Positions 1 to 64,000 are shown, numbered from the stretch's first letter. The stretch: DNA of 64,000 nucleotides from Lepidodermella squamata (GCA_047495785.1 JBLDXI010000007.1:930001-994000); one strand, 5' to 3'. A program made the numbers and translations. Notes: generated by a model not told the origin, from the sequence alone.

Positions 1-889
1 TAAAAGTAGAAGATTTTTTTCGACAGCAAAATAAATTTAAAGCATCATACCTGAAAAGTGTGAATAATCTTAAGTTTGGAATCGAGGAAATAAACCGCTT
101 GATCCGATTCACCACCGGACTGAAAAAACATTTGCATTGGCAGTCGCAAGATATCAAAGCTCTATACAGATGAGGTACAAATCAAAGCGAAAAGCAGCAT
201 CCCAGTCAACAAACTTTTAAGCTGCCGATGGGTAGTTTCACAAGCCAGTAGTTTGAATCGGAATCCTCCTGAAAAGGGAAGACAATATCATCGTAGTCTA
301 TATCGGGCTCCAAGATTTCGGGGATAGCGTCAGGTACAGCTCTCAGAAATTCGTTCAAGCCGACATCTGAGTCTCGCAAGAGTTGGTAATCGTTTATAGG
401 GTCGATTAGCCTAGCTCGGCCAGTATCTCCAGCACGAATATCGGGAACGTAAATTAGCACAGAGCCTCTACCGAACGCCATGTCCAAAGACAGCGTCCGA
501 AACATTCGCTTCGTTTTCAAATCATTCCGAAATCGAATTAAATTAGCACTGTCCCTCAAAAATGACTTGCACGCATCGGCATCAAATTCCATCTGCAACA
601 GACCTTCCCAGAAGAAGTCTCTCTCAATGAAATTCCTCCACCTATAAAAATAATAACTTGCCAAAAGCTGCAATTTAATAAGACGTGTGACGATTTACTT
701 TTTACAAACTAGAGAGCAGCGCAGAAAAATGTCCCGATTTCTTAGGCACAGAAAAATCTTCCTGGTGACCTCAGGCGGTAGAGAAAACAGAAAATCGGTC
801 GGTTCTTCGACATGGGAGCGGCTTATCTTCGCCTGCGATGATTCTTGTTCGCTTTCAACATGATGATTATTACGTTTTTGAGGCGGCAT
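1..889 (-). CDS. F-box/ankyrin family gene A (5' part; continues beyond window start)
   Basis: Exon 1 (ORF 695-889) has F-box 'FLFSLPPEVTRKIFLCLRNRDIFLRCSLVCKK', then a GT-AG intron. Exon 2 (~210-641) 'WRNFIERDFFWEGLL...WLVKLPIG' and exon 3 (~50-160) are homologous to the other copies. Confidence 0.85.
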
Positions 890-1271
890 AATTCAATGAT
901 GCTCAAAATTCTAGGAGAAAGGCATTATTTGACGAAATTATAATTGAGCCAGATCACGAAGTATTCTTCATTGGAAAGCTCAGTGTTTTTCAACAAATTC
1001 ATCATCAAAAATCGAAATTTACTAAAAAAACCAGGTGAAACATCAGACAGGAAAATGGAAAGAAGAGGGAACATGATTCAATTTTGTAAAGGAATAAAAA
1101 TGAAGAAAATTATTTTTGGCGCCAAAAGAGCGAAGAGCTCGTTTCGATGCAAAAAAAATCTGTAATTTTATGATAAGAATACATCGCTACAAAATTTGGC
1201 AATGAATTACAGTGCAAACATTAACAAAACAATGGGTATGTGATGCGTTAAAAAAAAGAATAAAGATCTAT

Positions 1272-3500
1272 TCAAAATTTGGAATTATGTCTCGAAATCT
1301 TTTTCGATTTCTTATTCAACAAATGAGCGAGTTCGCTAAACGGGTCGTCCAGCTCAGCGTAATCAAGAGCCGTGTATCCGTCCGAATCTTTCAAATTCTT
1401 ATTCGCACCGTGCCTCAACAAAATTTCAACGGTTTTCAAATCCTTTCTTTTAACAGCCGAAATTAAGGCGGTCGTCATCGATCCGTCCTGGCGTATGTAA
1501 CGCATATTCGGATCGAGATCAGCCTCGAAAAGCAGTTCCAGTCGACCGCGATTAGGCGCATAATCAATAACACTTCTGCCTTGGTTATTGATGCGGGCAA
1601 AATCAGCTCCATGATCAATCAACGCCCGCAAAGGGCCCTTGGTTTCATGAGTTATAGCTCGCATCAACAGGGTTTTGCCACGACTGTCGCACTCGTTTAT
1701 ATCAGCACCATACGCCACCAGGACTGAAACTACTCCTTTTCGAAATATAGGTCCTTGACGGAAAAGAGCGGTGTAAAGATAAGACCGGCCTTCAGGGGTG
1801 TAACCATTCGGGTCAACGCCTCGTTTCATGAAAGTTTTCACGACATTTCTCAGTCCGTTTTGCAACGCGTATATGAAGTAACTCAGGTCAAAAGGAGCGC
1901 CATTCTGCAACAGGATTTCGATGATTTGCCGATTATCACGGCGAATGGCGTGCATCATTGGGCCCTCGTAGTGATGGTACGCCTTTGGATCGTCACAACG
2001 TTCGTCGTCTATTAGCTTCTCAACTTCACTGCCTCGCAGCAGATCGGGATCTTGTTCAAAAACCGCTTTGATTTGCTCGGTGTCCTCTTCCCAGATACTT
2101 AGGCCTAATTCCATGATCTCAAAAAAAAACAAAGAAAATTGAAAATAAAAAATTTGAAATGCAAAAATATTGAAGTTGCGAGACGCATAAAAACGCTACC
2201 CTCAAAAAATGAAGAGTATACGGCAATTTTCCCAGATAGCCCAGCCGGACACTAGAAAAGCACCTTATGAATTTTGAAATCGAAATCTTTCAAGGGTTTA
2301 CAAGATAGATGTGAATTTAACGTGAAGCAATGCGAAAGGCTACTTTCCCTCACTTATTTTTAGGGGAGATTAATTTTTTTTACTCATAGAAGACAAAATC
2401 AATATAAGGTATAAGGGGTCAAATCTTTGCACCCAGTTCTTACCAGTTTGTTCGCTTTAAACAAGCTCGGGAATACTGCACGGATTTCGAGACCCCAAAG
2501 CTCGGCATTCGACGCTAAATATCTGGCACCGGCAGGGTAATCGTCCACCGTAACGATTTTCTGCGTAGGCCCAAAATTAGCTGCCAATGGGAACTGTAAA
2601 ATTAGAAAGAAATTGACATTTCAGGAGAGCGGCAAACATTCAGTAACGACACCTGAACAGTTCGGATGATTTTTAGCTCGGAATCCAGAAAATGAACAGA
2701 TCGATCAGTGTCCTCTGCCCAGTCAACATAAATTTGTATCGGAATCCGCAGGAAGTCAAAAGCCTAAAAATAAGCTGTTAATAATCTGACAAAGATGACC
2801 AACTTTAAATCTAGCCAACCGGTAGGCTGCCAACCGGCAGTTTTAAAAGCCAGCAGCAGCAAGACCATTCGTCTTCCTCGAACGAAGTCGGAAATTTATA
2901 GAAATTACAATTAGTTTCCATGATTTTCGGAATAGCAACCGGAACAGCATTCAAAAACTCATCCAGGCGAACTTTTGACTCCCGCATCAGTTCACAATCA
3001 ATGTCAGGGTCGACCCTCCGCGGTGGAGCTGTATGGCCAGCCCGAGTATCGGGCACGTAAATTGGCGCAGCGTACTTGTCCCGCATATCCATTTCAGTTA
3101 TAGTCCGAAAAATTTGCTTCGTTTTCAGGTCATAGCGGAAACGAGCTAGATTATTCTTCTCTCTCAAGAATAGCCTGCAGGCATCGGTATTAAATTCCCA
3201 GAGCAACAGACCCTCCCAAAAACAGTCACTCTCAATAAAATTTCTCCATCTATAGATTTAAAGCAAGCTTGTAATAGACTGAAATTTAGTTGAATAAGCA
3301 AAATTTCACTTTTTACAAACCAGAGAGCAGCGGAGGAAAATGTCTCGAGTTCTCAGGCGCAGTAAAATCGCCCTTGTGACTTCAGGCGGCAGAGAAAAGA
3401 AAAAATCGAATGGTTCTTCTTCTCCTGCTGAGCGGCTTTTCTTTGGTAGCGATAGATCTTTTTCGATTTTCTCAGCATTTTTGCGCTTTTTCGGCAACAT
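1272..3500 (-). CDS. F-box/ankyrin family gene B (5 exons)
   Basis: F-box exon 3306-3500; middle exons ~2815-3250, ~2650-2765, ~2443-2595 ('VDDYPAGARYLASN..FPSL'); ankyrin exon 1272-~2117 (GADIN..G.TLL, G.TALDYA). Confidence 0.9.
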
Positions 3501-3712
3501 ACGACAGTAATTTTCAAAATTCTAGTAAAAAAATCAAGTTTATTTGAGGAAATGATGAAATTCTTGTGTGTAAACACTCTTAAACAAGAATCAAAACCGA
3601 CAAAATCTTGAAGTGCAACAAATAATCAAGTCAAACAGAGTAGAATGGAAAGACGGAAAAAGTTGAGTTTGGCCAATTTTAGAAAAATGAAAAATGTTAT
3701 TAACCGACTTTT

Positions 3713-5725
3713 TTATCGGCACCTATCCATAGCACTTTTCAAATGAGTCACAGCAAAACCGTTAGGAAACAATTTTTCCGCATGATCGAGGGCTGTTAGG
3801 CCACTAGAGTCCTTCAGCTTGGCATTAGCTGCGTAATCCAACAACAGCTTGACGGTTTTCGCGTCACCTTGCTTAGCTGCAGCTATCAATTTCGTACAAG
3901 TCGTCCCATCATCGTCGACATATCGAATGTTAGGGTCAAGACCGGCATGGAAAAGGTCGTCAAGTCGATTCAACGGCGCGAAATTCAGCACGTTTTGGCC
4001 CTTTTTATTTGCTTTTCTAAGATCAACCCTGTAGGATAGCAGCAGTTTAAGAGGCTCTTTGATGTTGAACGAAACAGCTTTCATCAACAACGTATTGCCG
4101 TCTTCATCGTAACACGAGTTGACGTCAGCACCGCCGGCTACAAGAGCTGAAATGGCCGACCTACGAAATCCGCACCAATTTTTCTGATCGAAAAGAGCCA
4201 TGTATAAATAAGGCTTGCCACCAGGAGTCGAGCCATTAGGATTAACGCCACGAGCTAGGAAGATTTTAACAACATCACCAAATCCCATTTCCAAGGCGTA
4301 GAGAAAGTAGCCGTGGTCCAGCGGAGCGCCGCGTTGAATCATAGTTTCGACGATGGGTCGGCTATTTCTCGCCAGGGCGTGAATCATTGGGCCATGCCGG
4401 TGCGAGTAATATTCCGGGAATTTAGAGTGGCAATCCCTGTTGATAGGTTCAACTTCGGACGAGCGTAGTAAATCAGGGTCTTGGGCGAAAATTTCGCTGA
4501 TATTTGGCTTCGAAAGGCAGCAAATGGCTTTGCAAAGATCCATTCGCTAAAAAGAAATCAACTACTCTTCATGACTCGAATATATAGCCAAAAATGCATC
4601 ATCTAGTGATTCCAATTAATTTCCCGGAATTATGTTGATTCATCTCTCATTAGCGACCGAATTTTAGAAAAATTACTTACCAATTTATTAATTTTGTATG
4701 AACTCGGAAACACCGCTCGAATTGTCAACCAGCAAATTTCGGCATTCGAAGCAAGAAATCGCGTTCCAGACGGGTAATCGGTGACATTGATCAAAGCTTG
4801 ATCATTTTGAACTGTTCCGTCGTAATGAGCATTAACAAGAGGGAACTATTCGAGAAATTGTAATGCTGAGAAGTATTTATATTGAAAGCTATTTCATACT
4901 TCAAAAGACTGAATAATGTTCAAATTCGCGTCCAGAAAGTGAATAGATCGATCTGGTTTAGTAGCAGATGTCGAAAACATTTGCAACGGAATCTTCAAGT
5001 AATCGAACGCCTGAAAAAAACATATTTCCATATAATTCTTTAAATTGTCATAAGAGCCGGGTAAACCTCTCTGCTTCTGATCGGCAACTTAAGCAGCCAA
5101 CATTTGAAGCGATCATTTTCATGACTGGTGATAAGTCTACAATTTTTATCCGGATTCATAATATCTGGTAAAGCTATCGGCACAGCTTTCAGAAATTCGG
5201 CCAATGAAACTTTCGCAGGCCGAGCATATTTATGCTTGTCCTTCTCAGGGACAACCATAGGCGGTTTCGTTTCACTTGGATGATCGACAGGAACGTAAAT
5301 AGAAATCGTATCTTTACTTTCGTCACGTGGCAGATTGAGAAAATTGGTTCGGAAAATTGGTTTGGTTTTCAGGTCGTATTGAAATCGATGAAGGGCTCCT
5401 TTATCGCGCAAAAATAGCCTGCATCTATCGGCCGGAAATTCTCGCTGAATGAGACCCTCCCAAAAGAAGTCACTTTCGAGAAATTGTTTCCACCTATATC
5501 AAAAAATTAGTAAAGAATCGCCAAAAGATAAATTGCCTACTGTTTGGAAACTAGTGCGCAGCGTAGAAATAAGTCTCGATTTCTCAGGTAGAGGAAAATT
5601 TGCCTAGTTATATCAGTCGGTAACGAGAATAACAGCTCGTTCGTGATTTGTTCGCAATTTCGAGATTTAACAGGCGGCGCTTCATCCGCGATTGGATCGA
5701 CATTTTTTCGTTTGCGAGGTGGCAT
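3713..5725 (-). CDS. F-box/ankyrin family gene C
   Basis: ATG 5725 (MPPRKRK), F-box 'LFSLPTDITRQIFLYLRNRDLFLRCALVSKQ', middle exons ~5050-5490, ~4900-5010, ~4680-4845, ankyrin ORF 3713-4543. Confidence 0.9.
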
Positions 5726-6700
5726 CAAATGTAATATCAATAACCTTTAAAATAAAATGGTGAATATATAGTAAGGCTTGAATAGTTTCCTGATTCACGC
5801 AGAATAAGGTGTAGAAAATAATTTCCAAAGAAGGATTCCTTTCTAGTGAATGTAGAAATCTTTCGTCAAGCTTTATTTACACATGCTGTTACCTCCGCGT
5901 ATTGAGCCAAAATTAGGTACCGTACGTAACGCTTGTTAAATTTAAACAATCCGCCCTCACCTCACTTGCGCTTTCATCTAGGAAGGTTGAGAACCATTCT
6001 GTTACGATCATCTGGACTCCCAACATGAGCAAATAGGTATCTCGTATCTCATATTCCAGAATATACCTGATTTTTCATTTTCAACAAAATTAATCAAGGT
6101 GTCTATTAAAATTCACTTCGAGACCACACTAATTCCCGTTAACCTGAAATAAAATTGCTTTAAATGTTTTGAATGTAACACCAAGCTAGTTACGCACTTC
6201 GGAAATTGAAAAGTGAAACAATCGTCGCCTCCATTGAGCTCAAAGTTTAGGTTACATTATGTTATAAAAATGCGTTGGGCGTTTCAAATTAGCGGAATTT
6301 TGTTAATCGAGTTTGGATGAATTCACATTTCATTATCATGAGTATAAACAAATTCCAAGGCTTTCCGATATTTCATAAGGTGTGAAAAATCCAAACTTAC
6401 CCATACCTTCAACCATTTTTATAAAATTAAGGTAGAATGTTGAGATTTAAAAATTTACACGGCTATCGAAAACCGACGTCCTCTCATGTCCCAAAAATTT
6501 CGAATTCCTTCGCTGATTTCCTCGACTTGGAGGTTGTTGTGGTTCTAATTCATGTGATGATGTGAATCGGTGAATTCGATACGTTTTTACTTCAAAATGC
6601 TAAAACAAAAACAAAACACTGCTGACGGCGACGAGGGAGCAAAAACAAATCATTATCCAGCGACATTCACAGTCCGGTTGAATTGGCACTGGTGCTGTGT

Positions 6701-9700
6701 CTAATAGAAATCATGACCAGCCTTCTTATACATAGCTTGCCGCTTTTCATCACAACAATACAAATGCTCCACTGTAAGACCATCCTTGCTGACTATATTG
6801 ACATCCGCACCCCTCGCCAGCAGAATTTTCAGCGGCTCAACCCGCGGAAAATTGTTAGATCTCATCAGCAGCGTATAACCATCCTCGTCCACTTCGTTTA
6901 TATCAGCCCCAGCATCTATCAACGCATTGGCAGAAGCAGTGCGATATGGCTGGCCTTTCATCTGACCAAACAGGGCCCCTTCCAGCAGAGACTTACCACA
7001 AGGCATTTTCGCATTAGGCTCCCCGCCGTTAGACAGGTACAATTTCACAGCGTCGACTAAGCCGAATTTGACTGCTAGTGACGCATGGCTTGAGTCGATT
7101 TTTGCGCCGTGGCCCAACAACGCTTCAATCACGGCTTTATTGTTGAGACGGACAGCATGTGTTATCGGACCATCATCGGGCCATATGTGGTAGGGTTGTA
7201 TCATCATCACGAAATCGTTGTCCTCGGTGTTGTACTGCACAGACTCAGACTCGTTTCTCCGAACTAGATCAGGGTTTTCTCGCAGCATCTCAAGGACACC
7301 AGCCACGTCATCGCCGCAGATGTACTGGTTTAGTAGAAAGCGCTAAGAGTACATGAATTATATATGCCGCATTCATTCATTTTTCAAATATTCTCCCGAA
7401 ATCAGTTTAATCTGCCGTTATAACTAGTCAAATTCCAATACTGAAAATCGTGAAGTTCAAAAGCTCGGGCTAGTATTCGAAAATATTAGAAATTTTGCTT
7501 CTCAATCTAAAAATCTGATTAAAGCTTATTAACGTAAAAAATACTCGCAGAAGGGATTACAAACTCAACAACAAGAGACGCAACAAAAATAAAAAAATTT
7601 AATAGTCAAGAAATTACAAATGCCACGAGAATAAAAATCGACAATAATTTTGAATAATCGAGAAAAATTTGGTGCAACCGGGTAAAATACCGAAAATTAC
7701 CGAACCATTTGGAATAGGGTTAAGGTGGATTCACTAATGTGCGACAGGTACGACAAGTGTCGTACTGTCGCAGCTCTGTCGCATCAAATCCGCGGACGAC
7801 AGCCGAGGGATAGTCACAGTCGTATGCGCACAAAACAATGACACGCGCGGGCGCTGAGACAGTGTCGCGCGCGGCTGATTTTTATATGAAAGGAAACCAA
7901 ATTTGCAAAAAACTTGTCCAATTAAGTTTTTAACCAGAAAAATCGTTATTTTCGACATCAGTTACCCTATTTCCGTGTATTTTCATCGAAATTTGATAAT
8001 TTTAATTATTTTCACCTAGCACGGCACCACCTCGCGGATTATTGAGGGCGCTAACAACTTTTTTATTTAAATTTATTAAGGAAGAAATTCGTAGTCATTT
8101 GATAAAGAATTGTTTCAGTTTTAATTTGGTATAAAAGCCGCCATTGTTTTCGAAATTAGCAAAAAGACATTTTAGTGCGCGCGGCCACCGTTTTGTTAAA
8201 AATTTTGATGTGGTGTTTCGCGCCTTAGAGTAATGGTGCGTTGTCTATTTCTCCAGGTTTCGCGCACAAGTCCACTGTTATACTTCGATTGCGCGCTTGA
8301 AGTGGACCGAACTAGGACGTTGTTTTACCTGCTGTCGGACGATTCTAAGCTGTCGTGTCGCACACGCGAAATTCCACCAAAATCGCGCGTGCGATGCGAC
8401 AGGCCAGGTCCATGCGACAAAATCCTTTCTTAGAGTGCGCGCGCCCTAGTCGAATCTTGTCGCACGCGCACATTGTTCTCTGACTAGCGTTTATGAACAC
8501 TCGGCGCGACTGTCGTACGAAACGCTGATGCGACGGTACGACGCGCGACAACGTCGGATAGTATATGAACAACGATGCGATTTTCGCACCCGACAGTGCG
8601 ACGGTCGTATGCGAAATATTCGTATCCGAAAATTCGCACATTAGTGAATGCACCTTTATGTCGGACAGTTTACATTTTTTTGAGTGAAATCGCCCGTAGG
8701 AGATGCTCCCCGTATTTCGAATTTAAAATCAAAATAATATTTTGGCATAAATTTGCAAAACTAGAATATGGGACACGCGGCATTTGACTGCGGCTATTTA
8801 TATCCCTCTACTAAAATCATGATAACCACATAATTCCAGGAAACGCACTTGTTCGTTCATTTTCAAAAGACTCGGAAAGACGAAGCGGATTCTCCAGCCT
8901 TTCAAATGGCAACTCCAAGCCAGAAATTTCACTCCAACAGGATATCTATTTGTCGACAAAAAGGCGTCGCGGACTTGATTTGACAACATGGCTTCACCTA
9001 AATCCAAACAGGAAATCTAAGAAAAATTATTTCGATTTTCGAGTGATTATTCGATTGGAATTACCTCCACCTGGTGAATTACTTCAAAATTTTCATCTAG
9101 CATGTAAATAATGCGATCACAGCCCCACATTGTAACGAATAACTGAAGAGGCATGCGAAGACTGTCGAAAGCCTGAAAAAATTAGTAATTAATTACAATT
9201 ACTTGCCGAATGTTCGACCTACCTCGGGGCACGGAAGACTCATGATAATAAAACGATCGCTAAAATCGAATTTGACCTTTTTGCGCAATTTCTCTTCAAA
9301 TTTAAGCTGAGGATAGTTTTTCGAAAGAAAATCTATGCCTTCTTTGATTTCGCGCAATTGGGCGGTGGAACTTATATTTATTTGATTTGCCTCATCAATC
9401 TCGAACTGTTGGTTGGCCCGGAAAAACTCACTCGACTTCAACGCAGATCTCAGCTGAGAAAGCGCAATTTCAGATCGCAAAAATTGCTCGCTTCTCTCAC
9501 CCGGGAATTCACGAGCAACCAATCCATGCCAGAAGACATTGCTATTGAGAAAATCGTTCCATCTAAAAAACAAAAATTTTAGTAAGCATGTATATGAGAG
9601 TTAGCCAAGTATTACTTTTTGCAAACCAGCGTGAAAGTCCGGAAAATATCCCTGTTTCGAAAGTAAAAGAATATGACCTTTCTAACCTCCGACGGTAACG

Positions 9701-9800
9701 CGAAAATTAAATCGAACGGAGGTGGCTCGACAACGGATGATGACTTTGCCGTCGGAAAATCAATGCAGCCAACTTCACACTTTCGTTTACGAGGCCCCAT
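6701..9800 (-). CDS. F-box/ankyrin family gene D (last intron expanded to ~1.5 kb)
   Basis: ATG 9800 (MGPRKRK), F-box exon to ~9615, exon ~9220-9562, exon 4 'YPVGVKFLAW..FVFPSLLKMNEQ' ending ~8848, ankyrin exon from acceptor at 7343 to stop 6701. Confidence 0.8.
7723..8655. mobile_element. Non-autonomous PIF/Harbinger-type DNA transposon (MITE), 933 bp
   Basis: 22-bp TIRs AGGTG(G/C)ATTCACTAATGTGCGA at 7723-7744 and 8634-8655 (1 mismatch), TTA on both sides (7720-7722, 8656-8658), CpG-rich subterminal repeats, no transposase ORF. Confidence 0.85.
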
Positions 9801-10138
9801 CCGGGCTAAAAATCTTTCAATAAAATGTACGCTCACTAATTAAAAAATTTAACCAATAAAAATGCTCTAGAATTTCAAGAAAAGTTAATTTTCGGATGAA
9901 TGGGAACCCTCCAGTAGGGAAGCCTCGCTGTTCGTTTCGAAAAGTTGGATTCCAGCATGAAGAAAAAAATCAAGTTGAACTTTTCCACACCGCTTTAGGC
10001 ACAACATAAAATAATATGCAAATTTCCCAGAAAAAAATCCAGCCTAAAAATCGACCCTGAATATCATTATTGCGATATAAAATCTAGAAAAAACAATCAT
10101 ATAATTTGATCATAAATCAAAGCCATTCATTATCATTA

Positions 10139-11823
10139 TTATCCAGATATAATTCTCATAACGCTCACCGGTCGAGATGGTCTCGGCTTATCGGCTTGAT
10201 GGTCAACAATACCATGACCTGCCTTTTGGAAAATAGCCCTACGGTCCTTGCGCTGAATGGGACACTGCAGTACCGATTGACCTCGACTATTAACTATATT
10301 AACATCAGCACCGTTCGCCAGCAGAATTTTAAGTGGCTCCGCCCGCTTAAAATCAACAGCTTTCATGAGAAGAGTTTCGCCGTACCTGTCCTTTACATTG
10401 ACATCAGCCCCAGCGGCTATCAAAGCTGTAACAGGCGGCATAGAAAAAGGTACCCCTTTCACCAGTCCGAACAAGGCGCCGTGGAGGAACGAATATCCAC
10501 ACGGCATTTTCACATTAGGATCCCCGCCCTTCGATAGGTAAATTTCCAAAGCGTCGAAAAATCCTAACCTGACAGCTAGAGATACGTGACTCAAGTCGAG
10601 TTTAGCGCCGTGATTCATCAACGCGTCAAACATGGCTTTGTTATTCCACTGAATGGAATGGGCCAACGGGCTGTCATCGGGCCAAATATGGCGGTATCTG
10701 TTCATGTTTACGGCCGAACTACAGTAGTCAAGGTACTCGGCTTCACCCCTCCGAACCAGGTCTGGGTTTTCACCCAAAATCGCCAGCACTCCAGCCAAAT
10801 TATTGACGCAAATGCGATTGATCAGTTCATATCGCTGAAATTGACAAAAATGATGAAAAAATAATGATAGAATTTTAGGAACGAACCTTTTCATTAATTC
10901 TCAAGAGGTTTGGGAACACGAAGCGAAATTTAAGGTCGTCCAACGAGCACTTACAAGCTAGAAATTTGACTGCAGCAGGGTAGTCATTGCTCCACAAAAA
11001 GTTGGCACGGCCTCGATACGACGAGGACGTAAAACGGGGAACCTACGTAAAAATTAGATAAATTGACGCGATTGATCGATAGAAGTCTACCTTACTCGAT
11101 GAATCACTTTAAAATCGCCATCAAGCAAGTAAACATCAGAGTTGTAAGTATTATTTAATAGCTGAAGAGGGATTCCGAGGCTGTGGAAAACCTGAAGAAA
11201 TGTTTAAATAATTATTAACAAATTGAGAAATCGGGTCACCTCAGGGCACGAAAAATTCATCAATATGAAGCTATCAGATTTGAAGAAGACCCGCCTTCGC
11301 ATTTTCTCCTCAGCTTTCCATTGAGGATAGGTTTTTGAGATAAAACCTAAACATTCCTCGACATCGCGCGATTTGTAAGCTCCAGTTATATCGGTGTAAT
11401 TTTCCCGCTTGGCATCGAGAATTTTGTTTGCCCGACAGAACTCATTCGACTTCAACGCAGCCTTTAGTTGTGGAATGGCAGTTTCAGAATGCAAAAAAAA
11501 TTGCCTGCCTTTTTCACCCGGGAATTCCCGCAAAATTAGCGTTTGCCAGAAAACGTCGCCATCAAGAAATTCATTCCACCTTAAAAAAATGAGAAGAGAA
11601 TTGATAGATTTCACATCTGAATGACGAAAAGCGATAACTTTTTGCAAACCAATGAGCAAACCAGGAAGATATCTCTGTTTCGAAGGTACAGAAATAGCGT
11701 TCTTCTAACGTCCGGCGGCAACTCGAAAATAAAATCGAAAGGAGCCGACTCGGTGACGGATGATGACTTTGCCGGCGAAAGATCACAGTCGTTAATATTG
11801 GATTTTCGTTTACGGGGTCCCAT
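10139..11823 (-). CDS. F-box/ankyrin family gene E
   Basis: ATG 11823 (MGPRKRK), F-box 'FIFELPPDVRRTLFLYLRNRDIFLVCSLVCKK', middle exons, ankyrin ORF 10139-10894; closest paralogue of gene D. Confidence 0.88.
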
Positions 11824-12924
11824 TTCAGCACATTGGTACATGTCCAAAGTAAGGAGGCACTTGAATTACAAATAGGAAAAAAACAAGTAATTCAATTCGC
11901 TGAAGAACGGTAAAATTCATCGAAATAGCATAGAAAATTATTCGACATTACTGATTTGAAACTAGTGACAAAAGTGATGAAAAAAGCCCAATGAGCCCAG
12001 TGGTCATCATTGGCCATATTTTTATTGCTATAGCTATACGGCCTATGCAATCTGATTAATCTGAGTAATCTGGCTGGTATTAAGTCATTTTAACTTGGTC
12101 GCTCGGCCAAGACATCAATAAATTCATTCATACCTAAATGCGATTTGTCATTTTACTCGTGGCGAAAACAAGTGATAGTATAGTTGTTATTTTGCTTCGT
12201 CGTGTTCAATCAAACACTGACTGCTTATAAATACGAGGCAAAAGTCTTGACGAGACAGGTCAGGGAAATCAAAATTATGCTGTAAGTAATAACGAGCGGC
12301 TTTCTCAGTCTCTGTGCGATATAGCTGCCGGCAAATCGACCGGAAATCACACAAACAATTGACATAATTACACATTTTCGGGATTCTCAAGGCAGCTTTT
12401 GGCATTCGGGAATAACTGGTCGATTTGATTTTCAGTTGTTACTCCAATATTGATTTTCATCACTTTTGTCACTAGTTTCAAATCAGTAATGTCGAATAAT
12501 TTTCTATGCTATTTCGATGAATTTTACAGTTCTTCAGCGAATTGAATTACTTGTTTTTTTCCTATTTGTAATTCAAGTGCCTCCTTACTTTGGACATGTA
12601 CCAATGTGCTGAAATGGGACCCCGTAAACGAAAATCCAATATTAACGACTGTGATCTTTCGCCGGCAAAGTCATCATCCGTCACCGAGTCGGCTCCTTTC
12701 GATTTTATTTTCGAGTTGCCGCCGGACGTTAGAAGAACGCTATTTCTGTACCTTCGAAACAGAGATATCTTCCTGGTTTGCTCATTGGTTTGCAAAAAGT
12801 TATCGCTTTTCGTCATTCAGATGTGAAATCTATCAATTCTCTTCTCATTTTTTTAAGGTGGAATGAATTTCTTGATGGCGACGTTTTCTGGCAAACGCTA
12901 ATTTTGCGGGAATTCCCGGGTGAA
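11513..12924. repeat. Near-perfect inverted duplication: 471-bp arms (11513-11983 / 12454-12924), 470-bp spacer
   Basis: Identical ORF translations on opposite strands (11611-11847 - vs 12590-12826 +); arm ends located by reverse-complement comparison; only one mismatch noticed. Confidence 0.95.
12614..12924 (+). pseudogene. Inverted partial copy of gene E (F-box exon plus start of exon 2)
   Basis: Same F-box sequence as gene E on the + strand, cut off at 'REFPGE'. Confidence 0.85.
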
Positions 12925-12991
12925 TTTCAGTTGGCGCCGTATTTCAGTAGACGTATTCAAAAGCTTTCACGTGGGAGCTAAACAGTTGACT

Positions 12992-14647
12992 TTAGGCAAT
13001 ATGTTTAAGATAAGGAAGGTTAGGATTAAGACCAGCTTCGAGCAATATCGGTAGACTGCTTTTCGGCGCAAAATTCAGCACCGACTCGCCCCTTTTGTTC
13101 ACCAGGTTCAGATCGGGCTTACCAGCCAGGAGAGCTTTCAATGATTCTTCATGCCTAAGCCGGACGGCTTTCATCACCAGAGTGTTGCCATCATCATCAC
13201 GCTCATTAACATCGGCCCCAGCGGCAATCAGAGCCTCGACTGCCCCACTTCGACGGCCATAACCAGCGAACACGCTGAAAAGCGCCTCAGACAGGTAAGA
13301 CTTGCCTTCAGGAGTGCGACCATTCGGATCGACACCTTGCTCCAAAAAAATTCGAACCGTCTCACCAAGACCGTATAAAATCGCGAATAGGAAATGGCTA
13401 TGATCCAAGGCCATTCCATGACTGATCAACAGCTCTAGAATAGATCGACTGTTCCGACGCATCGCGTGAAACACTGGCCCATCACCAACGTAGTAGTCTT
13501 CGACGGAAGAATAAATGCCCGTGTAAAAATTACGCTTCTCGACAGGGCCGCCTCTCAGTAAACAAGGATCCCTCTGGAAAATGTCTGCAATGGCTTCCTC
13601 TTTCCGGATAATTATTTGCTGACAAAGGTCCAGGCGCTGGAATTTTCTCGAAAATAATACACCAATTAAGCTTTTCAAAATTTACCAGCTCATTGATTGA
13701 GAAAAGAGTGGGGAAAAGCAAGCGAATTTCAAGGCGATTGAAATCGCTGTATGCCGCAATGAAACGAACGCCAGCCGGATAGTCGTCAACTTTCAACATC
13801 AATGCTTCATTTCTCAATGGAAGGAACTCAAGAAAGGGAAACTAAATGATTTGATGTTAGCAATCGAAATTGCAAAATTATAGAGCTGACCTCAATTGTG
13901 TGAATACTTTCGAGATTGGAGTTCAAAAAGTGAATTGTCCGATCTTCTAGCTCCGCCGATCGTGCTCTGAATTCAAAAGGCATTCGCAATATGTCCAAAG
14001 CCTGGGTTCGAAAAATTCGTAACAAAATTTTGTAAAAATTAGTACTTCGGATTCGAACTTTGATTAATCCAATAGGTATTTTAACCAGCCAGAATCTCAT
14101 TGCCGAAACAACATGCTCGATATCTTGAAGAGGGTCAACGACCTCAGGAAACACGTCGGGAATGACCTTTAAAAAGTCGTCCAGCTCGGGGTTCCAACCA
14201 ACCTCTTTAAGCAATACATAGTAATTTCGGTGACATTTATCACGATAATCGACGCGAAAAATCTTCTTTCTTCTCAGTTGCTTCTTAAATTCGCTCACAG
14301 CACCTTCAACTCGCAGGAAAGATCGACTTTTTTCGCCAGGGAACTCTCGTGAAATAAGGCCTTCCAATAAATAATTGCTTTGCAGGAATTCATTCCACCT
14401 AAAGCATTGGTAGAAATTCAAGAGTCGTCGTGCCTAAAAACGGCAGGTTTTACTTTTTACAAACCAAACAGCTGTTGAGGAATATGTCTCGATTTCGCAA
14501 GTACATAAAAATCTCTCCACGAATTTCAACGGGCAGCAAAAATATGAAATCGAATGGCTCCTCTAGATTCGGCTTCTTCGAAGGCGTAGGATCACCGGAA
14601 TCAGCGCATTTTCTTTTCCGAATCAGCTTCCAAAACCAAGAAAACAT
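12992..14647 (-). CDS. F-box/ankyrin family gene F (last ankyrin repeat damaged/truncated)
   Basis: F-box exon 14450-14647, middle exons, ankyrin ORF ends at 'LPYLKHIA' where paralogues continue; a degenerate 'LLKYGAN' remnant lies past the stop at ~12930-12955. Confidence 0.8.
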
Positions 14648-14760
14648 TCTAGAATAAAATCGAAAAGCTTTATATTACAAATTTATCATTCAGAAAATCG
14701 TTAATATTGAAACTCAAAACAGCAACAAAAGTATAAATATAGGTTGAAAGAAACGGGTAG

Positions 14761-16608
14761 TCAATTACGAAAATGGTACGGAAATTCAAGCATTTCAATA
14801 ATGTTATCACATTGCCCAATTTTCTTGGCATGGTCCAAAGCAGTCAGGCCGTTCGAGTCAACAATATCGAGCCTGGCCCTGAATTTGATCAAAGTCTCGA
14901 CATATTTCAAATCTCGCCGCTTCACAGCTGCTATCAAAGCAGTGCATTTAGAGCCGTCAGTGTCAACGTAAGGTAAATTCGGATCCAAACCAGCTTTTAG
15001 TAAAATATGAAGCCACTTAGCCGGTACGAAATTAAAAACATTTTCGCCTTTTTTATTCCTCTGAGTCAAATCAGCCCCGGCTGCGATCAGCATTTTCAAC
15101 GGCTCGGCCAGGTGATATTTGGCCGCTTCCATTGCCAGGGTGTTTCCATCCTTATCTGCCTGATTAACATTCGCCCCAGCTGAAATTAGAGGCGTGATGG
15201 CTCCTCTATGGAACGAGTTTCCAATTTCTTGAGAAAAAAGAGCGAGATGCAAATAGGACCGGCCACTCGGGGTGACGCCATTCGGGTTAAAACCATGTTG
15301 CAAAAACACTCTGACCGTTTCCGCTAGGCCATTAGCAGCTGCGTAGTTGAGATGACTCGAGTCTAGAAGAGCCCCATTTTTTATCAATAAATCGAGGATA
15401 GGTTTAACATTTCGGCGAATTGCATGCGCCATGGGCCCGTCACCCCCGTAATACTCGGGATCGTGATAGCTCAAACTCATTTCTTTAACAGGACACTCCA
15501 GCAATAGAACAGGATCCTCCTTAAAAAGTGATTGAATTTCTTTCGTTTTTCGGGAACAAATCAGATGGCAGAGATCGAGGAGCTAAAAAATAGCTTCACA
15601 TCACTAATTTTCAACAGTAAAATTGAACTTATACCCGTTGATTTATTCTCAGCAGGCTGGGAAACACAAGGCGAATATCAAGCCAGCCAATATCGCAGTT
15701 TGAAGCGATAAATCGAACACCAGGCGGGTATTCATCAACTTTCTTTATTAGAAAATCGTTGATCCGAATGTCATAGCCAATAAAGGGTAACTGCGGAAAG
15801 AGTTGGATTTTAAATTATTAATCCTGGCAAAATATAAATACCTCGACAGTGTAAATAATTTCAAGATTGCTATTTAGCAGGTAAATAGCTCGATCATCGT
15901 CTAGAGCCCACCTAGCTCGAATTTCAATCGGCATTTTCAAATCGTCGAGAGCCTAAATTCAGAAGAAAGGATGAATTTTATATAAAAATCTGAGAAAGCA
16001 AACTCTTGAACAGCCGTTAGGTAATTTCAATAGCCAAGTTTTGACTTTTCCGTCACTTGCGGAGCCAGACAGCAAATAATTTAAATCGAACTTTACATAA
16101 TTATCTTTCGCCCTCTTAACTGCATCTGATTGCAAAAATTCCAACAGGCCAGATTTTCCAGGCTTTTCAGGTACATTGACCCTAAACCAATTTGAGCGCT
16201 GTTTTGCTCCAAGGAAAAAGTCGACGCGAAATATCTGTTTTTTCTTCAATATTTGCTTCAGCTCTTGAAGCGCTCCTTCGAGGCGCAGAAACGACCGACA
16301 TTGGTCAACAGGAAATTCTCGAAGGATTAAACCTTCCCAGAAACAATCGCTTTCAATGAGCTCCTTCCACCTAAATGGCAAAATACCACAGTTCCAAGAA
16401 TAAAAATTGAAAATGTAGTGACTGACTTTTTACAGACTAGGACACAGCGGAGAAATATGTCCCGATTTCTTAGGTGTAAGAAAATGGCACGGCGGATTTC
16501 CAGCGGTAGCAAAAATATAAAGTCAACTGAGTCCAAACTCGATTCAAGTAATTTCTTCGACTCCTGATCAATGATAGAATCAGCGTTTTTCCTCTTACGA
16601 GGCGACAT
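14761..16608 (-). CDS. F-box/ankyrin family gene G
   Basis: MSPRKRK, F-box 'FIFLLPLEIRRAIFLHLRNRDIFLRCVLVCKK', middle exons, ankyrin ORF 14761-15504. Confidence 0.9.
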
Positions 16609-17299
16609 TTATTTAATAAATAAAAAATCTAAAGTTAAGTAGAAAATAATTATAAATCGCCCTATACTAAGTACTATAAGTTGCCAAAACGTAGCCCCTT
16701 TCCACCTTAAAAATACGTGTAAAGTAGCAATAGATAACAAACTTAAATGGAAAATTTGACTACATTTCCAAAAAATATCTTTGTTTGAAATTGAAAAAAT
16801 TCCGGTTGAACAGCAATGCTAAGCCTGACAATGCTCGATCGTCTCGCTTGCCCAAGAATACTGTCTAGATTCTAGACGCTGAAATGGGCGAGCGGCCTCT
16901 TCCCTCGCCATGCATATCAATGCGACTCTCACGAGGCATTCAACACCTCGGTTAAAGAGCGGCTTCGAAATCGACGAAACTAACCCTACACCACGAGATT
17001 TTGAGGCAGAACGGCGCGAAAGAATACGAAAAATCCTAATTCATTAGTGTATGGATGAAATCTACACTAATACGATTTGCTGAAGTTTGCGACGAACCAA
17101 GCCAAGAAGGTGAAAGCTTACGATACTCAATTTTTCAAATACGACGGTGTCGAGTACGACCTACCAATTACGAATGACTGATTCTTCCATGTGAAAACTG
17201 AATTTTCCAAAAGTGTGTTCCCTCGTGATCTCCTAACAAAGTCTGATGAGTGCCATCCACTGCTGAGCGACAAATCTGGGTGTCGTCTCGCCTCGCAAT

Positions 17300-18290
17300 T
17301 TTCTATAATCCTGTATTTCTTCCCATTTCTTTTCCCGAATGACTTGCATCGTTATAATATTCTTCGATTCGCTGAAAAGGCCGAAAATAGCGGGCTGTAT
17401 GATTGGCGTCGACAACGAAACAATCAAGTTCTCGCAGGTGCTTTGGAGGTAGCTGCTTGTTTGTCAACTTCTCACTTCTTACCTCCAAGACCTGAATGAT
17501 GACCAACTATCAAATCTTACATTTTTGCCCCGCTTTTCTTGACTTTTGCTTTTAAAATCGAGATTTCTAGAAAAGCGGTGAGCCCTAAAAGACGAGAACG
17601 CTTTGTCAAATACTCTCCAACTAGCAGAACTTTCTGTCTGAACAAGGTCGCCCTGTCGATTTTCTGTGAGATCGAACTTTTTCGGTTGTGAAGGCTTCAT
17701 TTGAAGCGGCGATTCGAGCGGCGGGCTCTAAAGATCCGTCGACAACAATTCAACAAACAGTACAGGCGGTACCAGACGACGTGGTCGACAATTACTGGGC
17801 ACAGGGCTTGCTTGGAGATCACGCTGCCGAACCGATGCTCAACGGTCTGGTTTTTCAAATCGGCATTCACTGAACTCTCAGAGCGGCCGCTTAACACTTC
17901 GCTCTCCGACGTCAAACCATTGCTTTTTCAGTTGCAAGTTCTTGAAAATGGCTCCAGGATAAGTTGGCCGTGACTATTTCCACCACAGATTTCAACTACG
18001 GGACTTCCTGAATGACGGTGATAAAGTCGATCAGAGCGAAGGATATCGGTTCCAAACGTTCAAGCGAAGCTTCAGGGGTGGGTTAAAACTACAATTTCTA
18101 ACGATTTCGCTCAACAATCGCGGCAAAACCAACACACAAAATGTCCTAAGATTAACATTCAAACCCAAGGTCACTGAAGTATACGCAGCGGTAGACGGCT
18201 CGCCGCGTTGCTTGTCTCCACTAACGTTTTCCGAGTGCCTCAGCAAAATGATGCTTTTTATCTCGAGTTCATCGAAAACAGGTTTCGAGC
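17300..18290 (+). mobile_element. Decayed Crypton-like tyrosine-recombinase (DUF3504/KIAA1958-like) element fragment
   Basis: Collinear interrupted motifs: 'YDWRRQRN', 'KSGEP*KTRTL..QNFL.EQG', 'YWAQGLLGDH..PMLNGLVFQIGIH*TLRAAA*H', 'GGLK', 'KVTEVY..SPRC', 'DAFYL', matching my recollection of the DUF3504 consensus order; many stops/frameshifts. Confidence 0.7.
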
Positions 18291-18499
18291 GCTACGGACA
18301 GCCGAAAAAATCCACAAAAATTCAAACGAAAAACCTAAGCGATCACGCAGAATTTTGAAATCAAAATCGATATCGATAGCAAGAAACTGCATGCTATGCT
18401 CACGTTGGCTACAAATAGCGCCGAGCAATCAAGCCAGGTTCAGCTTCCGGTGAAGATGTTCTGGCTTCCAGATCAATCACACAATATAAAGCTATTGCG

Positions 18500-19600
18500 A
18501 GGTCATATCTCGAAGGCTGAGATTATCGAATTCACTCCGAAAAAATTGAATATTCACTACGTTATATAAGCATGAAGGTCTAGGTTCCTCTACCAGTGGT
18601 CCACTGTCACGGCAGAAATGAGTCAAATTCCAATCTTTTTGAGGTCCCCAAAACTTCCCACGCGAAAAAGTGACACTAACAAGGGTCACCACTTTCGCCA
18701 CTATTTTACCTTCTTATCCCGCAGGCCTACTAGGCGCCAGCGCACCCAACACACTGACAGAAGCCTAAGCAGAATATCTGACCATCAGCGCGTCCGGTAA
18801 TAGTTTCGACTCAGCGGCAACAAATGTCCAAGTAGAAATTGATCGAATTAGTCAATGGGCGCGACTATGGCGGCAGAAATTTAATGCTGCTAAAAGTGAG
18901 GTGCTACCTTTCTCATGGACACCTGTGAAATCCGCCTCACTGATACCTCAGGTGAAGACACTACGCATCCCGGGCGTTCAATTTGACTACAGTGCCTTAA
19001 TTGGTCCATCCATATTCCATATCCAAGTAATCAACATTGAAAATTGCTTGTTTCAACAATTCCGCAACACTAAACAGCTGTTTGTTAACGAAACGGCCAA
19101 GATACAGCTGGTTGACTACGTCATTCCGGATGTCAAGGAAATCGAGAGTGTCACCGTGATCGCTTGATCACGGTGGCCACCTTCACCAGCATCACGGCGA
19201 TCAACTTCACGTTGAATCTGGAATCTGGCATTCATAATGGGCCACTTACTTCGAGTGGGTGTCGTCTGGGAGCAAACGTCGTATGGGAGTTCCCCGTCAC
19301 TGTCAAAGGCCGCCAGGTCGACAGTGTGTAATCTTAATTGGTCCATCCATATAGACAAGGCGATCCAGCGGTGCTCCGCCAAATTGTCTTTCTTCCGAAG
19401 CCTTGCTTGGACACCAGGAATCTCAACATATCTCAACAGCATATCTAGCTCTGATCCGTTCAGCTTTAGCCTACAGCAAAGTTGCCTTATGCAACGCTCG
19501 AAGAAGACTTGCGCATGCGTCCCAATTAGCGACTAATATAACGTACTGGCGAACCCACGAGCCCCATGTAAAATTGTAAATTATTGTAAATAAAGAAGAT
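18500..19600 (+). mobile_element. Decayed non-LTR retrotransposon (LINE) reverse transcriptase fragment
   Basis: 'QGSPLSPLFY' (~18680), 'QVEIDRISQWARLWRQKFNAAKSEV' (~18830), 'NLNWSIHIDKAIQRCSAKL' (~19330), AATAAA near 19590. Confidence 0.7.
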
Positions 19601-19870
19601 TTTGTTTTTGTTATAAAACTATGTACTAATTGGTTCAAAGTTAGCGGCCTGCGTGCCCTTTTGAAACCACGAATTTATTTTGTACCAAATTTTTATACGA
19701 AAGTATATTTTTCGAAATAAACATAATAATTGTATTTAATAATAATAATATTTATACTACTTATTGTCAATAAATGATTTAATATAATTCGTGTTTACGT
19801 ATAATCAACATGAAAATCATAAAAAAAGTTGTATTTGATTGATAATTATGGATAGCAAAGAAATCAAGAT

Positions 19871-21200
19871 CTATGAGATGGCACGACTTTGATCATTATT
19901 CAGTTTTCCTAGGGCGACAACAAGAGATCCGTCGAAAACTTGTTCGGCAATGTAATCTAGGACAGAGAGGCCTTTCCAGTCTCGCAAATGTACTTTGGTA
20001 CCGTATTTCAGCAGAATCTGGATCGCCTTAAAATCCTGATGTTTCACGGCTTCAATCAAAGCAGTAGAATAGCGACCTTCCTCATTAAAATAACAAAGAT
20101 CAAGTCCAGTCTCGAACAACAAGGGCGGACGCTTTGCCGGTGAAAAATTCAGGACACTCTCGCCTCGCTTGTTAACCATGGCTAAATGGGGCTTACCGGC
20201 CAAGAGCAATTTCAACGGCTCAACATACTGATGCTGGATGGCTTTCATTGCTAGAGTATTACCATCTTCATCGCTCTCATTTACGTCAGCCCCAGCAGCA
20301 ATCAGAGGCTTGACGGCGCCCTTTCGACGACCAGCTCCAAGTGGGTTGAAAAGCGCGTAATGTAAGTAGGATTCTCCCTGCGGTGTGACCCCATTCGGAG
20401 CAATGCCTCCTCGGTCCAAATATAACTTAACAGTCTGATTGAGCCCATATGAAATACGTCAAGTCCAAAGCAACGCCATGGCTAATCAGAAGCTCCAAAA
20501 TTGATCGACGATTCCGGCGCATCGCGTGAAACATCGGCCCGTCACCCACGTCCATGGGAAGAGCACATTTTAGTCCAAGCAGTTTGCTTCTCAACGGGAG
20601 CTCCTTTCAGCAAATAAGGATCCAACTTGAAAATCGCAGAAATCCTGTCTTTTTTGCCGCGAATAATTTGCCTAAGCGCTGAAATTAGATCAAACTACTC
20701 ATTTATTGAAATGATCAAGGCTTCGAAATTACCAGCTTTTTAATTCGAAATAGACTTGGCAAAACTAATCAAATTTCGAGACAGCCAATCTCACTGGTTG
20801 CGGCGATAAAACGAACACCCGCAGGATAGTCCTCAATTTCAAGGATCAGTACTTCGTTTTTCGACGAGACAAAACCAAATAAAGGAAACTGAAATAATTG
20901 TTTTAGCAAATGAAGTGAGCGAATTTCATAACACAAACCTCAAAAGTATGAATAATTTGGAGCTCCGAATTCAAAAAATGAATAGCCCGATCGTCATGTA
21001 TGGCCGACCGAGCTCTGAATTCGAAAGGTATTCGCAGGTGATCCAAAGCCTAAATTAATAAAAAAGATTATTCAAAATTCCAGAATGTCTGAATATTAAT
21101 TATCGAACTTGAGTGACGCCGATAGGTATTTTAATCATCCAGAAATCGCCGGCCGTAATCACATTTTCGAAGTCTTCAGTAGGGTCAGCGTGGGTTCCCC
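19871..21200 (-). pseudogene. F-box/ankyrin family gene H pseudogene (F-box lost)
   Basis: End of exon 2 ('FWMIKIPIGVTQV'), exons 3-4 and a frameshifted ankyrin exon remain; the 5' part is replaced by the Crypton-like repeat. Closest to gene F. Confidence 0.8.
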
Positions 21201-21603
21201 AATGATTTACATCGTTATATAATATTCTTCGATTCGCTGAAAATGCCGAAAATAGCGGGCTGTACGATTGGCGTCGACAACGAAACAATCAAGTTCTCGC
21301 AGGTGCTTTGGAGGTAGCCGCTTGTTTGTCAACTTCTCACTTCTCACCTCCAAGACATGAATGATGACCAGCTATCAAATAGTACATTTTTGTCCCGATA
21401 CATCGCTTTTCTTGATTTTTGCTTTTAAAATCGAGATTTTTAGAAAAGCGGTGAGCCCTACAAGACGAGAACGCTTTGTCAAATACTCTCCAACTAGCAG
21501 AACTTTCTGTCTGAACAAGGTCACCCTGTCGATTTTCTGTGAGAACAAACGCGAGAACAAACGCGAGAACAAACGAGAACAACGTGTAAAGGCTTCACTT
21601 GAT
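21197..21603 (+). mobile_element. Second copy of the Crypton-like fragment
   Basis: Aligns by eye (roughly 90%) to ~17335-17704; reads 'KSGEPYKTRTL', 'VKASLDA'; contains a short tandem (GAGAACAAACGC) repeat at 21541-21583. Confidence 0.75.
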
Positions 21604-21730
21604 GCATTTAAATTTAAATTCGAATTAAATATATCGTTAATTAAATCGTCGGGTTTAACACACAACATTGACGAAATTTTAAAACAACAACAAAGCTTGA
21701 ATAAAAAACTGGAGAAAAACAAGCGATAAG

Positions 21731-23576
21731 TCAATTACGAAAGCGGCCGGGGAATTCAAGTAGTTCAATAATGTCATCGCATTTTCCAATTTTCTTGGCG
21801 TGGTCCAAAGCAGTTAGGCCGGCCGAGTCGACAATATCGAGCCTGGCCCTGAATTTGATCATAGCCTCAACGTATTTTAAATCTCGCCGTTTCACAGCTG
21901 CTATCAAAGCAGTGCATTTAGAGCTGTCAGTGTCAACGTAAGGTAAATTCGGATCCAAACCAGCTTCCAGTAAAATATTCAGTCGCTTAGCAGGTACGAA
22001 ATTCAAAACAGTTTCGCCCTTGTTATTTCTCCGGGTCAAATCAGCGCCGGCTGAGATCAGCATTTTCAGAGGTTCGACCAGGTGATATTTTACCGCTTCC
22101 ATAGCCAGGGTATTTCCATCTATATCCGTCCTATTAGGACTCGCCCCGGCCGCTAGTAAAGCCGCAATCGATCCGCGGCTGAACCCGCTCCCAAATTTTT
22201 GCGAAAAAAGAGCGACATGTAAATAGGAGCGGCCATTAGGGGCCAATCCGTTTGGGCCGAATCCACGTTCCAAAAATATTTTGACCGTTTCCCCAAAACC
22301 CTCCGAAATCGCGTATATCAAGTATTGTGGGTCGAGAACAGCACCATTTTTCAGCAATATCTCAAGGATAGATTTGATATTTCGACGGATGGCGTGTCGG
22401 ATGGGTCCATCGCCCCAGTAATAGTTGCCACCCATCGCGAAACGTTCCGTCAAAATGTTGCCCTTTTCAACAGGCAATCCGCGCAAAAGTTCAGGGTCCG
22501 CTTTGAAAATCGATTGAATTTCTTTCGATTTTCGTAAACAAATAAGTTTACAAAGTTGAAGGCGCTATAAGATAACATCATTATAAGTTATCAAAACGAA
22601 TCAGACGAACCTACCAGTTGATTTATTTTCATCAAGCTAGGGAAAACAAGGCGGATATCTAGCCGGCGAATTTCGCTGTTAGAAGCGATAAATCTAACAC
22701 CAGTCGGGTATTCGTCAACTTGCTTCAACAAAAAGTCATGGTCATCAAGGTCATCGCCAAAAATCGGAAACTAAAAATAATCAAAATATATATGATAGAT
22801 TGTCGAATCTTTGCATCCCAACCTCAATTGTGTAAATAATTTCAAAACTACTGCTCAACAGGTAAATAGCTCGGTGCTCCTCTTTAGCTGCTTCGGCTCG
22901 AATCTCGATTGGCACTTTCAACAAGTCCAGAGCCTAGATTCAGTTTCATTGAAAAATTTTCCGATAATTACTAATAAATTATCATACTTTTAAACAGCCG
23001 ACAGGAAATTTTAATAGCCAAGCTTTGCGAAACATACCGGTCACCGAGCGATCGAAATCACGATCAAAACTCAATTCATTAGTCACAGAGGCCGGAATCG
23101 ATTGCAAAAATTCAACGAGGCCAGATTTCCCAGAGCGATCGGTAGCATTAACTTTCAGGCAATTTGAGTCCTTCCTTGCTTTGTCGAAGTATTCGACGCG
23201 AAATATCTGTTTTTTCTTCAGTTGTTCTTTCAACTCTTGAAGAGCCCCTTCAAGGTGTAGAAACGACCGACTTCGCTCATCAGGAAATTCTCGAAGGATT
23301 AGACCCTCCCAGAAACAATCGCTTTCTAGAAATTCTTTCCACCTTCAGAATAAAAATCAAATTGAAAATGATTGAAAATACAGCCAAAGCTTACTTTTTG
23401 GAAACTAGAATGCAGTGGAGGAAAATGTCTCGATTTCTCAGGTACAAGAAAATAGCTCGGCGGATTTCAACAGGCAGAGTGAATATAAAATCAACTGAGT
23501 CCAGGCTCGATTCACGTAGTTTCTTCGACTCATCATCAACAACTGGATCGGCGTTTTTCCTCTTACGAGGCGGCAT
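21731..23576 (-). CDS. F-box/ankyrin family gene I
   Basis: ATG 23576 (MPPRKRK), F-box exon, middle exons, ankyrin ORF 21731-22486; very close paralogue of gene G. Confidence 0.9.
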
Positions 23577-24140
23577 GACTAACAATTAGAACACACAACA
23601 CACTAAATCGTAAATAAACACATTACGTATAAGATTTTTCTGTGAGCTTTCCAAATTTCATCTCCAGGATAAAACCGTGATAAATTTGGCGAGCCGAAAT
23701 TCGCAAAAAGAACCAGAAATACGTGCGAAATTCTTCGCTGAAAAACGCTTTCTACCTTGAAACTATACTCATGAATCTAGTCCGAATGTGAGGCATCGGT
23801 CAAATTTTTCAAAAGTTCGCCGATCAACCAAGTGTTACTTTAAAAAATTTCCCATTTCGATAAACTGTCTAAAATTGAAGAACGAACCAATGTAAATGAG
23901 TTTCTTGAAAGAATCAAGCAAGTAACTCTGGTATCATAGCACAAGGTAAATATTCGAGTTTGTAAATAAACAGATATGCAACAGCAACAACAACGTTTCA
24001 TCATTCCAAAATAGCATTCAATAACTTGAGCAATGCGCCTTTGTATGAATTTACAAGAACTTTTCATACAGGTGTGAATAAAGCAGAAAATTGGTTAACA
24101 AAGTCACAAATTTGGTATTCATCCAATTCAGTTTTGTCAT

Positions 24141-25828
24141 TCACTCATCGATATCCATCTGAGTAGGATCATCGATACCTTCGATGCGAATGTAGTTGAG
24201 ATGATGCCCAGCTTTTTCGAAAACAACACGACGTTTAGGATGAATCCAACGATTCAACACCGTTCGACCCGAATTATCCAGCCGTTTGACGTCAGCCCCT
24301 TTTGAAAGCAGGTAACGCAAAGGCTTGACTCGCGAGAATAAGACTGATTTCATCAATAAAGTGCATCCATCCTCGTCACATTCGTTAATATCAGCCCCAG
24401 CTTTCAAAAGAGCGGCGATACTCGATTTCCGGAACGGTTTTTCTTTCAACTGGGTGAAAAGCGCCTCGTGTAGTAACGATTTTCCATTCGATTTTTTCGC
24501 ATTGGGGTCACCGCCCTGAGCCAGGTAAACCTTGACAACGTTGCATAGGTTCAGTCGAAGAGCGAAAAAAACGTGGCTCGGATCAAGTTTAGATCCATGG
24601 CTGATGAGCAGTTCGAGAATTTGCTTATCATCACGTCGAATCGCGTGGTACATCGGGCCGTCGCGAGGCCAATTTCTCTCAGGATGAGTCATGTTATGAA
24701 AATCCTCTTCCAAATAGCTGCATGTTTCAACATCCAACCCGCGCAGAAGATCAGGATCTTGCTGGAAAATTTCATTGATCTTCGCCAACCTTTTGGCGCA
24801 GATGTGCTTCGACAGTTCAAAGCGCTGGAGATGAGAAAAAATTGATCGAAATAAAGATTTCTTTCAAATTAAGTACCAATTTATTGATTTTAAGGAGGCT
24901 TGGGAGGACAAATCGAATCGATAGGCCTTCGATACCACCCGTGTAGGCGATATATCTGACATCAGGTGGGTAGTTTTCAACGTCGAGAGGGGCGAACATA
25001 TTCTCCCAATCCCGTACAAGAGTCCTGTTTGAGAACTGAAGCAGAGAAATTAAAAGCATTAGGCTTCATCGAGACCTACTTCGGTAATGAAAACTGTTTC
25101 GAATTTCGAGTTCAGCAAGTAAACTTCTCGTTTCTCATCGCACCAGCTGTCGTGCACCAACTGGAAAGGTAGCCGCAAACAATTGATCACCTTAAAATGA
25201 ATTCTAACATGCATTCAGGTAGTTTGCGAATTCGTTCCAACAAACGTCGAGTAAATAATTAGGAATTCTCAAAATCCAGTAGTAACGCCCAAGTCCAAAT
25301 GGGTCAGAATTCACACGAGTTAAATCGTACTCGAAGGTCTCGATTGCTGGAAAATAATGCGACTCCGTGCAGAACAATTTGTTGAGAGTAGGGGGAGGCA
25401 GTGAAGCGTTCCCTACTGTAATGATTTGTTGAGACAGCATGTCCCAGAATAATTCACGAAAAAGTAAGCCAGCTTTTAGCAGCCTTCTCAGCGTTGAGAG
25501 GGCGTTTTCTTTACTACGAAGGAAGGCCTGGCATCTTTCGAAGGGAAATTCACGCAGGATCAAACCTTCCCAAAAACAGTCGCTTTCAAGGTAATCGTTC
25601 CACCTTATAAGAAAGATAAATCCGTAAGATGAAAAACGGTGTTGAGTTTCATTACTTTTTGCACACTGAAGAACATCGTTGAAAAATATCCCGGTTTCGA
25701 AGATACAAAAATATCGATCTTCTAATTTCAGGCGGCAATTCGAATAAAAGATCAAAAGGTTGAGATGGATCGAAATTTTCAAGTTTAGCTGGATCTTCGG
25801 TCGAACGAGAGACCTTGGACGATTTCAT
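24141..25828 (-). CDS. F-box/ankyrin family gene J
   Basis: F-box 'LLFELPPEIRRSIFLYLRNRDIFQRCSSVCKK', exon 4 'VENYPPDVRYIAY..FVLPSL', ankyrin ORF 24141-24788. Confidence 0.88.
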
Positions 25829-26751
25829 TGCAAAAAAGCGTATTCCTAAATTGAAAAATTGAACCACTATAGCATAGGTATTACGTTATTCTCGCCAGAA
25901 TTGTATTATAAACTAGGCGAAATACAATACATATAAAAATTTGGAAGTCATCTTCTTCCGTCTCCCGATCTTGCATCAGCTTTATTTCACTCAAAATATG
26001 GATATTTTATTTGTCTTCAGGCTTCATCGTCGAGAGTGATTGTAGGATTCTGGTAAAATCGAAAGGCCTATAAATTTCTCTCAGTTAAGTTGCCTCTGTC
26101 CTGGTCAATTCGCTCATTTTGCACGGACAATTTCGAAAATAGAGCATCCATAGATAGCCCATTCGCAACAGCGGCACCATCTATTCACTTCTATGGCTTT
26201 CTTGGACAGAAAACTCGATAGAATTGACAGAAATGATAGAAGCCAATTCGATTAAATGAATTCAAGCATTTGACAAGGCGGGTTCCAGGAAGTCCTGTTG
26301 GAATTTTTCCGTAATTTTTCTCCACCTCAGGAGCTTTTCAATCTTCAATTCCGTGACTGACTTCCTGAAGAGAAATTTTCCCAAAAAGATGGCTTCGACT
26401 CAAAATGGTACACAATTCGGAAAATTGAAATAATCGACAAAATTGAATCCGCTTCCGGCTGTCGAGAGATAAACCTCTCCGAAACAATAGAATTTATTTT
26501 CACGCCTTCCGCGATCCTTTTTCGACATGCTTCTCAATTTGAGATCAATTTTCCTAAAAATTGAAATGACATATTTTATTTTAAAGGCATGCGCTTGAGC
26601 AATTTTATTCCTCCGATCGTCGTTGAGCTTGTTGTAAAATTCACAGGTTATGGTTGTTGAAAGATGAATATTTTCGTTGTAAATACGTATATCATATATG
26701 AAGCATTAAAAACAACAACAATAAAAACAGTCATATTATCGTTCGGCATTC

Positions 26752-28452
26752 TCACTTTTCAGCGGCTTCTCGCAACAATTTGCGAATTTTCGAACTTTCC
26801 ACGTCCTTAGCGTAGTCCATAGCCGTTTTCCTGTCAGAATCTTTCGCATTAACATCGACTCCGTGTTTCAGGAGCAAGTTAACCAGGCCTGGTCGATCAG
26901 TTTTAACGGCTTCAATCAACGCCGTTGTCTTTTTCTTGCGGGTAAGATACATCGTTTCATTCGGATCAGCGCCGGCGGTTAAAAGCAGCTGAACCCGCGA
27001 GTCCTGGGGCAAAATGTCGCGGTCAAACTCGTTGTCCTCCTTAAAATACTGCAAGGCGAAGAAAAGCGCGTTCTGCTTGAAACAAGTCGCGCGCTTCACA
27101 TCTGCCTTGTGTTTTCGAATCATGTGACGAACGAGGGAATAATGACCCGCCCCACACGCGTTCATAAGGGGCGTAAAACCGTACTGGTCGCCGCGGTTGA
27201 TGTCATATCCATATTTCATGAGACAATCGATGAGAAATTCTTGATATTCAGCCGGGCCACGTGACCCGGTCGCACGAAGCCAAACAGCGTCCAAGATTTC
27301 AGAAATATCCGCGACAACACCGGGCTGGAGAAAATAGTTCAGAGCGCGAAGGCTCCAGCGATCGAGAGCGTAATCAACGTCTTCCCAGGTGTATTCAATC
27401 CCGAATTTCCTGAGGATAGGCAATATATCACCTCGATCGTAGAAAATTGCGAATTCAACAGGGTGACTATCGAAGTCAGCGGCGCAGCGATTGGATCGGC
27501 CTTGTGTAGCTAGTTCAGGTTGAGCCTTCAAAATCGCTTCCATTCCAGCCAAATTCGACGATTCCATGCATGCCAAAAGTTGATCAATCTGCAATAACAG
27601 ATTTAATGAAACTAGTCAGACCACCCTTTTATATCACTAACGGTATAAGTTTTTGGCCTCATAGCGGCTCGAAAGCCATCCTTTGAAGCCAAGTAGACTG
27701 TACTTCTAGGAAAGTCATCATAAACAGCTTTGCCCAAATCATTCGGCGACACGTTTACATTAGCCGTTTTCATAAAGTTCGAGTCAAGAAAGTAATGTTT
27801 GCCCGGCATTAAAACCAAGTTGAGCTTCAGGGAGTCCTAAATAAACAAAATTCATGAGAAATTGTTGCAATTAATCAAAGTTTAGTTCAACCGTGAAAAG
27901 AAAGCTTCTCAGCCGAATCAGCTTCCATTCGCTGAAATTCTTCCTTTTAGGATCAGCACAGACGATATCAGGATTTTTTAGTTCGCGAATCATAAGATAC
28001 CGCCGGAATTTGTCGAAAGTCGTATTTTGCGGGAGATTCATCGTGAATTGATTAGGCGTCTTCAGCAATTTCGTGAATGAAGAAAAGCTGGGTTCCGTTT
28101 GAAGCACAGCTTTCAATTCCTCAAGCTGACCGCTGCGAATGAAAGGCATCGCAATTTCAGGGCCGAATTCCCTGGCCAAAAATTCTTCCCAAAACGCGTT
28201 TCCATACAGGCATTGATGCCACCTAAAGAAAATTGAATTTCAAGGAAAAATCCACTTTAAGAGAGCTCACCTTTTACAAACCAGGGCGCAAGACTTAAAA
28301 ATTTGACCAGCGTCCAAATGGAGGAAAATTTTATTCAAAACTATCGATGGCAATTTTGATACAAAATCGATTTGTGGATCAATTTTAGCCCGTTTCATCG
28401 GAGGCTGGACCGCGTTTTCTGAAGCACATGGCGCAAGGGATTTTCTCGGCAT
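26752..28452 (-). CDS. F-box/ankyrin family gene K (divergent member)
   Basis: ATG 28452 (MPRK..KRAK), F-box 'FVSKLPSIVLNKIFLHL..IFKSCALVCKR', 'DDFPRSTVYLAS', ankyrin ORF 26752-27594. Confidence 0.87.
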
Positions 28453-28542
28453 GCTACAGTAAAAAAATCTAGGCAAAAACCAACGAAAATATTTCACAAA
28501 TTAAATTTTAATTTGAGGATATAGAGCAAGCAAATATTAAGA

Positions 28543-30239
28543 TCACGGATTGTTTTCAGTGTTCCCATTGAAAGCATTTCGCATGGAAGTAACCAGATTT
28601 GGGAAGTTATCAACGAATGTCGCTTTCGCCATGTCATACATATCACGGTAGACCTTAGCGCAGGGCTGCATCAGCAAGTCAATCGCATCGTCTTCTACAG
28701 CCGTAGTTCCGACAGTTTCGCCAGAATTTGCACCGGCCTGGAGTAATTCTTCCAACAACTCGCACGACTCTTCGTCATTGCACATTTTCCCGAGAACTGC
28801 GTCGAAAGCCGAACGGCCATCTCGACCGACCAAATTGACCTGGGCGTCGTGTTTCAGTAAGAATTTCACTTTTTCAATATCCCCAGTCTCGCAAATGTCC
28901 TTCAACACAGTTCCGCCACTTTCCATGACATGGTTCACATTCAAACCGTGTTCAACCAGGGTTTCAAGTAACTCCCACTGCTCGGATAATACATTTTCTC
29001 GATCCGAGTTATTTTCCGGTTCCCAAATGAGTAAATTCCACAGCTCATCAGCTTTTTCGTTGGGATCAACTCCGAGGTCCAGATAAGCATTAACAACGTT
29101 TAATTTGAAGTCCTTCGCGGCTGCAACCAGGTCACTAGCCGTGAAGGGTTCGCCGAATTTCGCGATTAATTTCAATATGTCGCCATTGTGTTCTTTCACG
29201 GCTCTTTTGAACAATGAGAAACGACTGCAGGGTCCATCTTTCCGGCCAATATTAGCGAAATCAGGCCTCAAAGTCAGTATATGTTCAATATCATCCATTC
29301 GATCTCCAACAACAGCGTTTTGCAGATCTTTCAACATTAAATGACTCTTTAAATAAAGAAATATAGACAAATTTCAAGGTGGAATTAGCAAAATTACCTG
29401 CTGCATGATTATCGCAGAGCATGGAAGTAATAATCGAAAGCACGGATATGTTTGATGACCAGCGATGAAAGACACGTTTTCAGGATAATTTTCGAGAGTA
29501 AAAACTCGATCGTTGATAGTTTTTATAATATTCAGATCGGCATCTAGGAGGTAATAATGACCGGAACGATAGAATTCTCGTTGATACGTGAATCCAAAAA
29601 TAGGCATTTTGAGATGTTCCTGAAAAAAATCATTCATATCAACTCAAATTATTTTTTATCCACGAATTTTACCGGAAATAAATATTCAGAAATATTCATG
29701 ATCCACGCAAATTGAAGGGTGGTTGAGTGATTGCGCGAGTAGACGTAGCGCTCATTGGTGAGTTGTTTCGATCGAACAGTGGCAATTAATTGATCGATAG
29801 AAATTTCGCCCTCAAGATCACAGCAAACTCCGCCGCTTCTGAAAAGGTCGGCGATTTTGATGGGCCGATAAACGTGCTCATTTTGAATAAGCTGACGTAA
29901 CTGGCTAATGGCGCCCTGTTCTCTGATGAATTTTCGGGCTCGATCGACGCCAAATTCGTGAATAACTAAAGCCTCCCAGAAAGCGTCAGTCGTTAAAAAT
30001 TGATTCCAGCTAAAGAAAAAACCGTATTTATCGATAACCTTGAATAATTTCAGGGTAGTTTACCTTCGAGAAACTAGTGTACAGGTTCCGAATATGTCGT
30101 CATTTCTCAGGTACAAGAAAATTTTGCCCACGAGAGATGAAGGGAGACAATGAGTGAAATCGACATTCTGCGCGGCATTGATCGAAGCATAGCTAGAAGA
30201 CTTCTGGCAGTTGTTTGATTTCTCACTTGGCGCAGCCAT
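28543..30239 (-). CDS. F-box/ankyrin family gene L (divergent member)
   Basis: ATG 30239; hand-translated F-box 'FTHCLPSSLVGKIFLYLRNDDIFGTCTLVSRR'; 'ENYPENVSFIA' exon (29374-29637); ankyrin ORF 28543-29370. Confidence 0.85.
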
Positions 30240-30406
30240 TTCAAAGTGTTCTCATCACAATCAGGTTAAAGAGAACTCCTAACAAGAGAAACGCGTTGTT
30301 ATGCATAAAAACAATAAATACAGCTTGAAATTTTAATTACATATCGAGATCCGGACTCCAATTTATTGCAAAACAACTGACAAGGATAGAAAACCACAAC
30401 AAAACT

Positions 30407-31969
30407 TCAAAAATCGTTTGTGATGCGAATTTGGCCATCTTCGACGCCAGGAATGACGATAACACGCGTTGAATTGTCAACTCGAAAGACATTAGGATGG
30501 AAAAATTTGTAGTAGATGAGCAGTAAAATGACACCGCCATAAACCATTGAAAGCGCGAAAATGAGTAAATACAGCAAAGTAGAAAACGCAGTGATTGTCG
30601 TCGAATTAATCGTTATGAAAAACCACGATAGTATAAAAGCCGTGTTCTCGGTTAGCGTTAAGCCAAAGAAAAAGGCATATCGATTTCGACTCGGCGTATC
30701 AAAAACATTGATGTAAGCTGACGTGTAAATTAGGGCCAGGACAACGTTGAAAAATGCCCGGACAATAGACAAATCAGCACAGCAGAATCCATCAGGCAAC
30801 TTGGGTCGTTTTTTCGACGAGCTACAACCAGTTTGCAGCCACATAAACATGGCAAAAGCGTGGCAGCTCAATATCCCGAATAGAGCTGCCCATCCTAGGA
30901 CTTGGACAAAGAGTGCCATAGCAAGCACGCGTCCACTGATTAGAAAAGAATGAGCTAGGAATAGGACGAATCCTGAAGGAATCATTGGCAACTGCCGCCT
31001 CGTGAACAAGAATCTCCGAAGGGCCCGCTGGTAAGAAACCAGAGCCCAAGAAGCCGCTAATAGAGTACAAGAAATCGATATAAACTGCAGCAAAAGCTGG
31101 CAGTCAATCTCAAGCGGTAGCGAGGGAAACCACGCGGCGATGCGAGAAACAACAACATTGCAGATTGGATCTTCGGAATCATGCATCACAGCTGCTTTTA
31201 GATGACCTGGTAGCGAAGAACACAAAGGCAATACTTCAGTAGTATTATTTCTGTCGAAAGGATCGAAAGATTTGAGTGATTGAGCAGGATTTCCAAGTTG
31301 CACCGATGCGAGAACAATATGAAGCTGCAATACCAGTTGAGGTAGTGATTCAAGGAAGCATTCAATTATTCTCAATAAAGCAGCGTCAGCGTCTTCGAAC
31401 AAGGCTTGCTCATAGAGAAAGATTTTTCGCTGCTGATTTTTTGCACCCCTCGCCATGAAACCGAAAATGATCGCCTCAATGTTGTGAAGAACAGGACCCA
31501 ATAACAGCATGGGCAACACAAACCGAGCAATGAACCGCCAGTGTTGAATTTTCATACCATTGCGCCTCTGATTTCGATAATCAGCAATATGCCACGAGAG
31601 TGAACAAAATCCGCACACTATTCCAGGTACTATGATGAAGCTCAAGGTAACATAGAACCATGTCATGTAACTGGTCTGATCTGGTACAACAGTAAGCTGG
31701 CAGTCAGCATTAGCTTGATATGTAACGGGGGGAAAAGATGAAGTTGCAGCAGCATAGTAGAAAGCAGCAAGACGAGCCTCCAGCACGATATCAAAGACAT
31801 AACAAAAAATGGAGAATATGCCAAGAAGCATGTCAATGAAGGTGTAGTTGATAGAATCAGTGGTGACGACAGGTCCATCGACAACATTTCTCGAAGGAAT
31901 ATTTACATTATCAATAACCTTTCGAAACTGATCTTCTCTGCCTTTTCTAGAAAAGGCCAGTAGTTTCAT
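30407..31969 (-). CDS. XK-related protein (Xkr/CED-8 family phospholipid scramblase), intronless
   Basis: 520 aa, many TM helices, family motifs 'ECFLESLPQLVLQLHI', 'SWALVSYQRALR', 'RVLAMALF', 'YYKFFHP'. Confidence 0.92.
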   Translation of the reverse strand: MKLLAFSRKGREDQFRKVIDNVNIPSRNVVDGPVVTTDSINYTFIDMLLGIFSIFCYVFDIVLEARLAAFYYAAATSSFPPVTYQANADCQLTVVPDQTSYMTWFYVTLSFIIVPGIVCGFCSLSWHIADYRNQRRNGMKIQHWRFIARFVLPMLLLGPVLHNIEAIIFGFMARGAKNQQRKIFLYEQALFEDADAALLRIIECFLESLPQLVLQLHIVLASVQLGNPAQSLKSFDPFDRNNTTEVLPLCSSLPGHLKAAVMHDSEDPICNVVVSRIAAWFPSLPLEIDCQLLLQFISISCTLLAASWALVSYQRALRRFLFTRRQLPMIPSGFVLFLAHSFLISGRVLAMALFVQVLGWAALFGILSCHAFAMFMWLQTGCSSSKKRPKLPDGFCCADLSIVRAFFNVVLALIYTSAYINVFDTPSRNRYAFFFGLTLTENTAFILSWFFITINSTTITAFSTLLYLLIFALSMVYGGVILLLIYYKFFHPNVFRVDNSTRVIVIPGVEDGQIRITNDF

Positions 31970-34460
31970 AATTGCCTATTGATTGGGAAGAACAAATTTC
32001 AACTACACGAAAGTTTAACATAAGAAGGTGGCAGGTTAGTGGGTCTTCAGCCAAGCCGCGTGCCGATTCACTATAACGCATTTAAACCAAGTTCCAAAGA
32101 AGTTGACAGACCGATTAGCAATTAGCAGAGAAAGTTAGCCATTGGCGATTATGATCGAATGCTTATATCAAGGCCGAAACCTTGCATGCTGAGTGGACAG
32201 CTGTCAGCTCCCAGATTCGCAATTTCAGCCGATTCCGTGACGGGGATTATGAGTAGCCCTTGACTACGCTATTGAAACTGTTCATATGCAGCGAGCATTA
32301 ATCGCTTTCGACTTTCGACCCTCCTAACGCTCAGCTAACGCAATACCAAACGCGCTACGTGCTTTAAAGATTTCTTAAAGCTCATAGCGGATTCTGATGC
32401 TAACAAAATTGAAACGGACGCGGTTGTGAAACACTGAGTATCATCGAGGGTGAGCGTCGGAAAAGTCGAGGTCAAGAGCTCGGCGAGCCCCGCGCCAAAG
32501 TTTCAAATTTTTTAGGCCAAACGTCAAGGTCAAAACCAAATATGATAAATAAAATATCAAAAAATTAAGTTAATTATAATTTTCTGACAATTTGAGCACA
32601 GTCTAATGCAAAACTAAGCTGTAGCAAATTTTCCTTCGAAAATGTTTGAAGTTCGAAGTTCGTCGAAGGTCGAAGCAGCTTTTTCAAGGATGGATCCACA
32701 ACTAAACATACCGTCAGCTTACTGCCCGCGAAGATCGAGCGAGTCTGTAAGTCAATCGGCTACTCAATCAATAAAAGCAGGGCTACAAATCAACAGTTTA
32801 ATGGCAAAAATGGCACGTGGAAATAACATTTTCGTCGATCTTGACGGAGACGATTTCGAATAAATTCGCAAGGTCATCTTCGCCATGCAAAAGGCAAAAG
32901 GCATACTTATAAATTAGTGAGATCCACGTCAGACACAGGCGAAATATTTACCGAAATATTTCTGTCATTCAAAGTCCTCAAAGCTAATTCCCCAGATAGC
33001 CATCTGAGATGACACTTGCTTTTGAATGGCAAATATTTGGTACTTTCGGCGATCTGAGATGCCCGTAAATTACGGTGCAACCCTGCCCGTAATAGACTAA
33101 TCTAAGCCTGACTCTTGAACTCTGAGCGCCGAAGAAATCTATTTAGCTTCATTCAAGCCTTCTGCACGAAAGAAGAAGGGAGAGGGATTACATTAAAAAC
33201 ATTAAAAATCTCCTCAATGGTGTTTCTTCATGAAAAAATGTGCCTCAAACACGGTTGGGTTTGAATTTGAATGAATTCGTCGATGTTTAATTTTTGGAAA
33301 AATTCACCATACAGCTTAATGCTACTTTACTCCGCAAGATTTGGCGCCAACGGCCATCAGCTGCCATGGTCTTACTACGGTTTATAGCTGACGTCATGAA
33401 CATTGTGGAGATCTCGCGTCTCGTTAACAGCTGATATGGCGTCGGGGTCCATTTTTATTTCTGCCAGCCCAGGTTTGTGCTAGAGAAACTTTTCGCTGGA
33501 GCTAACCCCTCTCCCTCTCTGTCTGAAAAAATGTTTACGTTGATCATTGGTCTAATTGACCCAGGAAATCGGTCTCTAATCAGATTCGTTTTAGATAAAT
33601 TGATCAGAGACTGATCCATCAATTTTCTAAGCGCATCATCAATTTAATGAGGAGTTTTAAGAGGTTGAAGAATTTCAAGCATTCTTCTGCCAATGAAACT
33701 AGTACACAATTTCTTGAAACTCCTCATTAAAATGATTCGCATCGAATTCCCCTTTTATGCGGCTTATTTTTGGCCACCCTGTAAGAGCATTTTAGTTCAT
33801 CCTTCATCCGCGATTAATCCAATGAAATAAATTTTTATTCATTTTCGTGAACAAGCTTTGGAGTTCATTGGCATTTCAACTTCTCCCTTCAACTTCTCTC
33901 TCATCGTAGTTTCTTTGATTTTTTGTTATTTTTAGGTAATGCAAACCAGGAAATTCCCACCAAAATATTTACCATCGAAAGAGAAGAAAGACCCTGCCTT
34001 TCCTCTCGCAATATTCAGCTTAAATTACGAATTCCCAGTCATTCTTTTCGAATTTGGATTCGCCGAGTAACCTTATCGACCTGTGGAATATGAAAGGGTG
34101 AGTGAATGTCCTGATGTTTGTAACCGCGTGCTACTTAGCCGAAATTCGGTCGAAAAATTGGCCATAACATGGCGTCAAAAAATCACCACGCCAGAAAATC
34201 CCCAGGTACTGAGACGTTAAAAAAGGCCAAGTTTGCAATAAATTGAAATTTATTTTCAATGTTAATAATTAGAAAATCGATTCGAGTCAATAATATTTCC
34301 AGTCGTAATAAAATTACACCGATGAAAGTAAACACCGCTCAAAAAATTTGAAAGGAGAAGCTCAACAGCAAAACTTGGAAAAGCAAAACAAATAATAAAC
34401 TGAAACACAATAAATTCAGAAATGAGAACATTTTTTTCAAAATATGAATAAAACTAATAA

Positions 34461-36061
34461 TTATTGAGCATCGTCGAGAACGCCGGGTAAAACTTCAAGA
34501 TCTTTATAATTAAGAAAGTCGGCGAGACAATTCGGAAGTCCGAGTTTAACGATAGCAGCCGGGCGTTGTTGCAGGCCAACTGGCAAATTCCTGCTGATAG
34601 CAACGCGACATTGAGCTTGAAGCGACCGAGGAAATTGATGGTGAAAGATGGTAACGCAATTTTTGATATGCTCCGCCTGTTCGCCGCCAAGTGTTGGTGC
34701 TTGATGCACCAACGCGCTTCGAAACTTGCCGATATTCAGCGAGTTCTTCTGCCGAACTTCCATGATGAACTCGATAACAGCAGTTGAACGGCCCCAGAAC
34801 TGAGTGATCAGCGCGTTTTTCTCATGCGACGGACTAACGATGCGGGCGAGGCACGTGTTAACTCGCTTTCGTTCGAACGGGTCCGGGTCGCAAATAGCGC
34901 CGGCTCGCAGAAGAGGCAGAGCACCGTAGGCGAAAATTTTCACCCAGTCCGTCGGCGAATTGCGAGCGTCGAAAAACGCCTGGCACGCCCGGTAAACAGT
35001 TGAAGCCAGGGCAGAACAAGTCGAGGCTAGCGGGCCGCCGAGATCGCCTGCGTCGCCGCTATCGTCATGGTCGTAGTCGACACCGGGTAGAATCAAAGCG
35101 CGAGGTATGCGAAGAGCCATAGTTGGCATGGCGTTAAGGAGAATTCGAACAGCGTCTTCATCGGCTACAGCTAAATTTGCGATCCAGTGTAAACGCTGGT
35201 TGCAAATCACGCGCCGATCGCCGAACAGCAGAGTTGCGCCGTGAGCGATGAGTTTCTTCACAATCGATGTTAGACTGACGAAAATCGCCCTCGGAGTGTT
35301 GCGATTCGCGTTCGAATAACGCATGAACGCCAAGTAGGCATCGTTTAACGGTCCTGTAAAATAATAATTAAACACTGTTAATACATATTTTTTGTTCGAA
35401 AAACCATCAGTGGGGAAAAATAGAAAAAATAATTAATTTTTGAAAAAAATTTGGGCAAAAAAAATTGAATTTATTTACCTCTGGCGTTGTTATGTTCAGC
35501 AGACGCACCGAATTCGAGAAGGGCATCGACACCTTTTTCGAAGGCCAGATGAATGGCTTGCGACAGAAGCGACGACAAAACACAGGCCGGAATGACATCG
35601 CGCCGCATTCGCATCATGCTGGTCAACGCTTCGAGATCCGTCAACATAATCGAGCACCATAAGTACATTTCGAGCAGCGGGTCGAGGTGAGCAGTGCCGG
35701 AAGAAGACAACGAAGATTGTTGCTCGGTCAGTTTCGCGCCGATGAGTGCCAACATTTTTCGGTAGACCACTTCTTCGGTCTCGAAAATCGGATCGTCGTT
35801 CGCATTTTTGCCGACCTCCAACGGTTCGACCCAGAAATTGCCGTGAAGTTCGCGATCGACCAGCATGACACGTGCACCGGGCGCTAGAGAGAACCGGTTT
35901 AAAATCGCCTTCTTGTAAGGCATCGGCCGAAGAGGCCCGAAACGCCGGCCGGTTTCTTCCGACAGCGACCGCATAGTCGCCCATAGTCGTTCTTCGTAGT
36001 CGACAGTAGACAGCTGGCACTCGCCACCGCATGGCCATTTTAAATGAAACTCTTTCGCCAT
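34461..36061 (-). CDS. SOCS-box protein with degenerate ankyrin-like repeats (2 exons; intron 35354-35478)
   Basis: C-terminal 'PRSLQAQCRVAISRNLP...IVKLGLPNCLADFLNY' SOCS box; 'LLEFGAS', 'LIAHGA', 'LLRAGA'; a phase-1 GT-AG intron joins the two ORFs in frame. Confidence 0.85.
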
Positions 36062-37679
36062 TTCAATAAATAATAATGTCGACTATAAAGAAAATTTCGA
36101 AGATTTTAAGGAGGCGCTTTTAAAATTATTGAATTGCGCAAGTTTGCGAGGGCATGAATGAAAAATCAGCGGGTCGTTTCCAAGCGCAGTAATGCGTGTG
36201 GTATGTGCGGCTCGAAACAATGCGACTAAAGGTCATCACACACTCGGTTCCGGTTCTATAACGATTACGCGTTAGAGATGAGAGGCGCTCGATAATGAGA
36301 ATGAATAGACGCGAGGGCACGCACGAAAATTGTAGCCTGTTGCTGCTGTCAATCGCGTGGGCTTGTCGAAGTTTTGGCCAGATGCGGGCGAGATTTTATA
36401 GTACAGCAGCTAGCAGTGGCCTTCCGCACCCCTGGCCGGGCGATTAGCTGCGCTCTGGCCCATATGGCGCGCGTGCGCTGCGGTGGCATAACCGGCTCAG
36501 GTTTTGCTGCGTGTTTGCCTATCCTTTATCGCATCCGGCTATAACGGCTAGCCGCGAGCAAACATCGACGACGGACGACGGTCAAAATCATACGCGCAAA
36601 TCCATCACGGCATAAAATTATTCGATTTTCGCTCTGCCATTAAATCGAATTGAAATATAATAATATCAATTTTGTTTATGCGTACTTGCTGTATAATTTA
36701 ATACGAAAAAAAGCGAGCGGGAAATAGCACTAGCCAAAATACAGCATGTACTCCGATATTTTGCCTAGGTACATCACATAGCAGCGGCGGCGGCTTGCGA
36801 CGACCGTTGAATGGCGGCGAGCTCGCGAGAAGCGAAATGCGACCCACATTTTGGCATGTGCGTGTAATAAATAATAACAATCGGCCAACTGCTGGCTCAC
36901 TCTCACTCGCGCTCACTCACTCTTATGCGCGAGCGTGTGGTGCCTAGTAATAATAACAAATGTGTGGTCAAAGCCTAGCCTATCTTCTTCGCTTATCGCC
37001 GCCGCCACGAAATAGCTATAGGATGCAATTGTTTGCTCATCATTCATTCCTTCATTCATACGTTCGTTAGCCGTTGGAAATTTGCTATACTTACTACAAA
37101 TCACAAACTCCGTTCCAAAACGCTATATTAAGGTAGATTAAGGCAATATACCTACTATTTATCACCGTTTTTTCGCCCGTTGGGAAATTATCAGTAGTAA
37201 TTAAATAGAGAAAATTTGCCTCTCGAATGCAAATATTTAATTACACCCTACAATTTTATACCTCCTCATTATAATATTCGCACAAGAGTGATAGCACGAT
37301 TTATTTACTTTGATAAGAATTTTTGCTCGAACGTAACCACAAAATAATATTTATTGCTACACAACAGGTATTTTTTTCATTTTATTTCTTCAGGACTGAG
37401 GTTGCGGTAATCAAAAGCGTAATAAAATATATGAAATAATATTTTTTAGTAGTATTTTTTTATCAAGGCAGCGAATTTAAGCCAGCTGAACAAATTCATC
37501 GGGCCGTTCCGCCGATATATTTTTTTTCATGGTTGCAAACTCGTATTAATCCCTGCATCAATTTGTCTTCAGGTCTCGTACGAATATTACCTTAACTGTT
37601 TTTCTCCTCATTTAGGGACATTTAATTTATTAGTATTATTATCAGAGATTGATCAAACGATTATTTTCAGTACATATTT

Positions 37680-39098
37680 ATGGTTAAATCGCATTATAAA
37701 TTAGCTTGCGGCGGAAGATGCTGCATATCAGAACTCGGCTATCACCGCCAACTGCTGGCGAGTGCAGCCGTACTCGCGAAACAGACGTGCCGCCATTTGA
37801 TGCCGAGTTGGCGGTCGAGTTTCACCGACGACGGCATCGATTTAGTCGACCCTGATTTGCACGGATTCGTCTGCATCGGCATTCTACCTCAAATTGAAAC
37901 GCCAACCGAAGTCTACAGCCTCATTATCGCCGCTATTTTAAAAGACGATCGTAATTTATTTCTCGAAGCTATCGACACAAAATTAACGCCCGAGTTGGAG
38001 GTTTTGTTACGCTGCGCTGTCGTAACTAGGGACGCTGAGACGTTGCGATGGGCGCTGGAATGCGCGAAACGAGTCACGTTCCCGGCCTGCCTCAGCGCCT
38101 CGCTACTTCGCAAGTCGATAACTAGTTTCTTCGACCAGGGTGTTCAAATCTTGCTCGAATTCGGTGCTTCGGCCGATAAAGGCCTCTTCGCAGATTTTTA
38201 CGACCGGCCGCTATCTCGCGCTACTAATCTATTCGTCGCTTACGATTTTGAACGTTATGCAAATACGGTGATGCTCAACAATAATCAAGAGTTTGAAATT
38301 AACGCTAACGCCGTAGAGCGGGCTCAACTTGTCAACGAACGCGTGAAGAGCTTGGAAAAAATTACGGCGGCTCTTATCGCGTTCGGAGCCGATTTAATGG
38401 CTCGAATTTTAGACGCGTCAACTGGTGATATTGCTCTTCACCGCGTCGCCTGGATTGCGATGCGAAGCCCCGAGGCGGCGCGGCTCATTATTGACGCGAC
38501 ACCCGCGGCTGGGCTGATCAACACGTCTGGTGTTTTGATGGCCTTCGAATCGCCCATGTACTCGCCAATGACCGTTTCGCTACACGTGGCAGCTCGGTTG
38601 TATCGGTCGATTGCAAACCGGAGAGAAGCCGCGAGTATTTTAAGATTCGCGGTTTTGCCTCTACTTCAAGCTGGTGCTGCCTCAGGCCCTGATCCGTTGG
38701 GCGAGGGTGAATTCATGCGTGCCTATGCCACATTTTTCCGATCAACTCGCGACGACGATGCGTTGAGCATCGAAATTTGGGGTCGGCCGGAGGTTAGCAC
38801 GGAGTTTCTGATCGAAACGCGCCGGAAAGGTTCGCTCAATGTGAAATCACTCATGCGTGTCTGCGGCCAGTCTGGGCCGCAGTGGCGCAGCCCGACCGCA
38901 CAGGAAGAGTCGGCTGTTGAGTATTTCATTCGCCTGATTTGCGCTCAATTTCCCCGCTCGTTACAGGCGCTTTGCCGGCTGAAAATTCTACGCCACTTGC
39001 CAGTCGGCTCAAAGTCACGTGATTTGGCCATCGACGCCTTGGACCTGCCGCTTTTTATTTCAAAGTACCTGAAATTTCACGATCTCGACCGCTGGTGA
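37680..39098 (+). CDS. SOCS-box protein, intronless paralogue of 34461-36061
   Basis: C-terminal 'PRSLQALCRLKILRHLP...IDALDLPLFISKYLKF'; shared N-terminal 'CGG.C..S...Y...L', 'LLEFGASA', 'WGR', 'SLN'. Confidence 0.88.
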   Translation: MVKSHYKLACGGRCCISELGYHRQLLASAAVLAKQTCRHLMPSWRSSFTDDGIDLVDPDLHGFVCIGILPQIETPTEVYSLIIAAILKDDRNLFLEAIDTKLTPELEVLLRCAVVTRDAETLRWALECAKRVTFPACLSASLLRKSITSFFDQGVQILLEFGASADKGLFADFYDRPLSRATNLFVAYDFERYANTVMLNNNQEFEINANAVERAQLVNERVKSLEKITAALIAFGADLMARILDASTGDIALHRVAWIAMRSPEAARLIIDATPAAGLINTSGVLMAFESPMYSPMTVSLHVAARLYRSIANRREAASILRFAVLPLLQAGAASGPDPLGEGEFMRAYATFFRSTRDDDALSIEIWGRPEVSTEFLIETRRKGSLNVKSLMRVCGQSGPQWRSPTAQEESAVEYFIRLICAQFPRSLQALCRLKILRHLPVGSKSRDLAIDALDLPLFISKYLKFHDLDRW

Positions 39099-40534
39099 CA
39101 TTGCTAATTTTAATTTATTACTGCCAAAATGACTGTGCAAAACTTTCCCGACTTTTTGGTGGCTTTTGTAATAGGAAATGTTGATTCTTTCAACGAATAA
39201 TCATTCGCATTAATTTATTGAAAACATTTTGACAATTTATTTATTCCTGTTTTGTTTTTACCGTCTTCACATTTTATATTATATCGCTTATCGTTATTTA
39301 TTATTAACACCTCGTTGTGCACTCCTTTATTTTATTGTTGGAAATTAATTTATTATATCTGAAGCAGACAATTTTAATGAGTAAATTCTTCTCAGGCTAA
39401 CCTCAAATAGCTCAGCGATAGCCCAAAAAACTGTGCAGTTTTTCGCCTCTCTCTTCTACTCCGATTAGTATAATTTATTTATAAATATTCTGATATATAT
39501 TTGTAAGACGAGGAAAGCGAAATCAAATAAAAGAGTTTTTAAGGAATTTGTGTCTTTTTGAACAAAATCACTGATTCGAACTGTAATAGCTGATAAGGAC
39601 TGAGGCCTCGAGCCTCATGAATCGATCGGCCTTAATTTCTCGTCATACCAGACGATGAATCATCCATGGTAACAGCCAAGTTAATCGACGGCTCTGGGCT
39701 CCAACAAAAATATTTAGGGTGCATTTCGTTTGCTAAATTTCATTATCGAAGTAAGATTTTTAACGTTTCAAAGGTAATTCCGCACTTGGACCCTGGTCAA
39801 TGCACTGACTAGGGCACATCATTGTACTTCAAAACTAACCGCCTGTTTACCCGGAATCTGGGTTTTTAATTACCATACTTCCGCCTGGAAAATTGCTGGC
39901 TTTACGTTAATCCCTGTGCATCACAAAAACTGTATGATGAGGACGCACGTTCGAGGAACCAGATGAATCAGTGGAGCTTCTGAAAATCACCAAACGAATC
40001 TGAAATGCAAAATAAAATAGTTTTGCTCTAGAAAGGAACGTGATTTTGAGGACATTTTCCAAGATTTTATCGAATTTTGGGAGAATGAGCGTGCAAATTG
40101 TCTCACCCAGCATGCGAAGACTGGCTTTTAACTTTTTTTATTGATTTATTCAAAAGTTAAAAGTTCAAAAAACAGGATTTAGTCACGTGATTTCCGTTGA
40201 GAATGACGTATAATTTTCACCGACTCAAAATTTCCAGCTTTTGTGCCGTTCCACACCGACACGTGAAACGCGCACCTAAAACGGATACTTACTTCATTTA
40301 CAACGGCTGCGCAGCTGCGGAAAACATTGCCACAATAATGCAAACGTCGCACCAAAAAAAGAGCGCAGAAACCAGGTTACACATGCGCTACATTTTATAA
40401 CCGCGCGGTGATAAAGAGGTAACCGCACGGTGAAATGAAAACAATCACCGCTCCTTAAACGGCGAGAAACAACACATGAAGTGGCTGCATGAGTTGGCAA
40501 TTCTTTTCCGGAGTCACTCAACAACACACGCGCT

Positions 40535-42719
40535 ATGTTAACCAAGATTTTACTTCCGTTAATTTTCATAAAATTTACTACAGCACAGGTGAATATTCTT
40601 AATTATTGATCATCAATTTTCAGCATATTTTCCCTCAGAATGAGACGTCGCAATCTGCCGTTCGAATAGTCGATAAAACTGAAGCAATTCTATGTACCAT
40701 TCCACCGAAACCTTCGAATGACTCCGACTTTGAGCTGTCAGTTGGACGGCAACTGCCACCTTTAATCGTTCGATCAACAAAAATTGAGCCCGGTTCGATA
40801 ATCACTCTGAAGTGCCGTAGTCCTTCTCAACGAATCCTCGGCGGGGTCGCTAAATTACGATGCACCGAGGACGGAAAATGGTGGCCGAATGAGCAGCGGC
40901 TTGGACGATGCTCCGAATGGGACATGTCTCGATTTCAAATGACAACTCGACCCATTTCATCATCGGCTACTATGGGGTTAATAGATGAGAAATATTCGTT
41001 CTTCCTAGCCAGGGCTTACTGCCCTCTTGAAGAAACGAATGGCAACTACTTCTCGAGCCGGAGAGGAACTTGGCGTTTGTTAACTGGCGACGCTATTAGG
41101 GCAGGAGTTGTGGTGGAGCTAAGGTGCGATAGAGGTTCGGCAGTGATAAATGGCGCTCGAAGGGCATTTTGCGACAGCGACGGCCAATTTCGACCGAAAC
41201 TTGGAGTTTGCGTTGACACTTCTTTCGCCGTGGACGAACTTATTGAAGTTGTTTACACTCCGCCTACTGGTGACGGAAGCTCAACAATCTCAAGCACGGT
41301 TGCTGAAGTTTCGACCTCACAAAATCCTAAGAACATCTCATCTCCAAGCACTAAAGCTCTAACAACTAGAGCTACGACCCTGACAATGACCTCTGAAGTA
41401 ACGGATGAGCCAGAAATAGAACCTGTGGAGATCTTTACCGCATCAACGATTGAAAGTGAAATTCCCCGCTCAACATCTACATCTGCGACAAACATCGCCA
41501 GCTCCACTGATGATAGGTCGAACTATACGCAGCCAGTTACACTTACGACAATGAAGTCGATAGCTCTGACTACTACAACAGCAATGCGGAGCACAACGTT
41601 GCAAGAAAAGCAGAACAAAACATCCCCTGCAACCGTTGCTAGGGTGACTACAAAGAAAGCGTCGTTAGTTACAGCTACCACCATGTTCCCTACAACGTTA
41701 TCTGAAGCAACAACTACCTTCAAAAGCTATGATAATGTTACTGCCAACGTGACATATGCAATGACGAATCTTACTACAACTTCGTCCCCACTGGCTAATG
41801 CCACAGAACCCGAATACGTTGATTATGGCGACGAAACTAACACTACAACTACTGCGTATAACATCTCCACGATTAGTCCTACTACTTTGAATTCGACGTC
41901 ATTTTTCGTCACGACTACTGCTGTGTTCTCTAATGTATCATGGAACGCAACGACGGTGCCTGGGTATAACAGTACTGTTACGGCTGTAAATTATTGTCTA
42001 TTGCCGAGGAAGGTGAAGAATGGTGGCGAATATTACTACTACACTGGCGACAGCTCATTCCCACTTTTAGACAAGCCCGTGCCAACTTACAAGGTTCCGA
42101 TAGGATCAAGGGTTGAGATAAGATGCCCAGGGCAAGGATATGCTCTCCGGCCACCTTGGGCTAATGTCAGCCTGTGCCTCGGAAGCTCAACACTATGGTC
42201 GCCACCTCTTGCGGAGTGTTACCCGGTTCCAAAGCCAACTTCCCATTGCAAAACTCTGCCTGATGTTTACGACGGTTTCGTTGTTGATGGGCCGTCTAAT
42301 GCTGATTCTGAAAGGCGGATACTTTGCAAATCCGGTTACTCAGTGGTTGGTTCGAGAAGCATAAAATGCTGCCGCGCTAATGGCGAATGGACTAGTCCTG
42401 GTTACTGTTACAGTGGTTTGTTAAACTGGAATTCGGAATGCTGTCAGCGATTAATTTTCGTTTCAGGGGTATTCGACAGATATTGGATGCAGCTCGAGCA
42501 GCGATACAAACGAGCTGTTGCGTGTCCTGCTGCTTTCAACGTCGAATACGTTCCAGAGGTGGGTTGAAACGTTCGATTTAAGCGATAATCGCAAGAAAAT
42601 TTGTTTTACTTCAGGCTATCATCAGCAGAGCTGAGTCCTTACGAATCGCGATAAACTCAGAGCTTTGTGTAGGCACCCTATTATCACTTATCAGTTTTTG
42701 TATTGCTGTGTTCCGTTAG
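40535..42719 (+). CDS. Sushi/CCP-domain protein with Thr-rich mucin-like stalk and probable GPI signal
   Basis: Signal-peptide exon 40535-40588 (MLTKILLPLIFIKFTTAQ|gt), ~2 CCP, ~250-aa Thr/Ser-rich stretch, ~2 CCP in ORF 40606-42567, last exon ~42616-42719 ending in a hydrophobic tail 'VGTLLSLISFCIAVFR*'. Confidence 0.82.
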
Positions 42720-42852
42720 AATTAAAAACAATTGTCTAATTCTGGTGAATTTTCATAGGTATGTTCAGTGATGTGAGATGCTGTTGCAAAGCCAAATTAT
42801 CGAAGCTGCAATTTTGGGTTGACATTTTGGGGCGGATGCTTTAGATTACCAA

Positions 42853-42934
42853 GGTAGCGTGGCCGAGTGGTCTAAGGCGCTAGATTTAGGCTCTAGTCTC
42901 TTCGGAGGCGTGGGTTCGAACCCCACCGCTGCCA
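42853..42934 (+). tRNA. tRNA-Leu-TAG: tRNA-Leu (anticodon TAG)
   Basis: 82-nt cloverleaf GGTAGCG...CGCTGCCA, anticodon arm CTAGA-TTTAGGC-TCTAG, long variable arm, GTTCGAA T-loop, T-run downstream. Confidence 0.97.
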
Positions 42935-43001
42935 TCATTTTTTCATTTGATCTTCGAAAACTCTAAAACAATGATCCACTGATTAATTCCTTCTTCAGAC
43001 A

Positions 43002-43073
43002 AGCAGAGTGGCGCAGTGGAAGCGCGCTGGGCCCATAACCCAGAGGTCTGTAGATCGAAACTACGCTCTGCTA
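43002..43073 (+). tRNA. tRNA-iMet-CAT: Initiator tRNA-Met (CAT)
   Basis: 72 nt AGCAGAG...CTCTGCTA, A1:U72 pair, three G-C pairs in the anticodon stem, CAT anticodon, initiator-type ATCGAAA T-loop. Confidence 0.96.
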
Positions 43074-43604
43074 AATGTCAAATTGTTTTGACAACATATG
43101 ACAGCAGAAGACGAAAAAGTTGGCATGATAATTATACCAGCTGCCAAAGTTCGTCGGCTACTTTTTGTGTCCAGGTAGCAGATATGGCCCGCTGATTTAT
43201 ATCATCTAACGATAAATATTAGACAAATAGGTAAACGGCGATCACGCGCACATTTTTTCGAAATTTCTCACGTTGCCTTATTTATAACCCCAATGACCTT
43301 TGGACCTTATTAAAAAATAACACATAGATCAGGCGCTTTAATCAAGGCGCCGCGTCTCATGCATCCTTGGCGACCAGGGTGTCGTTAATTTTCCTTTACT
43401 TTTCTATGCATAAGTTGCTTCGTTAGTTCATCTAGAATGGATTTTCTATTTTACTCGATGCCGTTGGCTAGGACTTGGACTCAAATCAATTTTAGCCGCA
43501 CCTATTTGGTAGGAGATACCTGATGTTGAGTGACATAGCAGAAGAAAAACGGAAGACGAAAGAGAAAACGCGATTGCTGGAGCTCACATCTAATAATTTG
43601 CACC

Positions 43605-46600
43605 ATGATTTCTTTAAGGCTTCGATATCCTAGTTTCACGGCAGCAGCGATGCTTCTAGCATGCTGTCAAATCCGAGCTCAAATGATGGCCGGCACCGAG
43701 CAGTGGGTGACCAAGGCTGACTTTGCAAACACGTTACCTTCAACGTTGGCCTCGGTTTTCGAGGGCACTACGAGATCGAAATTGGAATGCTTTTTCTACT
43801 GCTCCAAAAGCGGTTGCGATAGCGTAGCTTATAGTGAGAGGAAACAATCGTGCAAAGTGTACAGCCATCCTGATCGAATGACGCCTCTGCCAGCTCTGAA
43901 AGCAGACCTTGAGGGCGGCCATCAGATGTTTTACAAAGTTTGAGCGTTTTCTATTGCCGACTTTTTCATGAGTATTTTACGCAGAAGCACTTCTGCCCTC
44001 CTGGTTGGCAAGCAGATCTGGAAAGTGATCGATGCTACTTGCTGGGGAATCAGACGATCACGAGACCTGAAGCATGGCAACTCTGCGAACGACGCCTCAG
44101 TTCAGAACTGGTCACGTTTCAAACTGTCAAACAGCGGCAAAATCTTTACAAGGTTTTAGGATTATGATAATTTGTCTCCATAGAGAGGCTCTCATTTAAG
44201 TATTAGGCGGGGCAGCTTAGCGGCAGTAAAGCTGTTTCAGTCGATTTTTAATTATTTTCGTATTTTTTAAGCTGCTGCTGTCGATGTATCCGAACGTAAC
44301 CAAGTGGTGGACAGGCTACTCTGCATTCGCTGGCAGTACGTTTATTCGGACGGTTCCAGGTAGTAAACACGTGTAACGGTATTCAGGAGTTTATTACTCT
44401 GCTATAAATCTCAGAGTTGAAAGGCTACTCGCGGCGAGTGGGTAATTGCCCTTACCAGGATGATCCTTCCTTCCCGACCATGTATAACGTCGATGACCCT
44501 GCTCAGTGTGCAGTCAAGTGTGACCGTTCGTTACGAGACACGTGCATCGGTTTTGTTTACTTCCCACCACAGCGGTCGTGTTGGTTCAAAACCTCGGCTT
44601 GTGACAGCCCCGATTCCGGCATGCAAGGCTATACTTACTATGACAAAGTCCACGCCGGACGACCGATGGCGACTTACCAATCAATGGCGCCTACACAGAT
44701 GTCTATATTCCCTAACGGGTGTTTAGCCGGAACAGCCAACGAAAAACTAAGAGGTTTGAAGCAATGTCGCGAGTACTGCGATAAAAACTTTGGCCGTAGG
44801 GCAGTTGCAATGCAGTACAGAACTGATGCTCCAACCTTTGCAAACCACCAATGTTGCTGCCGGAGTCGATCGCTACCGCATAGGTACGCCATTAACAATG
44901 TCAACTCGTACGAAATCAGCTCAGACATCAAACCGGGGCCGTGTCCTTTCGGAATTCGACACCGCGATGTGTGCCTCGTCGTTATACTCGGTGTAGACTA
45001 TTCGCAGCCTCAGCAGTTTGACCGATGTGCTCAAATGGGGGGAACCTTGATGGTCCCAAGTGGCGCCCAAAAGGGGGCGTTGGTTAGTGAATGGCTTGGT
45101 CTAATCGTTCAAAGCGGAGTACCATATGCAACCTCTGGATCGCATGTCGATTTAACGTTGCGCAATGCGCCCAAAGATTACATTACACGGTTACGCGGCC
45201 TAAATCTGTCCAGCTCTCCAGTCTACGCTCAATGGCCATGGTCACAAAAGTGAGATTTTTCATGAAATTTTACTCAGCATTTAACGGCAATTTCATCTTG
45301 TAATGCCAAGTGAGCCAAGTTCTGCGGATTTGTGTGTTACGGGTTGGGGTTTATACGACGTAAGCTGCACATATCGTACAACTGGCATTTGCGAAATACG
45401 TAAGCTATTTGAATTTAAACTAATAACTTATAATTCATCTGCTCAATGACTTCAGCAATAAGTCAGTGGTACCCGCAAAATTGCCGCTTCACGCCGCCTG
45501 GACTCGAATACGGCGGCTTCATGTCAGTTACAGCATCTGGGGCGCCATGTAAATCGTGGCTCAATGCCGGGTATCCCCGTGAAAATTTCCCTGGCAACAT
45601 CTACGACATCCCTTATTGCCGCAACCCTGATCCTATCGCAATGCCGAACGGCCCCTGGTGCTTCCGAGCTGACAACAGCTCAAAAGAATACTGCAAGGAA
45701 CTACCAATGTGTCGTTAGTTTGACGACGAAAATATAGTTTGATCTCTGCAGATGCAGGAATCCCTGCATGTGCAAACTTTTTTATCCGACTAGAGTCTTC
45801 TTCGGCTAATCCGGTTGACAAACCTTGTATGAAATCGGCAATTCGAATAACTTACAGTCGATCCAATCAGCATCTGCTCTCCTGTCAAAATAGGAAATTT
45901 GCTATCGGACTGAAAAGCATGGCTTTTGCGACCCGCAACATATTTTATTCTTAAATATGCGACTCGGGCCTGCATAGCTAGGCCCTCAGGCCGATATCCG
46001 TTGAGATATTCACCTAAAATATACACCCGGATATTGTATAATATTTTGTCGAAAACCATATTTTTAAAGGAATTTTTATGGCTAGAGGCATCCTCGAAGC
46101 TCATTTCTATATTAGCGAATTTTCAATTCGAGATGAGTTAATATCCTGGTTTCCGAGTCCCACTGGCCTTTCCTAATTTTCTGGAAATTTGTGAAACTAA
46201 ATTTTGAGGACAAATTTTGTGGAATATTTCAAGTCACATGAAAAGAAGACATTGGTCATTGGTCGGACGAAGTCACACCCTAAAACTTCATGAACACCTT
46301 GTTATCAGGGATTTGAAAGGCCATTTGCAAGGAAGAAATATTTCAGACCAAAGGCTTCTTTTCACCTCTCGTCCTCATTTTGTTTATCTAGCGGAATCCG
46401 ACTGGGCAGCTGGTCAGAATTTCTTTGACTTTTCAAAGCCTCACGCTGCAATATCAGCTAGCGCCGGAGGAGCAGATACTTACAAGTGGACCATCGAGAG
46501 GTTCGACGCAACGGCAAGCGCAATTTGCAGCTTACCTATGAAAGATTGTGAGAATTCCTCATTTCTCCCTAATTTTAACTAATTAATTGCTAAAGGGTGT

Positions 46601-47046
46601 CCATACTTCTTTGGCGGAAGCTGTTATGCTATTTACGAGCTAGCTCTGCTCCACAACGAAGCAGCAGCGGCGTGTCAATCAGACGGCTGGCATTTGATCG
46701 CTTTCAACAGTGCAGCTGAGCATGACTTTATCTCGACTATCACGATGGGCTTAGGAAGTTAGCTAACAGGGCTAATATATTCGTTGTAGTTTTAGCTGTT
46801 GCCCTTACAGGGTCGCGCGTTTCAATCTTTTATGGATATCACACTGGCTTGAAACGGCAGAACGGGGCGTTCAATGCCTGGGAAAGTGGCGAGCCTGTCA
46901 CTTTTACGAATTACCGATCAGGCATTGGCTTAAATCAGGATTGCATTGTGATGAGCGGATATTATCCTTTCGTCGCCGAATGGGAAGACGCCGACTGCAG
47001 CCAAGCCAAGGCTTTCCCTCTGTGTGAAATCGAGCTCGCCAAATGA
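43605..47046 (+). CDS. Secreted mosaic protein: PAN/apple, C-type lectin and kringle domains (multi-exon)
   Basis: Signal peptide; PAN-like 'CFFYCSKSGCDSVAY....SC', 'CAVKC...CIGFVY.....CWFK'; CTL 'CPPGW..RCY', 'W.SGEPVTFTNY..C..W.D..C'; kringle 'Y.G..SVT.SG.PC.SW..YCRNPD...GPWC..EYC'. Confidence 0.8.
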
Positions 47047-47539
47047 CTGCGGCACGGGGAGAATTTGCAAACAATATTTCTTCGATTATCTCAATTAAAT
47101 CTTAGCGACATTAAACCTTGAAGCTGTAGCGAAGCTCCCTGTGGCATTTTCCATTCTTCTCCTTTTCCTTTGCTTTTCACTTGCTTCGCAATCAAAGATC
47201 AAACCAATTTCGAAATTATTAGTTAGATTTTTATACGTGTGCACTTATTCATTAAAACCTTTATCCGAAATAAGTTGGACTCTAAATTAAAAAATTTAAA
47301 TTTGAAAATGTGTTAAAATCCTTGTCGTCGCCTTTCACTTCACTTCACATTCATGGTTGTCGCTAATTTATTTCCTGCTATTTATTCTTTCATCTAGATC
47401 TTCTTTATTAATCACGAGTTTGAAAATAAATCGATTTCATTGTATAGTTCTTTGGGAAACAAGACAGGCGATTGAATTATAACTTTTCTGAGATTTTTAA
47501 ATACACGCATTTATCATAGCAACAACTATCATCGACGAA

Positions 47540-48160
47540 CTGATGGCCATGAGCGTGGCAGTGGAGCAAGGCGACTGAACGACTGACTGGAAAAAGCGTA
47601 CCTGCTGTACTCTCGGCTAACTTTGGAAATTGCCAAGCTTTATGAGAGTAAAGCGAAACTCGATGAAGAACTTCCGGTTCAGTCGACGGCTACATCAACT
47701 GGAATTTTCTGATGCCAGCAAGTTACTGGTGATTGGGGGCGTCCGGGAGAGCGCTACCGATGAGGAGATCTCGACTTCTTGGATGATTTGCTTGAAGACG
47801 TGGATTTCGATGTTTTCGAGCGTCTAGGCAAGGCTACTTTGTTCCATTCGCGTTCCATTCGCAATCCCACGCGAAACGGGTTCTCGATGCCATCTCCTTG
47901 CGATGGGAAAAGCCTCGGCTAATACGATCGGCTGTTTGCTAATAACCGTCGTGGCTCTCAATACCCGGGTAGTCAAGAAAATCGCTACCGGGGATGTCCA
48001 CAGCAATGGCGGAAATCAGGTCAATAACGGAAACCAGGCCGACAGACAGAGAAATCAGCAACAACAAACCAACCAAATGACACGTCCTGGCACGTGCTTC
48101 AATTGCAAAGCTCCAGGCATAGATATAACTCAGTACCGGGGAACGGTACAATTTTGACAA
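47540..48160 (+). mobile_element. Possible decayed retroelement gag fragment
   Basis: N/Q-rich stretch followed by partial zinc knuckle 'TCFNCKAPG'; interrupted frames. Confidence 0.35.
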
Positions 48161-48321
48161 CGAAAACGTAAAAAATTCCAGATAATCAATTCAGGTGAAT
48201 TCTTTGCTAATTTTTACACCAAATTCTTGTCCTGGGCATAATTGCTGTATTTTTTCCACGGCCTGATTCAGGTAATTAACCTGAGAATAAAGGCTCGAAA
48301 GAAAGGTACAACTTTGACAAC

Positions 48322-48323
<2 letters not shown>

Positions 48324-48358
<35 letters not shown>
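48324..48358. repeat. (TTA)n microsatellite, ~11 units
   Basis: Directly visible. Confidence 0.95.
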
Positions 48359-48924
48359 TACACCTTTTCCATCAGCAATTTGCCACGGCACAGTTGACGT
48401 TTGCCGTTCTATTGTTAGCATGAACTTGTTCACGTGAATGATGGCTGTTATTTTTTGCGTCTTCTTCGTCGTCGTATTCCACTTCTGTGGCAATGATGGG
48501 AATGAATGAATTTTATTGCTCTTGTCACTGGGTAGAGGCAAAAAATACGGAACGCGCAAAAATTTTATGGCGCTGATCTCGCTAAATTCGATCTTAAATT
48601 GAGTTATATTGATTTTTTGAGCGAATTCCTTGAAGATTTCAGAATCACTCAGAAATAATTATATTAATTTCTGATTTATCGGATTTCTTCAAATTTTAAT
48701 ACCTGCTGTGGAAAAGCGCCCGCTAGAATTTTGTAACAAATATTTCTAGTTTTAAATTGGCAATTTGTCGATTGGCAATTTTTTACAGGTACAAACGTCA
48801 CTAGATATTAAAATGTGAAAGTGTCGAACGTGAGCTTATGAACGTCGAACGTGAGAAGTAATGAATGTTGAAACAATAAGAAACATCTGACACTTGGCAA
48901 GTTTTCTTATTGCCCTCTCTGCAG

Positions 48925-50511
48925 TTAGAGGTTCTCCAGTTATCGCTCGAAGGGCATTTTGCGACAGTGACGGCCAATTTCGACCGAAACTTGGAGTTTG
49001 CGTTGACACTTCTTTCGCCGTGGACGAACTTATTGAAGTTGTTTACACTCCGCCTACTGGTGACGGAAGCTCAACAATCTCAAGCACGGTTGCTGAAGTT
49101 TCGACCTCACAAAATCCTAAGAACATCTCATCTCCAAGCACTAAAGCTCTAACAACTAGAGCTACGACCCTGACAATGACCTCTGAAGTAACGGATGAGC
49201 CAGAAATAGAACCTGTGGAGATCTTTACCGCATCAACGATTGAAAGTGAAATTCCCCGCTCAACATCTACATCTGCGACAAACATCGCCAGCTCCACTGA
49301 TGATAGGTCGAACTATACGCAGCCAGTTACACTTACGACAATGAAGTCGATAGCTCTGACTACTACAACAGCCATGCGGAGCACTACGTTGCAAGAAAAG
49401 CAGAACAAAACAGCCCCTGCAACGGTTGCTAGGGTGACTACAAAGAAAGCGTCGTTAGTTACCGCTACCACCATGTTCCCTACAACGTTATCTGAAGCAA
49501 CAACTACCTTCAAAAGCTATGATAATGTTACTGCCAACGTGACATATGCAATGACGAATCTTACTACAACTTCGTCCCCACTGGCTAATGCCACAGAACC
49601 CGAATACGTTGATTATGGCGACGAAACTAACACTACAACTACTGCGTATAACATCTCCACGATTAGTCCTACTACTTTGAATTCGACGTCATTTTTCGTC
49701 ACGACTACTGCTGTGTTCTCTAATATATCATGGAACGCAACGACGGTGCCTGGGTATAACAATACTGTTACGGCCGTAAATTATTGTTTATTGCCGAGGA
49801 AGGTGAAGAATGGTGGCGAATATTACTACTACACCGGCAACAGCTCTTTCCCACTTTTAGACAAGCCCGTGCCAACTTACAAGGTCCCTATAGGGTCAAG
49901 GGTTGAGATAAGATGCCCAGGGCAAGGATATGCTCTCCGGCCACCTTGGGCTAATGTCAGCCTATGCCTTGGAAGCTCAACACTATGGTCGCCACCTCTT
50001 GCGGAGTGTTACCCGGTTCCAAAGCCAACTTCCCATTGCAAAACTCTGCCTGATGTTTACGATGGCTTCGTTGTTGATGGGCCGTCTAATGCCGATTCAG
50101 AGAGGCGGATACTTTGCAAATCCGGTTACTCAGTGGTTGGTTCGAGGAGCATAAAATGCTGCCGCGCTAATGGTGAATGGACTAGTCCTGGTTACTGTTA
50201 CAGTGGTTTGTTAAACTGGAATTCGGAATGCTGTCAGCGATTAATTTTCGTTTCAGGGGTATTCGACAGATATTGGATGCAGCTCGAGCAGCGATACAAA
50301 CGAGCTGTTGCGTGTCCTGCTGCTTTCAACGTCGAATACGTACCAGAGGTGGGTTAATATGCTCGATTAATGCAACTTAATCTCAAGAAAATTTGTTTTA
50401 CTTCAGGCTATCATCAGCAGAGCTGAGTCCTTACGAATCGCGATAAACTCAGAGGCTTGTGTAGGGGCGCTTCTATCAATTATCAGTTTTTGTATTGCTG
50501 TGTTCCGTTAG
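48925..50511 (+). pseudogene. 5'-truncated duplicate of the Sushi-mucin-GPI gene (open frame; functional status uncertain)
   Basis: Near-identical to ~41130-42719 but lacks the signal exon and first ~1.5 CCP domains; preceded by a pyrimidine-rich CTGCAG acceptor at ~48924. Confidence 0.65.
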
Positions 50512-50649
50512 AATTAAAAACAATTGTCTAATTCTGGTGATTTTTCATAGGTATAGCCTCATCAGTGATGTGAGATGCTGTTGTACAGCCAAATTATCGA
50601 AGCTGCACTTTTGGGTGAAGATTTTAGGGCGGATGCTTTGGATTACCAA

Positions 50650-50731
50650 GGTAGCGTGGCCGAGTGGTCTAAGGCGCTAGATTTAGGCTCTAGTCTCTTC
50701 GGAGGCGTGGGTTCGAACCCCACCGCTGCCA
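50650..50731 (+). tRNA. tRNA-Leu-TAG: tRNA-Leu (anticodon TAG), second copy
   Basis: Sequence identical to 42853-42934. Confidence 0.97.
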
Positions 50732-50803
50732 TCATTTTTTTCAATTGAATTATTCAATTGGCTTCAAAAACAACAATCGAGTGATTAATGCCTCCTTCAG
50801 ACG

Positions 50804-50831
50804 AGCAGAGTGGCGCAGTGGCGCACTCTGA
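50804..50831 (+). pseudogene. Collapsed remnant of tRNA-iMet
   Basis: First 18 nt of tRNA-iMet (AGCAGAGTGGCGCAGTGG) at the syntenic position, followed by CGCACTCTG; anticodon and T arms absent. Confidence 0.85.
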
Positions 50832-51398
50832 TGTAAGATGAGTGATAAAACACAAGTATCACTTAATGCAGCCATTTTCCTAACCCCCACCCCTGCTAGA
50901 ATTGCGCCGGCTATTTGTGAGAGGAAAACCGTGAACAAAATAATGTCAAAAGGCCTATTTTTAAATGATCAACAGATCCGACCAATGTCTTCTTTTATCC
51001 GACAACCAAAAATGTGACTAAAACCTGCCGACTTCATACCCGAACAAGTTGGCATAATTATACCAACTGCCAAAGCCCGCCGCCTACGTTTTGTGCCCAG
51101 GTAGCAGATAGCCCGCTGATTTATATCATCTAACGATAAATATTAGACAAAAAAACAGCGATCACGCGCACATTTTTTCTAAATTTCTCACGTTGCCAAT
51201 CACAGAGCAAACCAAGTTTCGCCATGACTTTCATTGATTTTCGGCAAAATTGTTGAGTCCTTACATCTAGCTGCCAATAGTTTTAGCAGAGACGAGAAAA
51301 AGCAATAAACAGGATTCAAAGAACAAGGAAACATGATTAATTATGCCGTATCTGTGTGCATTGGTGCAGTTTTGTATGCAGTATATTAGGGCTGAAAC

Positions 51399-53012
51399 AT
51401 GCTTGCTACCTGTTTTCTGTGGCTTGTCACCGTCGTTGCCCCATTGTGTAATTGCCAGATGTATCTGGCCCAATTGAATTATAACTTCGCCATTTTGCCT
51501 AAACCTCTCGTTTACTGGCCACTGAACAGCGTGTTTGGTTTTCGAGACATTTCAGGCAACAACATAAACATCACTTTTAATACTACGGCACCTGTCTTAG
51601 CTACTGGTCCGTTTGGAACGCCTAATACTGCATACGAGACGAATAAGGCCGATAACACAAGTTGGTTTCAGACTAATTCATCAAGCTTCCCCGGCTTGGC
51701 TTCTTTCACAATGGCAGGGCACGTCGTGGTCAAATCGAGAGCGCAAATCTTTGAATTCGCTAATGAAACGATGGCGTATGGTTCAATACTTTGGCGATTC
51801 AATTCTTATGATGCGAGTAACACACAACCCAACCTTTTATTTGCTGCTGTCGGGAGTGGGTACTTCAACCATCTCGCCTGCAATTTTTCTGACTGGCGTT
51901 TCGTGGCTTTTACATTCAATGCGTCGAATGGAACGTTAACCTCAGTTTGCGATAGCATCGTTAGCCCTCCTCTGGTAAGACCTGGGCCACCTCCATCAGC
52001 TAACATGGTTCTAATGGGCAAAAGGTAAGCATAAAACATACAAGAATTTCACTGAGGCTAAACCCGGGCCAACAACTCTCATGCGATCGAATTATTTCCA
52101 ATTTACAGAGTAGGCACGGGTGGCGTAGCAGGATCATTCAATAATCTGTACGCGTGCGTTTCAATATTCAACACTGCATTAACGCCAGGAGAGCTTGCGA
52201 TTCTTCGCTCACAGTGCCAACTTATCAATCGTGCGCATTTTAATTTTTGGATTTATTTTCACCTTCATTGGCTATCACAGAGATCTCGTGTCCATCTAAC
52301 TGCCTTGCGGGAACTTGCATCGGAGACTTGAACGCTCCGGCTGGATATCGTTGCACTTGTCAGAGCGGATGGACTGGCCGAAATTGTTCCACCCGTAAGT
52401 TCCGTGACCGGTAAAGTACGCTCCACCTGATATATAAATTCTGCGCATTTTTAGCGATTTGCTCGCCAGCATGCGGTATTGGAGGCATTTGCGCCGGCTC
52501 AAATGCATGCCAATGCGCTCCAGGCTGGACAGGCACTCGATGCGACACGCGTGAGAACTGAAGGCTTACGTATTTGTTAATAAACCAATTTTGTTAATGA
52601 AGCTTTGTGTCCGATGGGCTGCTCAAATGGCGGTACATGTGTGCGGCCGAATCGATGCAAATGTGTCGATGACTGGCTGCCACCTGATTGCTCGAAACGT
52701 AAGATCGATTATCCTAAAATTTGGTGGTTCCATTAACCAGCATTTAACCTTCATTTTCAATGTTCAGCCAATTGCAAGAATTGTGAGAAACGAGGTAAGT
52801 GCATCGCTCCGAAGACTTGCGAGTGCGACCCAGGCTGGACAGGTATAAATTGCATAAACAGTGAGTGAATTCTGAAAAGTTCTTTGGGAGGAATTAATGT
52901 TTCCCTTTTACAGAAATCAAAAGTGAGCGATTGATAATCTCATAGTTTCCCTATCACCAACAAATAATGTTTAATGCTTACAGCTTATTGCTCGGCCGAT
53001 GGCTGTAGTTAA
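51399..53012 (+). CDS. Secreted LamG/ConA-like domain + ~4 EGF-like repeats, copy 1
   Basis: Signal peptide; 'LVYWPLN....DISGNN', 'WRFVAFTFN' (LamG-like jelly roll); one EGF per short exon; inferred 9-nt microexon 52914-52922 and last exon 'YCSADGCS*'. Confidence 0.8.
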
Positions 53013-53189
53013 CAATCTGCAATTGGAAATCAAGTGCTTTGGAAGCCGAAGAAGTCCGTTCTGCATATGGTTTACTACATTCCTAATTTTCATATATTCG
53101 CGGATCGCTTTACAGTTATACAAAACTCATTCATTTCTTGGTATAGATTTGACCCCGTTAAGGATAAATATGTATAAATATGTATGTAG

Positions 53190-54200
53190 TGTAACCGGTG
53201 GTAATTCTGAGTCACGTGAAACGTAACAAACCTCTATTGGCTCCAATGTCATCAGTTCTGTTGTTACTGTTCACTGTGGATCATATGTAACCCTTGCAGC
53301 TGATACGTGAAATATGAGAGGCCTGAATTGCAATTGCACTTGTTAGCAACCTTGCTGAAGCTATTGTCAGATTAGTCAGAAGTCAGATATAATATAATAA
53401 AAACTGTGAGTTGTCGGAGTCCGCCATCTCTTGCCGCCTAGAATATTCGAACCTGTTACAATTTGATGTCAGAATGAATTCTAGCCAAGAACGGCGAACC
53501 ACTAGATCAAGCAAAAGCCCTTCGACCAAGAGACAGCCGACACCCTAGCGACATGAAATCCGGTAAAGAACAGCCGCAGCGAACGCCAGGATGCCGACGA
53601 TGATATCGCGGGGTGATATCGCGGCAGAACGACCTGTCTAAACAATGGCTAAACAATGGCGTAATGCTTTTGATGCGTAGAAAAAACTGGCGCTCAGTTT
53701 TTCCGGCACGCGGCTGACTTGGCGGAGATGCAAACAATAGTTTTACGCCATTTGTTTCTATTTTAGGCAGGTCGTTCTGTCGCCCACCATGCGATATTGA
53801 CAGTCGACAAGAAGGCGACGGAGCCGACACCGAGTATTGTCTATCACAGTGGTTTTTGATAGGTATCGAACCGGCACTACGAAGTCGAAGTGTTCCGACG
53901 TGGCGAACCGAAATTTCTTCTCGACGCGTACGAACCAGCAGCTCTCGAAAAAGCCGCGTGTTGAATTCAACTATACTAAGACAATATGGGGCACTCATAG
54001 CTCAAGTTGTGAGTTTGGCAGGACACTATAGAGTATAGAGCAGACTGGGTGGAACAGTCAAGGCAGCCTGACACGAAAAGGGTTGACTACCGAATAATCC
54101 CGATCAGATCGCTAGCGGACAACGCTGTCTCGTTCAATCCGTACCCGTAGTGACTAGTAAGCTAAGACTTATGTTGCGAGTTATGGAAATATCAAGCGCT
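53190..54200 (+). mobile_element. Decayed LTR retrotransposon: LTR 53190-53460, degenerate PBS, internal remnant
   Basis: TGTAAC...GTTACA termini, AATAAA at ~53396, then 'tgatgtcagaa' (cf. TGGTGTCAGAA tRNA-Leu-type PBS); no second LTR found; 3' limit uncertain. Confidence 0.7.
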
Positions 54201-55196
54201 GGTACTGGGTGAATTTATTGTGTTTTGAATGGAAGACATGATGACAGCTCCACCTCAGCCCTACCGTTACGAGGGACCAGGTTCTGGCGGCACTTCGGTT
54301 GTCGCCGATAATGCTGGAACGTGTGTTTGTCCAGCAGCAGTTTGTCGTAAATGGGTGAGGAATTTCGAAGTATAGTGAGGAGTATTCCTTTCTTGAAATG
54401 AGGAGACTGTCGCAATAAAATTGAGCTAACAAGCTGACGGTACCATATGCACGCGCCACTGTGATTCTGCAATCCTGGAGACGGAATATTTCCAATAGGT
54501 GACGACATGGAAAGGAGCGGTAGTTAGCAAGAATTTAAGACTGACTTATATAGACGTCGAGTATGAATGCTGCGACGTAGCCTGGCGTAATCTTCGGCGT
54601 ATTATTAACGTCGCAACATCGAATAGGGAAGTTGACGAAACCTCTAACTGGCCTGGCTTGCCCGCTGATAGAGACTGGCTTTCATCCTGCATCTCATTCA
54701 AATACGTGTATCATCAAATAATTGCATCCGCTAAACGCTGTGCTCAAAAAGCGTTAAACAAGACATTTAAGCTATATTTTTGTTTATTTATTTTTTAGCA
54801 GCACTCGTCTTGTTGCGAAATCAAACATCTTGAAGCCTGCTGAGACCTATCTTTCGTGTAAGCTCCAAAATGTCAATATTCCTTCGAAAAACGAGTGGAG
54901 TAACACTGAAATACCTGAAAGCTGAATTTTTCGAAATCACCGAGAGAGGAGTTGTTTTACCCCTCTCCTCATTCCTTTTTTATATCAGAAAAAGCAAACA
55001 ATGATCACGCCCCTGCAGCGCACATTGTTTCGAAATTTCTCACGTTGCCAATCACAGAGCAAACCAAATTCCGCCACTTTCATTGATTTCGATCATTGAT
55101 TTACGAAAAAGCGTCAAAGAACAAGAAAATATGATTAAATATGCCGTATCTGTCTGCATTTGTGCAGTTTTGCATGCAGTATATTAGGGCTTAAAC

Positions 55197-56795
55197 ATGC
55201 TTGCTACATGTTTTCTGTGGCTTGTCGCCATCGTTGCACCATTGTGTAATTGCCAGATGTATCTGGCCCAATTGAATTATAACTTCGCCAATTTACCGAA
55301 ACCTCTTGTTTACTGGCCACTGAACAGCGTGTTTGGTTTTCGAGATATTTCAGGCAGCAACATAAACATCACTTTTAAAACTACGGCACCTGTCTTAGCA
55401 ACTGGTCCGTTTGGAACGCCTAATACCGCTTATGAGACGAATAAGGCCGACAACACAAGTTGGTTTCAGACTACTTCATCAAGCTTCTTCGGCTTGACTT
55501 CTTTCACAATGGCAGGGCACGTCGTGGTCAAATCCAGGGGACAAGCCTTTGAATTCGCTAATGAAACGATGGCGTATGCTGCAATGCTATGGCGATATCT
55601 TGATTCGAATAGGAATAATCTCTCCCCCAACTTTATATTCACTGCAGTCGGAAATGTCAACATGCAGCTCGCCTGCAATTTCTCTGCTGGCTGGCGCTTC
55701 GTTGCTTTTACCTACAATGCTGTAAATAGAACGGTAGCGTCAGTTTGTGATAGCATAGTTAGCCCTCCTCTGGTAAGATCCGGGCCACCTCCATCAGCTA
55801 ACACGGTTCTAATGGGTAAAAGGTACGCAATAAAGAATTTCACTGAGGCTGAATCCGGGCCATGATTTAAAATTTACATGATTTACAGGTTAAGCGGGGA
55901 AGACATAGCCGGGTCTTTCAACAATCTCTACGCTTGTGTTTCAATATTCAACACTGCGCTATCTTCGGCTGAGATTGAAATTCTTCGCTCACAGTGCCAA
56001 CTTATCAATCGTGCGCATTTAAAATTTTGGATTTATTTTCACGTTCATTTGCTATTCCAGAGATCTCCTGTCCATCTAACTGCCTTGCGGGAACTTGCAT
56101 CGGAGATTTGAATGCTCCGGGTGGATATCGTTGCACTTGCCAGAGCGGATGGACTTTGAAATTGAAATATGAAATTGTTCCATCCGTAAGTTCCGTGACC
56201 GGTTAAGTACGCTCCACCTGATATATAAAGGCTGCGCATTTTTAGCGGTTTGCTCGCCAGCATGCGGGATTGGAGGCATTTGCGCCAGCTCAAATGCATG
56301 CCAATGCGCTCCAGGCTGGACAGGCACTCGATGCGACACGCGTGAGAACTGAATGCTTACGTATTTGTTAATAAACCAATTTTGTTAATGAAGCTTTGTG
56401 TCCGATGGGCTGCTCAAATGGCGGTACATGTGTGCGACCGAATCGATGCAAATGTGTCGATGACTGGTTGCCACCTGATTGCTCGAAACGTATGATCGAT
56501 CATCCTATCATCTGGTGGTTTCATTAACCAGCATGTAACTTCTACTTTCAGCTAACTGCAAAAATTGCGAGAAACGAGGTAAGTGCATCGCTCCAAAGAC
56601 TTGCGAGTGCGACCCAGGCTGGACGGGTAAAAATTGTATAAACAGTGAGTAAATTCTGTAAAGACCTTTGGAAGGATGTAATATTTCCCTGTTACAGAAA
56701 TCAAAAGTGAGTGATTGATCATCTCGTAGTATCCATATTGTAAACAAAAATCGTTCACGCGTCCAGCTTATTGCTCGGCTGATGGCTGTAGTTAA
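55197..56795 (+). pseudogene. LamG-like + EGF gene, copy 2, frameshifted in first EGF exon
   Basis: Same exon structure as copy 1, but GGCC is replaced by TTGAAATTGAAATAT at ~56156-56170 (+11 nt). Confidence 0.7.
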
Positions 56796-57261
56796 CAATC
56801 TGCAATTGGAAATCAAGTGCTTTGGAAGGGAAAGAATTCCATTCTATGGTGTGCCAACTTGCTACTTTTTCTTAAAAATTCGTGTATATTGCGTTAGACC
56901 TACAACACTTTCGTAAAATAAAGTTTCTACGTTCATTTCTCCGTACTGACTTTATATCTTCGGTTGCTGTTCGTGCTCTATACTCTATATTGAACAGAAC
57001 ATCTTCTTACACATAAAGCTATTAACGATATAATAGCTCTGCCAACAGCTAGTCGATAGCTGGAAGTGAAGAATTTCATCGGTCTAATACTTGAGAAACC
57101 TCAAGGAAATATCTTCGCACCCCGAATCAACTTCGCTACAGCTTCTCATAACAATGGGATATTGAGGTCCAGAATTCAGCACACAGAAGTACATCAGTTA
57201 CCTATTCAATTTATTCTCATACTCTCAGTTGAAATCAAACTTTACTTGCTAGCAAGCTTAT

Positions 57262-58155
57262 TCACGAGTTCACGGGTTCAACGGTAGCAGGAGGTTTGTA
57301 CTGTTCCAAGGTTACCTTTTGAGTAGGGTCACATGGCACGAACAAGGCGCTTGCAGTAGCTGGCGGGCAATCCATCTGAGGACCAACTGTAAGCTGCTTT
57401 GTTTTACTGAAGCAGGTATGGATGGTTGCAAACTGATTCGCCGGCTGCGTGTTCGAACACAAAATTTGCACTTTCTTCGAATACAACTGCTCAATTTGAT
57501 GAACCGTGACAGGCTGCTGAAGTTGAGCGATCGCATTCAGCTTGTTCGTAGCATCTTGCAACCGGAACGCAACGTCTAGTGTCGATACGAAGTAGTAATA
57601 AGCTGCAGCCTGAGGATCAGAACTGAAGGCCCCGCTTAAACAAGCTCCATGCTTTTGGAATTCATGATTGTACAGAACGCATAACGAGTCGTGATCCGTT
57701 TCAGCCGGGTCGTGCCACAACAGGTTCATATTGCTAAATAGCTCTGGATTAGAATTCTGAAACTTGATAGGATCGTAGGGCACATTCTTTTTGTCCGAAG
57801 TGTAGGGACAGCAAGTTGGGAATCCGTTGAAGTAGTCGAACCATAGCCCATGAATCGTCACAATTGTCGGCACAGCTTCGAGATCACAGCGAATTCCGTT
57901 CGGGTAAGGTTGGACGTTTTGATGCGAGAGGGTTATGTCAACCCCATGATCCAGTTCACGGCAGTACTGGGGAAGGAACATTTGCTCGATCAGGGCGTAA
58001 TCCCAATCTCCGGGCACGCCGGTTGAATTCGTGCAGATGTTAACGCATTGCGTTTTACCTGGCATGATCCATCCGCCTGGGTAATCCATTGCCCCACATA
58101 GCAGGGCATTTGATAGAATGGCTAGAGCAAAGACTGCTTTTGACAAGGAAATCAT
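57262..58155 (-). CDS. Secreted ribonuclease T2 family protein, intronless CDS
   Basis: Signal peptide, CAS I 'TIHGLW', CAS II 'YNHEFQKHGAC', C-terminal Cys pattern. Confidence 0.93.
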   Translation of the reverse strand: MISLSKAVFALAILSNALLCGAMDYPGGWIMPGKTQCVNICTNSTGVPGDWDYALIEQMFLPQYCRELDHGVDITLSHQNVQPYPNGIRCDLEAVPTIVTIHGLWFDYFNGFPTCCPYTSDKKNVPYDPIKFQNSNPELFSNMNLLWHDPAETDHDSLCVLYNHEFQKHGACLSGAFSSDPQAAAYYYFVSTLDVAFRLQDATNKLNAIAQLQQPVTVHQIEQLYSKKVQILCSNTQPANQFATIHTCFSKTKQLTVGPQMDCPPATASALFVPCDPTQKVTLEQYKPPATVEPVNS

Positions 58156-59599
58156 TTCTCAACCTGTAAGAATATATCTATACAACTAATACATCCCAAA
58201 AGTTATAGAAATAGTCGGCATATATTCGCTCAATGATATTCGAGATCAAAGTTGGAAAATAGTAGAAATTGTGCTCAAGATTTGTAGAGAACAATTTATG
58301 AGAAGGATTTTTGATTCTCTGTGGTTTTAAGTGCCGCTGGCTCGTTTATATCATGAACTGATAAGAGTTTTCATGTCGGAGACGGTGTTTCTGATAAAGC
58401 TCTACTTCCGAAATGTTAATTGATTAATCGCGAAAAAAATGCATAAGTGGGGCAAATGTACTCTCGAAAGTAAATACAAAACAAATTGATATATTGATGG
58501 ACAGTTCGTTGCGAAAAATTCATCAATCTAATTCAGTGAAACCCGTAATCAACCTGTACATTTAAAAATATCAAAAGTAACTGCATTGTGTGACTTGGAA
58601 ACAGGTGTTACTGTTGCCGTGAGAACAGATGCCAGAGCACTAAAACTTAGAATTAGATTGACGAAGCAGAGCCAATATTGCTGTTCGAATCCATAACTTC
58701 TCGTGACATTACTGCAATATTCATCGGAGGAAAATTCCCCTCGAGGAAATTTGATTGATTAGCCGTTGACTATAACTTAACTTGAACAGAAACTTGACTA
58801 TAACGTTGATTATTTAATACCCGCTGATCGCTAGCTGTCAAATGAATTAAGCCGCAGAAACATTTGGGCACTGAACTTACCGCCTGTCCCTGGGTTCTTA
58901 TTCTTCCCGGATTTTCTGTAAGCCCACGCTTAGCCTACGAATGAAATCTCTGTACTAAGTACCAGACGTTTTCGGGCAATATATTTTCACAACCGCAGTA
59001 TCAAGCAAAGCTAGGGCTAAACGATAGTAGTAGTAGTATTTTATTGAAAAGCTTCAATGATCGGTGATTCGAGCCGCTATGCGTTCGTTACGATTTACGA
59101 AGAAACGGGATCAACGTCGAAGAACAAGATCACAGAGATATGTAGCAGTAGAAAGCCTTAAAATGACGTTTGCCCTAAGATATTGTGGGCTTTTATTACA
59201 ATCGGCCGATGCATGCCAACTAAGCCATACATTTTTGAATTTATCATGGCAGATAAAATTCGCATAACTCTTAGCTCTCCTATAACTTGACACACCCGGC
59301 AAGCTTCGTTCATCTTCACTCCATTGTCTATTCGATAGCTTCAGTTCTCGCTATACATAACAACTACTACTCGCTAAATAACAATATTTATTAATTAACT
59401 TGCAAAGAATTTCAACATTGAAAATTCTGCAGAAAACACTAAAAACTGTATTAAATTGAATAAATGTTGTTCAATTATGTAGTGAAAATGCGGAAAAATT
59501 CAGCAGATTTGAACTTCATGCTGAGGCACTCGAAAAGTCTTGGCTCCTTCTTCCTTCAGTAAATTCAACGGAACTCACACCAGGGCGATATTTTTGGGA

Positions 59600-61995
59600 T
59601 TAGATTCTCTTAACAGCTAAGTAGGCGTTCACATGAATGCCCACGAAGCCAGCTAGAGCGATGAGGAAAGCGATGACGTCGATCAGCCTTACCAAAGTGA
59701 TGCGTTTCCTCAGACTTCCACATACCAACTCACCCCCTCTGCGGCACGCTACCAGCCAAACGGTCGCCAATTGGTAAATCGTGATAGCTGCGGCGAAGAA
59801 CACCAGTTGCATGATGTAGTCACCCAGTAGCGATCGATTTGCTGTCTGAGGCAAAACCGATCTTACGTCAGCCTGGGCTACGACAAGGGCTAGAAGCGAT
59901 GTGACTGTGAAAGTAGGTCTTTCAGCAGTTTCCGGCAGCAAGAAAAACGTAAGCAAGTTGATAGACGACAGGACAGCACTAGGCAAGGCTAAATTAACAA
60001 GATAGTAATCAGGGATACGTTTGATTGTGATTGAAAAATTAGCGGTATGAACGTATTCGCCCATGAATTTCCGAATCGACGTCTTTTTCTCTGTCGCTTC
60101 TAGCCGCCACTCTGAAGTCTCAATTTCCTCAACCCATTCAAAATAGATGGCCGAAAAGTGGACTCGGTCATAATTTCGAACCATTTGAAAAATGAAATCA
60201 CATTCCTGAATATCGAACGGGAAATTGTCAAGATTCAGCGGACAGTCTGACTCCAGCAGGCCTTCCCTCAGCCAGTAAAAATTCAGCGTGATGTTGTCCC
60301 CCTTTTCAGGCACATCCATGTAAACAGTCAGATCTTGAGCGTAGCCGTCAAGATGGTAATTAGACGTAGCTGTCGATGTGAATCTCGTATAAGGTAGCCA
60401 GGCTTCGCTCGCCGATGTCACTTGCAATTTCTGACTGTTGTCCCGAGCTAAATAGATGTTTTTCACTTTTTTCGAACAAGTTGTTACGTTCCACTTTGCC
60501 AACATAACAACGTCAATTGCAATCTTCTGCGCCACATTATCGACCTCTCGAAGCGAGTTGACGACAAGAACGAAGCTGACGAGGTTCGGTTTATCGTTGT
60601 TTGGTGGAAAGGCTCTTGAAGCCGAAAAATCTTCACAGGACGGTTTTATGTCGACCAGCTTGATCGGATTTAGCTCAAAACTTGGAATATCCGGGATGTA
60701 TTGTTCTAGTGGGGAGTTAGTTACATTCATGAAATATGAGGGTTCGGCTGTTTTGAGAGAAAATGTCGCTGATTCGGGGAAAAAAGGCGTTGCTGCACTA
60801 CTAGTAGTCCCGCTGGTAGTTGGTAACACGGTTGTCGTAGGTGGATTAGAGCTGGATGCTTGCGAAGTTGTCATCGATATCGTCGATTGGGATGGAGTCG
60901 AGCTCTTTGTCGTTGAGGTTGATTCAGTCGTCGTTGATGTCGATGCTGTAGTTGTTGATGTGGTACTGATGCCGGTGGTCGTTGTTGTTGTCATCGATGG
61001 AACAAACTCAATAACAGCTGGTTCCATTGCAACGGGCGTAGCCGCAGTATTAGCAGTTTCCAACGTGTACAGTTTTCCCTCAACTCCCGGCGAAAAATAG
61101 TCGCTATTTTCAGCAGCGACCCCAATGACATAGGGACCACCGACGGCGAAGCCTTTTATCCGCTGCGATGTTGCCAGAACTTTGTATGATCCGATAAAGT
61201 TCATAATCTCGACCTGCAATTACAGGAGCTGCTTTTTCACTTTGTCAAACTATTGTTGACAACTCACGTTCAAGATGTCGTTTGCTATCTTTATGGTATA
61301 CGTATGATCTCCGTAACCTAAAATTCCTGCAGCTGTGCTGAACCAATAAGTCGGGTCTGGGGTGGCACTTGCGTTTTGGAATTTAATGGAAACCGTTTGG
61401 TTGTTGTAATAGAACTGAACTATCAAGCCTCTCAGTGGCTTTTGCATCAAAACATTATGGGCATTGACTATAAGAAATTGAGCTATCATCAGTTTCGACA
61501 TATACGATCTGATTTCACTTACAGCTTCCAGAAGATTGAAGAGAATTCGGTTGAAGGATGAAAACCATCATTCCGTCGGATTGCGTCGGATGTGGGCTCG
61601 GGACGCCAAGATAAAAATTTAATCTTAAACCAGTGACATTGTTCAGCATCTGGTATAAGAGTTAGAATAATTTTTCCCTAATAGCAGTAGAAGCTGTTAG
61701 AATACCTTTTTAGAAATCAATGCATATGCAGAGCGATCTAGTTTGCAAAAAGGAAACCCGGCCTTTCCAGCTGGAACGATTGGCAACGTCTGGCTGAACG
61801 TACTGTTCTTAACAAAGTAGTACCAGTTATCAATATCTGAAAAATAGTTTTTGGATTTATATAGGTCTTCGGCGAACCACCAAAATGATAACCTGAGCTA
61901 TTTCCGAAAAAGCTGAATTCAGGCAAGACAACTCCCGCTAGTTCGGAGCCTGGGAAAATCATCCAAAAAATGCATAAATTAGTAGCAAGAAACAT
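59600..61995 (-). CDS. Cys-loop ligand-gated ion channel subunit with long N-terminal extension
   Basis: Cys-loop C-PLNLDNFPFDIQE-C (13 residues), 'WLP', pre-M1 'IKRIPDYYLVNL.LP', 4 TM helices. Upstream exons (~61265-61480, ~61520-61610, ~61750-61995 with signal peptide) are inferred and less certain. Confidence 0.85.
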
Positions 61996-63113
61996 TTCTG
62001 AATTTTTCAATTTTCTTTCGATGGCCGGTTTGATGCGAGCTGAATCCTGCCAGAACCCAGCTTGTTATTTACATTTAATTGATTTAATTGAGCTAAATTT
62101 TGCATTTCGAAGTATCTTCTCTATTAATATTTCCAACTTTCCGTGTCGCTGTGTAAACAACGGACGAGAACGTTGTGTTCGGGAGGCAATCTTTGCAAGT
62201 CTCGTTTTGTTAACAACAAATAAAAAATTAAGTTAACAACTCGTCAACAAATTGTTAACAATAGAGCAGGCCTATCAAGGTTCCCAAGGCTGCTTTGCTG
62301 AGTTCAGTGTTCCGTCTCCGATAATTGCCAAGCATATGATTAAAATAATTGTTCACGCGGAGATGGTGTCGCGAGCCCGGCGCTTAAGCAATCAAGAATG
62401 TCCCCAGCTAAAATCATCGCAACTCATGCATAGAAAATCAGCGAATTTACGCTATACACCAATTCAATCGTTTACAACATAACCTACGACCCTGATCTAA
62501 CACTCCTGGCATGAATAAATGACCATGCGGCATGGGGTTGGCAAGGGGATGGAGTGAAACTCAATGAAAGAACAATGGTCTTCAATTACATTCCTAGTTT
62601 CGGACATTTTTCAGAAAGTGCGTGCTCGCCCTTTTGCGAAAAAATCCAAATTGAAAAACAACCCCTCATCCATACTTACGTGCAATTATAATTTGAGGTA
62701 AACTTCCAAAATATGATTTATTAAATTTTGAAAAGAAACACCGTACTCAGCTCGTTAGGCTCTTACAATTTGAAGAAATAATTATTCTGGATTTTCTGAA
62801 GTTAAAAATTTACTGCTCAAAACACTGAGTGTCGTAGTCGATAGCAGAGAAATTCAGGGCCTTTTTAACCTGGAAAAAGTCGAATTCCCGTAAAATTACA
62901 ATTTGTGAAGGTCAAATCTCGAAAAAACTGTGCAGGTAGACCGGAGTCTGTTAAGCTACCGATAATTAAGGCGGGCTCGGTTACCTAAAAAACCAGCGAT
63001 AAATGCTTTTGGGTTTTATTCGCGCTTGACACAAACCTCAATTTGTAAAACAAATAAAGTAAAAAACGTAAATATTAATGTTTTCGAATTATGTCGCTAT
63101 ATCTGAAGCTATC

Positions 63114-63416
63114 TCACGAAGACTTCGCCTTATTTTTGCTGCCGAAAGTGCTGGCGTAAGAACTGCGCGAACCGCTCGACGGGCCGAAAATCAAGCGGCT
63201 ACGGCGTTGCACGGCGATTAGCGGAAATTCAGACATGATGTCGCTTTCGCTGAAGGCTGTTTCAGGCGCCTGTTCCTCGCCATTATCTTCAATCACCGCT
63301 GCATCGTCTGTTTGGCTGCCCCTCGATTCACCAAGACTATTCGCCAGCCAGAAAGCTTGAGTCGATACACAAAGACAACCGATAACCAAAGCGATAACTG
63401 CGAAATTGCTGATCAT
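63114..63416 (-). CDS. Small secreted prepropeptide (neuropeptide- or antimicrobial-peptide-like)
   Basis: Hydrophobic signal peptide, acidic spacer, dibasic RR, basic Ser/Gly-rich C-terminal peptide; AATAAA ~95 nt after the stop. Confidence 0.6.
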   Translation of the reverse strand: MISNFAVIALVIGCLCVSTQAFWLANSLGESRGSQTDDAAVIEDNGEEQAPETAFSESDIMSEFPLIAVQRRSRLIFGPSSGSRSSYASTFGSKNKAKSS

Positions 63417-64000
63417 TTTCGAGATATTTCTATGTTAGGTATAACCAGGATAAACAGAAGCAAATATTTAGAACGAATTTTTAGGAAAAACAAGAAGATT
63501 TGACGCGCCACTGGTGACTTTGAGTGTTATTTTGGTGCGATCATGTGGTGTTTACCGCCGCCTTCAATACCATTTAGCCTGATGATACGGCGGGATATTA
63601 TTTCTGCGCCGATGAGCCGCCTCGGCCATAATTGCGTTTTGCGCTGATGCGTAAAAAACACTCCTTCAGGGATTGATGCCCGCAAAATAATCAACGCCCC
63701 ACACTCGGGCGAGGACAGCCTCCATTGATTTTTTTTCGGCGTGCGTGTGGAGGATTGCGTGAACTTTAATTCGAAGTTTTTTATTCATAAAAAATTGTGA
63801 AGGCGGATTCGTATTTTATGATCCCATCAGAAAAATCTTGTTACCATAAAATTTTATAAAAACATTGTTTTATTTTGATTTCCTCTCGTTTTTAAAATTG
63901 GATTGTTTGTATGAGGCCAAAGCTAAAATCGAGCAGATGAGGAAAGGAGTAGGTAGAAAATGCTTGCTAATCACGGTAAATTACGCTAAAATACGAGCAA

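Follow-up and report, generated by a model that had tools for sequence, protein, structure and literature searches.

FBXO2, FBXO6 and FBXO44 (Fbs1, Fbs2 and FBG3) are a handful of genes encoding an F-box, a helical linker and a beta-sandwich, in this order, the sandwich being the sugar-binding FBA domain (PF04300) of a family that also includes FBXO17 and FBXO27; the sugar-binding domain of Fbs1 is a ten-stranded sandwich. F-box and ankyrin effectors are often encoded by intracellular bacteria and giant viruses, Legionella AnkB being one example, and the ANK/PRANC proteins of poxviruses, Orientia and Wolbachia carry their F-box-type Skp1 handle, the PRANC, at the C-terminus. In ASB proteins ankyrin repeats are the substrate module of a cullin-RING ligase receptor whose handle is a SOCS box with Elongin BC/Cul5. 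Finally, the Caenorhabditis fbxa/fbxb/fbxc genes and the F-box families of plants form large lineage-specific groups in gene clusters; their F-box is conserved, their C-terminal part varies and they evolve by birth and death.

The window, by which we mean the whole stretch of 64,000 nucleotides that was analysed, contains part of a tandem array whose predicted proteins run from a short basic N-terminus (often MPPRKRK) through an F-box, a helical linker and an FBA-like beta-sandwich (exons 2-4) to ankyrin repeats. The succession of F-box, linker and sandwich is that of FBXO2/6/44, which are also the best structural matches to a model of the family, with a profile similarity that is weak but colinear; the array sandwich is however smaller and unmatched by PF04300, it lacks a C-terminal segment and has an ankyrin domain appended, and there are dozens of tandem copies. 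With AnkB the array proteins share a predicted Skp1 handle, a putative ankyrin target-binding arm and the N-terminal position of the F-box, and with ANK/PRANC proteins the handle and the arm, whereas the PRANC lies at the opposite end. Both kinds of pathogen effector lack introns and a middle beta-sandwich, in contrast to the spliced host genes of the array. Compared with ASB proteins the domain order is reversed, the handle is an F-box with Skp1/Cul1 and the FBA-like domain is additional. The Caenorhabditis and plant families have FTH/FBA2, Kelch or LRR in place of FBA-like and ankyrin C-termini, and unlike them the array consists of old duplicates in which positive selection was not detected. 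We consider it likely that these approximately 44 old paralogues are lineage-specific SCF substrate receptors built from an F-box, a reduced FBA-like sandwich and an ankyrin arm.

Layout and exon plan of the array

Exon-profile scans and repeat finding confirmed the 12 co-oriented paralogues of the first-pass annotation, all on the minus strand at positions 1-30239. These comprise ten complete units, one cut at the window start and one pseudogene, plus an inverted 5′ fragment, and 11 of the 12 have an F-box exon. They form the right-hand quarter of an array of about 44 gene units that extends over about 125 kb (C7:834774-960239). A shared five-exon plan, as previously described, holds for most genes, the exceptions being two divergent genes in which exons 3 and 4 are fused and one paralogue without the F-box intron. 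The F-box is split by a phase-2 intron in nearly all copies, with GT after exon 1 in 38/43, AG before exon 2 in 42/43 and a median length of 53 nt. The exceptional intronless paralogue lies to the left of the window (L004:7035-7619) and runs on without interruption where exons 1 and 2 meet (...SRKWHEF...). Splicing was directly observed at a single junction of one gene (3713-5725), whose intron between exons 2 and 3 (5011-5066; GT..AG, phase 0) is exactly removed in a contig of one public run, X1, the contigs of which are short and only guessed to be RNA. The basic N-terminal motif noted earlier is real: a basic cluster occurs within the first 20 residues of 32/43 copies, and 22/43 have a run of four of the RKRK type.

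Unit spans in the window were measured from stop to ATG. The leftmost unit (1-889) retains exon 3 (51-161), exon 2 (224-640) and exon 1 with its ATG (701-889); exon 4 and the ankyrin exon of this unit fall immediately outside the window, on its left. It is followed by a complete five-exon gene at 1272-3500 with the N-terminus MLPKKRKN (ankyrin exon 5 at about 1275-2117, exon 4 at 2444-2593, exon 3 at 2653-2763, exon 2 at 2829-3249, exon 1 at 3311-3500) and by the complete five-exon gene at 3713-5725, which begins with MPPRKRKN. In the gene at 6701-9800 a short ankyrin exon (6701-7336) is separated from exon 4 (8849-8989) by a 1.5-kb gap, which is a long intron or else a disruption. The gene at 10139-11841 has all five exons, with a short ankyrin exon, and an inverted copy of its 5′ end, comprising exon 1 and the first part of exon 2, is found on the plus strand at 12454-12969. 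This copy adjoins the 3′ end of the gene that follows (12992-14647), which is truncated there, its ankyrin exon ending early (profile positions 1-201 of 261). The one identical sequence is an inverted repeat of 471 nt, its arms at 11513-11983 and 12454-12924 perfectly complementary, and it may be an assembly artefact. Beyond the complete five-exon gene at 14761-16608 lies the pseudogene (19871-21049), which has its ankyrin exon in three frames, keeps exons 4 and 3 and is missing exons 2 and 1; the place expected for these is occupied, at 21218-21550, by a 325-nt stretch duplicated locally from 17353-17677. Two more complete five-exon genes, at 21731-23576 and at 24141-25828 (short ankyrin exon, N-terminus without the RKRK motif), precede the two divergent genes with fused exons 3 and 4, at 26752-28452 (fused exon at about 27640-27850) and 28543-30239 (ORF 29374-29637). 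The latter is the last gene of the array and begins 168 nt downstream of an XK-related gene.

The arrangement of the copies indicates that the array grew through tandem duplications on a local scale and through one or more duplications of multi-gene blocks, with later decay of some copies. The nearest paralogue lies at most two positions away for 19/40 genes, against 3.5 expected from shuffling, and a second group of nearest paralogues is about 20 positions apart along the array. Within the window, a two-gene block at 12992-16608 is duplicated at 19871-23576 (spacing about 6970), and its members at 14761-16608 and 21731-23576 form the closest pair of paralogues, with a dS of 0.73 and a dN/dS of 0.27. 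Several more fragments and stop-bearing exons occur further left. The birth-and-death proposed at first is thus visible in pseudogenes and truncations, while the recent duplicates it included were not found, since even the closest pair is this diverged.

The F-box and the ankyrin arm

The F-box is genuine. The consensus of the array copies, LPPEIRRKIFLYLRNRDIFLRCSLVCK|(K)W, matches the one first proposed, and Pfam thresholds were passed in intronless paralogues: the intronless array copy has 29.3 bits for PF12937, where the cut-off is 24.3, and 26.0 bits for PF00646, where it is 20.5. Other family members reach 30-52 bits on Pfam F-box models, and exon 1 of the window gene at 25652-25867 by itself gives 24.3 bits.

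The same genome encodes a canonical intronless Skp1 (L039:1492-1977). When this protein was modelled with residues 31-140 of an array paralogue, the predicted complex had an ipSAE of 0.85 in 3/3 runs compared to 0.40 for the best control, at a mark attained by 51/78 solved complexes and 2/108 mismatched pairs. At least 85% of contacts were common to the three runs, the partner had a pLDDT of 70-72, and the modelled interface is the canonical one between the C-terminal helices of Skp1 and the F-box. Memory of solved Skp1-F-box structures may be a source of this score. The prediction is consistent with array proteins binding Skp1 via their F-box, which would dock them on the Skp1 of an SCF (Skp1-Cul1-F-box) ubiquitin ligase, where F-box proteins bring substrates to Cul1-Rbx1 to be ubiquitinated.

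At the other end of the protein, exon 5 encodes four to seven ankyrin repeats. Pfam matched Ank_2, Ank, Ank_4 and Ank_5 in four window exons with E-values of 1e-8 to 1e-24, the strongest at 1e-17 to 1e-24, and the ankyrin helices of L014 were modelled with a pLDDT above 90. The ankyrin exons gave no Pfam match to a SOCS box, and PRANC stayed below threshold (E 0.073, 13.9 bits; cut-off 25.8), the F-box being N-terminal here. Because an F-box is combined with C-terminal ankyrin repeats, and with a Skp1 model above controls, the identity as SCF substrate receptors already suggested for these genes is probable.

The middle domain

The region between F-box and ankyrin repeats, initially called an unknown domain, probably corresponds in reduced form to the FBA-type beta-sandwich of FBXO2/6/44, an assignment that structural and colinear profile matches favour and the Pfam FBA model does not. 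Array exons 2, 3 and 4 are colinear with a family on contig C11 of about 24 intronless genes that combine an F-box with an FBA-like domain (hhalign probabilities 97.5%, 79.6% and 95.8%). The fold was predicted on such intronless relatives from other contigs, standing in for the window genes, and the AlphaFold2 model of the C11 family had a pLDDT of 77.8 and a pTM of 0.74, with about seven strands. In a Foldseek search with this model the only matches at E<=1e-3 were Skp1-FBG3, Fbs1 and Fbs2, and 3wso_A matched with E 2.4e-6 and probability 1.0. VIA-align of the Foldseek matches placed FBA proteins in the top nine rows (Z 5.8-7.7), and when it was run on 48,161 PDB chains without Foldseek they again took the top two places, with Z 6.3 and Z 6.0 (rmsd 3.9 over 110 residues). 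An ESM Atlas shape search had an FBA protein in its first row, with a TM-score below 0.5, and a language model gave a lead to FBA at 0.90; a second family member scored 0.78 with no family.

Could the middle region instead be a small beta-sandwich of other origin, similar to FBA through convergence or a common arrangement, the genes being F-box and ankyrin receptors with a new spacer? No family member matched PF04300 at E<=10, whereas the true FBA genes of this genome, on contig C74, score about 160 bits. The tool assigns a Z of about 6 to the range of common arrangements, the lead of FBA over unrelated beta-sandwiches is about 0.7 Z and TM-scores are below 0.5; the seven or so predicted strands compare with ten in Fbs1, the Atlas features of L014 carry no FBA signal, and a search of 1.84 billion protein representatives with the exon-2 profile found no FBA protein. 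Against this, FBA proteins came first in four differently built searches (language model, Foldseek, VIA-align and Atlas shape), and the order of F-box, helical linker and sandwich is that of FBXO2/6/44. Furthermore, the middle-domain profile aligned by hhalign with the true FBA proteins of the genome, from which F-boxes had been removed, with a probability of 47% (P 1.9e-4, 80 colinear columns), the template being a shallow one of three sequences from the same genome. Exons 2, 3 and 4 taken singly matched this template in colinear order (P 1e-3, 2e-3 and 7e-4), and the motif YP.GVR(Y/F)I corresponds to the FBA stretch DYGRGVRKV. An unrelated sandwich therefore seems rather unlikely to us, and FBA ancestry is the reading we favour.

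The true FBA proteins of the genome carry a C-terminal segment, ...GVDTQFWRGHYGAKFT..., that is absent from the array-family alignment. The residues of the sugar-binding loop are absent, as the alignment stops before the true-FBA segment ...GVDTQFWRGHYG..., past which the family has just one more strand (..LWLPWPSQ or ..IRFVFPSL). In Fbs1 this C-terminal segment contains the Tyr-Trp that contacts the sugar. From the sequences, glycan binding by array proteins appears unlikely because PF04300 is unmatched, the sandwich is smaller, the C-terminal sugar segment is absent, an ankyrin domain has been added and there are dozens of copies. By analogy with FBXO2, linker and sandwich would act as a rigid stalk.

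Age, selection and possible function

Within the reach of public protein libraries the family proves lineage-specific, as had been surmised: the combination of F-box, FBA-like domain and ankyrin repeats had no relatives among 1.8 billion protein representatives. The duplicates are old, with all regions under purifying selection. The closest have a dS of 0.73-1.3 and hence point to slow turnover, and a dN/dS of 0.2-0.33 at a dS of about 1 calls for long-term purifying selection. Pooled dN/dS is lowest in the F-box (0.11-0.19), followed by exons 3 and 4 (0.22-0.24) and the ankyrin exon (0.23), and highest in the variable exon 2 with the N-terminus (0.35-0.38); these values come from pairwise counts and are compatible with positive selection at a few sites. 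The contrast between a conserved F-box and a divergent exon 2 (mean identity 14%, large indels) was thus borne out.

On this basis we favour SCF substrate receptors in which the ankyrin arm, perhaps together with the exon-2 loop region, which is hypervariable, would select a different protein target for each paralogue, and the basic N-terminus may direct the protein to the nucleus. The first-pass annotation went further and saw a repertoire diversifying against pathogen or selfish-element proteins, that is, intracellular immune genes under positive selection that label foreign proteins inside the nucleus so that they are degraded. Such a role would fit a large, clustered family with gene gain and loss, a hypervariable exon-2 region and no orthologues in public protein libraries, and has been proposed for the expanded F-box families of nematodes and plants. 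Pooled dN/dS, which does not exceed 0.38, is nowhere near or above 1, however, and with duplicates this old and under purifying selection neither recent duplication nor diversification against pathogens is supported; we regard the immune reading as improbable. We are more doubtful still of a broader speculation, in which the array and the intronless C11 genes together form a lineage-specific, nuclear-targeted SCF repertoire for intracellular surveillance against viruses or mobile elements, in which an FBA domain that ancestrally bound glycans would have lost its sugar loop and been turned, with an ankyrin arm added, to protein recognition. We know of no innate immune receptors of such kind in the phylum, probably Gastrotricha.

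That most of the array is a remnant in decay, with little or no transcription and no current function, is very unlikely. The window does contain a pseudogene, a truncated copy and an inverted fragment, with more broken copies further left, and RNA evidence is thin; yet exons 1, 2, 4 and 5 are open in at least 34 array units, the purifying selection described above has acted on them, splice sites are kept and one contig is spliced. Acquisition from intracellular bacteria or giant viruses with later amplification, which the AnkB-like order of an N-terminal F-box before ankyrin repeats and generic best ankyrin matches that include bacterial and metagenomic proteins might suggest, can practically be set aside given spliceosomal introns whose positions and phases are conserved in almost every copy, a GC content equal to that of the rest of the window, a middle domain that resembles animal-type FBA and has relatives on 12 or more further contigs of this genome, and protein library searches that returned no close bacterial or viral match. 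Elsewhere in the window there are two SOCS-box genes, separate from the ankyrin exons.

Extent of the array and structure of its genes

The twelve paralogues that the first-pass annotation had recognized at window positions 1-30239 are the final units of a larger array. The assembly containing the window is that of an animal and comprises 121 Mb; a search of it for COX1 gave no gene. Exons of one gene, read by eye, served as seeds for five exon profiles, and a scan of C7:810001-994000 (C7 being the contig of the window) with these profiles located about 44 gene units from C7:834774 to C7:960239, confirming and enlarging the earlier observation; every one of the last twelve is on the minus strand. 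In the common five-exon plan, exon 1 encodes a basic N-terminus plus the F-box up to two thirds of its length, and exon 2 completes the F-box with its last helix, followed by a helical stretch and a hypervariable part; exons 3 and 4 have 37 and 47 codons and exon 5 carries the ankyrin repeats (about 260 codons). Exons 3 and 4 are fused in the last two array genes. Tight spacing between units (median about 300 nt, minimum 61 nt) is operon-like across the array. A single-exon XK-related (scramblase-type) gene (30407-31969), also on the minus strand, has its end 168 nt upstream of the first gene of the array.

Two further bases and GT follow exon 1 in 38 of 43 copies and AG plus one base precede exon 2 in 42 of 43, so that a phase-2 intron within the F-box (47-85 nt, median 53 nt) is conserved among paralogues whose residue identity is only 20-50%. 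This intron is absent from the array paralogue L004:7035-7619, which reads uninterrupted through exon 1 and exon 2 (...CKAVSRKWHEFIDSRYFWEGF...) and thereby confirms the proposed junction. Remote family members on other contigs are single open reading frames with their parts in identical order. The read data consisted of Logan contigs from two runs, none recorded as RNA, which carry no strand, expression level or transcript ends. A contig of the public sequencing run X1 follows the gene at 3713-5725 as far as base 5012 and continues with 13 letters that correspond exactly to 5069-5081. The skipped stretch, 5011-5066 given a two-base ambiguity, starts with GT and ends with AG on the minus strand, and exons 2 and 3 are in frame once it is removed. 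This contig is direct evidence for one junction in one gene only, and suggests that X1 holds cDNA, the RNA nature of the run being otherwise a guess. The end at 5012 was the only informative loose contig end in X1, and among the contigs of the two runs no molecule linking F-box exons and ankyrin exons was seen. X1 contig ends at 3004, 5350 and 5470 enter unrelated letters with common, adapter-like strings (AACTTAGACGGAAGTCA / GGCTAGAAAC, in either orientation); these ends, together with the many "opposite strands" joints in the run, look like library adapters or chimeras and not like biological junctions. All searches, folds and the complex described below used naturally intronless paralogues, not joined spliced exons.

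The F-box and its predicted complex with Skp1

F-box receptors set which targets SCF ligases destroy. Exon 1 alone scores at the Pfam F-box cut-off, the uninterrupted array paralogue passes both F-box models across the full length of the models and intronless relatives elsewhere in the genome pass such models with up to 52 bits. The genome also encodes a canonical intronless Skp1, and we predicted its complex with residues 31-140 of the uninterrupted array paralogue in three runs. An ipSAE of 0.85 was obtained in 3/3 runs, the best control reaching 0.40; in calibration, 51 of 78 solved complexes and 2 of 108 mismatched pairs attained the ipSAE mark. The runs share at least 85% of contacts, with a partner pLDDT of 70-72, and place the C-terminal helices of Skp1 against the F-box. 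Since many Skp1-F-box complexes have already been solved, the prediction means that the F-box looks competent, and is not a demonstration of binding. The proposal that these genes encode SCF receptors is well supported in silico.

A middle domain probably related to FBA

Exons 2-4 encode a middle domain in which Pfam finds no match. An exon-2 profile of 38 peptides had no hit in 1.84 billion representatives, which stand for about 15 billion proteins, and only chance matches among PDB sequences; it does match relatives within the same genome. On contig C24 there is a single-ORF F-box/middle/ankyrin gene (L014:1787-3124), and two arrays on contig C11 (C11:1331890-1358625 and 1533134-1573065; loci L030-L034, L015) hold about 24 intronless tandem genes. 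The C11 genes consist of an F-box and an FBA-like middle domain only, followed by an acidic tail and without ankyrin repeats, with Cys-rich motifs (CSSCCDC, PCCSGC) at the C-terminus of several of their proteins. Array exons 2, 3 and 4 are colinear with this family (hhalign probabilities of 97.5%, 79.6% and 95.8%, respectively); the middle domain is thus common to both groups of genes and can occur independently of ankyrin repeats. Three tandem genes on contig C74 (C74:298564-302528, locus L035) are genuine F-box/FBA genes, matching PF04300, the FBA domain of FBXO2/6/44, with about 160 bits, and so a canonical FBA family coexists with the reduced one.

We modelled the C11 relative L015:1892-2803 with AlphaFold2, using an alignment (A3) of 29 natural open reading frames. 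In the model (pLDDT 77.8, pTM 0.74) three linker helices separate the F-box from a sandwich with about seven strands; a full-length model of the intronless L014 (pLDDT 79.5) repeats this arrangement and adds two helices and then confidently modelled ankyrin repeats. Foldseek against the PDB at E<=1e-3 gave exactly four matches to the L015 model, 3wso_A (2.4e-6), 2e31_A, 8zuh_A and 2e32_A, all of them F-box/FBA proteins in complex with Skp1. When the Foldseek matches were aligned with VIA-align, FBA entries took ranks 1-9 (Z 5.8-7.7), and the sugar-binding domain alone aligned with a Z of 6.2 and an rmsd of 3.9 Å over 109 residues. In a VIA-align comparison with 48,161 representative chains that bypassed Foldseek, the two FBA representatives came first and second (Z 6.3 and 6.0), with unrelated sandwiches next at a Z of 5.3. 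An F-box/FBA cluster also ranked first in an ESM Atlas shape search (TM 0.37-0.40). With F-boxes removed, the middle-domain profile aligned to the genome's own FBA genes on C74 over 80 colinear columns (P 1.9e-4, probability 47%), and exons 2, 3 and 4 each separately match these genes with their order kept. Against FBA ancestry, a Z of about 6 is a value that common arrangements also reach, the TM-scores are low, a language-model lead (0.90) was not repeated with L014 (0.78, no FBA signal) and the C-terminal FBA segment is missing from the middle domain. On balance we regard FBA ancestry as likely, with the middle domain probably a reduced version of FBA. Glycan binding by it is unlikely; in Fbs1 the C-terminal segment holds the sugar-contacting residues. 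If FBA ancestry holds, the family would be a clear case of a lectin domain that lost its sugar site and was turned into a scaffold.

Growth, selection and distribution of the family

The array has grown in two modes, by local and by block duplication. The nearest paralogue is at most two positions away for 19 of 40 genes, with 3.5 expected by shuffling; units about 20 positions apart are also paired, as the outcome of an old block duplication. In the window itself, 19871-23576 is a copy of the two-gene block 12992-16608. One of the two block copies has since decayed, its unit at 19871-21049 lacking exons 1-2 and carrying a frameshift in the ankyrin exon, which bears out the pseudogene named earlier as a sign of birth-and-death. 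A 325-nt segment found at 17353-17677 and 21218-21550 (93-96% identity) was rejected as a mobile element since the genome has no copy of it beyond these two, which both lie in the window; the second occupies the expected place of the pseudogene's exons 1-2. Open reading frames in the array gaps had no Pfam match. An inverted repeat with 471-nt arms (11513-11983 and 12454-12924, 100% identical, 470-nt spacer) duplicates the 5' end of the gene at 10139-11841 and, at 11513-12969, adjoins the gene at 12992-14647, whose ankyrin exon ends early. A palindromic rearrangement of very recent date would account for it, as would an artefact of long-read assembly.

Substitutions were counted by the Nei-Gojobori method on profile-aligned codons, exon by exon, and the regional ratios combine nine independent pairs. 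The closest pairs themselves are already old and constrained, with a dS of 0.73-1.3 and a dN/dS of 0.19-0.33, and the first-pass annotation was therefore wrong in calling some duplicates recent. Pooled dN/dS was 0.11-0.19 in the F-box, 0.23 in both the helical linker and the ankyrin exon, 0.22-0.24 in exons 3 and 4, 0.35-0.38 in the variable part of exon 2 and 0.38 at the N-terminus; saturation would shrink dS, so that the true ratios are if anything lower. The earlier statement that the F-box is conserved and exon 2 variable was right, mean identity across all copies being 45-50% in the former and 14% in the variable part of the latter. The pooled regional ratios give no indication of positive selection, single sites being beyond the reach of Nei-Gojobori counts. 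With a maximum of 0.38 and old duplicates, the tests run do not support the suggestion that the family diversifies in an immune role.

Large private families of F-box receptors are known in nematodes and plants and, to our knowledge, have hardly been described from other animal phyla; our literature search found no paper describing animal F-box/FBA/ankyrin arrays. Protein searches with the ankyrin part gave only generic ankyrin proteins, and an F-box plus middle-domain profile of 29 proteins retrieved nothing among 5.8 billion clusters. As no relatives were detected there or among the roughly 15 billion public proteins, the proposed lineage specificity stands: within the reach of public data the family is confined to this lineage, in a phylum that is poorly sampled. 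One relative of the XK-related neighbour was found, with 48% identity, on a metagenome contig that has no array genes beside it. What is new here is the combination of an F-box, an FBA-like sandwich and an ankyrin arm, amplified to dozens of copies, and the array supplies candidate receptors with which the purpose of such expansions can be tested.

Adjoining the array are two SOCS-box genes (34461-36061, minus strand, and 37680-39098, plus strand; Pfam E-values of 1.8e-8 and 2.3e-9), a second kind of cullin-ligase receptor, with the SOCS box at the end and no other domain recognized. Two nearly identical long open reading frames on the plus strand about 8.3 kb apart (40606-42567 and 48894-50357), with a Ser/Thr-rich mucin-like stretch between Cys-rich modules, appear to have arisen by recent duplication. 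A single-exon RNase T2 gene at 57262-58155 (minus strand; Pfam E-value of 7.8e-18) has a signal-peptide-like start.
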